DNA from: Gemmatimonas sp.
GTDB taxonomy: Bacteria > Gemmatimonadota > Gemmatimonadetes > Gemmatimonadales > Gemmatimonadaceae
Direction of reading: 5' to 3'
Assembly (NCBI GenBank): GCA_031414535.1
Contig: JANNVQ010000054.1
Coordinates: forward strand, 118,840 to 182,839
DNA length: 64,000 nt
The translations under genes were made by a program, and so were the position numbers. A model generated the notes under the pieces. The model saw nothing but the letters and a program-made list of their open reading frames with translations. It was not told the DNA's origin and ran no database searches. Positions 1 to 64,000 of this stretch are shown piece by piece. How positions within the stretch are numbered: position 1 is the first letter of the stretch; each line of letters opens with the position of its first letter.

Positions 1-1434
1 CCCCTCGTGATCCTTCATCATGCCGTACACCATCGTTAGGCCGAGTCCGGCACCCGCTACCGCCCCTTTGGTGGTGAAGAACGGTTCAAACATCCGCTCG
101 GCGGTTGCCTCGTCCATGCCGACGCCGGTATCGCTCACGGAGACGCAGATGTAGTTGCCGGGCTTCAGCCAAGGATGCGACGCGCGATAGCGCGCGTCGA
201 GCGCGCTCGCGCGGCACGCGATGTCTATAGTGCCACCATCGGGCATGGCGTCGCGGGCATTGGTGCACAGGTTGGCAAGAATCTGCTCAAAGGCACCCAC
301 GTCGATGAGGGCGGCTTCATCGCCCTCAATTGCCGTGGCCTCCAGCCTGATGTTGTCAGGCAGTATTCCTGCGATGATGTGCATGAATCCACTGACGGCC
401 GCGTGTACATCAACGCGTTCCCGACGCAACAGCCCGCGGCGACTGAAGCTCACGAGCTGACCAATCATGGTCGCGCCGCGCTGCGTGGCCCAGCGGATTT
501 CCTTGAACTCCTGCTTGTCTGAGACGTGCAGCGCGTCTTCTGCGGCCAGCAACTCGGCATTCGTACGAATCGTGCTCAGTACGCTGCTAAACTCCTGCAC
601 AATGCCGGCGGTGACGAGTCCCAAGGCCTCCATCTTCTGGACCTGTCGGCGTTGCTCCTCCAGAGTGACGCGCGCTGTGAGGTCGCGCAGCACACCGCTG
701 GCATCCAACGCGTAGCCCTGCTCCGGTGGATCGTCACCAGTGTTGCGGACGGCCGCGGTGGGAATGGCGTTCGCCTGGTTTCTCTTGCGAATCACTGCCC
801 CCAGCCCGAGGGCCAACAGCAGCAGACCGCTTCCTGCAGATACAACTAGAGCGCGTGACCCAACGAGCGACACCGATTCCACCTGCGCCCTATCTCGAGA
901 TAGCACGGACTGTTCGTCCATCACAATCGTCTTGATCGCGGCACGCAGCGAGTCGGTAAGCTCCCGCCCCCGGAAACCCGCGATGAGCGTTGCCGCATCG
1001 CCGGCCCGCAGCGCTTGGCGGAGGGCAACCGTTCTCGACATATGCGCGCGCTGCGATGCCAGCGCCTCGCGAACATCCGCCAGCATGGGTGCTCGCTCCA
1101 GGTCACGGGCGTACAGCACCTCAAGCTTCGCCATCTCCTCGGCTTCAATTTCCAAGGCCCTTTCGTAGGGGGCGAGGAATCCAGCGTCTCCCGTGATGAC
1201 GTAGCCGTGCGAACAGGACTCGGCGTCAGTCGCCGCCACAAGCAGGGCGGTCAATTGGACGATACGCGAGGCGGCAGCTGTTCTCGAACCGTCGTCGCCA
1301 GCCAGCGCGCGGGGGGCGTTGGCGGCGGCGCGCGTGGCAGCCGCCAGGAGCAACACGCCTACGACAAAGGCAGCCACCACAGGCCATTTGCTGTGGGATT
1401 CAGCCGAGTCCTCGGACGTCTCTAGGTGTTGCAA
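1..1434 (-). CDS. CHASE3-domain sensor histidine kinase-like protein (3' end truncated by window edge; H-box His replaced by Gln)
   Basis: Manual translation (absent from the ORF track because there is no stop in the window). TTG start after AAGGAG; TM, CHASE3 motif DAESCSHGYVITGDAGFLAPY, TM, QKMEALGLVTAGIVQEF, N-box QILANLCTNARDAM, VSDTGVGM, FEPFFTTK, GAGLGL. Confidence 0.85.
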   Translation of the reverse strand, partial: MQHLETSEDSAESHSKWPVVAAFVVGVLLLAAATRAAANAPRALAGDDGSRTAAASRIVQLTALLVAATDAESCSHGYVITGDAGFLAPYERALEIEAEEMAKLEVLYARDLERAPMLADVREALASQRAHMSRTVALRQALRAGDAATLIAGFRGRELTDSLRAAIKTIVMDEQSVLSRDRAQVESVSLVGSRALVVSAGSGLLLLALGLGAVIRKRNQANAIPTAAVRNTGDDPPEQGYALDASGVLRDLTARVTLEEQRRQVQKMEALGLVTAGIVQEFSSVLSTIRTNAELLAAEDALHVSDKQEFKEIRWATQRGATMIGQLVSFSRRGLLRRERVDVHAAVSGFMHIIAGILPDNIRLEATAIEGDEAALIDVGAFEQILANLCTNARDAMPDGGTIDIACRASALDARYRASHPWLKPGNYICVSVSDTGVGMDEATAERMFEPFFTTKGAVAGAGLGLTMVYGMMKDHEG

Positions 1435-1584
1435 ACGATCTCCTTCGCGTTGAAACGGGAGGCGAGCATTTATACAGGAAATACTCGCTGCCCTGCGCAG
1501 GCGCACAATCACCCGAAGCCTCGCACAATTGGGCTAGCCCACTCCTCATCCTTCGCTCCGTTACAAACAGGTGGGAGACACCTA

Positions 1585-1658
1585 GACGGCAGCGGAGACG
1601 GAAGAAGGGGCGGCAGACTTTGGTCTGCCGCCCCTTCTTCCGTCATCCGTCTTCCGTC
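1585..1658. repeat. Palindromic GACGGAT-type intergenic element, copy 1, enclosing a terminator-like hairpin
   Basis: Degenerate GACGG units on the left and CCGTCATCCGTCTTCCGTC on the right. Confidence 0.7.
1597..1644 (-). terminator. Perfect 22-bp stem-loop downstream of ahcY
   Basis: GACGGAAGAAGGGGCGGCAGAC-TTTG-GTCTGCCGCCCCTTCTTCCGTC, about 20 nt past the ahcY stop. Confidence 0.7.
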
Positions 1659-1665
1659 CAGCGTG

Positions 1666-3183
1666 CTAGTAGCGATAGTGATCCGGCTTGTACGGACCAT
1701 CCACCGGCACGCCGATGTACCCAGCCTGCTTTTCGCTGAGCTTGGTGAGCTTCACGCCAAGCTTATCGATGTGCAGACGCGCGACCTTCTCGTCGAGCTT
1801 CTTTGGCAGCACGTACACCTTGTTCGCGTCGTAGGACGTGCCCGACACGGTCGGCTTGCCCTGCGCGGCGAGGTGCAGGTCAATCTGCGCCACCACCTGA
1901 TTGGTGAACGAGCAGCTCATCACGAACGACGGGTGGCCGGTGGCGCAACCGAGGTTCAACAGGCGGCCTTCGGCGAGGATCAACACCGAGTGCCCGTCCG
2001 GGAAAATCCACTCATCGAACTGCGGCTTGATGTTGTTGCGCTTGATGCCCTTCAGGTTCTTCAGGCCAGCCATGTCGATTTCGTTATCGAAGTGGCCGAT
2101 GTTTCCGACGATTGCCTTGTCCTTCATCTTGGCCATGTGCTCGACCGTGATGATGTCGGCGTTGCCGGTGGCGGTGATAAAGACGTCAGCGGTGCTGACG
2201 ACATCGTCCAGCGTGGTGACCTGGTAGCCTTCCATCGCGGCCTGCAGCGCGCAGATGGGGTCCACTTCGGTGACGACGACGCGCGCGCCCTGCGCACGCA
2301 GCGACTGCGCCGAGCCCTTGCCCACATCGCCGTAGCCCATGACGACGGCAACCTTGCCGGCGAGCATGACGTCGGACGCGCGGAGGATGCCGTCGGTGAG
2401 CGAGTGACGGCAGCCGTAGAGGTTGTCGAACTTGGACTTGGTCACGGCGTCGTTCACGTTGATCGCCGGGAAGAGCAGCGAACCAGCCTGCATCATCTCG
2501 TAGAGGCGGTGCACACCGGTGGTCGTCTCCTCAGAAACGCCCTTGATGGCCTTCCCCACATTGGTCCAACGCTTCGGATCCTGCTTGAGGGTCGTGCGGA
2601 GCAGCTCAAGGATGACGCCCCACTCTTCGGGCTCGTTGGCCGCGTCAAACGCTGGAACAACACCAGTGGCCTCGTACTCGGTGCCCTTGTGCACGAGCAT
2701 CGTGGCGTCGCCGCCGTCATCAAGAATGAGGTTCGGGCCGGCGCCATCGGGCCACATCAGCGCCTGCTCGGTGCACCACCAGTATTCCTCGAGCGTCTCG
2801 CCCTTCCAGGCGAAGACGGGCGTGCCACGCGGCTGCTCAATGCTGCCATCCTTTCCCACGACAACGGCAGAGGCGGCGTGATCCTGCGTCGAGAAGATGT
2901 TGCAGGAGACCCAGCGCACGTCGGCGCCGAGGTCCGTGAGCGTCTCGATGAGGACCGCGGTCTGGATGGTCATGTGGAGCGAGCCCATGATGCGGGCGCC
3001 GGCAAGCGGCTTCTTGCCCTTGTACTCCTCGCGCAGAGCCATGAGGCCCGGCATCTCGTACTCGGCGAGGCGGATTTCCTGACGGCCCCAATCGGCGAGG
3101 GTGATGTCGGCGACCTTGTAGCCAGGACGGCCGTTCTTTTCGGATGCGGCGAACGCGTGAACCTGTGGAGCGATGGCGGTCAT
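1666..3183 (-). CDS. ahcY: Adenosylhomocysteinase
   Basis: [77 protein letters not shown]-terminal YRY. Confidence 0.98.
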
Positions 3184-3214
3184 TGTTTGAACCTCGGACT
3201 GTGTTGTGAAAATT

Positions 3215-3284
3215 GGACGGAAGACGGATGACGGATGATTGGGGAGACGGCGACCATCAAGCTTCCGTCTTCCGTCATCCGTCC
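3215..3284. repeat. Palindromic GACGGAT-type intergenic element, copy 2
   Basis: GGACGGAAGACGGATGACGGA...TCCGTCTTCCGTCATCCGTCC between the regulator and ahcY. Confidence 0.85.
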
Positions 3285-3286
3285 TG

Positions 3287-4225
3287 TTACAAACTGAGAA
3301 CTGCGCTGAACAACGTGGGGCCCTTCGAGGTGGAGCTGGGTGGAAGCGCGTGGATGCGCGTGTGTGCGAACCCGGCCTCCTTCCCCCATTCCTTAATCTG
3401 TTCCGCATCGAAGCCCAACCAGACATGGCCCATCGTCTGACGATATTCGGCGCGGTCGTGCGGGAGCATGTCTACGAGCAGCAACTTGCCGCCCTTTGTG
3501 TTCAGCGTGCGGCGGATGCCGATGAGTACCGCCACCGGATCCGCCACGTAGTGCAACACCAGCGAGAGAATGGCGACGTCGAGCGTGTTGGCATCGATGG
3601 GAAGTTCCTCAATGCTTCCGGCGCGCAACTCGACGTTATCGAGAGAAGCGAGCCTTGCCTTTGCCGCCTTCAACATCGCCGACGATTCATCCACAGCGAT
3701 CACCTGCTGTACGAACGGCGCCATCACTTCGGCGAGCTGACCGGTGCCACAACCGAGGTCACCAATGACCTGCGATTCATTGAGCAAACCGACGAGAGCG
3801 AATAACTCCGTTCGCGTACCAAACAGTTCCGCACGGACTTTGTCCCACTGCGCCGCCGAACTCGCAAAGAACTGTTGCGAACGCGTATGACGATCCGCCA
3901 GTACTCCCTTCACGCGTTGCGCGTCGCGGGCGGCGGCCGTGAGGGCCTCCGCTTCGTCACGCACCGCTGCCCACAACTTCCGCGTGCCGGCGTCTAGGGC
4001 TTTCGCATCCACGCGGTAGCGATTGCTCGTCCCGTCCTCTCGCGCCTGCAACCAGCCCGCGTCGGTCAGCACCTTTAAGTGTCGACTCACCGTGGACTGC
4101 GGCAACTGCAACACCGTGCGCAGTTCCGACACCGTTAGCTCGTGGCGCTCCAGCAGTAGGAGGAGCCGCGAGCGAATCGGGTCGGCCAAGGCCGACAACC
4201 GGTCGAAGAGGGGGGAACGCTTCAT
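3287..4225 (-). CDS. sahR: ArsR-family HTH fused to a class I SAM-binding domain; SahR/SamR-type SAM-cycle regulator
   Basis: [22 protein letters not shown] (ArsR); DLGCGTG (SAM motif I); directly upstream of ahcY. Confidence 0.8.
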
Positions 4226-4242
4226 CCGTATATCCGGATGAA
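4221..4242. promoter_or_regulatory. Candidate SahR operator overlapping its own start codon
   Basis: TTCATCCG-TATATC-CGGATGAA, perfect 8-6-8 inverted repeat. Confidence 0.6.
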
Positions 4243-4245
4243 AGG

Positions 4246-4887
4246 TTACAACGCGGCGGCCATCCGCGCAAGTCGAACGGGGTCCAAGTGGCCACCCCGG
4301 CGCACCCCCGAGCACACGTCCACACCGTGCGGGCGCACCGTGGCCACGGCCTCGGCGACGTTTTCGGCGTGGAGGCCGCCGGCCAGCCACACGGGGACGG
4401 CGGCGGCGCGCACGATGCGGGCGCTCAGGCTCCAGTCGTGCACGCGACCCGTGCCACCCAACTCCTTGACGGCCGCGTTGGGATTGCCAGAGTCGAGCAG
4501 GAGTTCATCTACGTACGGCGCGAGCGCGATGGCCTCGGCGACGTCAGCCGCACCGCGCACGTGAATCACTTGCACGATGTGCACGTCCGGCGCGAGGCGC
4601 CGCAACTCGGCGTGTGCCCCTGCTGCGAGGGCGTCTACGAGTTGCACAGTCTCCGGCTGCAACACACGCAGTTGCGCAGCGATGGCGGCTGGCTCGGTGC
4701 GTGACGTGAGCAGGAACGTTCGCGCGCGGCCTCTCGCCCACTGCGTGACATCGCGAATGACATCGTCATTCACGACGCCAGGGCCACTCGGCATATCCGA
4801 GACCAAGCCGAGCGCAGTGGCTCCGTGATGGAGCGCGAGTTCGGCCTCCGCAATGCTGGCAATGCAACAGATCTTCAGCTGGGTCAT
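4246..4887 (-). CDS. trpF: Phosphoribosylanthranilate isomerase-like protein (stand-alone)
   Basis: LKICCI, LLLDS, GGTGRVHDW, WLAGGL, GVDVCSGV. Confidence 0.8.
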   Translation of the reverse strand: MTQLKICCIASIAEAELALHHGATALGLVSDMPSGPGVVNDDVIRDVTQWARGRARTFLLTSRTEPAAIAAQLRVLQPETVQLVDALAAGAHAELRRLAPDVHIVQVIHVRGAADVAEAIALAPYVDELLLDSGNPNAAVKELGGTGRVHDWSLSARIVRAAAVPVWLAGGLHAENVAEAVATVRPHGVDVCSGVRRGGHLDPVRLARMAAAL

Positions 4888-4898
4888 ACCGGGCGGAC

Positions 4899-5522
4899 TC
4901 AGGCTCGACGCTCAAGCGCCGCGGTGTTCTCGCGCAGCGCGTCGCCAACCCAACAGTGCATCCCCACCCCGACCAAGCCAGCCTTACCGAATACCTTGCC
5001 ATAGGCCGCCGCCGAGCGCTCGTGCCACGCAGCACGATCGCCTTCGATGGAATCGTCGGTGGTGTACGCCTCGAGGTACGCCACCCCGCCAAGCAACTCC
5101 GCAATGGCACGAAGCCCAGGCATGAGTTCCGCGTCTGGCACGTACTGCAGCACGTCGCAGACCACGATGACATCGTAGGGCCCATCGAGGGCAACATCGG
5201 CAAGTGTACCGAAGCTGCCGGAGCGAATGTCGCGGGTGCGGCCAAAGCGCCCAATCACGTACTCGCTGGAATCAACGCCCGTGTAGCGGAGATTCGGCCG
5301 CTCTCGGCGTAGATGCTCGCGCCAGGACCCTTCGCCGCATCCAATATCGAGCACGCTGCGCACGGGCCGCTCCAGCAGCACCTCCGCGACGCTGAGCACG
5401 AGCCGAACCTTGCGTGCAACAGCCGCCGGAGTGATGACGCGGCGATCAGGGTCGTGGTACCACTGTTCATAGTACGCCGCGTCGTACCGCTTGCTCACCT
5501 GCTTGCTCACCTGCTTGCTCAC
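4899..5522 (-). CDS. Class I SAM-dependent methyltransferase
   Basis: VLDIGCGEG motif; start ambiguous among three GTGs in a tandem repeat. Confidence 0.85.
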   Translation of the reverse strand: MSKQVSKQVSKRYDAAYYEQWYHDPDRRVITPAAVARKVRLVLSVAEVLLERPVRSVLDIGCGEGSWREHLRRERPNLRYTGVDSSEYVIGRFGRTRDIRSGSFGTLADVALDGPYDVIVVCDVLQYVPDAELMPGLRAIAELLGGVAYLEAYTTDDSIEGDRAAWHERSAAAYGKVFGKAGLVGVGMHCWVGDALRENTAALERRA

Positions 5523-5523
5523 C
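5489..5523. repeat. 12-bp tandem repeat, about 3 copies
   Basis: (GCTTGCTCACCT)x2 + GCTTGCTCACC, encoding VSKQ VSKQ VSKR. Confidence 0.9.
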
Positions 5524-6253
5524 GCGCTTCTCCTAGCGCCGCACGGATCTCGGCCACATCGGCCACGGCCTTGGCATCTCGCGACATCAAGGCCAGCCCC
5601 ACCATCCCCTCCGCGAGTTGTGAGCCGCTGAGTGTCGCGTATCGATCACGCAGCTTGCCGCCGCCAACTGCGGCGACGCCGGCGAGTAGGGCGGCCATGG
5701 CGCTCGCGAGGAATCGCTCGACGGGCCGGTCCTCAGGGCGGTCGTCGCCCGTGATAAAGGCGGGGCGCACGATTAGATACGGCAGCCCGCTTGCGAGTAG
5801 TTCACGCTCGAGGCGCCCACGCGCGGCGAGATACGGCGTGGGCGAAGGATCCTTGGCACCGATGGCGGAGAGATACACGAAACGCGGCGAGTGCCCAGCG
5901 GCCATCGCGGCGTCCAACACCTGCTTGGTAAGTCCGTAGTCCACGCGCTCGTACGGCTTCTCAATGCCCTCTTGGGCGGCGCGGCGACGCGTCGTCCCGA
6001 GGCAGGAGAAAATCACCGTGGGTTTGTGCGCGGCAACCATTGCAGCAATCGCGGCCGGCTCCCAGGGCGACTCGTCCACCGTGGCGCCGAGTATACTGAA
6101 TCGTTCGCGCCACGCGGCGGCGTCTGACGACCCGGGACGCAGGTGCGCGACCGTGCTTACGTTACGCGAGCGCAAGGCTGCGACGAGGGCGCTGCCCGTG
6201 TATCCTGTGGCCCCCACGACAAGGGCCTTGGCGGTTGAGAAGCTGGTAGCCAT
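5519..6253 (-). CDS. NAD(P)-binding atypical SDR/epimerase-family protein
   Basis: VVGATGYTG, SCLGTT, YERVDY, YLSAIGA, YxxxR. Confidence 0.85.
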   Translation of the reverse strand: MATSFSTAKALVVGATGYTGSALVAALRSRNVSTVAHLRPGSSDAAAWRERFSILGATVDESPWEPAAIAAMVAAHKPTVIFSCLGTTRRRAAQEGIEKPYERVDYGLTKQVLDAAMAAGHSPRFVYLSAIGAKDPSPTPYLAARGRLERELLASGLPYLIVRPAFITGDDRPEDRPVERFLASAMAALLAGVAAVGGGKLRDRYATLSGSQLAEGMVGLALMSRDAKAVADVAEIRAALGEAR

Positions 6254-6293
6254 CGCGCGGAAACTAGCGCCAAGTTCGTATCATTGTATCCCT

Positions 6294-7550
6294 ATGGCGA
6301 CGACTGAGGTAGTAATCATCGGGGGCGGGCTCTCCGGGCTCGCGGCTGCACAGACGCTTTCCGCAGCGGGCCTCACTCCCCTGCTGCTCGAGGCGCAGTC
6401 CGAGGTGGGCGGACGCGTGGCGACGGATTCAGTAGATGGATTCCTGCTCGACCGCGGCTTTCAGGTCTTCCTAGACTCCTATCCCGAAGCGCGCCAGCAA
6501 CTCGATCTGCCCGCGCTCCAACTGCGGCGCTTCGCCCCTGGCGCGCAGATTTGGCGCGGTGACGGGTTTGGCCGCGTCGCGGACCCGTGGCGCGATCCGG
6601 TGGCCGGCGTCGGCTCGCTCTTCTCCGGTGTGTTCACGCTGGGGGATGCCTTCCGTATGCTCAAACTGCGCTCCGACAGCGTCCTCGCGCTCGAAGGTGA
6701 TGCCATCGCTCACGGTGAGGAGACGGCCGCGCGTGCTCTGCACCGCCGTGGATTCTCCGACCGCGCGATCGAAGGATTCTTCCGGCCATTCTTCGGCGGC
6801 GTCTTCTTGGATGGCCAACTCACCGCCCCGTTGCATTGGTTCAACTTCCTCTTTGGGATGTTCGCCACCGGGAGCGCGACCCTGCCCGCGGGCGGCATGC
6901 AGGCGATTCCTCGCCAACTGGCCGCCGCGCTCCCGCCGGGTTCGCTGCGACTGAACGCGCGGGTGCGTGCGCTCAATGGGCGCCGCGTGGAGCTCGCAGA
7001 CGGCGAGGTAGTCGAGGCCAGGGCGGTTGTTCTCGCAACAGACGCAAGGCAAGCGTCGGTTTTGGTGCCCGGTTCACGCGCAACGTCGTGGGCGGCCTGT
7101 GCGACGCTCTACTACGCGGCGCCCGAGTCGCCGGTGGGAGCACCGCTGCTGGTGCTCAACGGCGCCGGACGCGGAGGACCTGTGAATCACGTGTGCGTCC
7201 CCAGCGATGTGCAAGCGAGTTACGCTCCGCCTGAGCAGGCGCTTATCTCAGCCACTGTTCTCGAGAACGCCAACGCCGACGACGGGGCGCTCGACCACGA
7301 AGCGCGGCTGCAACTGGCGCAGTGGTTTGGCGAGAAGCGGGTGCAGCACTGGCGCTTGCTGCGCGTGGCTCGCGTGCCGTTCTCGCTCCCCCGCAACCTG
7401 CCGCGGCCTGACGCGATTGCCGAGGCGGTGCGCATCTCGGACGGATTATACGCCTGTGGCGACTACCTCGAGACGCCGTCCATCAACGGTGCACTCCGCA
7501 GCGGACGTCGCGCGGCGGAGGCACTATTGGCGGATCTCAGCCGGCGCTGA
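6294..7550 (+). CDS. FAD-dependent oxidoreductase (flavin amine oxidase family)
   Basis: IIGGGLSGL, VGGRVAT, LDRGFQV, CGDY..PSINGALRSG. Confidence 0.88.
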   Translation: MATTEVVIIGGGLSGLAAAQTLSAAGLTPLLLEAQSEVGGRVATDSVDGFLLDRGFQVFLDSYPEARQQLDLPALQLRRFAPGAQIWRGDGFGRVADPWRDPVAGVGSLFSGVFTLGDAFRMLKLRSDSVLALEGDAIAHGEETAARALHRRGFSDRAIEGFFRPFFGGVFLDGQLTAPLHWFNFLFGMFATGSATLPAGGMQAIPRQLAAALPPGSLRLNARVRALNGRRVELADGEVVEARAVVLATDARQASVLVPGSRATSWAACATLYYAAPESPVGAPLLVLNGAGRGGPVNHVCVPSDVQASYAPPEQALISATVLENANADDGALDHEARLQLAQWFGEKRVQHWRLLRVARVPFSLPRNLPRPDAIAEAVRISDGLYACGDYLETPSINGALRSGRRAAEALLADLSRR

Positions 7551-7587
7551 GCACCGGCACAGGTGCTCAGACGGCGTTGAGGACGCC

Positions 7588-8247
7588 TTAGACGGCGTTA
7601 AGCACGCCGCAGCCCAGCTGCTGCGCGTGGCAGGTGGCGAAGACGCCAGTCGGCATGCGATAGATGCCGGCAATCAGATTGGCATTCACCAGCGCCGCTG
7701 CGTCCTGACGCGGAATCTTGCGATGGTTTGCGATGCGACCGGTGAAGTTGCGCAGGGCGAGGTCGCAGGCGAGCACGATGACACCGCGGGAAATCAGGGT
7801 GTCGAGTGCCCCGTCCGCCCACGTGAGCGCGTGCGGCGCGCCCACGGGAATGTTTACAAACGGATTGCGCTTGGTGGGCTCACCGGTGACGGGATCCTTG
7901 AGCGTCGAGCCCTCGGCGAGAAATCCATCGGCCCACAGGGTGTCGTTCATCACCATCGGCACGGCGCCGTGACGAATCACGAGCACAGCAGAGACATCGC
8001 GGTCCGCGAGCCCGTACACCTCTTTGTAGCCCTGAATGAACGAGCGCGCCTGATGCAGGCACACGCCGTCCGAAATCTCATGCGCATCAAAGCACATCTT
8101 GTGGCGCCCGGTGACGCGCTCGGTCCAGGACATATCCCAGCTGCCCTGCGCGACGGGTGCAGGCGCCTGTGCCTCGAGGGAGCCCGCGGCCACCGTACCG
8201 GCGGCGAGAACAGAGGCTTTGCGGAGAAAATCGCGACGCTGCGTCAT
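7588..8247 (-). CDS. Tat-exported DsrE-like protein
   Basis: QRRDFLR twin-arginine signal; VLVIRHGA, GVIVLACDLAL, AQQLGC resemble the DsrE/F fold. Confidence 0.65.
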   Translation of the reverse strand: MTQRRDFLRKASVLAAGTVAAGSLEAQAPAPVAQGSWDMSWTERVTGRHKMCFDAHEISDGVCLHQARSFIQGYKEVYGLADRDVSAVLVIRHGAVPMVMNDTLWADGFLAEGSTLKDPVTGEPTKRNPFVNIPVGAPHALTWADGALDTLISRGVIVLACDLALRNFTGRIANHRKIPRQDAAALVNANLIAGIYRMPTGVFATCHAQQLGCGVLNAV

Positions 8248-8810
8248 TGCTCGGGGCTCTGGTCGGTGAGGGAAGTTACTTGGAGCGTACTCGCCACTCG
8301 GTCTTCGCGCCATAGGAGCAGGGCCAAGAGCGCGGCGCCACAGGTCACACCAATGTCGGCCACGTTAAAGATCCAGAAGCGCCATCCCGACGTGCCGACG
8401 TCAATAAAATCCACGACGCCGAGGGTGTGGCGGAGACGATCTACGAGATTGCCGAGCGCGCCAGCCGTGATGAGGGCGAGCGCCAAGGGCACGGCGCGCG
8501 CATCCCGCGCGGTGCCGCGGAGCAGCCTGAAGAGGTACACGACCATCAGGATGGCCACGATGCTGAAGAACGGACGCGACAGATTGCCAATCGAAAGGCT
8601 CATCGCCGCGCCGGTGTTGTACGTGAGCGTCCAGCGTAGCGCGGCACCGAGCACGTCCACGGGAACGTGCAACTCCAGCGCGCGTTCGGCCCAACGCTTG
8701 GTGATGACGTCGAGCGTCAGCACGCTGAGCATCACGGACCAGAAAATCAGGTCGCGGGAGCCGCGGACGGACTTCGCTGATGAGGGTGCGGTCAAGTCAG
8801 ATTCGGTCAT
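8244..8810 (-). CDS. lspA: Lipoprotein signal peptidase II
   Basis: LDVITK, YNTGAA, GALGNLVDR, VVDFI, FNVAD. Confidence 0.96.
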   Translation of the reverse strand: MTESDLTAPSSAKSVRGSRDLIFWSVMLSVLTLDVITKRWAERALELHVPVDVLGAALRWTLTYNTGAAMSLSIGNLSRPFFSIVAILMVVYLFRLLRGTARDARAVPLALALITAGALGNLVDRLRHTLGVVDFIDVGTSGWRFWIFNVADIGVTCGAALLALLLWREDRVASTLQVTSLTDQSPEQ

Positions 8811-8895
8811 GGCAGTCACAGAGTGCGTCAGTCGTCGTAATTTACCCCACGCTTCTCCCTCGGTGTACGCCGCACCGCGGGCGGGTGTTTCCTGA

Positions 8896-11409
8896 ATGCC
8901 TCTTTTAAACGCGCCCCTGCTTCCCGTTGATGAGGTGCTGCCTGCGCTGCAGGCTGCACTGGCGCAGCACGGTCACGCGGTGCTCGTGGCGGCGCCGGGG
9001 GCGGGCAAAACCACGCGCGTGCCTCTGGCACTGCTTGACGCGCCGTGGCGAGGGGACGGACGCATCCTCGTGTTGGAACCGCGTCGGTTAGCGGCACGCG
9101 CCGCCGCCGAACAGATGTCGAGGCTGCTTGGCGAAGCGGTGGGGCGCCAGGTGGGCTACCGCGTGCGCTTAGAATCGCGGGTGAGCGCGCAGACGCGCGT
9201 CGAGGTCATCACGGAGGGCATCTTCACGCGGATGGTGCAGGAAGATCCGTCGCTCGAAGGCGTGGCAGCCGTGCTCTTCGACGAATTCCACGAGCGGCAT
9301 CTGACGAGTGATTTGGGCTTGGCACTGGCGCTCGAGACGCGGCAGATACTGCGCGAGGATCTGCGCATCGTAGTGATGTCGGCGACGCTCGAGGCAGCGC
9401 CGGTGGCGCGATTGCTCAGCGCCGCGTCAGGAACGGAAGCGCCGACCATCGTCAGTGAGGGGCGCTCGTTTCCGGTGACCACCGAGCAGAGGCCAATGCG
9501 TGAGGGTATACCCTTTGCCCGCGCCGTGGCGCAGGCGGTACGCGCCGCTCGACGCGAGCACCCGGGGGACGTGCTGGTGTTTTTGCCAGGCATCGCGGAG
9601 TTGCAGCGGACGAAGACTGCGCTCGAGGAGGAACAACTCGACGCACGGGTAGAACTGTTGCACGGCTCGCTCACGCTTGAGGATCAGAACCGCGTGCTGC
9701 GGCCTCGCGAGACTGGTGCGCGAGTCATTTTGAGCACATCCATCGCGGAATCGTCGGTGACGCTCGATGGTGTGCGCGTCGTGGTAGACGCTGGGCTCGC
9801 GCGCGTGCCGCGCTACGACCCGCGCAGCGGGATGTCGAGGCTGGAGACGGTTCGCGTGTCGCAGGCCTCGGCAGATCAGCGGCGTGGACGCGCGGGACGG
9901 ACGGCGCCGGGACACTGCATTCGCCTCTGGGATGGAGCGCAGCACGCATCTCTGCCGGCGCGCAGTACGCCTGAGATGTTGGAAGCCGACCTCACCCCGC
10001 TCGCGCTCGAACTCGCGTGCGCAGGCGTGAGCGATGCATCCGCGCTGGCCTGGTTGGACCAGCCACCGCTGGGCGCACTCGCACAGGGTCGCGCACTGCT
10101 TCGCAACTTGGGCGCGCTCGATGCCGACGGGCGTGTAACCCCGCACGGTCGCGCGATGGCCGCGCTCGGTATCGCACCGCGATTAGCACATCTCGTGCTC
10201 ATTGGTGCTGCGCAGGAGATGGCGACGCTTTCCTGCGAAGTGGCCGCGCTACTCGCCGAGCGTGACATCTTTCGGCGTGAGGCATCGGAGCAGGATGCCG
10301 ATCTGCGCACCCGGGTGGACGCGCTGCGTGGACGCGAGCGCGCCGGTGCCGACGCAGGGCGTGCGCAGCGCGTGCGGCAGGAAGCACAGGCGCTCCGGCG
10401 CTCGCTCGCGAAAGCCAGCGACGCGGGGGAAGATTTGGACGCACTGGGAGAACTGGTCGCGCTCGCCTACCCGGACCGCGTGGCACAGCGGCGCAGCGGT
10501 GCCGCGCAACGATACCTGCTCCGCAACGGACGCGGCGCAAAGTTCGCGATGCAGCAGCCGCTTGGGCGTGCGCCTTTTCTCGCCATCGCGGACTTGGATG
10601 GCGACCCCGCCGAGAGTCGCATCTGGCTGGCCGCCGAACTGGATGAGGCCGCGCTACGGCGTGTAGCGGGACGTGCGGTCACTACGCGGCGTCAGGTGGA
10701 ATGGGATGACGCGGTAGAGCGCGTGCGCGCCTCCGAGGTGGAATCGCTGGGGGCCATCACTCTGCGTGAACGGCCTTTGCGAGACGTGCTACCCGAAGAT
10801 GTGTCCGCGGCCTTGCTGAGCGCGGTACGACGCCGCGGCATCGCGGCGCTCCCGTGGTCGGAGGCGGACGCGGCACTGCGCAAACGCCTGCAGTTTGCGC
10901 AACACCACATTGGCGATCCGTTTCCCGACGTCACCGATGCCGCATTGCTCGCACGCCTCGATCACTGGTTGGGCCCCTCGCTCGTGGCCGCGCGCAGATG
11001 GTCCGACCTCGCGCAGCTATCTCTCGGCGACGCGTTGCTCGCCGCGCTTCCGTGGGCGCAGCGTGAGCGTTTGGATCGTGTGGCTCCAACTCACATCGAG
11101 GTGCCTAGCGGTTCACGTATCCGCGTAGACTACGAAGATCCGTCGCAGCCGGTGCTCGCGGTGAAGCTGCAAGAATGCTTCGGGATGACTGAGACTCCTC
11201 GGCTCGCCGAAGGACGCGTGCCGGTGACCATGCATCTGCTCTCGCCGGCCGGGCGCCCCGTACAAGTGACCAAGGATCTCGCGAGCTTTTGGCGGGATGG
11301 ATACTTCGAGGTCCGCAAGGATCTGAAGGGCCGCTACCCTCGGCACCCCTGGCCCGATGACCCGCTCACAGCTCCCGCCACCCGACGCGCCAAGCCGCGC
11401 GGGACCTGA
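8896..11409 (+). CDS. hrpB: ATP-dependent helicase HrpB
   Basis: APGAGKTT, LEPRRLAAR, DEFHER, MSATL, QRRGRAGR, C-terminal LKGRYPRHPWP. Confidence 0.97.
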   Translation: MPLLNAPLLPVDEVLPALQAALAQHGHAVLVAAPGAGKTTRVPLALLDAPWRGDGRILVLEPRRLAARAAAEQMSRLLGEAVGRQVGYRVRLESRVSAQTRVEVITEGIFTRMVQEDPSLEGVAAVLFDEFHERHLTSDLGLALALETRQILREDLRIVVMSATLEAAPVARLLSAASGTEAPTIVSEGRSFPVTTEQRPMREGIPFARAVAQAVRAARREHPGDVLVFLPGIAELQRTKTALEEEQLDARVELLHGSLTLEDQNRVLRPRETGARVILSTSIAESSVTLDGVRVVVDAGLARVPRYDPRSGMSRLETVRVSQASADQRRGRAGRTAPGHCIRLWDGAQHASLPARSTPEMLEADLTPLALELACAGVSDASALAWLDQPPLGALAQGRALLRNLGALDADGRVTPHGRAMAALGIAPRLAHLVLIGAAQEMATLSCEVAALLAERDIFRREASEQDADLRTRVDALRGRERAGADAGRAQRVRQEAQALRRSLAKASDAGEDLDALGELVALAYPDRVAQRRSGAAQRYLLRNGRGAKFAMQQPLGRAPFLAIADLDGDPAESRIWLAAELDEAALRRVAGRAVTTRRQVEWDDAVERVRASEVESLGAITLRERPLRDVLPEDVSAALLSAVRRRGIAALPWSEADAALRKRLQFAQHHIGDPFPDVTDAALLARLDHWLGPSLVAARRWSDLAQLSLGDALLAALPWAQRERLDRVAPTHIEVPSGSRIRVDYEDPSQPVLAVKLQECFGMTETPRLAEGRVPVTMHLLSPAGRPVQVTKDLASFWRDGYFEVRKDLKGRYPRHPWPDDPLTAPATRRAKPRGT

Positions 11410-11427
11410 CGCGCCGCTCGTGCTCGG

Positions 11428-11976
11428 TCAGCGCAACCAGCTCGGCCGTTCGATTCGCTGCCAACTCGACTCTCCGTGCGAATAGCCAAGCCACAGGGTG
11501 TCGCCCGCGGCTGTGGGAAACGCGCGGACCAGCTGGTTGGCACCACCAAATCCAAAGCGATCTTTGCCGCCGTAGTTCGCCATCTGCTCGGCACTCAGTG
11601 CTGCGAGGTTGAACGGGGCAATTCCCTCAAGACCGTCGGTGTAGGCGTAAAGCGTACCGGCGCGCGTGGAGTCTTCGGCGTAGGTGGCAACGAAGAACTC
11701 GCCGCGTCCGTCGCCGTCAACATCGGCTGTGCCAATGAATCCCACAGTGCCCGTCCGCGTCTCGGTGAGCGCCTGGAGCGTGTCCGCCCCTCGCGTGAAG
11801 ACCAACGTGAAGGAACCTGAGGCGCAGGACTCACCGGGGGGAATCACCACTTCTGCCGCTAAGTCACGGTACGAGAGGATTCGCGTGCCGAAGCAGGAGG
11901 TATCGGCAGTCGGCACCGGGGATTCGGGCTTGCAGGCCAGAGTCAAGACGGCGAGTGCAGCGGCAATGTGGCGCAT
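11428..11976 (-). CDS. Lipoprotein, PliI-like (i-type lysozyme inhibitor-like)
   Basis: Lipobox LTLAC; ExCASGSF, ADVDGDGRGEF, YGGKDRF...LVRAFP. Confidence 0.5.
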   Translation of the reverse strand: MRHIAAALAVLTLACKPESPVPTADTSCFGTRILSYRDLAAEVVIPPGESCASGSFTLVFTRGADTLQALTETRTGTVGFIGTADVDGDGRGEFFVATYAEDSTRAGTLYAYTDGLEGIAPFNLAALSAEQMANYGGKDRFGFGGANQLVRAFPTAAGDTLWLGYSHGESSWQRIERPSWLR

Positions 11977-12074
11977 CGGGGCTTCTCCGAGTCGGAATGT
12001 CTTGGGTCGTGTACTAGAATATATGAAGGCCCGCTCGCCCCTGCCTCAGTTCGGGCTGTCCCCCACTCTCCTCG

Positions 12075-14282
12075 ATGCCTCTCGTCATTCTCCGCGCCCT
12101 CGTCCTTCTACTGCTCGCCGCCGTCCCCGCGGCAGCCCAGAACGTCGAGTGCACGCGGTTTCGGCCGCGCGTCGAGAAGCTGAATATCGTCGGCAACAAG
12201 TCCATCAAGGACTTTGACCTTCAGCAGATTCTCTACACGGAGCGGGCGGGCCGCTTGCGCCGCTGGTTTGGCTGGAATGTTGGCAGCACCGCCTGCCTCG
12301 ATACGCTCGAGCTTTCGCGCGATGAGCGTCGCATCGCTTCGTGGTACTCGATGCGCGGCTATCCGGGGACTGCGGCCACGGCAACGGTCGCACGCACGAG
12401 TTCGCGCACCGCCATCGTGAAGTTTGTGGTGCGGGAGACGGCACCCGTGGTGATTGACTCGCTACGGCTCGTGGGCATTCCTGCCGGTGTACTGGACCGG
12501 GCGCGACTTGTGCGCACTCTGCGAGGCGCGCCGCTGGATGACTCCGTGCTCGTGGCCGTGCTCGATTCCGTACAGCAAATTCTGCGCGCTGAGGGCTACG
12601 CGCGAGCGCGCCCGCCAAAGCGGCAAGTGCAAGTAGACAGCGCGGCACGACGCGCCCGCGTTACGATGACCTTCACTCCTGGGAATCCAATTCGCGTCGG
12701 CGCAATTGAAGTCGCCATGACTTCCAATGGCGGCGGAAGCCCCGCGTTGGACGAGCCGGACATCCGCAAACTCCTCCGCTTTGAGCAAGGGGACATCTAC
12801 AGCTCGCGTGCGGTGGCATCGAGTCAGCAGCTTCTCTACTCCTACGATCTCTATCGCACCGTTGCCATTGACACGCTGTCTGCGCAGTCTCGCGGCGACA
12901 CGCTCCCCGTGCGGGTGCGATTAGTTGAGGGCCGCCACAACTCGCTACGCGTTGGCGCGGGCTGGGGCACTATCGACTGCTTCCGCACGCGCTCTCGCTT
13001 CGTCGAGCAAAACCTGCTCGGCCGCGGGCATCGGTTGCAGATGGATCTGCGCCTGTCCAAGATCGGAGTCGGCGCACCGCTGAATGGATTCCCCGATCTC
13101 TGCGCGCCATCCGTGCGTGCCGACTCCTTTAGTCTCAAGCTCAACTACTACCTCGGGGCCACCGTCTCCTTGCGCGGTGTCATCGGCGACCGCTGGCACC
13201 CGGTGGGCACGCTGTACAGTGAGCGTCGCACGGAGTTCCAAAGCTATGTGCGCGAAACGAGCATCGGCGCCGTAGGCTCCTTCGACCGGCCCATCGTGCC
13301 GCGCGTGAACACCACCTTCACCTATCGCTTCGATGCGGGCCGCACCACGTCCGATGCCGCGGTGTCCTGCGGTACCTTTGGCCTCTGCCGATTCAACGAC
13401 CGGTTCCTACTCAACTCGCCGAGCGTGCTGCACGCTGCGGGCGCGACGTTCTCTCGCTCGGCGCCGTCGCTCACTGCGTTTGCCACGAATGACGAGCGGT
13501 GGGCCATCGAGTCGCGCATCGGCACCGTGCGCGTGGGTCGGCCAGGCACCCGCATCAACTTCAATCGGACGCAGTTAGAGTACGCGTTTTACCGGCCGCT
13601 CTCTCGCACTTTGATTGGCGCCGCACGTCTCTCGGCGGGGTTCATCGCCACTGCGCGCGACTTGGAAGGCCTCGTGCCTCCGCAGGAGCGTTTCTACTCC
13701 GGTGGGCAGAACTCGGTGCGCGGTTACAACCAAGGCCAGCTTGGCCCCACGGTGTACATCGTGCGCGCGCCCACCGACACCATCTCGGTCGGTGGCCAAA
13801 GTGTGGGCATTGCTGATCCCGCCCGAGGATTTGATCGCACCTCGCCCGCTGGTGGCACAGCGTCCGCCCTGCTCAACCTCGAATTGCGATCGCGCGTCGG
13901 CTGGCCCACGGATCTCCTGCGCTGGGTGATCTTCCTCGACGCGGGGCGCGTCTGGAACAACTCGGGTAATTACGCAGTGACCGGCTTGCGCGCCACGCCG
14001 GGAGTCGGCGTGCGCCTCGTGACGCCGCTCGGCCCGTTTCGAGTGGACATCGGCTACAACCCACATCAGCGCGAGGCCGGACCCGCGTTCTATCTGCAGC
14101 GCGCGACCTCCACTGTAGCCGGGCGAGCCATCTGCGTATCGCCGGGCAGCGTAGAACCATTGAATGATGCGGCTGCAGATGCACTGGGTCCCGTGGCCTG
14201 TCCGTCGTCCTTTCGCCCACCCGTGGCGCGCGGTTTGTTTCCCCGCCTGACCTTCCACTTCAGCATCGGCGAGGCCTTCTAG
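12075..14282 (+). CDS. tamA: Omp85 (TamA/BamA family) outer-membrane protein
   Basis: Signal peptide, POTRA-like repeats, RFYSGGQNSVRGY, TPLGPFRVDIGY, terminal FSIGEAF; adjacent to tamB. Confidence 0.85.
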   Translation: MPLVILRALVLLLLAAVPAAAQNVECTRFRPRVEKLNIVGNKSIKDFDLQQILYTERAGRLRRWFGWNVGSTACLDTLELSRDERRIASWYSMRGYPGTAATATVARTSSRTAIVKFVVRETAPVVIDSLRLVGIPAGVLDRARLVRTLRGAPLDDSVLVAVLDSVQQILRAEGYARARPPKRQVQVDSAARRARVTMTFTPGNPIRVGAIEVAMTSNGGGSPALDEPDIRKLLRFEQGDIYSSRAVASSQQLLYSYDLYRTVAIDTLSAQSRGDTLPVRVRLVEGRHNSLRVGAGWGTIDCFRTRSRFVEQNLLGRGHRLQMDLRLSKIGVGAPLNGFPDLCAPSVRADSFSLKLNYYLGATVSLRGVIGDRWHPVGTLYSERRTEFQSYVRETSIGAVGSFDRPIVPRVNTTFTYRFDAGRTTSDAAVSCGTFGLCRFNDRFLLNSPSVLHAAGATFSRSAPSLTAFATNDERWAIESRIGTVRVGRPGTRINFNRTQLEYAFYRPLSRTLIGAARLSAGFIATARDLEGLVPPQERFYSGGQNSVRGYNQGQLGPTVYIVRAPTDTISVGGQSVGIADPARGFDRTSPAGGTASALLNLELRSRVGWPTDLLRWVIFLDAGRVWNNSGNYAVTGLRATPGVGVRLVTPLGPFRVDIGYNPHQREAGPAFYLQRATSTVAGRAICVSPGSVEPLNDAAADALGPVACPSSFRPPVARGLFPRLTFHFSIGEAF

Positions 14283-17200
14283 GTGAGAGCGCGCCTGCGC
14301 CGCTTGCTCAAACTCACGCTCGTGATGAGCGTGGTGTCTGTGCTTGCCGCGGCCGCCGCCCTCACGGTCGCCCTCAAGACCGACTGGGGACGCGAGTTCA
14401 CGACGCGTCGCGTCATCTCCTTGCTGACGGACCAACTGGCCCCCGGTGCGCAGTTGGGGATTCACGGGCTCATCCTCACGCCCATCGGCTCGGTGCAACT
14501 GGACTCATTGGTCCTCCGCGACTCCGCAGGCGTGCCACTCGGCACCGTGCGCGGCCTCCGGCTCGGCGTGAACATCAGGGCCGCGTTCGCTCGCGAGTTG
14601 CATCTCAGGTCTGTAGTGATTGAGCAACTCGACTTGAACCTCGTGCAGAATGCTGGCGGACGCTGGAACTATGCATCCATCACTCGTAGGGCGGATTCCA
14701 CCATGCGCCGCGACGCACCGCGCGCCGCAAGGCCCTGGCGAATTCGCATTGATACGCTGTCGTGGCTCGATGGCAGCATCGCGCTGACTCGGCCAGAGAG
14801 CCTCCCGACGCTGCCGCCGCGACAGGATGTCGCGACCGAAATAAAGCTTGAATTGGGCCCCAGCAACATCAACACCGGCGGCCCCAAGGGTAGCATCGTG
14901 GTGGCGCGAGCGCAGGGAACCATCGTCGTAACGGATGCGGGCAATAACATCGGTGCGCCCGCATCGGGCCGGCAATCGCTGCGACTCAGCGCAGAGCGCG
15001 GAACCGTGACGCTAGACAACAGCACGGCCGTGCTCGCCTTCCCTGCCTTGCATGCGGGAGCATCTCTCGTCTCGCTCGATGGCAGCGTCAACTGGTCCGA
15101 CGAGACGCGAGACGCGCGGCTTGCGCTTGACCTTGGCGCCACGGAGATCACTCTCGCGGATGTCGCGTGGTTTAACCCGCTCATTCCCCGAGATGGCCGC
15201 GCCACCGCGCGCTTGCGTATCGAGAATGGGAAGAGCGACGGCAACTACCGCGCTACGGTAGAGCGCTTCGTGGTTGAGGCCACGGGATCCCGTGTGCAGG
15301 GCCAGCTCGTCGCCGAGTTTGGGGATACGCTTGCGGTACGCGATCTCGATGTCACAGCGGCGCCGCTGGACTTCCAATTGATTCGAGAAATCTTCGGAGC
15401 AGACAAGCCACCAGCCCCTTGGGATGGCACCGTTGCCGGACGACTCCGTGGGCCTGGGGGACCGCTCCGCGCATTTCGCGTGGACGAATCCACCTTGGAG
15501 TTCACCGATCGTCGTATCGGTAGCGCCGTGTCACGGCTCACCATCAGTGGCGAGCTCGACCTCCAAGCGGAGCAGGCGGTGTTTAAGCCACTGACCGTGC
15601 GCATTGACTCGTTGGATGTTCGCACCGTAGGCGCGGTCACCGATGTCGCCGACAGCCTCTCGGGTTACCTCCGCGGCGCCGTCGTGCTAAACGGGCCCAT
15701 CAATAACGTGCGCTTCCGCGACCTCGACCTTCTGCACATTGACGGAAATCTTCCGCGTTCACACGTGCGCGGCGCCGGACGCATCGCTGAGGACACGGCC
15801 AGCACCTGGCTTGAAGCCGCGTTGGTGTTTGACACACTCGGGCTTGCCGCGCTTGGTCCCGCAATTGTTGACGAGCCTTTGCGCGGCACGCTCTCGGGAA
15901 CGTTGACCACCGCCGTTCGTGGCGACTCAGTATGGCTCGATCTCGCACTCAGCGGCGAGGGCGCGACGATGCAGTTCCTGGGTTCCACGTCGATGGACAC
16001 CGCGCGCCTCGTGGCCAATGGTGTGCTCACGCTCGGGACCTTGGACGCCGGGCGCCTCTTGCCCGCGCGCACCCTGCCCTCGCACTCGGTGACTGGCGTC
16101 GTGAACTTGGGGCTCGACGGCCCCTTCGAGGAGCCCACCGGACCCTTCGCCTTCCAACTCGACACCGCCTCGCGCTTCTTGGACCTTCCTGTGCGCAGCG
16201 CAGCCGGCGCGATGTACTTGGAGCCGGGCGGTCTCCGCGTGGATTCACTCCTGTTCGCGATGGACGCGGGCCGAGTCTCGGCGGAGGGGCATCTGTCCCG
16301 GGATCCCGCAGTGCGGGATACCCTGCGTTTCTTAGCCACGCTCGACTCCCTCCACACGCTCGCGCCCTTGCTCGGCGATTCGCTGGCCACGCTCTGGGGC
16401 GACTCCATCAGCGGCACTCTCCGCGTGGAAGGCATCGCAGTGGGTTCGCTCGATACCGTGGACCTTCGAGCCATCCTTGAGGGCGATTCCTTACGCCTCG
16501 CGAGCATCAGCATCGCGTCCATGTCGGGCGAGGTACTGCTCGATGGCATGCCGAGCGCAACACAAGGCATCGCGTCCTTCGCAGTATCCAATGCGCGAGT
16601 TGGGGAAGCAGTCGTACATGGATTGAGCGTGGAAGCCAATCTGCGAGAGGCCAAGTGGGTGGACGCCGCGTTCCGCGTCATTGTGCAAGACACCCTCTAC
16701 GTCCAAGGCCGAGCCGACATCCATTTGATGGGAGACAGTCTTGAAATCGCGCTCGACTCTCTGACGGCGAAGACGCGCGAAGCCGACTGGCGACTCGCCC
16801 GTCCTACGGGGATGTTCCGTGGTCCCGATCGCTTCGTCGTAGACTCCTTGCTCCTCCTGAGCCAAGACGGCGCGCGCTTTGCGCTCTCGGCGCGTCTCGA
16901 TTCGGCGGGTCCCCTCTCGGTGGTCGCACAAGCCGTCCGTGTCCCGCTCTCTCATGCGCGCTTCACAGGCTACATGCCGCCGCGCGTGGACGGATTGATT
17001 TCTCTGGACGCGACGCTTGCCGGCACCTTCGCGTCGCCACTGCTCGACCTCACGATGCGGCTCGACTCCACGCTCGTGGACGCGAGGGCCGCACCGGAAC
17101 TTGAAGCGACTGCCCACTACGCAAACCTCAGGGCGGATGTCACCATCAATGGCCGCGTGCTCCAGCGTGACGGATTCTCTATTGTCGCCGAACTGCCGCT

Positions 17201-18662
17201 CGACCTGGCGCTCGAAGCGCGCTCGCTGAATGAGCGACTGCTACAGAGCGACGTGTACCTACGACTGACGGCCAATGGGACGCCACTCGCAGGTTTCGAG
17301 GCTTTAATGCCCGAAGTGCGCGACCTCAGCGGAGTCCTCGAAGCCGACGTGCAGATTACGGGGACTTGGCGTGACCTCGAGCCGCGTGGCATCTTGCTGG
17401 TGCGCGACGGGGCATTCACGGTTCCGGCGCTTGGTACTGGCTTCCGCGAGCTACTCGTCGACGTCTCGTTGACGCCGGACTCGGTCATCATCCAGCGCGC
17501 GCGCTTGGCCGGTGAACGGTCCCTCAACGACACGGCGTCCATCGAGGGCGTTATCTACCACACGAGCAGCGGTTGGCGCACCGACATCCAGAGCGTTGCG
17601 CGCAGCCTTCGCGTGATTGACGATCCCCGCGTTGCGGAAGCGGACCTGTCTTGGGTACTGCGCTTGCGCGGACCGCTCGATACGCTCACGCTCGGTGGGG
17701 ACGTCACCGTACCGCGGGCAAACCTCTTCATCGGGCGGCAGCGAAGGCAGGCGCTCGCGCTCGCTGAGGATTCGCTGACGAACGAGGGCGCATCGAAGTA
17801 CGCGCCCCGGCTCGAGGGCATTCGACTGCGCTTGGGCAATGAGGTGCGCCTGCGCTCAACGGAAGCCAATGTGCAACTCACGGGCGAGGTCGCGGCAGCC
17901 GGGACACTCGACGAGCCCGATGTTCGCGGCGAGATCTTCGCCGGGCGTGGTTCCTTCCGCCTGGACCTTGGCTTGCTGCAGCGCACCTTCCAAGTAGACT
18001 CGGGGCTGGTGCGCTTGAACGGGCCGCTGAGCATCTCGCCCACGCTCGACATCCACACCTCGTACACCGTGCGGCAGGCGGAACGTGAGGATGTGAAAAT
18101 CGGCGCCCGACTCACGGGCCCGGTGGACGCACCACGATTGGTGCTCTCGTCCGGTGATCTTGGCAGCACGGCCAGCGAGACCGAGATTATCTCGTACTTG
18201 CTCTTCGGCGCACCGAGCTTCGCACTCGATGGCCAGAGCGCGTCGGCGGTACGACTTGCCACGGCGGCCCTCGTGCCTTCGCTCGGAGGCGCGGCGGAAC
18301 GTGCCTTGGGCGCGCGCCTGCCCTTCCTCAGCGAGCTGCAGGTGGTGACCGTCGCCGGTGATTCACCGCGTGACTTCACGCTCAACTCCTTTGAAGGATT
18401 GCTCAACTCCTTCGCGCTCACCGCTGGCACGCAGATTGGTACGGATTCCTACCTGCGCCTGTCTGGCGGCGTGTGCCGCGGCGACAACCGCGCGGCCCAA
18501 TCACTGCCGGCGTGGTTCGGAATCTCGGGTGAGTATCGGCCGCGTGAACGACTGTCCGCGGAGGTCTCGCTGACGCCAGGTTCTTCGCCATGCAATCGCA
18601 TTGGCACATTCACGCAGATCTACCAGCTGGGCTTTGACCTGTACAAAGATTGGCGCTGGTAG
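14283..18662 (+). CDS. tamB: Translocation and assembly module TamB-like protein
   Basis: N-terminal TM anchor, long beta-taco-like region, DUF490-like C-terminus (LTGPVDAPRLVLSS..EIISYLLFG). Confidence 0.85.
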   Translation: MRARLRRLLKLTLVMSVVSVLAAAAALTVALKTDWGREFTTRRVISLLTDQLAPGAQLGIHGLILTPIGSVQLDSLVLRDSAGVPLGTVRGLRLGVNIRAAFARELHLRSVVIEQLDLNLVQNAGGRWNYASITRRADSTMRRDAPRAARPWRIRIDTLSWLDGSIALTRPESLPTLPPRQDVATEIKLELGPSNINTGGPKGSIVVARAQGTIVVTDAGNNIGAPASGRQSLRLSAERGTVTLDNSTAVLAFPALHAGASLVSLDGSVNWSDETRDARLALDLGATEITLADVAWFNPLIPRDGRATARLRIENGKSDGNYRATVERFVVEATGSRVQGQLVAEFGDTLAVRDLDVTAAPLDFQLIREIFGADKPPAPWDGTVAGRLRGPGGPLRAFRVDESTLEFTDRRIGSAVSRLTISGELDLQAEQAVFKPLTVRIDSLDVRTVGAVTDVADSLSGYLRGAVVLNGPINNVRFRDLDLLHIDGNLPRSHVRGAGRIAEDTASTWLEAALVFDTLGLAALGPAIVDEPLRGTLSGTLTTAVRGDSVWLDLALSGEGATMQFLGSTSMDTARLVANGVLTLGTLDAGRLLPARTLPSHSVTGVVNLGLDGPFEEPTGPFAFQLDTASRFLDLPVRSAAGAMYLEPGGLRVDSLLFAMDAGRVSAEGHLSRDPAVRDTLRFLATLDSLHTLAPLLGDSLATLWGDSISGTLRVEGIAVGSLDTVDLRAILEGDSLRLASISIASMSGEVLLDGMPSATQGIASFAVSNARVGEAVVHGLSVEANLREAKWVDAAFRVIVQDTLYVQGRADIHLMGDSLEIALDSLTAKTREADWRLARPTGMFRGPDRFVVDSLLLLSQDGARFALSARLDSAGPLSVVAQAVRVPLSHARFTGYMPPRVDGLISLDATLAGTFASPLLDLTMRLDSTLVDARAAPELEATAHYANLRADVTINGRVLQRDGFSIVAELPLDLALEARSLNERLLQSDVYLRLTANGTPLAGFEALMPEVRDLSGVLEADVQITGTWRDLEPRGILLVRDGAFTVPALGTGFRELLVDVSLTPDSVIIQRARLAGERSLNDTASIEGVIYHTSSGWRTDIQSVARSLRVIDDPRVAEADLSWVLRLRGPLDTLTLGGDVTVPRANLFIGRQRRQALALAEDSLTNEGASKYAPRLEGIRLRLGNEVRLRSTEANVQLTGEVAAAGTLDEPDVRGEIFAGRGSFRLDLGLLQRTFQVDSGLVRLNGPLSISPTLDIHTSYTVRQAEREDVKIGARLTGPVDAPRLVLSSGDLGSTASETEIISYLLFGAPSFALDGQSASAVRLATAALVPSLGGAAERALGARLPFLSELQVVTVAGDSPRDFTLNSFEGLLNSFALTAGTQIGTDSYLRLSGGVCRGDNRAAQSLPAWFGISGEYRPRERLSAEVSLTPGSSPCNRIGTFTQIYQLGFDLYKDWRW

Positions 18663-18683
18663 GAGCATCGCGCCGCGCGAAGC

Positions 18684-19127
18684 CTAGACTCCAAACTGCC
18701 GCAGATGATGGTCCGTGTGTTTGTACAGCAACACGCCCCAGTCCCCGTGCGACATCTCGCCAAAGATTGGATGATCGCCCACGGGCGCACTCGCGGCTGG
18801 CTGCTCGCTTGCAAGAATGAGAGCGCGAAGTGCCGCAACGTCAGCATCCCAGGTGCTAGGCTTTCGCGCGAGCAACTCCTTGGCCGTCGGTGCACCCTTG
18901 GGAAACGGCAGGACGTGGAGCATCAACCACTTCACCAGCGGCCGCAACGGCATCTTGCGCCGACGAATGGCGAGTTCTCCGCCCGGCATCCGATACGCCT
19001 CAATCAAATGCGTGACCATCTGCGGGGCGCGCATCTTCCCCCAGTGAGGCTGCCGATCATGGGGCAGGACGGCGAGACGGCTGGCAAGGGATTCGCGCCA
19101 AGCGCGGTCGTAAATGGAAGCGGCCAT
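18684..19127 (-). CDS. DinB-like / DUF1569 family protein
   Basis: WGKMRAPQMVTHL, HPIFGEM, HTDHHLRQFGV. Confidence 0.85.
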   Translation of the reverse strand: MAASIYDRAWRESLASRLAVLPHDRQPHWGKMRAPQMVTHLIEAYRMPGGELAIRRRKMPLRPLVKWLMLHVLPFPKGAPTAKELLARKPSTWDADVAALRALILASEQPAASAPVGDHPIFGEMSHGDWGVLLYKHTDHHLRQFGV

Positions 19128-19211
19128 ACGGTAGAACTACTGCCTCCTGAGCCACCCCGCCAGCGCCGGACTGCGCTATTTTTTCTCGGTCACTCCCACC
19201 TTCCCGAGACT

Positions 19212-19937
19212 ATGTCCCGACTGCCCCACCTCGTCCCCGCCCTGCTCGCATTCTTCGCCACCCCACTACTGGCGCAGGAGCCCACGCCGGTGGTCACAAA
19301 AATCACTGCCGACCTTGGCTACGTGCAGGCCAGCGGCAACAGCGAGGTCACCACGACGAGCTTCAACCAAAAGCTCACGCAACAGCGCGGCAAGCTCGGC
19401 TTGGAGCAAACGTTCAACTTCGTGTACGGCGAACAGGACGGTGCGGTGAACACCAACTTCCTTCGCGTCGCCGTGCGCGCCGATTTCAAACTCGGCGGTC
19501 GCCTCTCGACGTTCGCGACCCTGGCGTACGACCGCAACATCTTTGCGGGTATCCAGCGGCGCTTTGAAGAGAACCTTGGTCTTGCGTATCAAGCGATTGA
19601 CGCGCCACACGACACGCTCCGCTTTGAAGCCGGCTTCTCCGTCACGCAGCAAACGGCACTGGATGGCACGAGCAACGACTTCCCTGCTGGCCGCGCAGCA
19701 GTGGCATACAAGCACGCATTCTCTCCGACGACCTACTTTGTGCAGGCCGCTGAGTTCATTCCGAATTTCCAGGAACACAATGACTACCGCGTGAACACGG
19801 AGTCGGCAATCGTGGCACCGGTGTCGGCACGAGTGAATCTGAAGGTGGCGTACCTGATTCGCTACGACAACCTGCCCGAGCCGACGTTCAAGACGACGGA
19901 CCGCGTGTTCACGACCGGCATTCAGATCACCTTCTGA
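19212..19937 (+). CDS. DUF481 family outer-membrane beta-barrel protein
   Basis: Signal peptide, LGYVQASGNS, alternating beta pattern, YDNLP, terminal F. Confidence 0.8.
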   Translation: MSRLPHLVPALLAFFATPLLAQEPTPVVTKITADLGYVQASGNSEVTTTSFNQKLTQQRGKLGLEQTFNFVYGEQDGAVNTNFLRVAVRADFKLGGRLSTFATLAYDRNIFAGIQRRFEENLGLAYQAIDAPHDTLRFEAGFSVTQQTALDGTSNDFPAGRAAVAYKHAFSPTTYFVQAAEFIPNFQEHNDYRVNTESAIVAPVSARVNLKVAYLIRYDNLPEPTFKTTDRVFTTGIQITF

Positions 19938-19949
19938 CCCGATGGGCCG

Positions 19950-21512
19950 CTACGAGCTGTGGGGCAGAGCAAAAAAGAAACTGCTGCCCTGCCCCACCTC
20001 GGACTCCACCCACATTCGACCCCCGTGAGCGAGGACGATAGCCCGGGCGATGTTCAGTCCCAGTCCCGTGCCGCCCTTCTCCACCGCGTCTGAGCGCGCA
20101 ATCTGCGTGAAGCGTTCAAAAATGCGCTCGATGGCTTCGGGCGGGATTCCGCGTCCCTCGTCTTGCACCCGCACTTGGCACTCGTCGAGCGTGTGGGACG
20201 CCGTGATAATGACACGCTTTCCGGCGGGTGTGAATTTGACGGCATTGCCCACCAGATTGATGATCACGCGTGCAATGCGATCGGGGTCAGCAAAGACCAT
20301 TTCGTCGCCCGGCATCCACTCAACCGTGACACCGCTTTGTTCGGCGTGGGGTGCTGTGGCATCCTTCGCAACGCTGAAGACCTCCGCAAGCGATATCGCG
20401 CGCCTCTCCATCGTGAGCTGACCCGCCTCGAGACGCTCGAGGTCGAGCAAGTCATTCACCAAGGCGAGCAGTCGCGCCGCGTTCCGCGATGCCAGCGCCA
20501 TCAGCTCTTTCGGCTTCGGTTCGAGGTTCGCGGGCAGCAGGCGGGAGAGCAGTTGTAGCGCGCCCTGGACCGCCCCAATCGGCGTTCGCAGTTCGTGACT
20601 GACCACGCCAATCAGTTGATCCTTTGCGCGCTCAATCTGCCGCGCCGCCGTGACATCGATTCCGTAGAATTGAATTCCACGCAGGGTACCGCGGCGCACG
20701 GCGGGTACGAGGCGTCCTTCCACTTCCACCGGCGCGCCCTCGGCCGGAAGGAAGCGCAGTTCCACCGGCGTCTCTTGGCCAAGCTCGCGCGCCATCGTCC
20801 ACGCCACATCGAATCGTGCGCGACTCGCCACATCCATCCGCGGTGTCATCCATCCCGGAGTCGGCGCGAGAGGCGGCTCGCCGACGGCGCGTCGGAAGGC
20901 GGCGTTTGCGTAACGGATTGCGCAATCCGGGCCGAGACGCACCACGAACTCACGCGTGCTCTCAAGCAGCGACTCCAACTGCGCACCTTGCTCCTCGAGC
21001 AAGCGCATGGTCGAGCGAAGCTCAATCTCCGTCATCGCGGCCTGCGCAAGGTCCTGCAGCGCGTCCAAGTCCTCCTGTCGCCACTCACGCCCCTCGCTGT
21101 CAAACACGCAGAACGAGCCGAGGACCTGGCCGTCGGATGTGCGCAAGGGCATTCCGGCGTAGGCGTGGATGCCGTACTCGTTGATGGAGTGATTGTCGTG
21201 CACGAGAGGATGCACGCTAGAATTTGGAACGATCAGCGGGGCGCCCGTAGACACCACGTGCTGACAGAACGAGTAGTCGAGGGTCGTCTCTCGCGCCGCC
21301 ACCAAGGCGGCGTTCAATCCGCTGTGGGCCGCAAAGAACTGCCGGTTGCGATCCACGAGCGACACCACGGCCGTGGGCACGCCGAGCATGCGGCGCGTGA
21401 GGCGCGTGAGACGTTCAAGGGCTGGGTCCACTGGGCCGTCCAACAGCCCCGTCTCCTGCAACGCCTCTAGCCGTTTTGGAGACTCAATATTGAGACGGTC
21501 GGCTAGAGGCAT
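19950..21512 (-). CDS. GAF-PAS sensor histidine kinase (cytoplasmic, no adjacent regulator)
   Basis: GAF (SFCQHVV, YAGMPL), SHELRTP, NLVGNAVKF, DEGRGI, GTGLGL. Confidence 0.93.
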   Translation of the reverse strand: MPLADRLNIESPKRLEALQETGLLDGPVDPALERLTRLTRRMLGVPTAVVSLVDRNRQFFAAHSGLNAALVAARETTLDYSFCQHVVSTGAPLIVPNSSVHPLVHDNHSINEYGIHAYAGMPLRTSDGQVLGSFCVFDSEGREWRQEDLDALQDLAQAAMTEIELRSTMRLLEEQGAQLESLLESTREFVVRLGPDCAIRYANAAFRRAVGEPPLAPTPGWMTPRMDVASRARFDVAWTMARELGQETPVELRFLPAEGAPVEVEGRLVPAVRRGTLRGIQFYGIDVTAARQIERAKDQLIGVVSHELRTPIGAVQGALQLLSRLLPANLEPKPKELMALASRNAARLLALVNDLLDLERLEAGQLTMERRAISLAEVFSVAKDATAPHAEQSGVTVEWMPGDEMVFADPDRIARVIINLVGNAVKFTPAGKRVIITASHTLDECQVRVQDEGRGIPPEAIERIFERFTQIARSDAVEKGGTGLGLNIARAIVLAHGGRMWVESEVGQGSSFFFALPHSS

Positions 21513-21622
21513 CCTTCAATATTCCCCAATCGGGGAGCGATTGCGAGGGTCTCGGTCGGGGCAATCCCTGACGCTGGACAACTACCTCGACAGACTCGCC
21601 CCCGGAGCGGCAATTGGGTGCA

Positions 21623-24022
21623 TCAGGGCCAAGGGAGTGCGATGATGGCGTAGCGCGTGCGGTTGCCAGGCTGGTCCTCGCCATCCATGATAATCTTGAT
21701 CTCGCGTATCGCCGCGGCACGGAGCGCATCGTTCGCCACGTTGCCGGATGGCGCCGCCGACTCCAGGCGCGCCGCGAGCATCTCGAGGTGGAGGGCCACC
21801 ACCTGCCGCACATCTGCGGTTGCCCGCGCGTCACCGGCGCGGTCAAGCATGGTGTTGAGCACCACGCGCCGCACCACGCGCTGGAGCGCGAGCGCACTCG
21901 GCCCCTGAGCATCCGGCGCGTGCCACGTGCGTTGGAGAATGGTCTCCATCAGTTCGTTGAGATTCATCTGCTGCGCATCGCGCGCAAAGAACAGCGATAC
22001 GCGGTTCATGCGCTCGCGATCCATCAGGCCCTCGATGACTTCCGTGGCGAGGCCGCCAGCGAGCGCCACTTGATCGACCGTGGTTCCGGCGCGCGGCAGC
22101 CAGTCGTAGCCCGCATCACCTCCGGGCGGAACAGGCGGAATGAGCGCTAGCACGCGCTCCGGCACTTCGAGCAGGGCCGGTTGCAGCGCATCGAGCACTA
22201 GCGTGAGCGCCGCACGCTGCTCGGCCACAGGAATCACCGTCGTGGGAACCTGGCCATCGCCACGCATGGCATAGCGGAAGTCCATGCCGCCTACGTACTT
22301 GATGGCACCCTCCAGCGAATAGCGATGATGCAGGTATACATGCAGAAATCGCATGGAGAGCAGGTACATCGGCTCGCCAGGCTGAATAGCACGCTCGTCA
22401 AAGGCACGCATGGCCACGCGGCGCACCGCCACCGTGCGATTCACCGCGTCCATCATCGTCGCACCCTCCTCCCAGCGCGTCGCGTTGGGAATGGAGCCAT
22501 CGGCACCCGCGTGCTGATCGGCAACAAAGCGCACGTCACGGCGAATGCCCTCTTGCACGATGCGCGCGAGTCCTTCGGCCTCCGCACGCTCGTTGGCGTA
22601 CCACGTATAGCCGTAGCGAATTGCCAGCGAATCCCAAGCGCCAGCCATCGGCGCATAGGCCTTGCTCAAGTCCAACGCGCCATTCGCATCAACCGTGATG
22701 AGCGGGAACGGATAATCCATCACCGACGAACGGCCCTGCGATGAGGCGATGTAGTTGTGCGACAGGCCGAGCGTGTGACCAATCTCGTGCGCCGTGTGCT
22801 GCTTGCGGCGCTCCATGGCAAACGCCTCTGCGGTCACGTTCAAGCCACGAGTGCCAGCGGCGGGAACGAGGCCGGCCCAGATATTGTAGTCCACAAGCGA
22901 CCGATACGAATCCATGCGCACCACAGTGCGCACAATCTCACCCGTGCGCGGATCGGAGAACGAGGGGCCCACCGAGGGGCCGAAGCTGTTGCGGTGCACC
23001 CAGTAGATGAGGTTGTAGCGCGCGTCCATCGGGTCGGCGCCAGCGGGGAGGTCGAGGACTTGGAACGCGTTCCGGAAACCCGCCGCCTCAAACACCTTGT
23101 TCCACCACATGCCGCCTTCGCGGAAGGCCGACTTGTAGGGCTCGGGAATCCCAGGGTCCAGATAGTAGACCACCGGATTCACCGGCTCCGTCAACTGACC
23201 GCGCGCATAGGCGGCAGGATCGCGCGGCACGAGCCGCCAACGATTGATCACGCTGCCGCGATACGTGCCGTCGAATCCTTGCGAGAAATCTAGGAAGCCT
23301 TGTCCGAAGTAGCCCGAGCGCGGGTCGCCCACACGAGGACGGAATCCTTGGGCATCCGGCAGCGCGACGATTGAGTGATGAATTTCAAACACCGGGCTGC
23401 TCGCGTCCGCGGCAAAGCGACGCAGTGCCCCGCCGGCGTTGTCCACGTTGAAGGTCAGCACCGCGTGAATCTCTGCGTTCCGTGGAAAAGCCTTGGTGCG
23501 CTCGGTATCGAACCAGCTGCGCGTTGCATCCACGCGCGCACTGCCCTGCTGCGCGCGGCGGAGCGACTCACCCACGCCGTAGGTGTCGGAGAGAAAAAAG
23601 CTCGTAGCGTCCACCACGAGACGGCCGCCCGTATCGGACTCGATGGGGAACGAGGCGAGCACCGCCCGCGGGAACGCCTCCGCCGCCGCGCGCTGTCCCG
23701 CCGCGTCGGCAGCCGGTGCGCGCGTAATCTGATTGTCCGCCACCATCAGGACGCGACGACCGCGGCGCTCAAGGCGGATGATGGTTGCCTCGCCGGTCTG
23801 GCCGCGGTCGAGTCCAAGTGCGGCAACGCCCGCACCCGTGGCAAGCACGCTCTGGTGTAACAAGTCCTTGTCGAGTTGCCCGATGGGAATCTCGAGCAAG
23901 AGCTTGTTGCGGTCGGCGTCCACGCGCACACCGACGAGTGGCGCGGGGGACTGGGCGGCGAGCGAGGCGGCCGCGCAAGCGACGAGGACCAGCACACGGA
24001 ATGCCTGACGGGCGTATCGCAT
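21623..24022 (-). CDS. Secreted zinc-dependent metalloprotease (Met-zincin, DUF5117/DUF4953 type)
   Basis: Signal peptide; HEIGHTLGLSH; SSVMDY Met-turn. Confidence 0.9.
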   Translation of the reverse strand: MRYARQAFRVLVLVACAAASLAAQSPAPLVGVRVDADRNKLLLEIPIGQLDKDLLHQSVLATGAGVAALGLDRGQTGEATIIRLERRGRRVLMVADNQITRAPAADAAGQRAAAEAFPRAVLASFPIESDTGGRLVVDATSFFLSDTYGVGESLRRAQQGSARVDATRSWFDTERTKAFPRNAEIHAVLTFNVDNAGGALRRFAADASSPVFEIHHSIVALPDAQGFRPRVGDPRSGYFGQGFLDFSQGFDGTYRGSVINRWRLVPRDPAAYARGQLTEPVNPVVYYLDPGIPEPYKSAFREGGMWWNKVFEAAGFRNAFQVLDLPAGADPMDARYNLIYWVHRNSFGPSVGPSFSDPRTGEIVRTVVRMDSYRSLVDYNIWAGLVPAAGTRGLNVTAEAFAMERRKQHTAHEIGHTLGLSHNYIASSQGRSSVMDYPFPLITVDANGALDLSKAYAPMAGAWDSLAIRYGYTWYANERAEAEGLARIVQEGIRRDVRFVADQHAGADGSIPNATRWEEGATMMDAVNRTVAVRRVAMRAFDERAIQPGEPMYLLSMRFLHVYLHHRYSLEGAIKYVGGMDFRYAMRGDGQVPTTVIPVAEQRAALTLVLDALQPALLEVPERVLALIPPVPPGGDAGYDWLPRAGTTVDQVALAGGLATEVIEGLMDRERMNRVSLFFARDAQQMNLNELMETILQRTWHAPDAQGPSALALQRVVRRVVLNTMLDRAGDARATADVRQVVALHLEMLAARLESAAPSGNVANDALRAAAIREIKIIMDGEDQPGNRTRYAIIALPWP

Positions 24023-24050
24023 TGTGGGGACGGGTTGAGGTATTGAGATT

Positions 24051-25217
24051 CTAGTGTCCGCCGCCCGCGCTCGCCATCGAAAGATCGATGCCGGCGACGG
24101 TGACGAGGATGTTGCGACGAGGTGCGTCTTCCAGAAAGCCCGCGATGACCTCCTTGATGACGCCCTTGAGGAGATCGAGTGCGAGCACAGCCGCCAATGC
24201 GGCGAGCGGAATCCGGGTCAGCAACGCACCGGCGAACACGACGGCCAAAACCAGCAGCACACCGTGTACCAAGGCCGACAAGCGTTCGCGTCCACCGGCC
24301 GCCACGTTCGCGCCTCCGCGCACAATCACCGCCGTCACCGGCAAGCCACCCAAGAAACCCGAGACTGCATTCGCGGCGCCCTGCGCCATCAGTTCGCGGT
24401 CCAGCGGGCTCGTGCGACGCAGCGGATCTAATCGATCCACCGCTTGCAACGAGAGAAGGGTCTCGATGCTCGCCACGACGGCGATCGTCGCGGCGGCGAG
24501 CCAAACCGCCGGATTGCCGATTCCCGCCAAGTCCGGGCGAGGCAGCGCGGCCACGAGCGCCAACACACCACCAAGCGGCAAGTCCACAAGCTGCGAAGAT
24601 GCGAGCGCGAGGCTCGGGTGCTCTCCGAAAAGCAGGCCAAGCACACTGGTCAGTACGACCACCACGAGGGCGGGCGAAACTAGCTTCATCTTGCTGAGCG
24701 GCGTGTGGCGCCAGCCGAAGAGCACGAGGAGCGACAAGGCGGTGAGAAGAGTTGCGCCTAGGTGGAACTGCAAGCCGATATCCCGAAAATCTCCCGTCGC
24801 GCCGAAGGCGGCAGGTAATTGCTTCCAGATGATGGTGATGCCGATTGCCGCGAGCATGCCCTTGATAACACTCGAGGGCACGAGGCTCGCCAAACGACCC
24901 GTGCGCAACACGCCGAGGAGAATCTGCAGGCCCCCCGAGAGCAGTGTGGCCGTCAGGAAAAGCTCCAATGAGCCAAGCGCGGCGATTTCCGCAATGACGA
25001 TGGCCGTCAGACCAGCCGCTGGGCCGGTCACGGAGAGCGGTGAGCGACTCAGCCAGGGGACGAGCAAACCGCCCACGGCGCCCGCCACGAGTCCCGAGAT
25101 TGGTGGCACGCCACAAGCCAGCGCGATGCCCAGACACAGGGGGAGTGCCACCAAGAACACCACTACTCCCGCTACGACGTCCTGCCGAGGATAGGAGAAC
25201 ATATTGGCGGAGGGCAT
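24051..25217 (-). CDS. SulP family anion transporter, apparently internally deleted (possible pseudogene)
   Basis: DVVAGVVVFLVALPLCLGIALA, TGPAAGL, GGLPVTAVIVR; only 388 aa, last TMs and most of the STAS region missing. Confidence 0.8.
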   Translation of the reverse strand: MPSANMFSYPRQDVVAGVVVFLVALPLCLGIALACGVPPISGLVAGAVGGLLVPWLSRSPLSVTGPAAGLTAIVIAEIAALGSLELFLTATLLSGGLQILLGVLRTGRLASLVPSSVIKGMLAAIGITIIWKQLPAAFGATGDFRDIGLQFHLGATLLTALSLLVLFGWRHTPLSKMKLVSPALVVVVLTSVLGLLFGEHPSLALASSQLVDLPLGGVLALVAALPRPDLAGIGNPAVWLAAATIAVVASIETLLSLQAVDRLDPLRRTSPLDRELMAQGAANAVSGFLGGLPVTAVIVRGGANVAAGGRERLSALVHGVLLVLAVVFAGALLTRIPLAALAAVLALDLLKGVIKEVIAGFLEDAPRRNILVTVAGIDLSMASAGGGH

Positions 25218-25226
25218 CTCGAAGAA

Positions 25227-25252
25227 TACGCTTCCCGCCTGCTTGATGTTCA
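25227..25252 (-). promoter_or_regulatory. ECF-type promoter candidate
   Basis: TGAAC-N17-CGTA, 9 nt before the SulP ATG. Confidence 0.45.
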
Positions 25253-25861
25253 GAAACCCTGCTTATCGCTCCGCGGGATCTGTTCAGGCTCTACGGCACG
25301 GTTGGCCAAGAGCTGCGTCACGAAGCGCTGCCCCTCGCCAACGCGCTCAATTTCAACGGCAGTAGCTTCGACGGCTCGCTCAATCGAGTCCAGTCGCTGA
25401 GTGAGTTCCGACGTCATGGTGAGGGTGACCGCCGATTTTCTCCACAAGCGTCTCGCAAAGGCGATGACGAGCGGGAACCCAAGTACGAGCGTGATGACAA
25501 GTGTGCCGACCATAACCATCTCGAAGCGCTCATTGGACGCATCGGCTACCGACGGCTGCGTGCTGCCAGGGAGAGCCGCGCTCTGTGCCTCATGCACCTG
25601 CGCCGCCGCAAGTTGCTCGCGCAAATCAAGCAGCCGCGCATCGGCAGCTTTGAGGCGCTGCTCCAAGCCCTTGTAATCCTCTCCAACCACATTTGGCTGG
25701 CGCAGTTCCTGCGCAATCTGGCTGCGCTCGTTCTCCGCGTCGTTCAATTGGTCTCGAATGAGCCGGCGCTGGGTCTGGGCAGCTTCGTACATCTGAGACG
25801 CCGTATAGGGCCCATTGGGGGCGGGCGGTGCGACAATCGCGGCGGGCTGTGCTTGAAGCAT
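25250..25861 (-). CDS. Hypothetical single-TM coiled-coil protein
   Basis: Coiled coil, TM, then RLDSIERAVEATAVEIERVGEGQRFVTQLL. Confidence 0.75.
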   Translation of the reverse strand: MLQAQPAAIVAPPAPNGPYTASQMYEAAQTQRRLIRDQLNDAENERSQIAQELRQPNVVGEDYKGLEQRLKAADARLLDLREQLAAAQVHEAQSAALPGSTQPSVADASNERFEMVMVGTLVITLVLGFPLVIAFARRLWRKSAVTLTMTSELTQRLDSIERAVEATAVEIERVGEGQRFVTQLLANRAVEPEQIPRSDKQGF

Positions 25862-25904
25862 CGGAGTGCTGGGAGAGAGTGGCGAGCCGTGCGGTAAACT
25901 GGCT

Positions 25905-25930
25905 TACGAGCCCGCGTGCCAGCAAGATTC
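25905..25930 (-). promoter_or_regulatory. ECF-type promoter candidate
   Basis: GAATC-N17-CGTA upstream of 25861. Confidence 0.4.
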
Positions 25931-25975
25931 GCCGCTCAAGGCATCAGACAAATGCATTGACTGCCCTTCCTCGCG

Positions 25976-28237
25976 CTACTCAGGCTTGCCGTAGCGCCGC
26001 TCGATTGCGTCGGCTTCCCCGGCGCGGCCTCTGGCCCGCAACAGATCCGCCAAGGCCTTGGCCGATTCCAAAACGTTCGCGTTCCCTGCCGGATACGCGC
26101 TGGCCCGAAGATCAAGCGCTCGCCGAAGCGCCGCTTCCGCGCCGCGAACATCACCGCGAGCAAGCATCACGCCTCCCAGAGCGTGCAAGGTCACGGCGAG
26201 CGAGGGATCCGTGGCTACGAGCCGCGCCTGCTTAATCGCCAAGGCCTGCCGCAAGAGTGGCTCCGCTTCGTTGAGTCGTCCAAGCCGCCACTGCGACTCA
26301 CCAATATTGTTGAGCACGGAGGCCATATTCGGATGATCCGCATCCAGCGTGCGTCTATAGATGCCAAGCGTGCGCCCGTAGTGCTGTAGCGCTTCCTCGT
26401 AGCGACCGAGCGAGTAGTACACCGCTCCGAGATTGTTCAACACACTCGCAAGTTCGGGGTGATCAGGCCCGAGCTTGGCCTCTCGCACTTCAAGCGCGCG
26501 CTTGAGGTAGGCCTCGGCGTCCTGCGAACGCCCCTGTGCCAAATAAATAATCCCGAGCCCCATCAAGTCGCGGGCAAGACGCGGATGATCTGGTTCTAGC
26601 GACGCGTCATCAATGCGCACGACGCGCAAAAACAAGCTCTCCGCCTCGGCAAAGCGGCCTTGGCGCCAACGCACGAGTCCGATGGCGGCAAGCAGCTGTG
26701 CGGACTCCGAGCTATTCACACCATGCTGCTTTTCGCGAATGACCAGCGCTTTGGTGAAGTTGAGGTCTGCCTCGTCGTACTTCCCGAGTGCCCGCGCCGC
26801 TTGGCCCAATGCGTAGTACGTCGTCGCGAGATCAGGAGAGTCCGCGGGCAAGACGGTCTCACGGGCGTCACGGGCCGCCTCAAGCTGCGTGACGGCGTCG
26901 TTGAAAAGTCCAAGCGAGAGATACGCGTCGCCGATGGTGTGCAGGATGCGTCCGCGCTGCTCCGGCTGCTCGGCCAGCTCACTGCGGGCCCGCAGGGCGC
27001 CGCGCGTCAGTAACTCGCGCGCCGTGATGTCGCCCGCCGGCACGGTGCCGCGCGGAGACTCACGGTCAAACACCGCGAAGAGCTCCACGACGAAGTCCGT
27101 AACGGAACGCGCCGCCTGCGCCTCGGCCGCCGCACGTTGCTCCGCTTGACGCGCACGCACCAATCCAACCGTCGCCAAGACGGCGCTCGATACGAGGGCC
27201 GCCGCCGCCAGCACGGCGGTGAGGACGCCGGCCCGATGCCGGCGCACGAACTTGCGCACCCGATACGCCGTCGACGGCGGCCGGGCCGACACGGGCTCAT
27301 CAGCACGGGCACGCTGCAAGTCGAGCAGCAACGCGTTTGCCGTGGGATAGCGGCGTGCACGGTCCGGTTCGAGGGCCAGTAACACAATCCAATCCAAATC
27401 GCCGTGGAGATCGCGAATCAGGCGATCGGGTTCCGTGCGACGCAGGTGCGAGATTGTGGTGCGCTCGTATTCCAATGACGCGTAGCGTGCGCTTGGCAAG
27501 GGCGTGGTCCATTCACGCGACGCGAGGCGCACGAGGAACGCGTGGTAGCCCATGGCTTCGGGATCAATCGGCAGCTTCCCGACGAGCAACTCGTACAGAA
27601 TGACGCCAAGCGAGTAAATGTCGGCGCGCGTATCCACGTCGAGGCCGGCTCCCTCGGCCTGCTCAGGACTCATGTACGCAGCAGTACCCAGCGCGACACC
27701 CACGTTCGTGATGAGCGTATTCTCGGTCAGCGGGCGCCCCACCGCCTTGGCGATACCGAAGTCAATGACCTTCGGCCGCGGCACACCATCCTCTTCTACC
27801 ACAAGGATGTTGCTTGGCTTGAGATCACGATGGATCACGCCTTTCTGATGCGCGTGCTGAACGGCGTGACAGACCTGGATGAAGAGGTCCACACGCTGTT
27901 CAATGGTCAGGCGGTGGAAGTCGCAGTAACTGGTGAGCGGCATGCCGCGCACCAGTTCCATCACTACGTAAGGATGGCCTGCGTCCGTCTCGCCGGCGGC
28001 GAGCACTTTCGCGATGCCGGCGTGGTCCATCAAGGCTAAAGCCTGGCGCTCAGCCTCGAAGCGCGCGACGACCTCGCGGGTCGCGAAGCCCGCACGAATG
28101 ACTTTGATGGCGACGCGACGGCGGACGGATCCCGTCTCGTCTGCTTCGTACACAATCCCCATCCCACCCTCGCCAAGGAGGCCGAGGATGCGATAGGGAC
28201 CGATGCGTTCTGGTAACGTCTCCGGAGGTGCCGTCAA
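25976..28237 (-). CDS. Hanks-type Ser/Thr protein kinase with TM and TPR repeats
   Basis: LGEGGMGIVY, VAIK, HRDLKPSN, IDFG, YMSPEQ; TM; kinesin-light-chain-like TPRs. Confidence 0.95.
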   Translation of the reverse strand: MTAPPETLPERIGPYRILGLLGEGGMGIVYEADETGSVRRRVAIKVIRAGFATREVVARFEAERQALALMDHAGIAKVLAAGETDAGHPYVVMELVRGMPLTSYCDFHRLTIEQRVDLFIQVCHAVQHAHQKGVIHRDLKPSNILVVEEDGVPRPKVIDFGIAKAVGRPLTENTLITNVGVALGTAAYMSPEQAEGAGLDVDTRADIYSLGVILYELLVGKLPIDPEAMGYHAFLVRLASREWTTPLPSARYASLEYERTTISHLRRTEPDRLIRDLHGDLDWIVLLALEPDRARRYPTANALLLDLQRARADEPVSARPPSTAYRVRKFVRRHRAGVLTAVLAAAALVSSAVLATVGLVRARQAEQRAAAEAQAARSVTDFVVELFAVFDRESPRGTVPAGDITARELLTRGALRARSELAEQPEQRGRILHTIGDAYLSLGLFNDAVTQLEAARDARETVLPADSPDLATTYYALGQAARALGKYDEADLNFTKALVIREKQHGVNSSESAQLLAAIGLVRWRQGRFAEAESLFLRVVRIDDASLEPDHPRLARDLMGLGIIYLAQGRSQDAEAYLKRALEVREAKLGPDHPELASVLNNLGAVYYSLGRYEEALQHYGRTLGIYRRTLDADHPNMASVLNNIGESQWRLGRLNEAEPLLRQALAIKQARLVATDPSLAVTLHALGGVMLARGDVRGAEAALRRALDLRASAYPAGNANVLESAKALADLLRARGRAGEADAIERRYGKPE

Positions 28238-28243
28238 GAAGCG

Positions 28244-28681
28244 TTAGAGGTCAATGATGATGTCTGGATCGATTTCTGCCTTCTCTGGCCCGCGGCACCG
28301 CCCCTTGATCTCGTACCGGTAGAGGCCCTCGGCGTCGGGCTTCATATCATTGCCCCTCGCGGGGTTGCCCGGAGCGCCTTCAACTTCAGACCGCTGAAAC
28401 AGCCAGCGTCCGAAGAAATTCTTCTTCTTGACTTTGAAGCCCTCGACATCGGACTCGGGCGTCAGCACCCACTCGATGGTATCGCCGCGCTTCGCCGTCA
28501 CGGACGAGTCGCTCACCCAATCATCGGTATCGTTGCCGCAGGTCAGGTTCACCGTAACAGTGTGCGTCTCACTGCGCCTCACGCCCACTTTTGACGAAGC
28601 CTCACGGGGCCGTGCTGGCATCGCGGCAAAGCCCACAGCAAAAATCGCGAGGACGAGAATCAGCGCACGATTTCTGGGCAA
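28244..28681 (-). CDS. Hypothetical small exported beta-rich protein
   Basis: Probable TTG start, hydrophobic signal peptide, two Cys, ends IDPDIIIDL; 6 nt upstream of the kinase. Confidence 0.6.
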   Translation of the reverse strand: MPRNRALILVLAIFAVGFAAMPARPREASSKVGVRRSETHTVTVNLTCGNDTDDWVSDSSVTAKRGDTIEWVLTPESDVEGFKVKKKNFFGRWLFQRSEVEGAPGNPARGNDMKPDAEGLYRYEIKGRCRGPEKAEIDPDIIIDL

Positions 28682-28729
28682 AGAGGAACTCCGGTCGTTG
28701 GGGTTGCTAGAGGATGGGTGTTCGCCCCC

Positions 28730-28745
28730 TGTGACGCAAGTCACT
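28730..28745. promoter_or_regulatory. CRP/FNR-family-like site
   Basis: TGTGA-CGCAAG-TCACT in a divergent intergenic region. Confidence 0.4.
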
Positions 28746-28827
28746 CTGTTGCGAACTTGTGGGGGTATCACCACGTTCATCCGTCTCCAGCCTGCCACCA
28801 CCCGCCTGCCCCCCGGGACATTCCCCA

Positions 28828-29268
28828 ATGCGCTTTCGCTCTAAATTCTTCGCTTTTCTCCTCGTCCTCGGCGCCGCATCGGCCCCGCTTTCGGCCCAGG
28901 GCAGTGCCCCCGCCCCGCAGCCGCAGCCGCCGGCTCCGGAGATCTTCTTCCGCGCCCCCGCCGACGGTGCCACGGTTGGGCAGACCTTCCCTGTGGTGTT
29001 TGGGCTCCGCAACTACGGCGTCGCGCCGGCCGGCCTTCAGTATCCGCGCACCGGGCACTTTCACGTATTGATCAACGTGGAGCCGCCAGCCGCGGGTGTC
29101 GTGATTCCCGCCGACTCCCTGCACCGCCACTACGGCGCCGGCCAAATCGAGACCTCGCTCAACTTGGCACCGGGGACCTACACGCTGCGTCTCGTCCTCG
29201 CCGATTTCGAACACAAGGTCATCGGCCCGCAGCTGACGTCGCGGCCCATCCGCATCACGGTTCGCTGA
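28828..29268 (+). CDS. DUF4399 domain exported protein
   Basis: Signal peptide; GVAPAG, TGHFHVLI, HYGAGQIET, LAPGTYTLRL. Confidence 0.85.
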   Translation: MRFRSKFFAFLLVLGAASAPLSAQGSAPAPQPQPPAPEIFFRAPADGATVGQTFPVVFGLRNYGVAPAGLQYPRTGHFHVLINVEPPAAGVVIPADSLHRHYGAGQIETSLNLAPGTYTLRLVLADFEHKVIGPQLTSRPIRITVR

Positions 29269-29275
29269 GCCGCAC

Positions 29276-29680
29276 GTGGCCTTCTATCTCAAGCTCTACG
29301 CCGCCTGCACGGCCGTGTTCTTCGCCCTCGACATCACCTGGCTGGGATTCGTCGCCAAGGGCTTCTACCAGCGCCAGATGGGGCATTTACTCGCCGACGA
29401 AACCAAGTGGGGCGCCGCCGTCGCGTTCTATTTGATTTACGTGGCGGCCATCGTTGTGCTCTGCGTGATTCCCGCCGTGGAGAAGCAGAGCGTGGCGCGT
29501 GCACTCGCGCTTGGTGCGGTGTTTGGGCTCGCGGCCTACGCGGCCTTTGACCTCACCTCGCTGGCGCTACTCAAAGGATTCCCCGGGGGCGTGGTGCCCA
29601 TCGACCTCGCCTGGGGTGTCGTGCTCACCGCTTCAGTGAGCGCCGCCGGCTATTACGCCGCAGGTTGGTTGCAGCGGTAG
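29276..29680 (+). CDS. DUF2177 family membrane protein
   Basis: LDITWL, AFYLIY, AYAAFDLT, DLAWG. Confidence 0.88.
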   Translation: MAFYLKLYAACTAVFFALDITWLGFVAKGFYQRQMGHLLADETKWGAAVAFYLIYVAAIVVLCVIPAVEKQSVARALALGAVFGLAAYAAFDLTSLALLKGFPGGVVPIDLAWGVVLTASVSAAGYYAAGWLQR

Positions 29681-29691
29681 GACACTGCGGG

Positions 29692-29822
29692 TCACCACGG
29701 AGGCACGGAGACGCAGAGAACCGCAGAGTCTACAATGAGGGGGCTCGCACCGATGATTCGGAGCGAGCCCCCTTCAAGTACCTCGATGTTGCTGTCTCTG
29801 AGCCTCCGTGCCTCCGTGGTGA
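29692..29822. repeat. Palindromic CACGGAGG-type element, copy A, with internal hairpin between convergent genes
   Basis: TCACCACGGAGGCACGGAGACGCAGAG...CTCTGAGCCTCCGTGCCTCCGTGGTGA; inner GGGGGCTCGC..GCGAGCCCCC. Confidence 0.88.
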
Positions 29823-29831
29823 AAAAGCCGC

Positions 29832-31871
29832 TCAGCTTTCTCGCCGCACCAACGTCAGAATGGAATACAGCGCCACCGCTTCGTCATTCTGATTCATGAC
29901 CTCGACGTCCCACTCCACCACACCCTGCGGAATTCCACCCTCGGGCGTCTCCTTCGCCGTCTTCTGCTTGACGGTAAGGCGCACGTGAATGGAATCGCCG
30001 GGATACACCGGCTTAGTGAAGCGCAGATTCTCGAGCCCGTAGTTCGCAAGCACCGGGCCGAGTGACGGTTCCACGAACAGCCCCGCCGCCGCCGACACAA
30101 TGAAGTACCCGTGCGCCACGCGGCCTTCGAAGATGCCATTCGAGCGCGCCTCTTCGTCGTTCATGTGCGCGTAGAACTTGTCGCCCGAGAGCTCTGCAAA
30201 CTTCACGATATCATCGAGCGTGATGGTGCGCGTCCCCGTCAGCAGCGTGTCGCCGATATGCAGCTGGTCGAAAGTCTTGCGGAATGGATGCACCGTATCG
30301 GTGGTCTCCGCCGCACCCTTGCTCCACTCGCGCGTGATGGCCGCGAGCACGCTCGGGCTTCCTTGGATGGCCGTGCGCTGCATGTAGTGCAGCACGCCAC
30401 GCGCGCCGCCCATTTCCTCACCACCGCCGGCGCGCCCGGGGCCGCCGTGCACGAGGTTCGGCAACGGAGAACCGTGCCCCGTGCTCTCCTTCGCGCTCGA
30501 GCGATCGAGCACCAAGAGGCGTCCGTGATATGGCGCGACGCCGAGCACCACCTTGCGTGCAACGTCGGCGTCGGCGGTCACGAGTGACCCGCAGAGCGAG
30601 CCGCGCCCGCGGCGCGCCAGCTCGATAGCCTCGTCCAAGTTGCGATACGGCATCACCGTATTGACCGGACCGAAGGCCTCAACGTCGTGCGGCTCAGAAC
30701 GCTCCAGCGGATTCGCGAAGTACATCAACTCCGGCTGATAAAACGCGCCCTTCTCGCGATCTGCACCCAGCACCGCAAAATCACCGCCGCCCACAACACG
30801 CTCCGCCGCCGTGCGAATGCGATCAGCCGCGAGACCCACATCGCGCACCTGCGCATGGCTTACCAGCGGACCCATCTTCACGCCTTCCACAGCGGGGTCA
30901 CCCACGACCGTCTTCTCAAGTCGTGAGCGGATCGCCTTGATGACATCTTCTTCCATTCCAGCAGGCACAATCGTGCGGCGCACCGCCGTGCACTTCTGCC
31001 CGGCCTTCACCGTCATCTCCCGCACCACTTCCTTAATGAAGAGATCGAACTCCTCCGTGCCGGGCGCCGCATCCGGCCCGAGGATCGCGCAGTTGAGCGA
31101 ATCTGCTTCCATGTTGAAGCGCACCGCGTGCTCCACCACGGCCTTGGATTCCTTCAGCATGCGGCCCGTCGCTGCCGAGCCCGTGAAGGCCACAGCGTCC
31201 TGCTCGCTCACATGGTCGAGCAGATCACCCGCGCTACCGCAAATCAGCTGCACCGCCCCCGCTGGCAGGATGCCCGAGGCAATCATCTCCTTGAACACGG
31301 CCTCGGTGAGATAGCTCGTCGCCGTGGCCGGCTTCACGATGGCCGGCACACCTGCCAAAAGCGTGGGCGCGAGCTTCTCCATCATGCCCCACACGGGGAA
31401 GTTGAAGGCATTGATATGTACCGCGACGCCTTCAAGCGGTACGCAGATGTGGCGACCTACAAAGGTGCCGCCCTTGGACAGCGGCTCCGTCGGACCCTCT
31501 ACATGGAAGGTCTCGTTCGGAAACTCGCGTCGGCCGCGGCTCGCGTATGCAAAGAAAGTGCCGAAGCCACCGTCAATATCAATCCAGCTGTCAATCTTCG
31601 TAGCGCCCGTGGCCGCGCTCACCGTGTAGAACGCATCCTTGCGCTCCATCAGATACTTCGCCACGGCCTTCAGCATCGCCGCGCGCTGATGGAAGGTCAT
31701 CGCGCGAAGCTTGGGACCGCCCACGCGCCGCGCATACTCAGTCATCGCCTTGAAATCCAAGCCGCCGCTCGATGCCTCAGCGACCGGCTCACCCGTCACG
31801 GCGTGCAGGAGCAGCGCGGACTTCCCCGTTCCCTCGACCCACTGGCCGAGTGCGTAGTTTTTGAGCTTCAT
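29832..31871 (-). CDS. paaZ: Bifunctional oxepin-CoA hydrolase / aldehyde dehydrogenase
   Basis: ALDH part (INAFNFP, EADSLN, GQKCTA, EAFGP, GHGSPLP) plus MaoC part (GDKFYAH, AHGYF, NYGLENLRF). Confidence 0.96.
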   Translation of the reverse strand: MKLKNYALGQWVEGTGKSALLLHAVTGEPVAEASSGGLDFKAMTEYARRVGGPKLRAMTFHQRAAMLKAVAKYLMERKDAFYTVSAATGATKIDSWIDIDGGFGTFFAYASRGRREFPNETFHVEGPTEPLSKGGTFVGRHICVPLEGVAVHINAFNFPVWGMMEKLAPTLLAGVPAIVKPATATSYLTEAVFKEMIASGILPAGAVQLICGSAGDLLDHVSEQDAVAFTGSAATGRMLKESKAVVEHAVRFNMEADSLNCAILGPDAAPGTEEFDLFIKEVVREMTVKAGQKCTAVRRTIVPAGMEEDVIKAIRSRLEKTVVGDPAVEGVKMGPLVSHAQVRDVGLAADRIRTAAERVVGGGDFAVLGADREKGAFYQPELMYFANPLERSEPHDVEAFGPVNTVMPYRNLDEAIELARRGRGSLCGSLVTADADVARKVVLGVAPYHGRLLVLDRSSAKESTGHGSPLPNLVHGGPGRAGGGEEMGGARGVLHYMQRTAIQGSPSVLAAITREWSKGAAETTDTVHPFRKTFDQLHIGDTLLTGTRTITLDDIVKFAELSGDKFYAHMNDEEARSNGIFEGRVAHGYFIVSAAAGLFVEPSLGPVLANYGLENLRFTKPVYPGDSIHVRLTVKQKTAKETPEGGIPQGVVEWDVEVMNQNDEAVALYSILTLVRRES

Positions 31872-31899
31872 CGGAATAATCTCGGTGAGCGCAGAGCGG

Positions 31900-32502
31900 C
31901 TATTTCCGCTCGCGCGTTTCGTTCCAGGTTTTGAGCACATTGGACTGCGTGGGCCGATTCGTCGGTATCGCGCGAAGCGGTTCCACTTCGCGCCAACTGC
32001 CGCGCATCGCCGCGGGCAGCCGTTGATACAGGGCCGTACCCTCGCTCTTCCACGCGAGCATCTCGTCGCTCACGTCCTTCACAACCTTTGCCGGATTGCC
32101 AACCACAACCGAGCGCGGCGGAATCTGCATCTCGGCCGGCACGAAGCAGAGCGCCCCCACGATGCTGCCCGCTCCCACCACGGCATTGTCCATCACTACC
32201 GCGTTCATGCCAATGAGCGCGTTGGCGCCAATGCGCGCACCATGCACCACGGCGCCGTGGCCGATGTGGGCGCCCGCTTCGAGCACCACGACTACGCCAG
32301 GGAACATGTGAATGGTGCAGTTCTCCTGGATGTTGCAACCATCCTCAATCACGATGCCACCCCAGTCACCACGAATGGCCGCACCCGGGCCAACGTACAC
32401 ATCCTTCCCAATGATGACATTGCCGGTCACCGACGCCTTCGGATGCACGAAGGCGCTCTCGTGCACCACAGGAATGAAATCATCGAATGCGTAGATGCTC
32501 AT
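31900..32502 (-). CDS. paaY: Hexapeptide-repeat gamma-carbonic-anhydrase-like protein
   Basis: PVVHESAFVHP, IRGDWG, NIQENCTIH, HIGHGAVVHG; located in the paa operon. Confidence 0.85.
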   Translation of the reverse strand: MSIYAFDDFIPVVHESAFVHPKASVTGNVIIGKDVYVGPGAAIRGDWGGIVIEDGCNIQENCTIHMFPGVVVVLEAGAHIGHGAVVHGARIGANALIGMNAVVMDNAVVGAGSIVGALCFVPAEMQIPPRSVVVGNPAKVVKDVSDEMLAWKSEGTALYQRLPAAMRGSWREVEPLRAIPTNRPTQSNVLKTWNETRERK

Positions 32503-32509
32503 CTCAGCG

Positions 32510-33721
32510 TTACACGCGCTCAAGGATCACAGCGTAGCCCTGCCCCACGCCAATGCACATGGTGCAGAGGGCGTAGCGACCCTTCGTGCGCTGCAGTTGC
32601 CGAGCGGCCGTGAGTGCGAGCCGCGCACCACTCATGCCCAACGGATGCCCAAGCGCAATCGCACCGCCGTTTGGGTTCACTCGCGCGTCGTCATCAGCAA
32701 TGCCCAGTTCGCGCAAGCAGGCCAAGCCCTGTGCGGCAAACGCTTCGTTGAGCTCAATGACATTCATCTGGTCCAGCGTGAGCCCTGCGCGCTTGAGCGC
32801 AAGCCTCGTGGCAGGCACGGGACCCATGCCCATGATGCGCGGCTCCACTCCGGCGGCCGCGCTCGCCACCACGCGGGCAATCGGCTTCAGCTGATGCGAC
32901 TTGAGCGCGGCGTCCGAGGCAATGAGCAAGGCCGCCGCACCATCATTTAAGCCGGAGCTATTGCCGGCGGTCACCGAGCCCTGACCATCGTGGCGGAACG
33001 CCGGCTTCAGCTTGCCGAGCTTCTCCAACGTCGAATCCGGGCGAATGAACTCATCGTGTTGGAACGGCAACGGATCGCCCTTCTTCTGCGGGATGAGCAC
33101 CGGGACAATCTCTTCTGCGAGCCGCAGGTCATTGCGCGCCGCCAGCGCCTTTTGCTGCGAGCGCAGCGCAAACGCATCCTGATCCGCCCGGCTGATGTGA
33201 TAGCGAGCCGCCACATTCTCGGCCGTCTCGCCCATCGAGTCCGTGCCGTGGGCCTGCTTCATCGCGGGATTCACGAAGCGCCAGCCGAGCGCGGTATCAA
33301 ACAGCTGCATATCGCGGCCAAATGGCTGCGCACTCTTGCTGAGCACATAGGGTGCCCGTGTCATGCTCTCCACGCCGCCCGCCACGTAGAGGTCGCCCTC
33401 GCCGCTTTTGATGGCACGAGTGGCATTGGCCACGGCGCTCAATCCAGACGCGCAGAGACGGTTCACCGTCTCGCCTGGTACGGTCTGCGGCACGCCCGCG
33501 AGCAGGAGCGCCATACGCGACACATTGCGATTGTCCTCGCCCGCTTGATTGGCGCAACCGAGGATAACGTCCACGATGGCCGCCGGATCGAGTCCCGGAT
33601 GACGGCGCATCAGTTCTTTGATAGCGTGGGCGCCGAGATCGTCGGGGCGCACGGTGCTGAGCGAACCACCGAGGTTTCCAATCGGTGTGCGAACGCCGTC
33701 TACAATGAAGGCATCAGTCAT
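32510..33721 (-). CDS. paaJ: 3-oxoadipyl-CoA / 3-oxo-5,6-dehydrosuberyl-CoA thiolase
   Basis: GCANQAGEDNRNV, NRLCASG, NEAFA, GHPLG, MCIGVGQG. Confidence 0.92.
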   Translation of the reverse strand: MTDAFIVDGVRTPIGNLGGSLSTVRPDDLGAHAIKELMRRHPGLDPAAIVDVILGCANQAGEDNRNVSRMALLLAGVPQTVPGETVNRLCASGLSAVANATRAIKSGEGDLYVAGGVESMTRAPYVLSKSAQPFGRDMQLFDTALGWRFVNPAMKQAHGTDSMGETAENVAARYHISRADQDAFALRSQQKALAARNDLRLAEEIVPVLIPQKKGDPLPFQHDEFIRPDSTLEKLGKLKPAFRHDGQGSVTAGNSSGLNDGAAALLIASDAALKSHQLKPIARVVASAAAGVEPRIMGMGPVPATRLALKRAGLTLDQMNVIELNEAFAAQGLACLRELGIADDDARVNPNGGAIALGHPLGMSGARLALTAARQLQRTKGRYALCTMCIGVGQGYAVILERV

Positions 33722-34125
33722 CGGTGTGGCTTTTGGGTGCGGTACACGGTGCCGCGGAAATGTCCCACGGTCACCCCGTCCTGGTTGGTTACGGTCACTC
33801 TGGCAAATCCCACTTTGCGGGACGTCGTTTCCTGCTCACCAACGGCCGTGAGCACGTCACCGGGCTTCACGGCGGCCGGATAACTGATGGTGCAGTCGAG
33901 CGCGACGCTAATCTCGCCGCTGGCGTTGGTGCAGAACGCGTGTGCGGTATCGGCGAACGAGAACACGATGCCACCATGCGCCGTTCCGAAGCCATTCGTC
34001 ATCTCCTCGCGCACCGTCATCTGCAGTTCGCAGTAGCCCTCGCGCACAACGAGCACCTTGACGCCCAGCCACTGCGAGAACGCATCCTGCGCGAACATCT
34101 TCGCGATGACTTCGTTGGCGCTCAC
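33718..34125 (-). CDS. paaI: Hotdog-fold thioesterase
   Basis: DAFSQWLG, NGFGTAHGG, ADTA, FRGTVY; GTGA overlap with paaH. Confidence 0.88.
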   Translation of the reverse strand: MSANEVIAKMFAQDAFSQWLGVKVLVVREGYCELQMTVREEMTNGFGTAHGGIVFSFADTAHAFCTNASGEISVALDCTISYPAAVKPGDVLTAVGEQETTSRKVGFARVTVTNQDGVTVGHFRGTVYRTQKPHR

Positions 34126-35318
34126 GGCAGCAACTTCCCACCGCTCTTCGCCACACGGCGCAGCAGCGGACTCGGGCGATAACGATCCTCCCCGTACTCC
34201 TCTTGCAGCGACTCCAGCGTGGCTAACACACCCGCCGCGCCAATGGCGTCGCCCCATTCAAGCAGGCCGCGGGGATAGTTCACGCCCTTAGTCATCGCGG
34301 TTTCGATGTCTGCGGGTGATGCCACGCGCAGTTGCACCGCGTCCACCGCTTCATTGATCAGCATCGCCAACACGCGGTCGCGCACGGCACGCCCGAGCTG
34401 TTCGTCCTCAGTTGGCTTTGGCGCCACGGCGCCATCACGATAGTCGTAGTAGCCGCGCTTGGCCTTCCGCCCCAGCCACGCGGACTCCACCAAGCGCCGC
34501 TGTGTCAGCGCAGGCCGATAGCGTGGGTCAAAGTACATCGCCTCAAACACGGATTTGGTGACAGCATAGTTCACGTCGTTGCCAATCAAGTCCATCAGTT
34601 CGAACGGACCCATCTTAAAGCCGCCCAGCGTGCGCATCGCCCAGTCGATGGTCGGCACATCCGCGATGCCTTCCTCGAGAATCCGCAGCGACTCGCCGTA
34701 GTACGGTCGCGCGATGCGATTCACGATGAAGCCCGGCGTGTCCGACGCCACGACCGGCAGCTTGCCCCAGCGCTCGATGAGCGCGCGGCACTGCGCGAGC
34801 ACGTCCGGATCGGTGGCGAGCGCGGGAATCACTTCCACCAAGGCCATCACGGGCGCGGGGTTGAAGAAATGGATGCCAACCACGCGTTCACTCTTTTCAC
34901 AACCACCGGCGATGGCGGCGATGCTCAAAGAAGATGTATTCGACGCGAGCACCGCGTCGGCCGCCACAACGGACTCGAGCGCGCGAAACAGGCCCTGCTT
35001 TACGCCCAAGTCTTCGACGATGGCTTCAATTACGAGCCCACAACTTGCAAAGGCTTCGAGGTCGCTTGGCGAGACGCCAGCCACGTACGTGATACGCGAG
35101 AGCACGGCGTCGGCCTCAGACTGCGTGAGGCGCGCCTTCTCGACTTCGCGCGCCAAGGCCTTCTCGTGTCCGGCCTTTGCGCTCTTCACCGCTCCCGCAG
35201 AAGCGTCCGCGAGCACCGTCGCGTGCCCACGCATGGCGGCCACCTGCGCAATGCCGGCTCCCATCGTCCCCGCTCCCACCACACCGATGCGCGTCTGGGC
35301 GCCGAGTACGCGCGCCAT
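34122..35318 (-). CDS. paaH: 3-hydroxyacyl-CoA dehydrogenase
   Basis: GAGTMGAGIA, EAIVE, SNTSS, HFFNPAP, PGFIVNR, MGPFEL. Confidence 0.9.
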   Translation of the reverse strand: MARVLGAQTRIGVVGAGTMGAGIAQVAAMRGHATVLADASAGAVKSAKAGHEKALAREVEKARLTQSEADAVLSRITYVAGVSPSDLEAFASCGLVIEAIVEDLGVKQGLFRALESVVAADAVLASNTSSLSIAAIAGGCEKSERVVGIHFFNPAPVMALVEVIPALATDPDVLAQCRALIERWGKLPVVASDTPGFIVNRIARPYYGESLRILEEGIADVPTIDWAMRTLGGFKMGPFELMDLIGNDVNYAVTKSVFEAMYFDPRYRPALTQRRLVESAWLGRKAKRGYYDYRDGAVAPKPTEDEQLGRAVRDRVLAMLINEAVDAVQLRVASPADIETAMTKGVNYPRGLLEWGDAIGAAGVLATLESLQEEYGEDRYRPSPLLRRVAKSGGKLLP

Positions 35319-35320
35319 CG

Positions 35321-36106
35321 CTAGCGTCCCTTGTAGGTGGGTGCGCGCTTCTCAAGAAAGGCGCGTACGCCTTCTTCATAGTCGGCGGTGCTACCCGCCT
35401 CCTGCATACAGCGCGCTTCCATCTCAAGTTGCTCGTCGAGTGAGTTGGCCCAAGACGCGTTCATCGCACGCTTGGTCAGACCGAAGCCACGCGTAGCCTG
35501 CGTGGCCAGCGAGGCCGCAAGCGCCCGCGTAGTGCTCATCAAGTCCGCAGCCGGTGCGACGTCCCAAATGAGCCCCCAGTCCCTGGCCTGCTTTGCGCTC
35601 ATCTTCCCGGCGAGAAAAAACATCCCCGTCGCGCGTTGCGAGCCCACCAAGCGGGGCACGAAGAAGGTCCCGCTAGTGTCTGGGATGAGCCCGAGCTTCG
35701 CAAAGCTCTCTACGAAGCTTGCCTCCTCCGCCGCAATCGTGAGGTCGCAGGCAAAGGCCAAGTTCGCCCCGGCACCGGCGGCAATTCCGTTCACCGCACA
35801 AATCACCGGCTTCTCGAGCGAACGAATCGCACGGATGATTGGATTGTACGAGGCACGGACCACCTCGGAGATGTCAGGCATCGGTCCATCACCCACGGGG
35901 AGCACTTCCTGGAGATCTTGCCCCGCGCAGAAGCCCCGGCCTGCCCCCGTGAGCAGGACAGCCCGAATGTCGGAACCCGCCGCCGCGCGCGCCAACTCCA
36001 CTTGCAGCGCCTGCGCCATCGCGCGGTCAAAACTGTTGAGAACCTCGGGACGGTTCAGTGTTAGTTCGAGGACCCCGTCCTTGAGCTCGCTCAGGATGCT
36101 TGGCAT
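35321..36106 (-). CDS. paaG: 1,2-epoxyphenylacetyl-CoA isomerase (crotonase family)
   Basis: FCAGQDL, YNPII, AAGAGANLA, GLIPD. Confidence 0.9.
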   Translation of the reverse strand: MPSILSELKDGVLELTLNRPEVLNSFDRAMAQALQVELARAAAGSDIRAVLLTGAGRGFCAGQDLQEVLPVGDGPMPDISEVVRASYNPIIRAIRSLEKPVICAVNGIAAGAGANLAFACDLTIAAEEASFVESFAKLGLIPDTSGTFFVPRLVGSQRATGMFFLAGKMSAKQARDWGLIWDVAPAADLMSTTRALAASLATQATRGFGLTKRAMNASWANSLDEQLEMEARCMQEAGSTADYEEGVRAFLEKRAPTYKGR

Positions 36107-36127
36107 GGGCCGAAATCTACTGCTTGT

Positions 36128-36265
36128 TCACCACGGAGACACGGAGGCTCAGAGACGACTGAAGAAGGGCCTCCGAGGGTCGCACAATGAGGCGACGGGA
36201 CGCCACGGCCGGCAGGGGCTCTCCCTCGGAATTTCTGTCTCCGAGCCTCTGTGTCTCCGTGGTGA
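36128..36265. repeat. Palindromic CACGGAGG-type element, copy B
   Basis: TCACCACGGAGACACGGAGGCTCAGAGAC...GTCTCCGAGCCTCTGTGTCTCCGTGGTGA (27/29 complementary). Confidence 0.88.
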
Positions 36266-36297
36266 TGGCCGGTGTCTTATTGCTAGATTTCGACCCG

Positions 36298-38400
36298 ATG
36301 CCTCCCCAGACGAAAACCCCCGCCGCACCCGCCATCGATTGGCGCAAGGTCGCGTACAACCTACTCTGCTCCCGTGCGCTCGACGACGCCGAGGAACAGA
36401 CCAATCGGAACCGCGCCACCGTCCCCAAGGACCACGTGGTGCTCTACCAGTTCTCAGCGCGCGGCCACGACTTGGCGCAGGTCATCCTCGGCCAGTTGCT
36501 GACCGGCAAGCGCGATGCCGCGGGCGCCTACTATCGCAGCCGGCCGCTCCTCTTGTCTCTTGGCCTCTCACTCGAGGATGCCTTTGGCTCACCGCTCGGC
36601 CGCGCCGGCGGCTTTTCTGACGGCCGCGACATCGGCGTTGTCTGCAACTTCCCGCGCGAGGAAGGCTGCATCGTCCTGCCGATGGCCGGTGATGTGGGCT
36701 CCCAATACACCCCGACGGCGGGCTGGGCGCAGGGCATCCTCTACAACAGCGAGATTCTCAAGGACCATCGCTATCACAAGTCCATCGGCGTCGCGCTCGG
36801 CGGTGATGCGTCGGTGGCGACGAGCGGATTCTGGTCGGCCCTCACAATGGCCACCACGCTCAAGTTGCCGATGCTGTTCTATATCGAAGACAACAACCTC
36901 GGCATTTCCGTCTCGGGCGATTTCCAGACACCCGGCGGCGATATCGCAGCCAATCTCTCGTCGTTTAAGAATCTGCTGATTCGCAACGGCGATGGCACGA
37001 ACCCCGCGGATAGCGCTGAGAAGTTGACCGAAGCTGTTGCGCATGTGCGCTCTGGCAAGGGCCCTGCCCTCGTGCGTCTCACCGTGCCACGTCTGTCCTC
37101 GCACTCGGGGCCGGACAACCAGAAAGGCTATCGCTCGGACGCGGAGATCGCCGCCGACCAGCAGCGCGACCCGTTGCCTCGGCTCCGAAGCTTTCTTGTG
37201 CCCTCGCAGTTGAGCGCGGCCGAGTGGAGCCAACTCGAAGCAGACGTCTCACGCGATGTGGAACGCGCACTCTCAGCCGCGCGCACTCGCCCAAAGCCCG
37301 ACCCGGCCAAGATTGCGATGTACATCCACGCCGACGATACCGACGGCGCTCCGGAAGCCTTCGGGGGCCTGCGCCGCAGCGAGCGCTTTGCGCAGAAGCG
37401 CAGCGAAAGCGCCGCCGAGAACGGTGAGATGCTTCGCTTTGCCGAGGCCGTGCGCCGCACGCTGCGCCATGAACTGCAGGTCAATCCCAAGGTCGTGGTC
37501 TTCGGCGAGGATGTGGGCAAGAAGGGTGGCGTACACCTCGTCACTGAAGGCCTGCAAAAATCCTTCGGCAGCGATCGCGTGTTCGACACCTCGCTCAGCG
37601 AAGAAGGCATCATTGGCCGCGCCGCCGGACTCGCCATCGCGGGCCTCATGCCGGTGGCGGAGATTCAGTTTCGAAAGTACGCTGACCCCGCCACCGAGCA
37701 ACTCAACAACGCCGGCACCCTGCGTTGGCGCACCGCGAATCGTTTTGCCTCGCCGATGGTGGTGCGTATGCCCGGGGGCTACGGCAAGGACGTGGGCGAT
37801 CCTTGGCATTCACTGAGCGACGAGGTGCGCTTTGCGCACGCCTATGGTTGGCAGCTCGCCATTCCATCCAACGCCGCCGACGCAGTGGGCCTGCTGCGTA
37901 CGGCCATGCGTAGCCCCAACCCCACGGTGTTCTTCGAGCATCGTTCACTGCTGATGACCGGCGACGGCAGCGCGCGCTATCCTGGCGACGACTACGTGAT
38001 TCCCTTTGGCCGCGCCCGCGTGGTGCAGCCGGGCAAGTCACTCACCATGGTGAGCTGGGGCGCCATGGTGCATCGCTGCGCCGAGGCTGCCGCTCAACTC
38101 GGCGACGCTGTAGAGTTGCTGGACCTTCGCACGATTGCGCCTTGGGACCGCGACGCGGTGCTTGCGAGCGTGCGAAAGACCGGCCGCTGCTTGATTGTGC
38201 ACGAGGACAATCTCACCGCGGGCTTTGGTGCTGAAGTCGCGGCGACCATTACGCAGGACGCCTTCTGGTACTTGGATGCGCCGGTGGAGCGTCTCGCCCC
38301 AAAGGACATCCCAATGCCGTATCACCCGGATCTGTTGGCCGCAGTGCTCCCAGATGTGCCGGAGATACTGGCGTGTGCGGAACGAGTGCTGCGTACCTAG
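36298..38400 (+). CDS. Fused 2-oxoacid dehydrogenase E1 alpha/beta (ThDP-dependent)
   Basis: GDAS...EDNN ThDP motif, RLSSHS, GEDVG, RVFDTSLSEEGIIG, EIQF, FFEH, DLRTI, VHED. Confidence 0.9.
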   Translation: MPPQTKTPAAPAIDWRKVAYNLLCSRALDDAEEQTNRNRATVPKDHVVLYQFSARGHDLAQVILGQLLTGKRDAAGAYYRSRPLLLSLGLSLEDAFGSPLGRAGGFSDGRDIGVVCNFPREEGCIVLPMAGDVGSQYTPTAGWAQGILYNSEILKDHRYHKSIGVALGGDASVATSGFWSALTMATTLKLPMLFYIEDNNLGISVSGDFQTPGGDIAANLSSFKNLLIRNGDGTNPADSAEKLTEAVAHVRSGKGPALVRLTVPRLSSHSGPDNQKGYRSDAEIAADQQRDPLPRLRSFLVPSQLSAAEWSQLEADVSRDVERALSAARTRPKPDPAKIAMYIHADDTDGAPEAFGGLRRSERFAQKRSESAAENGEMLRFAEAVRRTLRHELQVNPKVVVFGEDVGKKGGVHLVTEGLQKSFGSDRVFDTSLSEEGIIGRAAGLAIAGLMPVAEIQFRKYADPATEQLNNAGTLRWRTANRFASPMVVRMPGGYGKDVGDPWHSLSDEVRFAHAYGWQLAIPSNAADAVGLLRTAMRSPNPTVFFEHRSLLMTGDGSARYPGDDYVIPFGRARVVQPGKSLTMVSWGAMVHRCAEAAAQLGDAVELLDLRTIAPWDRDAVLASVRKTGRCLIVHEDNLTAGFGAEVAATITQDAFWYLDAPVERLAPKDIPMPYHPDLLAAVLPDVPEILACAERVLRT

Positions 38401-38452
38401 GACGGATGACGGATGACGGAAGCTTGTTGCATCCGTCATCCGTCATCCGTCC
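38400..38452. repeat. Palindromic GACGGAT-type element, copy 3
   Basis: GGACGGATGACGGATGACGGA-N11-TCCGTCATCCGTCATCCGTCC, perfect 21-bp arms. Confidence 0.92.
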
Positions 38453-38463
38453 CCCATCAAGCA

Positions 38464-38492
38464 TTGCCCAACTTCGTCCCAGCACGTATTTT
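38464..38492 (+). promoter_or_regulatory. Sigma70-type promoter candidate for the leader-MATE transcript
   Basis: TTGCCC-N17-TATTTT. Confidence 0.55.
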
Positions 38493-38524
38493 CTTAACCG
38501 TTCCCCCAACCTGAGCCCGCTAAG

Positions 38525-38611
38525 ATGATCCTGCTCGCCCCAACCATGCGCCCGGTACCGACCGCCGTCGGTGTCGTAGTGCGTGCGCGCGAAGCAGGGC
38601 ACCTCGGGTAG
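38525..38611 (+). CDS. Putative 28-aa leader peptide MILLAPTMRPVPTAVGVVVRAREAGHLG
   Basis: Small ATG..TAG ORF between the promoter and a terminator; its 3' end contains the antiterminator strand. Confidence 0.55.
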   Translation: MILLAPTMRPVPTAVGVVVRAREAGHLG

Positions 38612-38642
38612 CAGCGACACTTCCGTCGCGCCTCGCGGATCC

Positions 38643-38685
38643 ACGCCCCTCCTGCTTCGTACAGCGGATGGGGCGTTTTCATTTT
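38643..38685 (+). terminator. Attenuator terminator in the MATE 5' leader
   Basis: ACGCCCC-TCC-T-GCT-loop-AGC-GGA-T-GGGGCGT followed by TTTCATTTT, about 20 nt before the MATE ATG. Confidence 0.7.
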
Positions 38686-38704
38686 GACTCCGTGAGTGTT
38701 CCCT

Positions 38705-40126
38705 ATGCATACCAGTCCTAACTCCACGCCCACTACCGAGCCCACGAGCGTCTGGCGCGATATCCGCGACGCCATTCGTGGCTCGGAGCACGACTACACG
38801 CAGGGCCCAATCGGTCGCGCAATCTTCTTGCTCGCCGTTCCCATGGTGCTCGAGATGTCCATGGAGAGCATCTTCGCCGTCGTTGATGCCTTCTTCGTCG
38901 GACGGCTTGGGCCTGCCGCGGTGGCCACGATCGGTCTCACCGAATCACTGATGGTCGTCATCTATACTGTGGCGATGGGGCTCAGCATCGGTGCCACCGC
39001 CACCGTCGCACGCCGCATCGGCGAGAAGGATCCCGATGGTGCCGCGCGCGCTACCGTTCAGGCGCTCATGCTCGGCCTTCTTCTCTCCACGGTGCTCGGC
39101 GTGTTCGGTGCGATCTATGCACCGGAGTTGCTCGCCCTCATGGGCGCCGATGCCGAGGTGCTGGCGGTGGGCACAGGCTTCGCTCGCGTCTCGCTCGCGT
39201 GCAACGGTGGCGTCTTCCTGCTCTTCCTCATCAATGCCGCGTTCCGAGGCGCCGGCGACGCGGCCGTGGCCATGCGCGTGCTGGTGTTGGGCAATGCCAT
39301 CAACATCGTGCTCGACCCGCTTCTCATCTTTGGCGTGGGATTCTTTCCTGAGATGGGGCTCGTGGGTGCGGCGTGGGCAACTGTCATCGGCCGCGTGACC
39401 GGTTTCCTCTGGGCGCTTTGGCACTTGAGCGCTGGTGAGGGCAACCTGCACGTGCACAAACATCACGTGGTCGTGGAGCCTAAGGAGATGCTGAGCATCG
39501 CCAAGCTCTCGGGCTGGGGCACCTTCCAAGTCGCACTGAGCTCAATGAGTTGGATTGCACTTGTGCGTCTGACCTCGACCTTTGGCGCAGCGACATTGGC
39601 TGGGTACACCATCTCCATCCGCATTCTGCTCTTCGCGCTCATGCCGGCCTATGGCGTGGGAGCCGCGGCCGCGACGATGGTGGGCCAAGCACTCGGCGCC
39701 CAGAACCCCGACCGCGCCGAGCAATCGGTGTGGGTGGCGGCGCGGATGAACATGCTGCTCCTCGGCCTCACCGGCGTGCTCTTCTGGATTTTCGCGCCCA
39801 CGATGGTCAGCTGGTTCAGCGATACGGCGGAAGTGCGCATCGTCGCGAGCTATGCGCTGCGTACCATGTCACTGGGCTTCCCACTCTATGCGCTCGGCAT
39901 GGTGCTGGAGCAGTCCTTCAACGGCGCGGGAGACACGCGCACGCCAAGCTGGATCAACTTCTTCGTGTTCTGGGTCTTCCAGATTCCACTGGCCTGGTGG
40001 ATGTCGCAGCGCACGGACTTGGGCTTCCGCGGCGTGTTCATTGCGGTGCCGATGGCGTACTCGGCGCTGGCGATTGTGAGTGCGATTTTGTTCCGGCGGG
40101 GGAGCTGGAAGCAAAGGCGTATCTAG
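38705..40126 (+). CDS. MATE family efflux transporter
   Basis: LAVPMVLE, VDAFFVGRLG, FRGAGD, NIVLDPLLIFG, GAAWAT, GQALGA, GAGDT. Confidence 0.95.
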   Translation: MHTSPNSTPTTEPTSVWRDIRDAIRGSEHDYTQGPIGRAIFLLAVPMVLEMSMESIFAVVDAFFVGRLGPAAVATIGLTESLMVVIYTVAMGLSIGATATVARRIGEKDPDGAARATVQALMLGLLLSTVLGVFGAIYAPELLALMGADAEVLAVGTGFARVSLACNGGVFLLFLINAAFRGAGDAAVAMRVLVLGNAINIVLDPLLIFGVGFFPEMGLVGAAWATVIGRVTGFLWALWHLSAGEGNLHVHKHHVVVEPKEMLSIAKLSGWGTFQVALSSMSWIALVRLTSTFGAATLAGYTISIRILLFALMPAYGVGAAAATMVGQALGAQNPDRAEQSVWVAARMNMLLLGLTGVLFWIFAPTMVSWFSDTAEVRIVASYALRTMSLGFPLYALGMVLEQSFNGAGDTRTPSWINFFVFWVFQIPLAWWMSQRTDLGFRGVFIAVPMAYSALAIVSAILFRRGSWKQRRI

Positions 40127-40193
40127 GACGGATGACGGATGACGGCTACACAGGCGGTCTGTGCGCATCCGTCATGCGTCATCCGTCCTAGAT
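40121..40193. repeat. Palindromic GACGGAT-type element, copy 4, containing both convergent TAG stops
   Basis: ATCTAGGACGGATGACGGATGACGG...CCGTCATGCGTCATCCGTCCTAGAT. Confidence 0.92.
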
Positions 40194-40685
40194 CGCCTTA
40201 AACTCGTCAAACGGCTGCTTGCAGTCCTTACACACGTGAATCGCTTTGCAAGCCGTTGATCCAAACTCGCTCTTGAGCGAGGTGTTCCGCGATCCACACC
40301 ACGGGCACTGCACAGGGGGCTTGGCACGCACCAGCGTGACCAAGCCTCCGTCGTCTGCGCGGCCTGGCGGTGCAATTCCGTACTTGCGAAGCTTTTCGCG
40401 CGCCGACTCAGGAATCCAATCGGTGGTCCAGGCCGGCGAGAGCACGGTCTTCACCTCCACCGATGTCGCGCCAGCGGCCTCAAGCGCGGAAATCACGTCG
40501 CGCTCAATCTCGAACATCGCGGGGCAGCCGCTATACGTGGGCGTGATGGTCACTTCCACGCCGCCATCCTCGCGCTGATGCGCATCGCGCACGATGCCGA
40601 GTTCCACAACGGAAATCACTGGCACCTCGGGATCCGGGACGGTCCCAAGGATTGCGAAGAGTTGATCGCGGCTGAACGTCGTCAT
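40188..40685 (-). CDS. paaD: Phenylacetyl-CoA epoxidase-associated subunit D
   Basis: VPDPEVPVISVVELGIVR, TPTYSGCPAM, PAWTTDW, CPWC, FGSTACK, PFDEFK. Confidence 0.93.
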   Translation of the reverse strand: MTTFSRDQLFAILGTVPDPEVPVISVVELGIVRDAHQREDGGVEVTITPTYSGCPAMFEIERDVISALEAAGATSVEVKTVLSPAWTTDWIPESAREKLRKYGIAPPGRADDGGLVTLVRAKPPVQCPWCGSRNTSLKSEFGSTACKAIHVCKDCKQPFDEFKAI

Positions 40686-40722
40686 GTGAGATGAACGCGA
40701 CAGTGTGGCGCCGCGTTCGCGC

Positions 40723-41565
40723 TTACCAGGTCGCGCCAGGGTGGGCCCGCGCCACGCTCTGCATCGTGGCCAACAGATGCCCGATGTGTTCCGTATGCCG
40801 ACCGCGGCGTCCGCCCTGCTGCATGGCCCCGTCAGCCGGACGCACAAGCGTCGCGCGCGCGAAGACGTCGTTGACCAGCGAATCCCAACGCGACTTGATA
40901 CCCGCCACATCAACGGTGATGCCCGCGGCCTGAGCAGCCACGTCAATTTCGTCGGTCACGAACATCTCGCCTGTGTACGGCCACAAGCGATCCACCGACG
41001 CCTGCACGCGCGCGTGACTCTCCGCGGTACCATCGCCGAGGCGCACCACCCATTCACTGGAATGCCGGAGGTGGTACTTGTCTTCCTTGAGCGCCTTGGC
41101 GGCAATCGCCGCGAGCTGGGCGTGCCCGCACCGCGTGAACTCGTCAAGCAGCAGCACGCTGTGAGCATCGAAAAAGAACTGCCGGACCATCGAATGGCCG
41201 AAGTCTCCCCGCGGAAGCTCGACGAGCAGGCAATTGCGGAACAGCGTGCCATCACGGAAGTACGCGAGCGCGTTCTCATCACGCCCCTTCCCCTCGGTCT
41301 CGCCCGCGAGCTTGAGCAACTGCGCCGCTTGGCCAATCAAGTCCAACGCGATGTTCGCGGTGGCAATGTCCTCTTCGAGAATCGGGCCGTGGCCCGTCCA
41401 CTCCGACATGCGGTGCCCGAGAATCAGGCGGTCGTCGCCGAGGCGCAGAAAGTATTCCACCAGTGGCGCAGCGAACGCCGCGCGGCGTGCTCCGGCCACA
41501 TTGCCGACGCCCGCCTTCGCCTCGCCCGCGGCGATGCCGCCTGCTTCCCCTTCGAGCTCAGCCAT
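40723..41565 (-). CDS. paaC: Phenylacetyl-CoA epoxidase subunit C
   Basis: LGDDRLILGHRMSEW, GPILEEDIA, ALDLIGQA, KEDKYH, terminal HPGATW. Confidence 0.95.
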   Translation of the reverse strand: MAELEGEAGGIAAGEAKAGVGNVAGARRAAFAAPLVEYFLRLGDDRLILGHRMSEWTGHGPILEEDIATANIALDLIGQAAQLLKLAGETEGKGRDENALAYFRDGTLFRNCLLVELPRGDFGHSMVRQFFFDAHSVLLLDEFTRCGHAQLAAIAAKALKEDKYHLRHSSEWVVRLGDGTAESHARVQASVDRLWPYTGEMFVTDEIDVAAQAAGITVDVAGIKSRWDSLVNDVFARATLVRPADGAMQQGGRRGRHTEHIGHLLATMQSVARAHPGATW

Positions 41566-41855
41566 CAGAAAACGCGCATGCCCTGCGGCACCTTATAGAA
41601 CTGCGGGTGACGGTAGGCCTTGTCGTTGCCAGGCTCAAAGAACGGCCCCGCGTCCGACGGGGCGGATGCCGTAATCGCACTCGCCGGCACCACCCAGAGA
41701 TTCACGGCTTCGCCGCGGCGCGTGTAGACATCGCGCGCATTCTGCAGGGCGTGCTCGGCGTCCGTTGCGTGCAAAGAGCCAGCGTGTTCAAAGGGTTCAC
41801 CCTGGTTGCCCTGGGTGAACACCTCCCACAGCGGCCATGATTGTTCCGTTCCCAT
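41565..41855 (-). CDS. paaB: Phenylacetyl-CoA epoxidase subunit B
   Basis: WPLWEVF, HAGSLHA, ARDVYTRR, KAYRHP. Confidence 0.95.
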   Translation of the reverse strand: MGTEQSWPLWEVFTQGNQGEPFEHAGSLHATDAEHALQNARDVYTRRGEAVNLWVVPASAITASAPSDAGPFFEPGNDKAYRHPQFYKVPQGMRVF

Positions 41856-41890
41856 AGTCAACTCTCGATCAAGAAAAAACTCCAAGGACT

Positions 41891-42014
41891 TCACCACAAA
41901 GGCACGAAGGGTTTGGACCCACCTCAGGCATCCCCGCGCTGTTCAACATCAATACCCGACTGGAACAGCGAGACAGAACATGAGCCTACTGGGAGCCCTT
42001 CGTGCCTTCGTGGT
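41891..42014. repeat. Palindromic CACGAAGG-variant element, copy C
   Basis: ACCACAAAGGCACGAAGGG...CCCTTCGTGCCTTCGTGGT (18/19) between paaA and paaB. Confidence 0.8.
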
Positions 42015-42028
42015 CCGTGCAGTTTCAG

Positions 42029-42991
42029 CTACGCTGCTGACGACGTCTTGTCGCGCTTCGCCGCGTGCGCCAATGCCGCCTCGCGCACCCAGGCCCCTTC
42101 GTCGTGCGCCTTGTTGCGCGCTTCGAGTCGCTCGACGTTGCACGGACCATTGCCCTTCACCACTTCCCAGAACTCGGACCAGTCAATCTCTCCAAACTCC
42201 CAGTTCTTGGTCTCAGCATCGAACTTAAGATCCGGATCCGGCAGCGTGATGCCAATCGCCTGCGCCTGCGGCACCGTAAGATTCACAAACCGCTGACGCA
42301 GCTCGTCGTTGGTCTTGCGCTTCACACGCCACTTAAGCAATTCCGCCGAATTCGGCGAGTCCTTGTCGCTCGGGCCAAACATCGCCAGCGATGGCCACCA
42401 GAAGCGGTTCACCGCATCCTGCAACATCTCCTTCTGCGCTGGCGTGCCCTTGGCCAGCGTCGCGCAGATCTCGAAACCCTGACGCTTGTGGAAGTTTTCT
42501 TCCTTGCAGATGCGCACCATCGCGCGCGCGTACGGGCCATATGAGGCCTTCGCCAGTACGGTTTGATTCACGATCGCCGCGCCGTCTACAAACCAGCCAA
42601 TCACACCCATATCGGCCCAGCTGAGCGTCGGATAATTGAAGATGCTCGAGTATTTGGCCGTACCATCGAGCAGCTGATTGAACAGGTCGTGGCGATCCAC
42701 GCCCAAGGTCTCGGTGCCGCAGTAGATGTACAGACCGTGGCCGGCCTCGTCCTGCACCTTGGCAATGAGCGACATCTTGCGGCGCAGCGAAGGCGCGCGC
42801 GTGATCCAATTGCCCTCAGGCAGCATCCCCACAATTTCGGAATGCGCGTGCTGGGCCATCATGCGCGTCAGCTGCTTGCGGTAGCGCTCGGGCATCCAGT
42901 CCTTGGGCTCGATGCTCTCACCGGCGGCGATGCGGGCCTCAAAGGCGGCCAGGAGCGCCGGATCCTCCTGCGGGATGGTCGTCTGGGTCAT
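42029..42991 (-). CDS. paaA: Phenylacetyl-CoA epoxidase catalytic di-iron subunit A
   Basis: [46 protein letters not shown]. Confidence 0.97.
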
Positions 42992-43018
42992 GGCCAGAAA
43001 TTTACTATGTTTCCCGGT

Positions 43019-43816
43019 ATGACGCCCACCGAATCCAGCCCTAATGCACGTTCTGACGCCCCCACCGATGGACGCGTCCAGCTATCCATCGCAGACGGAA
43101 TCGGAACTGTCGAGTTTTTCCATCCAAAGGGGAACTCCTTACCCTCGGCTTTGCTGCGCAGGCTCGCCGACGGCATCACGACGTTGGGGCAAGACCCTGC
43201 CGCTCGCGTAATCGTCTTGCGCTCCGCGGGAGAAGGAGCCTTCTGCGCCGGCGCGTCCTTCGATGAGTTCACCGCCCTCGCCGATCCCGCCGAGGGCAAG
43301 GAGTTCTTCCTCGGCTTCTCCAAGGTGATTCTCGCGATGATCCGCGCGCCGAAGTTCGTCATCACGCGCGTGCACGGACGCGCCGCGGGTGGCGCACTCG
43401 GCGTCATCGCCGCCAGCGACTACTCGTTTGCGGTTGAGTCCGCGCAGGCCAAGCTCTCGGAACTGGCAGTCGGCATCGGACCATTCGTGGTGGGAGTGGT
43501 CCTCGAGAGAAAACTCGGCCAGGCGGCGTTCCAAAACTTGGCGGTTCACGCTGATTGGCACGATGCCGTGTGGTGCGAGCGCCACGGTCTCTACTCGCAG
43601 GTCAGCGATAACCTACACGCCCTTGATGCCATCGTACACTCGCACGCCGTGCGGCTTGCCGCAGCCAATCCCGAGGCCATGCACGAGATGAAGCGCGTCT
43701 TCTGGCGCAACACCGAGGACTGGGAGGCGCAGATGGACTCGCGCGCGGCGATGAGCGGACGGATGGTGCTGAGCGACTTCACCCGCGAGGCGCTGGCAAA
43801 GTTCCGCGCGCGTTGA
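43019..43816 (+). CDS. Enoyl-CoA hydratase/isomerase family protein (candidate PaaF substitute)
   Basis: FCAGASF, AAGGALG (no first catalytic Glu), [10 protein letters not shown]; divergent from paaA. Confidence 0.85.
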
Positions 43817-43850
43817 TTGTCGCTTGACTCGCGCAATCTCGCGCGAGTCC

Positions 43851-45026
43851 TCACGCGTAGACCGCAGTCACCGCTTCTTCGAAGGTCTCGCGGTGCCCGC
43901 CTTTGATGATACGAGCCGTCGTCTCGAAGCCAGCCTGCTCGAGCCTGCGCGCCGCAATCAGCATGGTCTGCACTTCGAAGCGCTGCTTCTCAATCACGGC
44001 GAGGTATTCCTCCACCGCCGTGAGATAGCCCATCATCCCGCCGAGTTCGCAGGGCGCGAAGACTTTCTGCGCGTCGCGCAGCACTTCCACACCCTGGGCA
44101 TCGGGCATCACGAGGTTTTCGCTGCCGCAGATCACCTTGAGGCGGGCGTTAGCCGTACAAGCGGAGATTGACGCGGCATCCAACGTGCCGCCCGCCGCAT
44201 TCACCACGAGCGCGTCCATTGGCAGCGAGAGGAACTCACGCTTGCGCTCCGGCCCCCAAGTGCGGATGCCCATCGCTTCCAACTCCGCGCGGCGTTCCTC
44301 GCGCGACTCACAGGCGAGAATCGTCACGCCGCGGTGCCTCTGCAACTCGCGAATGATGTGCATCCCAATGTTGCCGCAGCCAATCAGCGCAACGGTGGAC
44401 TGCGCGAGCGGGATGCCGTAGGCGCGCAACATACCGTGCAAGAGCTGGAAGTTGCCTTCGCCCGTGGGCACCGAAGTATCCGCCACCACGCTGCCCGCAA
44501 AGCGCGCGTGCAGGAACTCCAGCGAGCCGGTCTTCCCGTCAGACATCCGACCATGGCCGAGGTCCTGGCCCGTCGTGATGTGAATGCCCGCCTCGGACTC
44601 CACATCGTTCAAACAATTCGCCGCCCACTCGAGCATCTCGGCATCGCGCGCGTTGCCCACCCGCCCGTCCGCGGTGGGTGCGAGTACGCACTTGCCGCCC
44701 ACCACCCGCGTGAGATCACGCAGCGCGAGCGGACCACCGACCTTGATCACGCGCGACCAATGCACCTTCTCTTCCATACCCATCGCTAAGGCAATCGCCT
44801 CACGATCCGTCGTGAACCCGGCGGACTCGGTACGCTCGAGCGGGGCAATGCGAAAACCGCCGAGCGAGAGCTTGCCAGAACCCGGCGGCGCATGAGTCGC
44901 GATAGAGAGCACCCAGGGCAGCCTGGGGTGCTGGTACCGATAAACCCAAACGTTCGGATTTCGCGTATCAGACAGCTCTGGAACGAGCTGCGCGGAGTCG
45001 GCTGGAGAAATTGTTTTTCTTTGCAC
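43851..45026 (-). CDS. Divergent Glu/Leu/Phe/Val dehydrogenase-like protein
   Basis: LGGFRI, LAMGMEEK, GGKCVL, TGQDLG, TSVPTGEG, IGCGNIG, ICGSEN appear in the order of the ELFV-DH motifs. Confidence 0.7.
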   Translation of the reverse strand: MQRKTISPADSAQLVPELSDTRNPNVWVYRYQHPRLPWVLSIATHAPPGSGKLSLGGFRIAPLERTESAGFTTDREAIALAMGMEEKVHWSRVIKVGGPLALRDLTRVVGGKCVLAPTADGRVGNARDAEMLEWAANCLNDVESEAGIHITTGQDLGHGRMSDGKTGSLEFLHARFAGSVVADTSVPTGEGNFQLLHGMLRAYGIPLAQSTVALIGCGNIGMHIIRELQRHRGVTILACESREERRAELEAMGIRTWGPERKREFLSLPMDALVVNAAGGTLDAASISACTANARLKVICGSENLVMPDAQGVEVLRDAQKVFAPCELGGMMGYLTAVEEYLAVIEKQRFEVQTMLIAARRLEQAGFETTARIIKGGHRETFEEAVTAVYA

Positions 45027-45104
45027 GCTTAATAGTAGCAGTCACTGGACCAGCTGACCGAAATGTTGCTGTTACAATACTTTTGATGGAAAAGCTTGAC
45101 TAAT

Positions 45105-45122
45105 TGTTGTATCAATACAACA
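45105..45122. promoter_or_regulatory. Candidate XRE operator
   Basis: TGTTGTAT-CA-ATACAACA perfect inverted repeat, just after TTGACT and 12 nt before the XRE ATG. Confidence 0.65.
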
Positions 45123-45134
45123 TTAAGTCTATTA

Positions 45135-45446
45135 ATGAAGACAGAGAATGGACGGGCCGAGGGCCCCAAACTCTTCAATCGCCTCGCCGTTCTGAGAACC
45201 GAGCGGGGGCTTTCTCGGCAGCAGTTGGCCGACGCGCTGGGTGTGAACTACCAGACCATCGGTTACCTCGAGCGCGGCGAGTACAACCCGTCTCTCGAAC
45301 TCGCGCTGCGCATCGCCGAACTCTTCACCTTGCCGGTCGAGGCCGTGTTCTCCCGCACGCCTTTCGCGCCGCTCTCGCAGATGCTCTACTCACGCCCCGA
45401 GGGCGATTCTACCGCATCTACCGCAGACCGAGGCACAGACCGATGA
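45135..45446 (+). CDS. XRE-family HTH transcriptional regulator
   Basis: NRLAVLR..LSRQQLADALGVNYQTIGYLERGEYNPSLELAL. Confidence 0.93.
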   Translation: MKTENGRAEGPKLFNRLAVLRTERGLSRQQLADALGVNYQTIGYLERGEYNPSLELALRIAELFTLPVEAVFSRTPFAPLSQMLYSRPEGDSTASTADRGTDR

Positions 45447-45916
45447 CCGTGCAGATTCCCGCCCAGAGCGTACGACGCCGCAACGTCATTCTGCTCGCAC
45501 TGAGCTATCCTATCGTCAGCTGGGTTCTTTGGATGACGTTGCGCGAGCACGCCTTCTTTGCGCTCGCGCACCTTGCCGCCACGGCGCTCATCTTCTGGCT
45601 CGTTGCTGTAAAGCGTGTGGCGAAGATTGGTAGGCTCATCGGCGATGACCTCGATAGCCGCCTCGATGAACGGCAACTCGCGCTTCGTAATGCCGCGTAT
45701 CTTGACGCCTATCGCATCGCCGGCGGCATCATCCTGCTAGGCGTCATCTGGATCGCACTCGGACTCGACCTAGGAATTTGGTGGGTGCCCTCGACCTACG
45801 ACGAGTGGAACCTCATCTTCTGGGGTCTCTTCATCTACCTCATATCGCTGCCGAGTGCCTTCCTCGTGTGGCGCGAACCGGATCGCATTGATGACTTGGA
45901 GCTTCAGGATGCTTGA
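45443..45916 (+). CDS. Four-TM membrane protein with DER motif (DUF2178-like)
   Basis: LDERQLALRNAA; ATGA overlap with the XRE gene. Confidence 0.7.
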   Translation: MTVQIPAQSVRRRNVILLALSYPIVSWVLWMTLREHAFFALAHLAATALIFWLVAVKRVAKIGRLIGDDLDSRLDERQLALRNAAYLDAYRIAGGIILLGVIWIALGLDLGIWWVPSTYDEWNLIFWGLFIYLISLPSAFLVWREPDRIDDLELQDA

Positions 45917-47243
45917 GTTGCGTACACACCTCGCGATGGTCGCGATGGTGGTGGGAACCATGATGCCGAGCGCGAGCGATGCGCAGCAATCGGAGCACCG
46001 GGCCTCGTTTGATAGTGCGTGGAGCTCAATCTCGCGCACCTACTTTGACACCTTGCTCATTCAAGGCCGTTGGCGCATGTCGCACGATTCATTGCGCGCG
46101 GATCTGGGCACTGCTCCCACACTCGATAAGACCCGCGCGGCCATCCGCGCGCTGATTGCCGTGCCTGGGCAATCCCATTTCGCACTGATTCCCGGCGATG
46201 CATTTCCCGAAGCCAAAGCGCGGGCCTCCGACGCGAGCAGTCGCGGCACCAGCGGCATCACGCCGCGACTCGCAGCCGATACGCTCATTGCGTGGAGAGT
46301 CGCAGCAGGATCGGCCGCCGCCAACGCGGGCATCCGCCCCGGCGACATCATCACGCACGTGGACACCGTTGCCGTGGACTCGGTGCGTCAGCGCTTGCTA
46401 CGTGCCTTTCCCTCAAGCCCGCGAGAAGCGAACTCGCTGTATCTGCAAGTGATGAGCTCGCGGCTGGATGGCTCGCTCGGCGACACGGTCAAAGTCACGA
46501 CGCGTCAGTTGACCGGGCGCAGTGGCGGTGGTGTACTCGTGCTCGGGCCCCTCGAAGGTCGCGTGTCTCGCTTTGGCAACCTGCCGCCGATTGTGATTCG
46601 TGTGTCCCTCGACTCCACCACACTCAACACGCCGCGCGGCACAGCGCAGATTCCTATCATCGCCTTCAGCAACTGGTTCCCCGTCATTATTCAGGATCTT
46701 GACCGCTATGCCTTCTCGGCGCGCAGCGCACAGGCTGTAATCGTGGACCTGCGGGGTAACTCGGGTGGGGCAGTCGGAATCATCGGAGGGTTCGCGGGGC
46801 ATTTCTCGGACTCTGTCTGGAGTCTGGGCTCCATGCGCGGACGCGGCAGCAACCTCCAGCTGAACGCCAACCCGCGCCGCGTCACAGCAGCAAACGAGCG
46901 CATTGGCGTGATCACGACGCCCGTAGCCATCCTCGTGGACGCCATGTCCGCCAGCGCCTCGGAGTTCTTTGCTTCTGGGATGCAGGCCCTCGGCCGCGCC
47001 CGCGTCTTTGGGGAAGTCACGGCAGGCCAATCACTTCCGGCCGCAATGCTGCGCTTGCCCAGCGGCGACGTGCTGATGCATCCGATTGCCGACCACGTGG
47101 ACGCACGGGGCCGCCGAGTGGAGGGAATCGGGGTACAACCTGACACCCGCACGCCGCTGGTCCGTAGTGAACTCGCCGCCGGTCGTGACGCTGCCCTCGA
47201 GGCGGCCAAGGCTTGGCTCGCGGATACGCTTGCTCGACCCTAA
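45909..47243 (+). CDS. S41 family (C-terminal processing) peptidase with PDZ domain
   Basis: Signal peptide, GSAAANAGIRPGD, DLRGNSGG, SASASE, EGIGVQPD. Confidence 0.9.
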   Translation: MLELRTHLAMVAMVVGTMMPSASDAQQSEHRASFDSAWSSISRTYFDTLLIQGRWRMSHDSLRADLGTAPTLDKTRAAIRALIAVPGQSHFALIPGDAFPEAKARASDASSRGTSGITPRLAADTLIAWRVAAGSAAANAGIRPGDIITHVDTVAVDSVRQRLLRAFPSSPREANSLYLQVMSSRLDGSLGDTVKVTTRQLTGRSGGGVLVLGPLEGRVSRFGNLPPIVIRVSLDSTTLNTPRGTAQIPIIAFSNWFPVIIQDLDRYAFSARSAQAVIVDLRGNSGGAVGIIGGFAGHFSDSVWSLGSMRGRGSNLQLNANPRRVTAANERIGVITTPVAILVDAMSASASEFFASGMQALGRARVFGEVTAGQSLPAAMLRLPSGDVLMHPIADHVDARGRRVEGIGVQPDTRTPLVRSELAAGRDAALEAAKAWLADTLARP

Positions 47244-47283
47244 ACTGTAGTCATCGCAGTACCCCACCCCTAGAGAGGTTTCG

Positions 47284-48030
47284 ATGCTTCGTCGTATGGT
47301 TCGTCCCGCGTTCGTCGCTGTTGCTGCGTTGGTTGTTGCGGTTCCCGCGCTCATGGCGCAGCAGACTCCAGAGGCCATCATGGAGCGCTACAACAAGGCA
47401 ATCGACCCCCAGGGTCGCATTGGCTCCGTCGAAGGCATCAAGACCACCGTCACGATGGAAATGCCAGCGATGGGCATGAGCATGACCATCAACTCGGCTG
47501 CACGGCGTCCCAACCAGATCATCGTGGACACGGAAATTCCGGGCGTCGGCACCATGCGCCAGGGCTATGATGGCACCACCGCTTGGGCAACGGATCCGAT
47601 GCAGGGTCCGCGTATCCTCACCGGCATGGAGGCCGCGGCGCTGGTGGAAGGCTCCACCTTCAACTCCATGACGCGCTCGGCCGACTTGTTCTCGGCGATG
47701 GTCTCAGCTGGCACGGCAGACGTGGCCGGCGACGCCGCGAGCTGCGTGAAGTTCACCTGGAAGTCCGGCCGCGAGACCACCGACTGCTTCTCCAACGCAT
47801 CCGGTTTGCTCACCCGCACCACCTCCAAGCAGGTGACGCAGGCTGGTGAAGTGGAAGTCGAGATGCTCATGAAGGACTACCGCAACGTGAGCGGCCTGAT
47901 GGTCCCGCACCGCATTGAGTCGGCGATGATGGGCATGCAGATGATCATCACGACCACCTCGGTGGAGTTCGGCGCGCAGGCCGCCAACCTGTTCGAGCTG
48001 CCGCCAGAGATCAAGGCGCTCAAGCCCTGA
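47284..48030 (+). CDS. Exported beta-rich protein (LolA-like / outer-membrane lipoprotein-sorting-like fold)
   Basis: Signal peptide, QGYDGTTAW, DYRNVSGLMVPH, terminal FELP; SD GAGG. Confidence 0.6.
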   Translation: MLRRMVRPAFVAVAALVVAVPALMAQQTPEAIMERYNKAIDPQGRIGSVEGIKTTVTMEMPAMGMSMTINSAARRPNQIIVDTEIPGVGTMRQGYDGTTAWATDPMQGPRILTGMEAAALVEGSTFNSMTRSADLFSAMVSAGTADVAGDAASCVKFTWKSGRETTDCFSNASGLLTRTTSKQVTQAGEVEVEMLMKDYRNVSGLMVPHRIESAMMGMQMIITTTSVEFGAQAANLFELPPEIKALKP

Positions 48031-48037
48031 ACCGCTA

Positions 48038-49006
48038 ATGGCTCGACGGTTCTTCAACCGGCGACTGATCGCCAGCCTCGCACTCGCGATGCTGGCGATT
48101 TTCGCAGCCGCCGTGTTGTGGTTGCAGCGCGACCCTCTCCCGCACTTTGACGCGCGGCGGGGGACATTGCTGCGCGCGCACTCTGGCCCCGAGCGCGTGG
48201 ACGGCAGCACGATTGAACAGGATGTAACCGTAGAAGGCACAAGTGGGCTCACCATCACGCTGGCGATTCGCCGACCCGCAGACTTCACGGCCGACGTACA
48301 GCGTCCGCTCTTTCTCGTACTCGGCGGGCACGAGCGCGGTAAAGGTGCGGCAGCGCTCATTGGTGATACGCGCGGCGCGATCTTCGCCTCGCTCGAATAC
48401 CCGTTTGACGGAGACCATCGCGCCAAGGGATTGGCCGTCCTCGCGCAAGTGCCGGCCATTCGCCGCGCTCTCTTTGACACACCACCGGCGGTGCAGCTCG
48501 CGCTCGATTATCTACTGGCGCGCCCCGACGTGGATCCAGCGCGAGTGGAACTCGTGGGCGCGAGCTTCGGCACACCCTTCGCCACCATTGCAGCGGCGCG
48601 CGACACGCGCATCACGCGGCTCTGGCTCGCCCACGGTGGAGGCGATACCTGGGCGCTGATTGATCGCGGCTTGGAGAAGGAAATCGGAAACCGCTTTTTA
48701 CGCTGGCCTGTGACGCATCTCGCCAACACGCTCGCCAACGGGCCCAACTTCACGCCGGAGAAGTGGATTGGCCAAGTTGCGCCACGCCCGGTGGTGATGC
48801 TGAACGCCACGGATGACGAGAAGATTCCGCGGCGCTCCGTGGACATTCTCTACGCCGCCGCTGGCGATCCCAAGGAACTGGTGTGGCTGCCCGGACTGCA
48901 CATGCAGGGCAATCGCCCCGACGTGCTACGGCAGCTGATTGACGCAGTCATGGCGCGCACGGACCTCAGGCCGAAGCAAAGGTCCGCTGCAGTTCCGCTG
49001 AACTGA
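48038..49006 (+). CDS. Alpha/beta hydrolase, N-terminally anchored
   Basis: VDPARVELVGASFG nucleophile elbow, DEKIP, GLH. Confidence 0.8.
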   Translation: MARRFFNRRLIASLALAMLAIFAAAVLWLQRDPLPHFDARRGTLLRAHSGPERVDGSTIEQDVTVEGTSGLTITLAIRRPADFTADVQRPLFLVLGGHERGKGAAALIGDTRGAIFASLEYPFDGDHRAKGLAVLAQVPAIRRALFDTPPAVQLALDYLLARPDVDPARVELVGASFGTPFATIAAARDTRITRLWLAHGGGDTWALIDRGLEKEIGNRFLRWPVTHLANTLANGPNFTPEKWIGQVAPRPVVMLNATDDEKIPRRSVDILYAAAGDPKELVWLPGLHMQGNRPDVLRQLIDAVMARTDLRPKQRSAAVPLN

Positions 49007-49940
49007 GATTGCCGCCGCAAATGGCGATACCCACGCGCTTCCCCTCGAGCGCTGGGGCGAGCACACGAAGTCCCGCCAAGCCCGCTGCGCCCGCGCCCTC
49101 CGCGATGTTTCCGGTGTAGCGCTGCAAGTCGCGAATAGCGGCTCGCATTTGCTCCTCGCTCACTTGCACAAAGCCCGCCAAGCCCGTGCGGAGCGCCTCA
49201 AACGTGAGCGCATAGGCAGAGCCCGTGGCGATGCCTTCGGCAAAGGTGTTGGCCGGCTGACGCTCGAGCATCCCTCCGCTCTTCCAACTGTCGTACTGCG
49301 CAGCGGCATTCGTTGCCCCCACGGCGTACACCTTAAGCGATGGGCGCAAGGCAGCGGCTACCGTGAGCGCGCCAACGGCCTGCGAACCACCACCGAGCGC
49401 GAGTACCAACACATCAAGTTCTGGCGCCTGCGCGAGAATCTCGCTCGTCATCGTGCCCGCACCCGCTACCACGAGCGGATCATTGGTGGAATGCAGCAAC
49501 ACGAGCCCCTGCTCTTCCTGCAGGCGGCGGCATTCAACGATGGTCTCGTCATAGGTCGCGCCGGCTTCGACGAGCGTCGCGCCGAGGGCACGAATCGCCG
49601 CGTTCTTCTCCGGGTTGTTGCCCTGCGGGACGCACACGGTGATGGGCGTCCCGGTAAGGCGTCCCGCGTATGCAATGCCGAGTCCGTGATTCCCAGTGCT
49701 TGCCCCGATGCAACCGCGGCGGCGCTCCTCCGCCGAACGTCCCAGCACGGTGTTTAATCCATTGCGAATCTTGAAGCTCTGCGTGGGCTGATGGTTCTCG
49801 TGCTTCACGAGAACTCTGATGCCGTGACCGATGTCGGCGTCGAGCCGCGGATACTCGCGGAGCGGCGTTGGCGAGAGAAATGGGGCCAGGCGGTCCGCGG
49901 CGGCCTCGACGTCGGCAAATTTGATGGGGGACTGGTGCAT
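48966..49940 (-). CDS. PLP-dependent threonine/serine dehydratase family protein
   Basis: KHENHQPTQSFKIR, ASTGNHG, LGGGS, EGAG, CGGN. Confidence 0.9.
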   Translation of the reverse strand: MHQSPIKFADVEAAADRLAPFLSPTPLREYPRLDADIGHGIRVLVKHENHQPTQSFKIRNGLNTVLGRSAEERRRGCIGASTGNHGLGIAYAGRLTGTPITVCVPQGNNPEKNAAIRALGATLVEAGATYDETIVECRRLQEEQGLVLLHSTNDPLVVAGAGTMTSEILAQAPELDVLVLALGGGSQAVGALTVAAALRPSLKVYAVGATNAAAQYDSWKSGGMLERQPANTFAEGIATGSAYALTFEALRTGLAGFVQVSEEQMRAAIRDLQRYTGNIAEGAGAAGLAGLRVLAPALEGKRVGIAICGGNLSSAELQRTFASA

Positions 49941-49957
49941 GTGATTAAGATACGCGG
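49941..49957. promoter_or_regulatory. Bidirectional -10 element between two divergent ATGs
   Basis: TAAGAT (+, 49946-51) and TATCTT (-, 49947-52), each 6 nt from an ATG. Confidence 0.6.
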
Positions 49958-50359
49958 ATGCGAAATGCCCGCCTCTTTCTTCCCCTCGTGTTCATCGCGG
50001 CCGTGCTCGGCGCGGCGCGGCTCGACCGTACCACCGGCGACGGCGTGTACACGGCGGCGCAGGCTGACGCGGGCGCACAGGTGTTCCAAGAGGTCTGCCT
50101 GCAATGCCATCTTCCCAACTGGGAGAAGGAGAAGGGCTTCTACGCCAAGTGGCAGGGCAAGCCATTGAGCGCGCTGGCGAGCTACCTCAAGCTCGAGATG
50201 CCGCAGACGGACCCTGGCTCGCTCACGAGCGATGAGTACGCGTCCGTGACGGCCTATCTACTGCGCCTCACGGGGAACCCTGCTGGCAACACCCCCCTAA
50301 ACACCGATCCGGATGCCCTCGTGGGCATCCGGATTGATACGCTATCGTCGGGGCGCTGA
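49958..50359 (+). CDS. Monoheme cytochrome c
   Basis: Signal peptide, GVYTAAQA, CLQCH, distal MP. Confidence 0.9.
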   Translation: MRNARLFLPLVFIAAVLGAARLDRTTGDGVYTAAQADAGAQVFQEVCLQCHLPNWEKEKGFYAKWQGKPLSALASYLKLEMPQTDPGSLTSDEYASVTAYLLRLTGNPAGNTPLNTDPDALVGIRIDTLSSGR

Positions 50360-50363
50360 GCGC

Positions 50364-52118
50364 TTACTGGTAAAACTTCCAGCTCGCCTTGTGGTCACGG
50401 GTGAGCGGAAGATTGAGCATCCGCGCCCGCACCATCTCTACAGGCATGCGTCCGCCCTGGAGGATGGCATCGTGAAATTCTTTATTGCTCATGCGGCCCG
50501 TCTCGACGAGTTCACGATGCAAGGCGCGGAACTGTAGCCCGCCGAGCATGTACGCCGCCTGATACATCGGCGAGTACGTGCCATTGAATGAGCGCCGCAC
50601 TTCAGCCTCGGCGTTGGCCCGCTCGTGCCCCACGCGCTGCACGAGGAAGTCCACCGCCTCTTGTGGTGTCATGGTGCCGAGGTGGAAGCGCAGCGAGAAG
50701 ATGATGCGCGCTGCGCGATGCGAGCGCCAGAACAGCATCCCCATGCGGTCGTGGGGGGTCGGCGCGAAGCCGTTGTCCCACAGCAGCATCTCCCACCACA
50801 ACGCCCAGCCCTCGCCCCAGAACGGCGTGGAGAACAACTGCCGGTGCGAATTGTAACGCTGCGTCATAAAGCCCTGCAGATGATGCCCCGGAATCAACTC
50901 GTGATGCACCGTGGCCAACGAGAAGTGCGGATTGTTGCCGCGCATGGCCATGAGCTTGTCGTCGTGCTGCATTGAGTCGGTCGGGTATGCAACTTGAATT
51001 ATTTCGCCGCCCAAGAAGAACGGCGACACCAGCTGCTGCCGCGGCGGCATCATCTCCATGCGCCACACTTCGTCGGCGAGTGGCGGCACGGTGACCAAGT
51101 CGCGATCGGTGACGAACTTCACCGCCGAGCGTGCAAGGTCGCGCACCATTGCGGGTTGCTGACCCGGTGGCACAAAGGCCTGCTTCACGCTCTCAAGCGC
51201 GGCACGCCAGTCGTCACCGAAGCCCATCTCGCGCGACGCCTTTCGCTGCTCGGCTTCAATCCACGCGAACTCCTTCTCCGCCAGCGCGAGTAACTCCTGA
51301 GGCGTGTACGAGATCATCTCAAACACCAGGTCAGCACTGACGCCCGTCGTGCCGATGGGATCGCCGATGATTGGTTCTTCCTCGCCCTGCTTCTGCCCCA
51401 CCACCACTTCGCGGATGGCGCGGCTGTAGGCCGTGATGCCCTCGTTCACGCGACGAAAGGGATCTTCCGTCCACCAACTGAACTGCGGATCGTAGCCCGC
51501 CGAGAAACGGTGCCAGTTCCGGAGCTGCGTTTGCAGGTCGCTCAAGTAGTCGAGCGCCCTGAGGCCAACGATGCGCTCGGCGCGTGGGATCTGCGCGCTC
51601 TGGGGCGCACGCGCGCGCACGAGCTTGGTGAGCGAGTCGAGTTGCTTAGCCAGGTCGGCGAGCGCACGCGCCGACTTCTGGCCTTCCGGCGTCTCAAAGC
51701 GGCGACGCGCTTCCTCAAAGTCCGCGACGACAGCGCCGAATGGCACCAACGGCTTCATCTCATTGGCGAGGCGCTCATCGCGCTGCAATTGATCCAATTC
51801 CTGACGCAAGCGATTGTCGAGGAGGATGTAATCAATCTTGCCCTCCTGCGAGATGCGGTCAAAGTCCACGCGGCGCAGGCGGGCCCGCCAATCCGTGTAG
51901 AAGGTGTTGAGACGTTGCGCACGCGCAGGCGAGTACGACACCGTCCAGCGGCGAAGCAGGGCGCCTCGGTCCGAGACATACAGCGCAATCGTATCACGCA
52001 GTTCGCTCAGCGCCGAAGGAGACGGCGGCGCGAGTCGCTGCGCCGCTGCCGGCGAGCTCAGTAACGCGAGTGTGGAGACGCCGCCCAGTACCGCGCGACG
52101 CAGGATTCGATTGGTCAT
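50364..52118 (-). CDS. DUF885 family exported metallopeptidase-like protein
   Basis: HELIPGHHLQ, EGWALWWE, YQAAYMLG. Confidence 0.9.
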   Translation of the reverse strand: MTNRILRRAVLGGVSTLALLSSPAAAQRLAPPSPSALSELRDTIALYVSDRGALLRRWTVSYSPARAQRLNTFYTDWRARLRRVDFDRISQEGKIDYILLDNRLRQELDQLQRDERLANEMKPLVPFGAVVADFEEARRRFETPEGQKSARALADLAKQLDSLTKLVRARAPQSAQIPRAERIVGLRALDYLSDLQTQLRNWHRFSAGYDPQFSWWTEDPFRRVNEGITAYSRAIREVVVGQKQGEEEPIIGDPIGTTGVSADLVFEMISYTPQELLALAEKEFAWIEAEQRKASREMGFGDDWRAALESVKQAFVPPGQQPAMVRDLARSAVKFVTDRDLVTVPPLADEVWRMEMMPPRQQLVSPFFLGGEIIQVAYPTDSMQHDDKLMAMRGNNPHFSLATVHHELIPGHHLQGFMTQRYNSHRQLFSTPFWGEGWALWWEMLLWDNGFAPTPHDRMGMLFWRSHRAARIIFSLRFHLGTMTPQEAVDFLVQRVGHERANAEAEVRRSFNGTYSPMYQAAYMLGGLQFRALHRELVETGRMSNKEFHDAILQGGRMPVEMVRARMLNLPLTRDHKASWKFYQ

Positions 52119-52137
52119 CTGTTTATGCACGAGGAAA

Positions 52138-52572
52138 TCAGCGCGCCGACTTGCCGCGCGAGATGGATACAACGTAATTCGCCAGATCTTGAACCTGCGT
52201 ATCGGTGAGGTTCATCGGGCCGCCGCGCGGGCGCATGGGGAAGCGGCGCGTGCTGTCCTTCACCGATTCACGGGCGATGCCGTTGGTGATAATTACGGCG
52301 ATCTGCGCTTGGGAACCATCGGAGTGCAACCACTGGCCAGCGATCAGGCTTGGACCGTTTGGAGCACCGGCGCCCTTCTGCCCGTGGCAGCGCTGGCAGG
52401 CTCCCGCATTGAACAGCGAGTCACCGCGGGCGATTGAGGCCAGCTCCTCAGAGTTGGGACCGCGGGCGGCAGCGGGCGCGGCGCCCGGCATCGACACCGC
52501 CGATGTCCCGGCACCACCGCACGCCGCAAGTACAAGCACTGCCGGAAGGAGGCGCAGGAGCTGAACGCGCAT
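52138..52572 (-). CDS. Lipoprotein cytochrome c
   Basis: Lipobox LAAC, CQRCH, GPSL..WLH, distal Met. Confidence 0.9.
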   Translation of the reverse strand: MRVQLLRLLPAVLVLAACGGAGTSAVSMPGAAPAAARGPNSEELASIARGDSLFNAGACQRCHGQKGAGAPNGPSLIAGQWLHSDGSQAQIAVIITNGIARESVKDSTRRFPMRPRGGPMNLTDTQVQDLANYVVSISRGKSAR

Positions 52573-52617
52573 ACACGAACCTCTGAGTTGTTGGAGAGTG
52601 TGAAGTCCTCGCCCCTC

Positions 52618-52643
52618 TACGCTGCACACTCCCGGAGCGTTTG
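52618..52643 (-). promoter_or_regulatory. ECF-type promoter candidate
   Basis: CAAAC-N17-CGTA upstream of the cytochrome c gene. Confidence 0.45.
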
Positions 52644-52674
52644 GCGAGGGGCATAGGGGAATTCCGCCGCCCCC

Positions 52675-54885
52675 CTATGGCTCCCGCCCACCCGTCCAAA
52701 TGGCAATCAGCCCGCAGCCGTCTCCGGTAAGCGGTATGAGCTCCGCAGGAGCGTTCGCGATGCTAGGATAGACTTCAATCGCTGTGATGTCGGGACCGCT
52801 GACGACATCATCAATCGGCACGTGGCCGTCACGCGTACGGATATTTACGCGTTGCCCATCTAGCAGCACCTCAAACTTGCAGCCGCCTCTCCCTACCGCA
52901 ACGCGGCGCGGACGCTCCTCTTGTGACCACCCGAGGGTGACGAACCTCGAAAGCATAAGATGCTGTGTAGCGAGCGATGACGACCGCAGATCTAGCTGTT
53001 CCGGTGTAAGAAAGTCGGCAGTCATGGCGCCCCGCTGCACACGGGCGGCACGGTCATAGAAGCCGCGCGTCTCCAACACTGAGCGATTAGCGATGACGCG
53101 AACTGCGGTGAGCTCCTGCACGCGGGGTCCGATGGTTACGACGTATTGGTCCCCTTCGGCTACCCGCATAAGTGTCGTGTCCGCAGGCGCGAATCCGATG
53201 CGGCGTGCCAGCACTCGCATTGCCCTACCAGAGGCAGCCTCGATACTGACGACTCCTTCGGCGTCCGCAATTCGGGGCGTGCCGCCGTCCACAGACACCA
53301 CGGCATAGGGCACAGGATTGCCTTCGGTTGTGCTAATGCGAACCCGCACAAGATCAGCGCGCGTGACCAGCTCTGGGAGCTGCACCGTTACCCGCGCGAG
53401 TGCATCGTCCGATGCGATGCGCAACACCAGCGGACCAGCCCTGCGCGCCCCAGCGACCGCTCGCAGGGCAAGCGCTCGATCCCGAGGCACTCCGCAAAAG
53501 TCGAATCTGCCGCTACTTCCAACCGTGGTCTCGAGTACGCGCGTGCTCCAGCGCCATTGATGAGCGCCGTCAACTCGAAACTGCTCGCGCCACTCCAGCG
53601 TCACTCGGGCACGCTCGTCACCAATTGATGCGGGAGACAGAACACCAACGAGTCGCGAGGTTGGCTCGGTCTTCTCCGCATCGGGACCGCAGAGACTCGG
53701 ACCAAACAGCGAATCGGAGACCGCCGAAGGCTCGTTCGACGTGGAGGTCGCCGATGCGGAGTCTGCTGTGGGAAATCCAGCGTCGGGGACGGAAAACAGC
53801 ACGGTGCTCCCAATCCGGAGTTCCAGCACTTGGCCTGCGAGTACGTGCAAACTCTCGACGGTTCTCGTACGCATCGCGGCGCCGCCACGCGACACGTCAG
53901 CGACGCTCCGCTGCTCAAGGACTCTCGGCATGCGCAGTTCCCAGCGCTCCTCGAACCAGAGCCCATTCGGAAGCCGAGTCAGATGAATGCTTCCGCCCGC
54001 CAGTGACGTGGCGACTTCGCGCGGAACGTTGTCATACGCAAAATCAACTCGCGAGAGCTCGTAGCTGCGCGCGTCGAGCCACAGCACTCCACGCAACTGT
54101 GCGAGAGAAGATCTGCGATTGGCAGGTTCGAACGAGACACCGACGAGCGGAGACAACGGAGACGCAGGAGTCTCGACGCGAAAGCAGTGCTCGCGGGCGA
54201 ACTGTTCTGAAGCCAACAGGGCTGCATCTGGCGCGCGATACGTTGTGCCATCGTCCTCAGCGTGCACCCAGCCCTCTCGTTCGATGAGCGCCGGCGGCAC
54301 AGATTGAAACGGCCGAAGGGACGGTCCGCTACCGATGCGCACCGATCGCTCGCCACGGGGTTGGCCCGATGGCTCCGCAGTCCACGACAGGAGCGCATAG
54401 CGCGCCGTGGGCCTGGCCGACTCCGTTGCATACGCGGCGAGTGTGAGAGCCTTCTGTGCCTCTGCAAGAAGCAGGGCGGCGGGTTCGCGACCGCCTGATT
54501 CCGGACTGCACAGCGCGGTCGCTTGCGAGACGATAGCCTCCAGACGCACGACGTTGAGCGTCGTGCGAATAATCACTTCGGCCCCGCCGGGCCGCACGTG
54601 GTGTAGGCCAGCCTCGACCGGGGCGAACCCCACTGCCAAGACTCGGAGTCGCACCGTCGACAGCGAAGTTCTGAACGCGAAACCGCCCGACGCAGAAGTG
54701 ATTACGCGAGCAATCGTTGAATCGCCGGTCGCATTCGAGACCTGAACGAGTACGCGCTCCCGAGGCAACGCGTCTGGTCCAAGCACTCGTCCGCGTACGA
54801 GAGCATCTTGGGCGTGTACGACGCAACTCCAAGTGAACACGGCGAGAAAGAAGCCGCCGACTCGCAATGCAACGCGGGGAGTCAT
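52675..54885 (-). CDS. Exported protein with carboxypeptidase-regulatory-like domains and a C-terminal TonB-plug-like domain
   Basis: VRGRV..T..SGGF..LAVGF; ARRIGFAP; GFYDR; ITAIEVYP...GCGLIAIWT. Confidence 0.7.
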   Translation of the reverse strand: MTPRVALRVGGFFLAVFTWSCVVHAQDALVRGRVLGPDALPRERVLVQVSNATGDSTIARVITSASGGFAFRTSLSTVRLRVLAVGFAPVEAGLHHVRPGGAEVIIRTTLNVVRLEAIVSQATALCSPESGGREPAALLLAEAQKALTLAAYATESARPTARYALLSWTAEPSGQPRGERSVRIGSGPSLRPFQSVPPALIEREGWVHAEDDGTTYRAPDAALLASEQFAREHCFRVETPASPLSPLVGVSFEPANRRSSLAQLRGVLWLDARSYELSRVDFAYDNVPREVATSLAGGSIHLTRLPNGLWFEERWELRMPRVLEQRSVADVSRGGAAMRTRTVESLHVLAGQVLELRIGSTVLFSVPDAGFPTADSASATSTSNEPSAVSDSLFGPSLCGPDAEKTEPTSRLVGVLSPASIGDERARVTLEWREQFRVDGAHQWRWSTRVLETTVGSSGRFDFCGVPRDRALALRAVAGARRAGPLVLRIASDDALARVTVQLPELVTRADLVRVRISTTEGNPVPYAVVSVDGGTPRIADAEGVVSIEAASGRAMRVLARRIGFAPADTTLMRVAEGDQYVVTIGPRVQELTAVRVIANRSVLETRGFYDRAARVQRGAMTADFLTPEQLDLRSSSLATQHLMLSRFVTLGWSQEERPRRVAVGRGGCKFEVLLDGQRVNIRTRDGHVPIDDVVSGPDITAIEVYPSIANAPAELIPLTGDGCGLIAIWTGGREP

Positions 54886-54958
54886 GCCCGAGATTTGCTC
54901 TCGGACTGACTCCCCGCAATATCCGCATCGCCCTCTTAATCCACTGCTAATCCGCTCC

Positions 54959-55651
54959 CTACGCCGCCCCCACCATTGCCGGCTGCACCACCTTCCCGTC
55001 AAACAGGTGCACCTCTCTCGACGCATGCGCCGTATACCGCGCATCGTGCGTCACCATACAAATTGTGCTCCCCTGCCCGTGCAGTTCCTGCAGCAACCCC
55101 ATCACCGCCTCGCCGTTCTTGGAGTCGAGGTTGCCCGTCGGCTCGTCTGCGAGCAGGATGGCCGGATCACCCGCCACCGCGCGCGCCACGGCCACGCGCT
55201 GCTGCTGACCGCCCGAGAGCTGCGCCGGGAAGTGCTTGGCGCGGTGACTCATACCCACGCGTTCCAGCGCCCGCGCCACGCGATCCTTGCGCTCGCTCGC
55301 CGGCATATCGCGATAGGTCAGCGGCAGTTCAACGTTCTCAGCAACCGTGAGATCACCAATCAGGTTAAACGCCTGGAAGATGAAGCCAATCTGGCGATTG
55401 CGAACTCGCGCACGATCAGCGGGCGCCAGCGTTGCCACAGAGTGGCCGGCGAGTTCGTAGGCTCCGCCGCTTGGCGCGTCGAGCAGGCCGAGGATTGAGA
55501 GCAGAGTCGTCTTGCCGCAGCCCGAGGGGCCAGAGATGGCCACGTACTCGCCCTTGTTGATCTCGAAGTTGATGTCCGAGAGCGCGTGCGTCTCTACTTC
55601 GTCCGTCTGGAAAACTTTCTTAATGCCCTGCATCCGGATCAGCGTCGTCAT
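54959..55651 (-). CDS. ABC transporter ATP-binding protein (MacB/LolD type)
   Basis: GPSGCGKT, LSGGQQQR, LADEPTGNLD, VTHD. Confidence 0.95.
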   Translation of the reverse strand: MTTLIRMQGIKKVFQTDEVETHALSDINFEINKGEYVAISGPSGCGKTTLLSILGLLDAPSGGAYELAGHSVATLAPADRARVRNRQIGFIFQAFNLIGDLTVAENVELPLTYRDMPASERKDRVARALERVGMSHRAKHFPAQLSGGQQQRVAVARAVAGDPAILLADEPTGNLDSKNGEAVMGLLQELHGQGSTICMVTHDARYTAHASREVHLFDGKVVQPAMVGAA

Positions 55652-55659
55652 CTCAATTC

Positions 55660-56904
55660 TCACTTGATGCGTACGCGATCCACATTCGCGTACTGGGTCA
55701 TATCGGATAAGACTACACGGTCACCGGGCTCCAAGCCGCGCAAGATCTCGATGGTATTCACCGAGCTGCGGCCCAACTCCACCGACACCCGTACGGCGTG
55801 CTGCCCGTCCGGTTCCATCTTGAACATTGAGACGGTGCCGGAGGCGGCCCCAAACGACGGCCTCCCGGTAAACAGAATGTTGGTCAGGCGCTCCAACTGC
55901 ACCGTGCCGTCCACGCTGAGGTCGGGCACGGCGCCAGGCGGCAAGGCGCCTTCTAGCGCCACATCCACACGCACGGAGCCACCCACCGCCGAGGGATCCT
56001 TGCGTGACACACGCCCGCGGATAAGGCCATTTCGGGTGTCCACAACGGCCACCTGCCCGATACTTACATCCTTGGCCTGAGACTCCGGGATCCGAAGCTC
56101 TGCCTTGAGGCGGCCCGGCTGCACTACCTTCGCCAGCGTGGTGCCTTCAGGCACCCACTGACCCAACTCAAGATCCATTTCCTGCACCACGCCGTCATCA
56201 GGTGCGCGCACGTTGAGCGAATTGAGCCGCGTCTGCTGATTTGCGGCAATGGCGCGTAGCTGGCCGACCTGGCCGCGCTGCACCTCAATCTGCGAATCAA
56301 TCGCCGCCCGCATCAGCTCGAGACGCTCCTGCTCTACGCGCAGACGCGTCGTCATCTCTTCAGCTTGCGCGCGGCGGTTGCGGAGTTCAAACTCGCTAAT
56401 CAAGTTGCGCCGCACGAGGGAGTCAGCAGCGGCCGCTTCTTGCTGCGCGCTCACAAACTGCGTGCGCGCCGTGGCCACTGTCCCCTCTTGAGTCAGAATC
56501 GCCGAGCGCAGATTGGTGCGCAGGTTGAGCAGTTCAATCTCTGCCTGCCGCACCTGTTGGTCGGCCTGCATCGTCTGAATCTGCAGGTCGGGGTTTGAGA
56601 GCACGAGAATGAGCTGCCCAGCGCGCACCACAGTCCCCGACAGGAACTCAATGCGGTCCACGCGGGCAGATGCCTGTGCGGTAATCCAGCGAATCTGCTC
56701 GGGTACGAGATTGCCCGGCCCGCGCACTTCGCGTAGCACGTCGCCGCGGCGCACCGAGTCAATGATGACGCCGACCTTCGCGACCGTCGGCACCGCCGGA
56801 TCGAGCCTCGCCAGCGCGATGATCAACACGAGTACGCCAGCCCCGGCGGCAATCATCGCCACCTTTCGGCCTGTGCGCTTGGGAGGAGTAATGACAATGT
56901 CCAT
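55660..56904 (-). CDS. Efflux periplasmic adaptor (MFP/HlyD family)
   Basis: N-terminal TM, helical hairpin, VRAPDDGVV, GLEPGDRVVLS. Confidence 0.9.
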   Translation of the reverse strand: MDIVITPPKRTGRKVAMIAAGAGVLVLIIALARLDPAVPTVAKVGVIIDSVRRGDVLREVRGPGNLVPEQIRWITAQASARVDRIEFLSGTVVRAGQLILVLSNPDLQIQTMQADQQVRQAEIELLNLRTNLRSAILTQEGTVATARTQFVSAQQEAAAADSLVRRNLISEFELRNRRAQAEEMTTRLRVEQERLELMRAAIDSQIEVQRGQVGQLRAIAANQQTRLNSLNVRAPDDGVVQEMDLELGQWVPEGTTLAKVVQPGRLKAELRIPESQAKDVSIGQVAVVDTRNGLIRGRVSRKDPSAVGGSVRVDVALEGALPPGAVPDLSVDGTVQLERLTNILFTGRPSFGAASGTVSMFKMEPDGQHAVRVSVELGRSSVNTIEILRGLEPGDRVVLSDMTQYANVDRVRIK

Positions 56905-56909
56905 GCTGG

Positions 56910-59420
56910 TCAGTCGTACCGGAGAGCGTGCATCGGATCTACCTGAGAGGCGCGACGGGCCGGCAAATAACCCGCCGTCATGGCCACTACGGCCAAGAGC
57001 AGCACTGAGATTCCGAGTGCCAGCGGATCGTAAGGTTGAATCTCAAACAGAAGTGACTGCGCCGCACGCCCAAGCGCAAATGCCGCCGCCAATCCGGCCA
57101 CGCCGCCAATCAGGAGCATCATTCCCACCTGACGCAGCACCATACCACGGACATCGCCGGCGTCTGCACCCAGCGCCATCCGCACACCAATCTCACGCGT
57201 ACGCTGGGCCACGGAGTACGCGAGAACACCATACAGGCCTACCGATGCCAACAGCGTCGCGAGCACCGCGAACGCGCTCGACAAAATGCTGATCATGCGA
57301 TCCAAGAAAATGTTCTCGCGAATCTGCTGCGGCATGGTTTTCAGGTCCTCCACCGGCAGCGTGCCATCCATGCGCTTCAGTACGGCGGGTATCTGCGTCA
57401 GCAGTTGTTCGGGCGGCAACGAGGTGCGCACGTACCAGTTCATGAAGCTCGTGCGCGTATCCTGACGCCAGGGCGTGTAGAACACGGGTCGTGGGCCGTT
57501 CTCCTCCTTCACATCGCTGTAGCCGATGTTCGGCACTACGCCGACGATGAGAATGGTGAGTGAGTCGCCGCGATCGCCGCGGGTGCCCATAAACTTGCCC
57601 ACCGCATCGCGGCCCAAGGCGAACTTCGCGGCAAAGGCCTCATTAACAATTGCCACCTGCGTGGCACCACTGATGTCGGAGCTATTGAAGTCGCGCCCAG
57701 AAATCAGCCGCACACCCAGAATCGTAAAGAAGTCGGGGCCGAGCTCGCTGTAGTTGGCGTTGCAGTCCGTGTCCGGACCGCAGTCGAAGCCCTCAACACG
57801 TACGTCGTTGCCCCAGTTGTTGCCAGCCAGGAGCGGCACCATTGATGAGGTCACGCCCGTCACACCCGGCAGAGACTTCAGTTCCTCCTCTAGGCGCGCA
57901 TTAAACACACCGGCGCGCAGCGTATCGTAGCCCACTCGGCCCGGAGATGTCGCAAAGGTGACCACATCGTCGAGCTTCATACCCAAGTCTACTTGGGAGA
58001 CCTTCGAGAGTGACTTCACGAAGAGGCCCGCTGACGCCAACAGGGCCATCGAGAGGGCAATCTGTACCGTGACGAGGGCGTTCCGGAACCGCGCCGAAGT
58101 ATGGCCACCGGCAATCTGCCCCGCGCCGGCACGAATGGCCCCGATCAGGTCGGGCCGCGTGCTCTGCAAGGCTGGGTAGAGACCGAAGATGAACCCCGTG
58201 GCCACGGCCAGTAGCGCCGCGAAGGTCATCACGCGGCCATCCACGCGGAAGTTCATCGTGACCACCGCCTCCGGTGGCAAGAAGCCCGCGATGGCCGCCA
58301 ACGTCCATTTGGCCACCACCAAACTCAGCAGACCGCCCAGCGTGGCCAGCAACAGCGATTCCGTCATCAACTGCGAGAGCAACTGCTTGCGCGAAGCACC
58401 GAGCGCCAAGCGTACGCCCATCTCGGTGGCGCGCCCTGCCCCGCGCGCAAGCAAGAGGTTCGCCACATTGGCGCAGGCAATCAGCAGCACCGTGCCCGTG
58501 ATGGCGAACAGCAGCAAGAGAGGAGTCTGCGCATTCTCGTGAATACTGCTCTGGCCGCGGTATCCCGGCGACACCAGCATCGACTTGTCCTTGAAGCGAG
58601 CCAGCGTCTGCTCGCTCATCCCCTCCTGCAACGGCGCCTCGACCTCGGCGAGAATCGGGCGGTACACCGCATTCAGTTCAGCGGCCGCCTGCTCCAATGA
58701 ACCACCCGACTTTAACCGACCGAATAGATAGAGCGAATAGTCTCGGCGATTCTCGTAGCCCTTGTAGCCGGTGGTCGAGAACGCCCAGCGCATCGTCAGC
58801 GGCACGTAGACCAACGGCCGTGATCCCGCAGTCGCGCCTTCGAAGCTCTTCGGCAATACTCCGATGATCTCCATCGGATTCCCGTTCACCGTCATGGACT
58901 TACCAATCACGTCCGTGCGGGCGCCAAACCGATCCCGCCACAGCGAGTGAGAGATGACGACGATGTACTGGCCGTCAATGATGCGGTCGTCATCCGGGCC
59001 AAACGCGCGGCCGAGTGCGGCCTGCACCTGCAGCGTCGGAAAGTATCCGCCGGAGACAAAGGCGCCCTCGCCGACGCTGGGTTCGTTATCAATCGAAAGG
59101 CTGGCGCCAAAGAGGCGGCTCGCCGCCACACCCGCGAGTGCCGTCTGCTTGCTCTCGATATCCCGGAACATGGGATACGAGAAAATCTCATCGCACTCGC
59201 CCTGTTGGTTGCAGGAGTTGCTGCCCGGCATCGGGCCAGGTGCGGAGAGGTTCACCAGCTCCTGAGCGCTCGGCACCGGTAGCGCCCGCAGCAGGAGTTG
59301 ATCGAACAGCGAGTAGATGGCCGCGTTCGCGCCGATGCCGAGCGCGAGTGATAGCACCGCAACCGCTGTGACGAACGGCGTCTTGCGGAGCATCCGCAGC
59401 GCGAGAACGAGTTGCCGCAT
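56910..59420 (-). CDS. Duplicated MacB/FtsX-type ABC permease (ADOP-like)
   Basis: LALGIGANAAI, LLIACANVANLLL, RTREIGVRMALGA, PARRASQVDPM. Confidence 0.93.
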   Translation of the reverse strand: MRQLVLALRMLRKTPFVTAVAVLSLALGIGANAAIYSLFDQLLLRALPVPSAQELVNLSAPGPMPGSNSCNQQGECDEIFSYPMFRDIESKQTALAGVAASRLFGASLSIDNEPSVGEGAFVSGGYFPTLQVQAALGRAFGPDDDRIIDGQYIVVISHSLWRDRFGARTDVIGKSMTVNGNPMEIIGVLPKSFEGATAGSRPLVYVPLTMRWAFSTTGYKGYENRRDYSLYLFGRLKSGGSLEQAAAELNAVYRPILAEVEAPLQEGMSEQTLARFKDKSMLVSPGYRGQSSIHENAQTPLLLLFAITGTVLLIACANVANLLLARGAGRATEMGVRLALGASRKQLLSQLMTESLLLATLGGLLSLVVAKWTLAAIAGFLPPEAVVTMNFRVDGRVMTFAALLAVATGFIFGLYPALQSTRPDLIGAIRAGAGQIAGGHTSARFRNALVTVQIALSMALLASAGLFVKSLSKVSQVDLGMKLDDVVTFATSPGRVGYDTLRAGVFNARLEEELKSLPGVTGVTSSMVPLLAGNNWGNDVRVEGFDCGPDTDCNANYSELGPDFFTILGVRLISGRDFNSSDISGATQVAIVNEAFAAKFALGRDAVGKFMGTRGDRGDSLTILIVGVVPNIGYSDVKEENGPRPVFYTPWRQDTRTSFMNWYVRTSLPPEQLLTQIPAVLKRMDGTLPVEDLKTMPQQIRENIFLDRMISILSSAFAVLATLLASVGLYGVLAYSVAQRTREIGVRMALGADAGDVRGMVLRQVGMMLLIGGVAGLAAAFALGRAAQSLLFEIQPYDPLALGISVLLLAVVAMTAGYLPARRASQVDPMHALRYD

Positions 59421-59446
59421 GGTAAGCCCGGGTGGGAAAGAATCGA

Positions 59447-59485
59447 GGGACCGCAGGGTGTCAGCATTCTGACACTCCCGGTCCC
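59447..59485. promoter_or_regulatory. Nested inverted repeat upstream of the ABC exporter operon
   Basis: GGGACCG..GTGTCAG-CATT-CTGACAC..CGGTCCC. Confidence 0.5.
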
Positions 59486-59510
59486 CCGAAGGTTTGGAGA
59501 CATCTGGGCC

Positions 59511-59536
59511 TACGCCCCCGCCGGAGCGGGGGTTTC
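59511..59536 (-). promoter_or_regulatory. ECF-type promoter candidate
   Basis: GAAAC-N17-CGTA upstream of the ABC permease. Confidence 0.55.
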
Positions 59537-59543
59537 GCCTCGA

Positions 59544-60623
59544 CTACTGAGACAGTGGCACGTCAAGCACGGTGTACACCGGATCCAGCAGGGCCCCGTA
59601 CCAATTCCACGTGCTGTTGAACCACGCGAAGATGGCCTCGAGCACCTGCTCTTGTTCGGGCGTCAACGGCGCACCCTCGGCATTGGTGAACTCGCTCGGA
59701 ACGCCTTCGGAGTTGATGGTCATCGTGGCGAAGGTGCGATTGCCCACCTTTACCGTGACGGTGCCGCCGGTGTTGAAGTTGAGCGTGCCCACCACTTCAA
59801 CCTTCGACAGACCGCGCTGCATCACCCCATTAATGGTGAATCCAGCCTGGCCAATGCCGAGGGTGGTCCGCGAGGTCAGACCGCGAGACGGGATGGCTGT
59901 ACGCCACACGGCAGTCACGGTGCTGTTGTTGAGGTTCACCGCCACGGCAAGGGAGAAGGTGGCTGAATTCGGTCCGACACCCGCCGTACCGTCCACGCGG
60001 AAGCTGGGAACCTGTTGCGTGCCGCCAACCGTCGCCACGTACTCGAGCAGCTTCGTGCCGTTGGTGCTGAACACGGCAAGGCGGGCGACGGGGCTACTGA
60101 CCGTCCCTTCGCGCGAGACGTTGACGTACCCAATGTAGACCAGGGGGTTCGCCGGAAGCCCAGTCACCGGGTCAATCTGATAGAGTCTGAAGCGGACGCC
60201 GTTGGCCGGCGCGCCGGTGATGTCCGAGAGCACATACTCCTGCGTGGTCGGGTTCCACACCAAGGTCCGGCCGAGCAGGGCGGCAGGGATCGCCGAAAGC
60301 GGCTCTGCCGCGGTGTACGATTCCGCGCGATCCAGCATCCGGCGCGCGCTGCGTGGATCAGAAGGCCGCGTCGGACCTGCCGCCACGATGGACGCCATCG
60401 ATCTCGGAAGACCGCCGAAATCGATCAAGGCGTTGTCAATCGCGTAACCGACCTCGGCGAGGGATGTCGTTTGCGTGTTCTCGAACGCCGCCTGTGTCAG
60501 CTCGATGTCCTCGGTCACGGCCGCGGTCTCGAGCGTCGTCGGAAGCGCAGTCTCCTCGCCGCAGGCAGCCAGCGCAAAGAGTGCAGCCGCGAGCAAAAAA
60601 CTCGAGCGGAATGAAGCCAGCAT
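59544..60623 (-). CDS. Hypothetical lipoprotein
   Basis: Lipobox LAAC; beta-rich body with GAPANGVRFRLY; alternative start at 60635. Confidence 0.75.
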   Translation of the reverse strand: MLASFRSSFLLAAALFALAACGEETALPTTLETAAVTEDIELTQAAFENTQTTSLAEVGYAIDNALIDFGGLPRSMASIVAAGPTRPSDPRSARRMLDRAESYTAAEPLSAIPAALLGRTLVWNPTTQEYVLSDITGAPANGVRFRLYQIDPVTGLPANPLVYIGYVNVSREGTVSSPVARLAVFSTNGTKLLEYVATVGGTQQVPSFRVDGTAGVGPNSATFSLAVAVNLNNSTVTAVWRTAIPSRGLTSRTTLGIGQAGFTINGVMQRGLSKVEVVGTLNFNTGGTVTVKVGNRTFATMTINSEGVPSEFTNAEGAPLTPEQEQVLEAIFAWFNSTWNWYGALLDPVYTVLDVPLSQ

Positions 60624-60651
60624 TGAATTCACCATTCTGGAAAGGTTAAAC

Positions 60652-60673
60652 CGAGCCCGCAGATGCGGGCTCG
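60652..60673 (-). terminator. GC hairpin followed by a short T-rich stretch (terminator or 5'-UTR stem)
   Basis: CGAGCCCGCA-GA-TGCGGGCTCG; the minus strand continues GTTTAACCTTT. Confidence 0.4.
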
Positions 60674-60759
60674 CAACTGATTCGACGATACAAAATGTCC
60701 CCGCGGTACGCGTCGGTGGTGTGATTCGCGTCACGCAAGCGCACAAAGGGTTAGCGCTC

Positions 60760-61008
60760 TTACGGCTTTGGCGCAGCGGAGTCACGCTCGACCAAAACCG
60801 TGTAGTCGGTGGCCAGCACGGCCACGCTCGCCACCGCCGCCCAAAAAGGCAAGAGCGCGGATGCCGCAATGCCCGCGTTGAGCGGCAGGTCCAAAAGCGC
60901 GCGCCCTTCAGGGTTCCGAAGTACCACGCGACGCACGTTGCCTTCCTTGATCAGCGCTCGCAGGCGCTCAACCAGCTTGGCGCCACTCACCTTGAACTCT
61001 TCCATCAC
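60760..61008 (-). CDS. DUF4342 domain protein
   Basis: EEFKVSG..LIKEGNVRRVVL..LLDLPL. Confidence 0.85.
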   Translation of the reverse strand: MMEEFKVSGAKLVERLRALIKEGNVRRVVLRNPEGRALLDLPLNAGIAASALLPFWAAVASVAVLATDYTVLVERDSAAPKP

Positions 61009-61033
61009 AGACTCCGTTGGAGGTCAATCCCCA

Positions 61034-61059
61034 TACGCGCGCCGCGCCCTCATGGTGTC
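61034..61059 (-). promoter_or_regulatory. ECF-type promoter candidate
   Basis: GACAC-N17-CGTA upstream of DUF4342. Confidence 0.4.
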
Positions 61060-61064
61060 AGAAT

Positions 61065-61562
61065 TCAGCGGGGTCGCTCGGGCCAAATCTCATCGGGGCG
61101 CGCGGGCAGGGGCTGGTTGACCCCAAGGCGCCGCGCATCCACCTCCGCAAAGATGAAATTCTCAGGCGCCACTGGCGCCCCCTGGAGGCGCCGTAGCATC
61201 GCGAGCTGACCCACATGGGTCATCACATCCGCCAAGGGTCCCTGGACCAACTGCTCCGCGCTCATCGAACCGAGCCCGCCAGCCTCGTCCAACTCACCTC
61301 GGAGGCTCTCGAGCATCTCATGAAAGCGCTCTTGCTCCGCGACGAAACTCGCCAAGGCATCGGGCTTGATGGGATATGTCCCGCCCACCTTAAAGGTGCG
61401 CGCATAGCCCAGCACCGAGGTCATGTGACGCAAAATCTCCACCGGCGTCCGCGCCGCTGTGCCCGCGCTGAACGCGGGGTACTCAGCGGGCGCATCGCGC
61501 AGCGCCTTCTGCGTGCGATACGCGATAGTCGCGAGAAAATGTGAGACAATCGCCCGACCCAT
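61065..61562 (-). CDS. DinB-like four-helix-bundle protein
   Basis: RTPVEILRHM, QGPLADVMTHVGQLAMLRR. Confidence 0.75.
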   Translation of the reverse strand: MGRAIVSHFLATIAYRTQKALRDAPAEYPAFSAGTAARTPVEILRHMTSVLGYARTFKVGGTYPIKPDALASFVAEQERFHEMLESLRGELDEAGGLGSMSAEQLVQGPLADVMTHVGQLAMLRRLQGAPVAPENFIFAEVDARRLGVNQPLPARPDEIWPERPR

Positions 61563-61565
61563 TCC

Positions 61566-62177
61566 CTACCCCCTCGCCGTCACCTCGACGAGCGCAATCT
61601 GGTACACTGCCGTCCACTCCCAGTGGGCCAGACGGCCAACCGGCAGAAGAAATTTACGGAATGCGCTCGGTGTCCAAAAGTTGACGTGGCCGGGATCTTG
61701 GCCAATACCCGTGGCCACCGTAAGCGCGCAGATGCTACGGAACACGGGTTCTAGCGGGACGGAGATTAGCAACCAGCGCGCGGACACGCGAGCGAGTTCG
61801 TCCCGCACCCGCTCCGGTTGCGGGATATGCTCGAGCACCTGCGAGCAGAGCACGAGTTCGGCGCTGTTAGAGGGCTGGCTCATTTCTCGGAGATCACCCA
61901 CGCTCCACCGGCATTCAGGATTCTTCTCGGCGGCGAATCGCACCGCACCAGCGCTTGCGTCCACACCCTCCCAATCCGCGCTCACCCCGCGGTCGCGAAG
62001 TCCGCGGTACACGTAGCCCTCGCCGCAGCCGGCGTCGAGCACCGTGGCAGGCCTCAAGCTGCGCACGAGGTGAGCCATGCGACTCAAATAGCGAGAAAGG
62101 ACGCCTTGGTACAGCCCGTTTCCGTACTCCCACTTTCGCAGATTGTTTGAATCGTGGGTGAGCGCCGAGGTGGTCAT
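61566..62177 (-). CDS. Class I SAM-dependent methyltransferase
   Basis: VLDAGCGEG, CSQVLEH, ISVP, PGHV. Confidence 0.88.
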   Translation of the reverse strand: MTTSALTHDSNNLRKWEYGNGLYQGVLSRYLSRMAHLVRSLRPATVLDAGCGEGYVYRGLRDRGVSADWEGVDASAGAVRFAAEKNPECRWSVGDLREMSQPSNSAELVLCSQVLEHIPQPERVRDELARVSARWLLISVPLEPVFRSICALTVATGIGQDPGHVNFWTPSAFRKFLLPVGRLAHWEWTAVYQIALVEVTARG

Positions 62178-62381
62178 CGTGTGGATGGGTAGAGTTTCCG
62201 TGCCGTACCGGGAATGCCACGAGAATGGGCTATCCGAGCGACGCCGCTATGTTGGCTCGGCCACGCCTCTGTAACAGACGTTCACAGACTTTGGCGCCGC
62301 CGCTGGCGCCCAGGGTGGGAACAGCGGAACTTGCAGGCAGAGGCGGGTATGACCACGCGACCGCTCCACGAGGAGACCCCA

Positions 62382-63893
62382 ATGCGGCGTACCACCCTAG
62401 GACTACAGCTGCTTTCCGCCCTCGCTTTTGCCACCCCAGCCAACACGCTGTGGGCCCAGAACGCGCAGGTCGCCACCGCAGCTGACGAACGCTGGTCGAA
62501 CGAGGAACTCGACAACCTCCTCGCGCCCATCGCGCTGTATCCCGACCCCATTCTCGCGCAGGTACTCGTCGCCGCCACCTATCCAGATCAGGTACTGGCG
62601 GCTCAGGCGCATGTGCGGGCATTTGGGAGCCAGAACATCGATGAGATGCCGTGGGAGATTAGCGTCAAGGCAGTAGCTCGGTATGAGCCAGTGCTCAACC
62701 TGCTCGCCGAGGGCGAGGACTGGATGACCGCCGTTGGTCAGGCCTACGCCTCGCAGCCGGTGGACGTCATGAACGCCGTGCAGCGCCTCCGCGTGATGGC
62801 CAATGCGCAGGGTAACCTGCAGAGCACCCCGCAGCAGCAGGTGGTGGTGGAACGCGAGGTCATTCGCATCGTGCCCGCCGAGCCACAGATTATTTACGTG
62901 CCCACCTATGACCCGGCGGTCGTGTATCACCGCCCGGTGTATGTGACACACGCGCACCCCGACTACTGGAGCTGGGGCGTGGGCTACCCCGTGGGCGTGT
63001 GGCTCACCTATGACGTGGATTGGTGGGGTCACCGCGTGTACCACCACGGCTGGCATTCGTACGGCCCCCGTTGGGTGGTGGTATCACGTCCCTTCATCGT
63101 CATCAATCCTTGGTATGTGTCTCCACGCCATACCGTGATCGTCGTGAACCGTGGCATCGGGTATCGTCGTTGGGACACCAATCGTGTGCGCCGCTATAGC
63201 AGCATTCATCGCAACGTGGGCTATGATCGTCATGATCGCGGCTTCCGTCGTGACGCGCGCGATGTGAGTCGCGACGGCAACCGCGGCGACAACGGCCGCC
63301 GCTTGGGCCCCGGCAATGCAGATCAGCGCGTGGTTCCGCTGCCTGGCGCCCCATCGCGAGTGGCACGCGGGTCGGAACGCGAAAATGATCGCGGCGACGC
63401 GGCTCGCAGCGGCGCCCCGAGGAGCAGCAGTGCCCCACGGAGCAGCGCTACGCCACGAACCAGTGGCGAGACTGCCCGTAGCTCGAATGGCACCTGGAAC
63501 CCCCGCCCATCGCGGCAGAGCGTTGAACCCACTCGATCGCAGCGAACTGAAACCACGGCACCTCGCAGCAACGGCAACTCGACGCCACGGGTGTCGGCCC
63601 CGCGGGCCCGTGAGCAGAGCGCGCCACGCGTCTCGGCTCCTCGCGGTGGTGGGCAGAGTGCCCCACGAGCCTCGGCTCCACGCGGAAATGACCAACGCGC
63701 CCCCCGCGCCTCGGCCCCCCGCGCCTCGGCCCCCCGCGGCGGCGGCTCCAGCGCGCCCCGCGCATCGGCACCACGCTCGAGCGGCGGTAGTGAGGCCCGC
63801 GGATCGGATCGGGGCGGCTCGAGCGGCAATTCTAGGGGCAGTTCAAGCGGCGGCGGTAGCGCTCGCGGCTCGGGACGTACCCGCGGAAACTGA
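62382..63893 (+). CDS. DUF3300 domain exported protein with a low-complexity R/S/G/A/P tail
   Basis: SD GAGGAG; LLAPIALYPDPILAQVL, VQRLR, IYVPTYDP; repeated SAPR units. Confidence 0.9.
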   Translation: MRRTTLGLQLLSALAFATPANTLWAQNAQVATAADERWSNEELDNLLAPIALYPDPILAQVLVAATYPDQVLAAQAHVRAFGSQNIDEMPWEISVKAVARYEPVLNLLAEGEDWMTAVGQAYASQPVDVMNAVQRLRVMANAQGNLQSTPQQQVVVEREVIRIVPAEPQIIYVPTYDPAVVYHRPVYVTHAHPDYWSWGVGYPVGVWLTYDVDWWGHRVYHHGWHSYGPRWVVVSRPFIVINPWYVSPRHTVIVVNRGIGYRRWDTNRVRRYSSIHRNVGYDRHDRGFRRDARDVSRDGNRGDNGRRLGPGNADQRVVPLPGAPSRVARGSERENDRGDAARSGAPRSSSAPRSSATPRTSGETARSSNGTWNPRPSRQSVEPTRSQRTETTAPRSNGNSTPRVSAPRAREQSAPRVSAPRGGGQSAPRASAPRGNDQRAPRASAPRASAPRGGGSSAPRASAPRSSGGSEARGSDRGGSSGNSRGSSSGGGSARGSGRTRGN

Positions 63894-63920
63894 ACTCCGA
63901 GCGAAACGTTGACCTGACGC

Positions 63921-63944
63921 GGGGGGGGGGGGGGGGGGGGGGGG
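63921..63944. repeat. G24 homopolymer
   Basis: 24 consecutive G followed by further G runs. Confidence 0.9.
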
Positions 63945-64000
63945 CGCGGGGGGAGTGGGGGACCCAATCGCAACCTAGGGGTGACGCCCGGGGCGGTTTT

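Follow-up and report, generated by a model that had tools for sequence, protein, structure and literature searches.

A fused 2-oxoacid dehydrogenase E1 within a Gemmatimonas paa cluster probably supplies phenylacetyl-CoA directly from phenylpyruvate

A paa gene cluster of Gemmatimonas sp. was analyzed in a 64,000-nucleotide stretch of DNA (the window). A fused E1 alpha/beta 2-oxoacid dehydrogenase (E1-A) encoded in the middle of this cluster is probably the ThDP-dependent E1 of a phenylpyruvate dehydrogenase complex, which would deliver phenylacetyl-CoA directly to the products of the adjacent paa genes in a genome where PaaK was not found. The initial annotation had proposed a route from Phe through phenylpyruvate to phenylacetyl-CoA. 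Comparative genomics lends good support to this proposal, and all of the checks suggested at that time that were run gave favorable results. The substrates of E1-A and of an ELFV-type dehydrogenase at the edge of the cluster, phenylpyruvate and phenylalanine, respectively, are predicted entirely from genomic context.

The source genome is a draft in 58 contigs with a completeness of 98.41%, and its gene calls were checked with Pfam and NCBIfam. Positions 29832-45026 hold paaZ-Y-J-I-H-G, a divergent fused E1 gene, a MatE gene, paaD-C-B-A, a crotonase gene, and a divergent ELFV-type dehydrogenase gene, as follows.

29832-31940, minus strand: paaZ, bifunctional oxepin-CoA hydrolase/semialdehyde dehydrogenase (TIGR02278, 1009.6 bits; cut-off, 562.8; Aldedh and MaoC)
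31900-32523, minus strand: paaY-like hexapeptide-repeat protein (TIGR02287, 227.6 bits, below the cut-off of 319.6; Hexapep)
32510-33721, minus strand: paaJ, 3-oxoadipyl-CoA thiolase (NF006551, 661.3 bits; cut-off, 605)
33718-34257, minus strand: paaI, hotdog thioesterase (TIGR02286, 113.1 bits over residues 62-173; cut-off, 118.9)
34122-35318, minus strand: paaH, 3-hydroxyacyl-CoA dehydrogenase (NF006124, 525.1 bits; cut-off, 508; 3HCDH_N and 3HCDH)
35321-36106, minus strand: paaG, epoxyphenylacetyl-CoA isomerase of the crotonase family (TIGR02280, 341.2 bits, slightly below the cut-off of 345.15)
36107-36297, no strand: divergent paaG/E1 intergenic region, with a long inverted repeat read in the sequence
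36187-38400, plus strand: fused E1 alpha/beta 2-oxoacid dehydrogenase, E1-A (E1_dh, Transket_pyr, and Transketolase_C)
38696-40126, plus strand: MATE-family transporter (MatE, 201 bits)
40188-40946, minus strand: paaD (TIGR02159, 198.3 bits over residues 103-252; cut-off, 108.15); the listed open reading frame (ORF) overlaps paaC
40723-41565, minus strand: paaC (TIGR02158, 290.9 bits; cut-off, 133.35)
41565-41897, minus strand: paaB (TIGR02157, 113 bits; cut-off, 85.45)
42029-42991, minus strand: paaA, phenylacetyl-CoA epoxidase catalytic subunit (TIGR02156, 505.8 bits; cut-off, 280)
43007-43816, plus strand: divergent crotonase-family gene, 269 aa (ORF and start; only subthreshold enoyl-CoA hydratase models, best 97.3 bits)
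43851-45026, minus strand: divergent ELFV-superfamily amino acid dehydrogenase, P0002 (profile search, hhalign, and fold search)

The paa genes named in the initial annotation (paaABCD, G, H, I, J, Y, and Z) were thus matched by family models, with paaY, paaI, and paaG below cut-off, and the fused E1 that it had placed in mid-cluster matched three domain models. Its gene list had missed the crotonase gene and had not mentioned the absence of PaaE, which was not found in the genome. The crotonase gene lies between paaA and the ELFV-like gene, and a homologue adjoins paaA in 36 of 80 related loci; its product is a candidate stand-in for PaaF (2,3-dehydroadipyl-CoA hydratase). A 139-aa ORF on the minus strand at 42988-43407 is most likely spurious. 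The listed paaI ORF overlaps paaH, and its real start is probably further downstream. For E1-A, the real start is likely at 36298 (M38), giving an ORF of 36298-38400. The inverted repeat in front of it is a REP-like element found genome-wide, with 18 copies of its 14-mer core. The MATE transporter is not a conserved cluster member, with a homologue in just 12 of 80 related loci. The "many secreted peptidases nearby" noted initially were borne out only in part, by an S41 peptidase (45855-47243) and a Met-zincin (21623-24022).

The initial annotation had found neither paaK nor paaX in the window, and this absence now extends to the whole genome. The best match to the PaaK model TIGR02155 scored 30.1 bits, where the cut-off is 646.3, and PaaX had no match anywhere. 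PaaK was not found in three congeners of the source genome either. Homogentisate dioxygenase had no convincing match in the genome (51.5 bits; cut-off, 510.75).

The distribution of E1-A was then compared with that of paaA in 201 genomes of the phylum, the E1-A clade being defined by at least 60% identity to this E1. paaA was present in 37 genomes, and the clade was found in 37/37 of these versus 0/164 genomes lacking paaA, although the sampled genomes are related and not independent, so that 37/37 overstates the statistical weight. One clade member (in genome G125) was encoded as split alpha and beta genes. In the 164 genomes without paaA, the best matches were one homologue with 50% identity (G098) and others with at most 41%. 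In genera of mixed content, E1-A and paaA occurred together, in one of three genomes of one genus (g4) and in 3 of 16 of another (g26). A tie of this E1 clade to paaK-less clusters, suggested initially, held only partially: 28 of the 37 genomes with paaA had no PaaK-like match above 78 bits, but 9 carried a PaaK-like gene besides E1-A. Therefore, E1-A is neither specific to PaaK-less clusters nor a simple PaaK replacement. It is a general companion of the paa genes and, in genomes lacking PaaK, the only entry route that can be seen.

Gene order was examined in 77 Gemmatimonadota species-representative loci, 58 of which had at least 2.5 kb upstream of E1. The synteny of E1 with paa genes was conserved, since paaG was present in 57 of these 58 loci, divergent from E1 in 42 and co-directional in 15. 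In two closed genomes (G067 and G103), paaA lay 0.9 and 1.6 Mb from E1. Even there, E1 bordered lower-pathway genes of paa (paaG-H-I-J-Y-Z in G067; paaH-I-J-Y-Z in G103, with paaG unresolved by the gene caller). A second, independent lineage with the E1-paaA pairing is the Balneolales. All three genomes sampled from it had paaA and no PaaK match above 21 bits, and in 3/3 loci a HisC-family aminotransferase gene was directly upstream of a 58 to 59% identical E1. In one of them (G201), E1 and paaA were both present about 1 Mb apart.

As supposed initially, E2 and E3 genes were found elsewhere in the genome, namely, an E1ab-E2 operon on contig C19, a pyruvate dehydrogenase (PDH) operon with E3 on C11, and SucB on C55. 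In this bacterial family, E1-A has no E2 gene next to it and would therefore need an E2 from elsewhere. A dedicated lipoyl-E2 (at least 64% identity to the E2 of G031) was present in 13 of the 201 genomes, all with paaA, and adjoined E1 in 7 of the 13, in the order paaG..paaI-E1-E2 in G031 and an equivalent one in G125. In the separate set of 77 loci, E2 was downstream of E1 in 13, with a gap of 18 to 160 bp in 12 and of 638 bp in one. In some relatives, E1-A has the same transcription direction as paaG/H/I and E2. The source genome had no orthologue of this paa-linked E2; its best match was the C19 E2, with 33 to 41% identity.

E1-A orthologues are about 700 aa long, with the alpha and beta parts in one chain. 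The beta part matched E1-beta chains in the PDB at about 1e-74 to 1e-62 (including 4.7e-74 to 7.4e-74), and the alpha part matched PDB chains at 3e-23 or weaker. Judged from conserved motifs, the protein looks catalytically intact: a G-(D/E)-(A/G)...EDN ThDP motif, an SxHSxxD loop, SEEGIIG, and DPWHS were kept across the clade, and the catalytic His/Glu regions were conserved. The closest PDB chains were E1 subunits of branched-chain 2-oxoacid dehydrogenase (BCKDH) or PDH, and only pyruvate dehydrogenase E1 models of NCBIfam matched, all below cut-off. Both observations, like the lack of a cognate E2 at the locus, would fit an E1 of generic type, for branched-chain 2-oxoacids or pyruvate, that lies beside the paa genes by inherited order and has no functional tie to them, with phenylacetyl-CoA formed from phenylacetate by an unrecognized ligase or CoA-transferase. 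Weak AMP-binding matches on contigs C5 and C1 also fit, as a promiscuous acyl-CoA ligase or CoA-transferase may activate phenylacetate. We consider this explanation unlikely. Two classical E1ab-E2 operons are already encoded in the genome, as is a second fused E1, which is 39% identical to E1-A and near-universal in the class. At the 60% identity threshold, E1-A was missing from all 164 genomes without paaA, including congeners of genomes with paaA. Moreover, E1-A accompanied paaA even where the two are unlinked, as in G201, and is co-directional with paaG/H/I and E2 in relatives.

A side reaction open to E1 components is aldehyde release. With no E2 gene adjoining it in this family, E1-A might act alone as a phenylpyruvate decarboxylase or carboligase forming phenylacetaldehyde or an acyloin, which other enzymes would oxidize and activate. 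This is the least probable of the alternatives: if free aldehyde were the product, a phenylacetate-CoA ligase would still be required and none was found, the transketolase-like beta part is fully retained with its C-terminal domain, and the lipoyl-E2 is kept in 13 relatives. Slightly less improbable than either, but still unlikely, is a broad dehydrogenase for arylpyruvates or other amino acid-derived 2-oxoacids, with phenylpyruvate as one substrate and the PaaI/PaaY thioesterases clearing hydroxylated or indole dead ends. The PaaI model is named for hydroxyphenylacetyl-CoA thioesterase, and the upstream enzyme varies (ELFV-like here versus a HisC-type aminotransferase in Balneolales), which is compatible with loose specificity. 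However, the strict co-occurrence with paaA indicates that phenylacetyl-CoA is the product that matters.

The ELFV-like gene named initially was upheld by profile, hhalign, and fold searches, but no ELFV Pfam model matched its product at an E value of ≤0.001. The model of the protein had a pLDDT of 94.7, and its top Foldseek matches were the Rhodococcus L-phenylalanine dehydrogenase structures 1bw9 and 1c1d (E value, 1e-19; TM, 0.69/0.76). The model shares the two-domain fold of this group of enzymes, which includes leucine and tryptophan dehydrogenases, and the protein can be aligned with them at the GG-R, K, GGK, and D motifs, but identity is only 16 to 18% and about 13 residues are inserted between the two lysines. 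With hhalign, the genome's own Leu/Phe/Val dehydrogenase was matched at a probability of 97.6%, and the Lys/Lys/Asp motifs fell into register. The family is small (78 representatives at an E value of ≤0.001 among 1.84 billion). Homologues of the protein occurred in 10 of the 201 genomes, all with paaA, and within about 4 kb of paaA in 9 of the 10. The protein thus looks like a real, catalytically intact relative of Phe/Leu dehydrogenases confined to paa neighborhoods. From this exclusive neighborhood, we infer a phenylalanine dehydrogenase yielding phenylpyruvate, although another amino acid could be the substrate. The gene is dispensable for the route, as only 10 of the 37 genomes with paaA have it.

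E1-A shares its three domains, ThDP motif, and catalytic regions with the alpha2beta2 E1 of BCKDH and PDH (PDB 1um9, 1dtw, 1qs0, and 1w85) but differs from them as a fused single chain in a separate, paa-tied clade with no adjacent E2 in the family. Canonical entry through PaaK, like the proposed route, delivers phenylacetyl-CoA to PaaABC(D)E but uses ATP and free phenylacetate. In Phaeobacter inhibens, the enzyme is an indolepyruvate:ferredoxin oxidoreductase (IOR), of a different family from E1-A, and IOR alpha was not found in the source genome. The Phaeobacter route runs directly from Phe through phenylpyruvate to phenylacetyl-CoA and skips phenylacetate, according to the cited part of a review (PMC7497051). 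PDH-like enzymes acting on phenylpyruvate have biochemical precedent in the cited parts of two further sources. There, PglB/PglC of the Streptomyces pristinaespiralis L-phenylglycine operon are described as E1 alpha/beta-type proteins of a PDH-like complex suggested to convert phenylpyruvate to phenylacetyl-CoA (PMC7089894). They resemble E1-A by this description but are encoded by separate alpha and beta genes in a biosynthetic operon (for a pristinamycin precursor) that does not feed paa genes. The ripostatin PDH-like complex decarboxylates phenylpyruvate and holds the product as a phenylacetyl thioester (Fu et al. 2017, as cited in PMC5490192), but it serves secondary metabolism and its acceptor is a polyketide synthase carrier protein rather than CoA.

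In the route that we propose, the ELFV-type dehydrogenase, assigned by fold and motifs, would deaminate L-phenylalanine to phenylpyruvate, a job that aminotransferases may do in relatives without this gene. E1-A would decarboxylate phenylpyruvate and reductively phenylacetylate a lipoyl-E2. The E2, for which the candidates for E1-A docking are those of the C19 operon, the C11 operon, and SucB on C55, would pass the acyl group to CoA, and E3 would reoxidize the lipoamide with NAD+. Phenylacetyl-CoA would then be degraded by PaaABCD, PaaG, PaaZ, PaaJ, and PaaH together with the crotonase, as identified by family models. If this is true, no free phenylacetate would be formed and no ATP would be spent on its activation.

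Scans of the window with Pfam and NCBIfam models confirmed the paa and E1 genes named in the initial annotation, along with a MATE transporter gene; one further gene, which the initial annotation had overlooked, encodes a crotonase. The source genome comprises 3.70 Mb in 58 contigs and is 98.41% complete, with the window lying at the end of contig C54; the names borne by close relatives of its proteins assign it to Gemmatimonadota. The genes are arranged as follows.

Genes of the paa region
29832-31940, minus strand: paaZ
after paaZ and up to 36106, minus strand: paaY, paaJ, paaI, paaH and paaG
36187-38400, plus strand: ORF of the fused E1 alpha/beta 2-oxoacid dehydrogenase (E1-A)
38696-40126, plus strand: MATE transporter
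40188-42991, minus strand: paaD, paaC, paaB and paaA
43007-43816, plus strand: crotonase of 269 amino acids, absent from the initial annotation
43851-45026, minus strand: ELFV-like gene, so named in the initial annotation

The NCBIfam cut-offs were exceeded by all four epoxidase subunits, PaaA (505.8 bits versus 280), PaaB (113 versus 85.45), PaaC (290.9 versus 133.35) and PaaD (198.3 versus 108.15), and by PaaZ, PaaJ and PaaH, the last through a subfamily model; PaaG fell slightly short (341.2 versus 345.15). No model for PaaF reached its cut-off. The only candidate for this hydratase step, which would otherwise have no gene, is the divergent crotonase at 43007-43816(+). A 139-amino-acid ORF at 42988-43407(-), with a low-complexity translation, was rejected as a gene because it overlaps the crotonase gene on the other strand and has no family match.

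Several other features surround the cluster. Directly upstream, at 25976-28237(-), a Ser/Thr protein kinase is encoded as a fusion to a long TPR array; a Ser/Thr kinase gene is also found close to the E1 locus in two other sampled genomes, G067 and G125. Between the kinase gene and paaZ lie a 194-amino-acid ORF without a family match, at 28244-28828(-), and a gene for a DUF2177 membrane protein, at 29276-29680(+). The peptidase genes confirmed near the cluster are two, one for a Met-zincin (DUF4953/DUF5117) at 21623-24022(-) and one for a PDZ-domain S41 peptidase at 45855-47243(+). The paaG/E1 intergenic region contains a 28-nt inverted repeat (36130-36157 and 36238-36265), which was considered as a shared paa operator. 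The 14-mer at its core was counted 18 times in the 3.7-Mb genome, spread over 12 contigs, and we therefore regard the repeat as a dispersed REP-like element rather than a site specific to paa. Scanning the same region for short-range inverted repeats gave a single weak palindrome. A search for RNA sequencing runs that contain 34000-42000 listed none.

The paa pathway is described as beginning with phenylacetate and ATP through the phenylacetate-CoA ligase PaaK, and pathway annotation therefore scores clusters without PaaK as incomplete. The absence of paaK and of the repressor gene paaX, first noted for the window, was extended to the whole genome by family scans: the top genome-wide match to PaaK reached 30.1 bits, where the cut-off is 646.3, and the PaaX model TIGR02277 had no match at all. 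PaaK was also absent from all three sampled congeneric genomes, one of them assembled in 7 contigs and 100% complete, which makes an assembly gap an unlikely reason for its absence. The same whole-genome scans found no alpha subunit of indolepyruvate:ferredoxin oxidoreductase and nothing convincing for homogentisate dioxygenase (51.5 bits versus 510.75). On this evidence, no route for cleaving the ring of phenylalanine other than the paa genes is recognisable in the genome, and the usual entry enzyme of this route is missing. The model for the reductase PaaE (TIGR02160) likewise had no match genome-wide, and paaABCD at 40188-42991 are thus found in a genome without any PaaE reductase gene. Of 14 control genomes, 3 gave a PaaA match above the model's cut-off and none gave such a match for PaaE; therefore, PaaE-less paa clusters are not unusual.

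We next consider E1-A, the predicted phenylpyruvate dehydrogenase E1. It combines E1_dh, Transket_pyr and Transketolase_C domains (84.4, 111.2 and 115.3 bits with Pfam) in one chain. Since its orthologues are about 700 amino acids long and their alignment with E1-A begins at Met38, the real start is probably at 36298. The GG(D/E)(A/G)-x26-EDN sequence, which we take to be the ThDP/Mg-binding motif, was kept in all 10 aligned members of the E1-A clade, as were the S(S/G)HS..D loop, SEEGIIG and DPWHS, presumably the catalytic His/Glu regions. Among solved structures, E1-beta chains matched the beta half at about 1e-74; matches to the alpha half were no stronger than 3e-23. Judged by its sequence, E1-A looks functional. 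The genome also has a second fused E1 alpha/beta gene, 39% identical to E1-A, on contig C10 (36090-38123; locus L019, 9079-11187). It has no adjoining E2 and is flanked by a TonB-dependent receptor gene on one side and by unrelated genes on the other, and a paralogue of this C10 type is present in nearly every sampled genome of the class.

To relate E1-A to paa, 201 genomes sampled evenly across the phylum were used, with paaA present in 37 and absent from 164 (the latter include the unpublished genome G157, on which no positive claim depends). An E1 with 60-100% identity to E1-A was found in exactly the 37 paaA-positive genomes and in none of the 164 others, a match to be read as a pattern and not as a statistic because related genomes are not independent. 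In G125, the orthologue is split into separate alpha and beta genes. The two traits also covaried within mixed genera, the E1-A clade and paaA both being present in 1 of 3 genomes of genus g4 and 3 of 16 of genus g26. Among the paaA-negative genomes, the top E1 match was one homologue with 50% identity, in G098; the remainder, at 41% or below, were the C10-type paralogue. The G098 gene was considered as a counterexample. Its neighbours are asparagine-synthase and glycosyltransferase genes in a genome without paaA, and it was treated as an outgroup.

The initial annotation had proposed testing whether this E1 clade co-occurs with paaK-less clusters. It does so in all 28 paaA-positive genomes lacking PaaK, but not in these alone, for the other 9 of the 37, which carry a PaaK-like gene scoring above 500 bits, have the clade as well. 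The E1-A clade thus regularly accompanies paa. Where PaaK is absent, in these 28 genomes and in the source genome, it becomes the only visible entry route. One orthologue (G126:C32:181490-183544), whose genome carries PaaK too, contains a single in-frame TAG within the match, which could be the mark of a pseudogene or a sequencing error.

Gene order gave a similar picture. A scan of species-representative genomes yielded 80 E1 loci, 77 of them from Gemmatimonadota. paaG was present in 57 of the 58 loci in which the sequence upstream of E1 spans 2.5 kb or more, divergent as in the window in 42 and co-directional in 15, so the synteny of E1 with paa genes is conserved. In two closed genomes, G067 and G103, paaA is located 0.9 and 1.6 Mb from E1. 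Although paaA is far off, the genes adjoining E1 in G067 are paaG-H-I-J-Y-Z; in G103 they are paaH-I-J-Y-Z, gene calling having failed to resolve paaG there. Two further genes were seen in relatives: an alpha/beta-hydrolase gene between E1beta and E2 in G125 (locus L016, 5635-7224), and a gene for an AMP-binding enzyme other than PaaK near E1 in G190 (locus L018, 5374-6939).

A lone E1 would need E2 and E3 partners, which the initial annotation had supposed to be borrowed from elsewhere. Components to borrow do exist, since the genome encodes three E2s and one E3; none of the E2s adjoins E1-A. The E2 on C11 is of the PDH type and lies in an operon with an E1-beta gene, E3 and lipoate-attachment genes, with a 26%-identity match to the E1-alpha part just upstream. 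The E2 on C19 is unclassified and follows separate E1-alpha and E1-beta genes, and that on C55 is SucB. Other members of the phylum have a dedicated E2. The order is paaK-paaZ-paaY-paaJ and then, divergently, paaG..paaI-E1-E2 in G031, and E2..E1beta-E1alpha-paaI-paaH-paaG followed by paaJ..paaZ..paaK in G125. A lipoyl-E2 at least 64% identical to that of G031 was present in 13 of the 201 genomes, all paaA positive, namely, G052 and every one of the 12 genomes of the sister family f2. This E2 adjoins E1 in 7 of these 13 and is near paaA in genus g54. Among the 77 species-representative loci, E2 follows E1 in 13, with a gap of 18-160 bp in 12 and 638 bp in one. Because the dedicated lipoyl-E2 occurs only in paaA-positive genomes, two components of a 2-oxoacid dehydrogenase, E1 and E2, are paa specific in this phylum. 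No orthologue of the paa-linked E2 was found in the source genome, where the top match was the C19 E2 (33-41% identity), and among the 25 paaA-positive genomes sampled of its own family, f1, only G052 had one.

The ELFV-like protein had no ELFV Pfam hit (PF00208 or PF02812) at an E value of 0.001 or below, and a genome scan with PF00208 detected two other genes but not this one. Its family is small, with 78 representatives at E ≤ 0.001 among 1.84 billion. The family profile reached leucine, phenylalanine and tryptophan dehydrogenases at 1e-13 to 1e-9, the similarity being confined to the NAD domain. The AlphaFold model was confident (pLDDT 94.7, pTM 0.89). Its top Foldseek match was the Rhodococcus phenylalanine dehydrogenase (1bw9/1c1d; E value of 1e-19, TM 0.69/0.76, about 373 columns). 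Leucine, tryptophan and glutamate dehydrogenases came next, and roughly the first 30 matches all belonged to these four types, with about 370 aligned columns. As modelled, the protein has the two-domain fold of ELFV dehydrogenases. G56, G57, R59, K87, G111, K112, T152, G153, D155 and N276 were invariant in a 22-member family alignment. An alignment of the weakest matches of the representative search proved too heterogeneous (17-30% identity) and was left out, and the genome's own canonical Leu/Phe/Val dehydrogenase served as the hhalign reference. The two aligned with 97.6% probability, pairing GGFR with GGTR, MEEK87 with MTYK, GGK112 with GGGK, GQD155 with AED and GCGNIG with GLGNVG (ELFV-like protein first). 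We take K87 to be the carboxylate-binding Lys, K112 the catalytic Lys of GGGK and D155 the catalytic Asp, and GCGNIG to contain the Rossmann glycines. Homologues were found in 10 of the 201 genomes; all 10 have paaA, and in 9 the gene lies within about 4 kb of it. We interpret the ELFV-like protein as a divergent amino-acid dehydrogenase, with gene context making phenylalanine its most likely substrate.

Outside the phylum, three loci from Balneolales (Gracilimonas and Balneolaceae) encode an E1 58-59% identical to E1-A. At these loci, E1 has no paa gene within 9 kb. A HisC-family aminotransferase gene is directly upstream of E1 in all three, with a gap of 20 bp in locus L101. All three genomes have paaA, and none gave a PaaK match above 21 bits. 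This aminotransferase-E1 pair would follow the logic of the window with another first enzyme.

Taken together, the comparative genomic data support the initial interpretation, in which phenylalanine would pass through phenylpyruvate to phenylacetyl-CoA. The first step, from phenylalanine to phenylpyruvate, would be an oxidative deamination by the ELFV-like enzyme or, in genomes without this gene, a transamination. Phenylpyruvate would next be decarboxylated by E1-A, which would pass the phenylacetyl group to a lipoyl-E2; from this E2, phenylacetyl-CoA would be released while E3 regenerates lipoamide, and the paa enzymes would then open and degrade the ring. Gene identities, absences, co-occurrence, gene order, fold and motifs are what we observed; from them we infer both substrates, phenylalanine and phenylpyruvate, and the E2 partner. 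A wider reading is possible, though we hold it only tentatively: in Gemmatimonadota and Balneolales, a dedicated lipoamide-dependent phenylpyruvate dehydrogenase may be the main ATP-free gateway to paa. In the window's family, it would have lost its own E2, with E1 docking on the E2 core of another 2-oxoacid dehydrogenase in a hybrid complex, and phenylpyruvate would come from a previously unrecognised phenylalanine dehydrogenase family invisible to the Pfam ELFV models.

Biochemical precedents exist. Phaeobacter inhibens is reported to convert phenylalanine to phenylacetyl-CoA without free phenylacetate (review PMC7497051). In L-phenylglycine biosynthesis, the PDH-like PglB/C is "suggested" to turn phenylpyruvate into phenylacetyl-CoA (PMC7089894). 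A PDH-like enzyme of ripostatin biosynthesis is likewise described as acting on phenylpyruvate (cited in PMC5490192); its product is held on a carrier protein, whereas phenylacetyl-CoA is proposed for the E1-A route. Among the open-access papers and bioRxiv preprints listed, we found none describing a 2-oxoacid dehydrogenase that feeds the catabolic paa pathway. Titles and the first parts of abstracts from the same sources gave nothing relevant on Gemmatimonadetes and phenylacetyl-CoA. To this the window adds an E1 that stands alone, its cognate E2 presumably lost, a count of E1/paaA co-occurrence across the phylum, the pairing of an aminotransferase with E1 in Balneolales, and a characterised family of divergent dehydrogenases.

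As a variant of the pathway, the proposed route is coherent and can be put to the test, and annotation pipelines miss it. If the ELFV-like family acts on phenylalanine, biocatalysis would gain from it a further supply of amino-acid dehydrogenases. With E1 alone here and its cognate E2 kept in sister lineages, these bacteria may offer a natural system for the sharing of E2 between 2-oxoacid dehydrogenase complexes. Compared with entry through PaaK, the proposed route would take one step fewer, cost no ATP and yield one extra NADH, and a paa-dedicated 2-oxoacid dehydrogenase would explain how PaaK-less organisms catabolise peptide-derived phenylalanine.

What the first reader, a model, noticed from the sequence alone, without database searches (positions are those of the whole stretch)
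38464..38707. Leader-peptide attenuator controlling a MATE efflux pump
Seen in the sequence, in order: promoter-like TTGCCC-N17-TATTTT (38464-38492); an unannotated 28-codon ORF (38525-38611); a GC-rich hairpin with a T-tail (38643-38685); then the MATE ATG. CGAAGCAGG (38590-38598, codons R-E-A-G of the small ORF) is perfectly complementary to CCTGCTTCG (38651-38659) in the 5' arm and loop of the terminator, so the two structures are mutually exclusive. Established: ribosome-mediated attenuation works this way, and translation-inhibitor-induced attenuators control resistance and efflux genes. Inference: full translation masks the antiterminator (OFF), while stalling in roughly the first 16 codons frees it (ON). 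The peptide has an R-A-R (+X+) motif and a VGVVV run, but stalling at RAR would cover the antiterminator, so the inducing signal is open. I recognise no named family for this leader.
Basis: partly seen in the sequence, partly recalled or inferred. Interest (0 to 1): 0.8.

Follow-up and report, generated by a model that had tools for sequence, protein, structure and literature searches.

The report
Stall-sensing RNA switch for efflux pump
A conserved RNA switch containing a tiny gene sits in front of a MATE-family efflux pump in Gemmatimonadota bacteria and likely turns the pump on when ribosomes stall early in that tiny gene, probably as a broad alarm for translation-blocking drugs rather than for one peptide motif.

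Summary
The element is real and conserved. In 35 close Gemmatimonadaceae leaders the promoter recurs (34 of 35; shuffles 1.1) and a TAG lies 18 nt after the antiterminator anchor. All 25 frame-blind SD-plus-start motifs are in frame with it. Antiterminator and terminator both keep their pairs, with a few compensatory changes. A promoter-plus-terminator leader precedes 54 of 129 family MATE orthologs, in two RNA types.

The peptide is not conserved (13-46 aa), and RAR and VGVVV are not kept. New here: an anti-antiterminator over the uORF start, and an anti-SD stem that can hide the MATE ribosome site. In silico a ribosome on the start codon gives the antiterminator in 35 of 35; one at the stop gives it in none.

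The best reading is a peptide-agnostic stall sensor, working like the whiB7, bmrB, vmlR and cplR leaders. The same scaffold precedes rtcB, Ro60, dksA-like and pheA genes. The main rival is Val/Thr-tRNA shortage: the leaders are 1.8-fold Val/Thr-rich and the genus lacks ilvC. No Rfam match, paper, earlier scan note or RNA data was found. The inducer is untested.

The parts
38401..38451 (.). REP-like inverted repeat after the upstream E1 dehydrogenase gene; not part of the switch
   Evidence: folds at -43.9 kcal/mol; its 12-mer occurs 208 times in the genome
38464..38492 (+). sigma-70-type promoter TTGCCC-N17-TATTTT (predicted)
   Evidence: same spacing in 34 of 35 homologous leaders vs 1.1 in shuffles
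38525..38611 (+). leader ORF, 28 codons; fixed stop, variable peptide
   Evidence: five codons shorter than the 33-aa leader of its 91%-identical relative L031, in frame
38529..38537 (+). strand 1, anti-antiterminator, in codons 2-5; the predicted helix extends over the uORF SD and start
   Evidence: P(1:2)=0.89 without a ribosome; in the 14 leaders where strand 2 is sequestered, its partner lies at -13..+19 of the start in 14 of 14
38545..38585 (+). hairpin inside the uORF (codons 8-21); possible pause or timing element, role unknown
   Evidence: relatives carry a CCGG-N2..7-CCGG element here in mixed frames, 23 of 35 vs 2.2 in codon shuffles
38590..38598 (+). strand 2, 5' arm of the antiterminator (codons 22-25)
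   Evidence: 97% of cells paired across 35 leaders; A-U to G-C in 6
38614..38629 (+). small spacer hairpin with variable loop
38632..38639 (+). anti-SD strand; pairs with 38689-38696 in the OFF fold
   Evidence: P>0.5 in 19 of 35 homologs in the OFF state; 0 of 35 with the antiterminator forced
38643..38685 (+). intrinsic-terminator-like hairpin with imperfect U-tract; contains strand 3 (38651-38659)
   Evidence: 93% of cells paired, C-G to U-A in 7; about -19 kcal/mol
38689..38696 (+). MATE Shine-Dalgarno region, hidden in the OFF fold
38705..40126 (+). MATE transporter (473 aa), nearest solved relative PfMATE
   Evidence: TIGR00797 and PF01554; E 1.7e-42 to 3vvn with PfMATE D41, N180, D184 and T202 positions kept (their cation-binding role is recalled)

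Best explanation
This is a conserved leader with a short ORF, antiterminator and terminator in front of a MATE pump, which likely works as a ribosome-position switch: predicted OFF when a ribosome reaches the last seven codons, and predicted ON when it is arrested at or soon after the start codon, most probably by translation inhibitors in general. Steps. Shown by comparison: promoter, SD-led in-frame ORF, stop fixed 10-11 nt after strand 2, two mutually exclusive helices. Computed: a ribosome on codons 19-28 covers strand 2, so the terminator forms and its extension hides the MATE SD. A ribosome on the first codons covers strand 1 and frees strand 2 to capture the terminator's 5' arm. In this window an untranslated leader folds 1:2 and stays OFF. 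Inferred: the switch is decided during transcription, because for most stall positions the terminator is 3-6 kcal/mol more stable. Termination and SD masking probably act together. Untested: the inducer, and whether the pump exports it.
For: Peptide identity is irrelevant but geometry is fixed. Lengths are 13-41 aa in 35 close leaders with the same stop offset, and short forms arose in at least three separate places on the MATE tree (quick tree). A 13-aa leader leaves only about codons 1-3 able to free strand 2. A start-codon ribosome gives P(2:3) of at least 0.97 in 35 of 35; a ribosome at the stop gives 0. Strand 1 sits on the start in 14 of 14. In 25 of 29 divergent leaders (8.3 expected) the best partner of the terminator arm lies near the uORF stop, with 22 different sequences. 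Some lineages split the ORF into two overlapping ORFs. The same scaffold precedes rtcB, TROVE/Ro60 and dksA/traR-like genes. Acidobacteriota orthologs carry unrelated SD-led MR/MK uORFs, as short as 4 aa, in 12 of 27 vs 1.1 in shuffles (pattern chosen after viewing). Precedents: vmlR (abstract), cplR, whiB7, bmrB, toiL (passages).
Against: There are no expression data. Val (14.7%) and Thr (10.6%) are about 1.8-fold above the genome in all three leader groups, while same-scaffold leaders at other genes have 5.6% Val (7 leaders); a purely generic sensor does not explain this. Strand 1 dominates the ribosome-free fold in only 14 of 35 leaders. Covariation is thin: one antiterminator pair, from 1-2 events on the tree. 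With the terminator complete, the antiterminator is favoured in a minority (median ddG +2.3 kcal/mol). The U-tract is weak, and the SD is only slightly more open in the ON fold (median 0.28 vs 0.17 unpaired). The pump's substrate is unknown. 75 of 129 family orthologs had no leader by these patterns.
Confidence: 0.6

Rival explanations
1. The same switch, but the main signal is shortage of charged Val/Thr(/Ile) tRNA. The MATE would then serve amino-acid homeostasis, or expel inhibitors of their synthesis or charging.
For: Val and Thr are enriched in all three groups, with Val biased to GTC (68% vs 27%). In close leaders Val peaks 4-8 codons before the anchor codon. This genome has no ilvB and no ilvC over cut-off, and ilvC passes cut-off in 1 of 55 genus genomes. 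The same scaffold makes a Phe-rich pheA leader, and a similar one a Leu/Val/Ile-rich ilvB leader. whiB7 is tuned to alanine in this way (passages).
Against: 5 of 86 leaders have no Val where a stall could act, and 2 have no V/T/I. Density is low: median 4 V/I/L per best 10 residues vs 7 in the ilvB leader, and V/I/T triplets are not above shuffles. Genomes that have ilvB (G301, G109, G133) keep the same kind of MATE leader. Characterised MATEs export (own knowledge), and the cation-pocket positions are kept. The GTC bias may come from GAC/GTC hairpins.
Confidence: 0.22
2. The leader is a drug-specific arrest peptide (macrolide-type +X+, or beta-branched context).
For: +X+ occurs in the permissive part of 21 of 35 close leaders vs 7.6 expected. 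Several Acidobacteriota uORFs begin MRxR. A Val-dependent tylosin stall is reported in toiL (passages).
Against: There is no +X+ enrichment in the 29 divergent or 22 type-B leaders. 51 of 86 lack it, including this window's permissive part. In close leaders it is confounded with a CCGG..CCGG element read as Pro or Arg in mixed frames.
Confidence: 0.1
3. Control is translational only (SD masking, perhaps followed by Rho), or the RNA is switched by a protein or ligand and the ORF is incidental.
For: The U-tract is weak, the anti-SD stem is present, and the Acidobacteriota leaders mostly lack an intrinsic terminator.
Against: A T-rich tail follows the hairpin throughout the alignment. The anti-SD stem is strong in only 19 of 35. 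The 25 of 25 in-frame starts and the coding-frame composition argue that the ORF is selected. No Rfam match.
Confidence: 0.08

Closest known systems
whiB7/wblC uORF attenuator (Actinobacteria)
   Same: Long, length- and sequence-variable uORF with a compositional bias; full translation gives the terminator; responds to ribosome drugs and amino-acid starvation (10.1101/2023.06.02.543512, passages).
   Different: No homology shown; it controls a transcription factor; its bias is Ala, here Val/Thr; here there is also an anti-SD stem.
bmrB leader of bmrCD (Bacillus subtilis)
   Same: Ribosome-mediated attenuation of an efflux pump by several translation inhibitors, with a 1:2, 2:3, 3:4 layout (PMC4191407, passages).
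   Different: ABC pump; the terminator lies inside the 53-codon ORF; no homology shown.
vmlR, cplR and rli53/lmo0919 leaders (ARE-ABCF)
   Same: A stall on the uORF blocks an anti-antiterminator; transcriptional and translational attenuation are combined (PMC9226507 abstract; 10.1101/2022.12.05.519065 passages).
   Different: Their uORF consensus is about 3 codons; here the ORF is 13-46 codons and its far end covers the antiterminator; the target is a MATE.
toiL/topAI uORF (Escherichia coli)
   Same: Stalls at several positions, including the start codon, induce (PMC12121999, passages).
   Different: Translational control plus Rho; toxin-antitoxin target; conserved N-terminus.
Amino-acid attenuators (trpL, pheL, ilv leaders)
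   Same: Four-strand layout; pheA and ilvB leaders with a similar 3' end occur in the same order.
   Different: No dense run of cognate codons in the MATE leaders; the target is not biosynthetic.

Membership tests
Ribosome-mediated transcription attenuator (class) | Short SD-led ORF in the leader, under selection | tested here: met
   25 of 25 frame-blind SD+start motifs in frame with the stop; translation itself not observed
Ribosome-mediated transcription attenuator (class) | Antiterminator overlapping the ORF, exclusive with the terminator | tested here: met
Ribosome-mediated transcription attenuator (class) | Functional intrinsic terminator (hairpin plus U-tract) | tested here: inconclusive
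   hairpin conserved; median 5 T in 8 nt; no 3'-end data
Ribosome-mediated transcription attenuator (class) | Read-through depends on ribosome stalling in vivo | not testable with these tools
   in silico only
Classic amino-acid attenuator | Dense run of cognate codons where a stall acts | tested here: inconclusive
   Val/Thr 1.8-fold enriched but sparse; Val absent there in 5 of 86
Classic amino-acid attenuator | Regulated gene makes, imports or charges that amino acid | tested here: not met
   the gene is a MATE; substrate unknown
ARE-ABCF-type leader (vmlR, cplR, rli53) | Start-codon stall masks an anti-antiterminator | tested here: met
   window and 14 of 35 homologs, in silico
ARE-ABCF-type leader (vmlR, cplR, rli53) | uORF of about 3 codons upstream of an ABCF gene | tested here: not met
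   13-46 codons; MATE target
whiB7- or bmrB-type antibiotic-responsive leader | Induction by translation inhibitors | not testable with these tools
   needs bench data
Macrolide +X+ arrest peptide | Conserved R/K-X-R/K at a permissive position | tested here: not met
   absent in 51 of 86, including this window
Any Rfam family | Covariance-model match | tested here: not met
   0 at gathering over the window; only sub-threshold miRNA hits away from the leader in 7 loci

The most novel reading that the evidence does not exclude
Gemmatimonadota reuse one attenuator scaffold across a regulon and tune it only by leader composition: Phe for pheA, Leu/Val/Ile for ilvB, mixed for rtcB, Ro60 and dksA-like genes, and Val/Thr for this MATE. 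The pump would then be a MATE switched on by Val/Thr-tRNA shortage in branched-chain auxotrophs, pointing to amino-acid homeostasis or export of tRNA-synthetase inhibitors.
Probability: 0.2. Interest if true: 0.75.

Novelty: new member of a known kind. Interest (0 to 1): 0.52.

Why it matters
It adds an apparently undescribed family of leader-peptide switches in an abundant, little-studied phylum and links a MATE pump to ribosome-stall sensing. The 86 natural variants (13-46 codons, two RNA types, split ORFs, repeated losses) form a ready-made series for asking whether such leaders read ribosome position or peptide composition. The switch also gives a route to the pump's unknown substrate: whatever induces it is a candidate cargo.

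Tried and rejected
Rfam: nothing at gathering or over the leader at E<=1. Sequencing runs: no RNA holder was listed, which is no evidence either way. A second copy in the own genome: not found with model R1 (one weak hit at E 0.43). Use of the close leader before other genes: 26 of 41 pattern hits in the genome collection were Gemmatimonadota and all 26 lay beside the MATE; the other 15 lacked the full anchor and the MATE and were dropped as chance. A promoter between hairpin and gene: only 19 nt separate the T-tract from the ATG, and none was found. RAR, VGVVV, PP and [AST]xK as conserved motifs: not supported. A functional tie to the E1/paa neighbourhood: the upstream gene differs among relatives, though the MATE directly follows E1 in four leaderless relatives. 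A first, non-specific folding metric was replaced by pair-specific probabilities. Type B strand assignment by duplex search was inconsistent, so type B geometry rests on inspection. The 16S 3' end was not found in the assembly. Literature searches listed no paper on this leader. Two of them (MATE transporter + transcription attenuation + leader + ribosome stalling; T-box + MATE + amino acid transporter + valine) returned 0. Dar et al. 2016 was not held.

Full report
OBSERVATION. Every element is at the stated coordinates. The MATE starts at 38705. The 9-nt complement is matched in 16 of 5000 shuffles. The organism is a Gemmatimonadaceae member, judged from record titles of the closest leaders. 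Rfam has no match.

CONSERVATION. The 241-nt leader matched 29 of 54 genomes of the genus (incomplete genomes included). Searches gave 35 distinct close leaders ('A1'), selected by the antiterminator anchor and its partner, so those two features are present by construction. Features not selected for: a TTG-N16..18-TANNNT promoter in 34 of 35 (shuffles 1.1); and an SD-like GGTGY plus start, located without regard to frame in 25 of 35 and in frame with the TAG in all 25 (for the window itself this rule picks an internal GTG, and 38525 is preferred by homology to L031). The TAG offset was first seen in 27 leaders found without requiring it; later patterns required it. ORF length runs from 13 to 41 aa. 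Only the last six codons resemble each other, and they are RNA-constrained. The antiterminator is 97% paired, with A-U to G-C in six sequences, which is 1-2 events on a quick MATE tree. The terminator is 93% paired, with C-G to U-A in seven.

WIDER DISTRIBUTION. The MATE was found in 135 of 251 family genomes. I examined 129 upstream regions; six were left out, one because it is unpublished and three already seen as leaders. A promoter plus terminator was found in 54: 33 of the same type (including this genome) and 21 of a second type B. In 25 of 29 divergent type-A leaders the best partner of the terminator arm lies near the uORF stop (8.3 expected; 22 distinct sequences). The leader also occurs in a second family and in 12 of 80 metagenome loci. 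It is lost in at least two lineages, where the MATE directly follows the E1 gene. Several lineages split the ORF into two overlapping ORFs, the second covering strand 2. Among 27 Acidobacteriota orthologs, 12 have an SD-led MR/MK uORF of 4-26 aa against 1.1 in shuffles. That pattern was defined after viewing the data, and these leaders mostly lack an intrinsic terminator.

MECHANISM (computed). For the window, folded up to the end of strand 3: with no ribosome, strand 1 (38529-38537, extending over the uORF start) holds strand 2 (0.89). With a ribosome masked on codons 1-12 or 16-17, the antiterminator forms (0.95 or more); it is weaker at 13-15 and 18 and impossible at 19-28. Once the terminator is complete, only the codon-1 ribosome keeps the antiterminator favoured, so other stalls must act kinetically. 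Across A1, a start-codon ribosome gives the antiterminator in 35 of 35 and a stop-codon ribosome in none. The free RNA sequesters strand 2 in 14 of 35, always with a partner at -13..+19 of the start; in the other 21 the free RNA already forms the antiterminator. The OFF fold extends into a stem hiding the MATE SD (window 0.94; above 0.5 in 19 of 35). The U-tract is weak (median 5 of 8). I infer combined termination and SD masking, as reported for vmlR and cplR. The footprint (-12..+15) is an assumption, and kin are not independent.

SIGNAL. The positional reading is favoured by the 13-aa leaders, repeated shortening, split ORFs, the start-site strand 1, the efflux-family target, and the same scaffold upstream of rtcB (2 loci), TROVE/Ro60 (1) and dksA/traR-like genes (4) among 25 loci inspected. 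Against it, 86 leaders (starts of the divergent ones picked by hand) are 14.7% Val and 10.6% Thr versus 8.1% and 6.0% in long genome ORFs, and nearly lack Glu (that background may include shadow ORFs). Seven same-scaffold ORFs at other genes have 5.6% Val. The genus looks auxotrophic for branched-chain amino acids (ilvC over cut-off in 1 of 55). But genomes with ilvB keep the leader, a true ilvB leader in the family is denser and Leu-rich, and 5 of 86 have no Val where it could act. +X+ is enriched only in A1, where it coincides with a frame-independent CCGG..CCGG element. My odds: general stall sensor 0.6, Val/Thr shortage 0.22, drug-specific peptide 0.1, other 0.08; about 0.9 that it is a ribosome-dependent switch of some kind. 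As with whiB7, the first two are not exclusive.

KNOWN SYSTEMS. It works like the whiB7, bmrB, vmlR/cplR and toiL leaders, but no homology to them was found and it fails their family-specific features. Papers seen: passages of PMC4191407, 10.1101/2023.06.02.543512, PMC11550727, PMC12121999, PMC5314783 and 10.1101/2022.12.05.519065; abstract and outline of PMC9226507. Dar 2016 and Lee 2022 were seen only as cited by these. Ten full-text searches listed no description of this leader. Supplements of Term-seq and RNA-motif surveys were not seen and could list MATE leaders. The scan's earlier notes held nothing on it.

VERDICT. A real, apparently undescribed family within a known class of regulators; the inducer is open and directly testable. 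Interest 0.52.

Noticed in passing
L120 (G296:C19:9106-9216, -) and L123 (G099:C2:1020990-1021100, +): Phe-rich leader ORFs with antiterminator and terminator upstream of a gene that looks like prephenate dehydratase (identified by eye); 3' end similar to the MATE leader.
   Followed up: partly
L383:1171-1302 (G301): Leu/Val/Ile-rich 43-codon leader with terminator upstream of ilvB, containing the same GGAGCAGGG string in another frame.
   Followed up: partly
L262, L263, L259: Attenuator-like leaders upstream of rtcB (L262 by Pfam, L263 by eye) and TROVE/Ro60; all three share a short element GGGAGTCGCGTCCCGA near the 5' end, with no Rfam hit in the two scanned.
   Followed up: partly
L255, L267, L113, L114; L253, L254, L256, L257: Same terminator scaffold upstream of dksA/traR zinc-finger genes and of small proteins without a Pfam family.
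   Followed up: partly
L354-L380, L273 (Acidobacteriota MATE orthologs): Short MR/MK uORFs followed by pyrimidine-rich tracts, possibly Rho- or translation-based control.
   Followed up: partly
uORF bodies of A1 and A2 leaders: CCGG-N2..7-CCGG in mixed reading frames (23 of 35 and 12 of 29; about 2 expected); possible pause hairpin; unexplained.
   Followed up: partly
G000 and genus g1: ilvB not found in G000 (98% complete) and ilvC over cut-off in 1 of 55 genomes: likely branched-chain auxotrophy.
   Followed up: partly
window 31900-45026: The MATE and a fused E1 2-oxoacid dehydrogenase interrupt what look like phenylacetate-catabolism genes, with a Leu/Phe/Val-dehydrogenase-like gene nearby (names by eye; E1).
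   Followed up: no
window 38401-38451 and near 40127-40190: REP-like repeat flanking the leader-MATE unit; its 12-mer occurs 208 times in the genome.
   Followed up: partly
L043 (G003:C320): Degenerate leader: terminator kept, but no promoter-uORF anchor before it.
   Followed up: no
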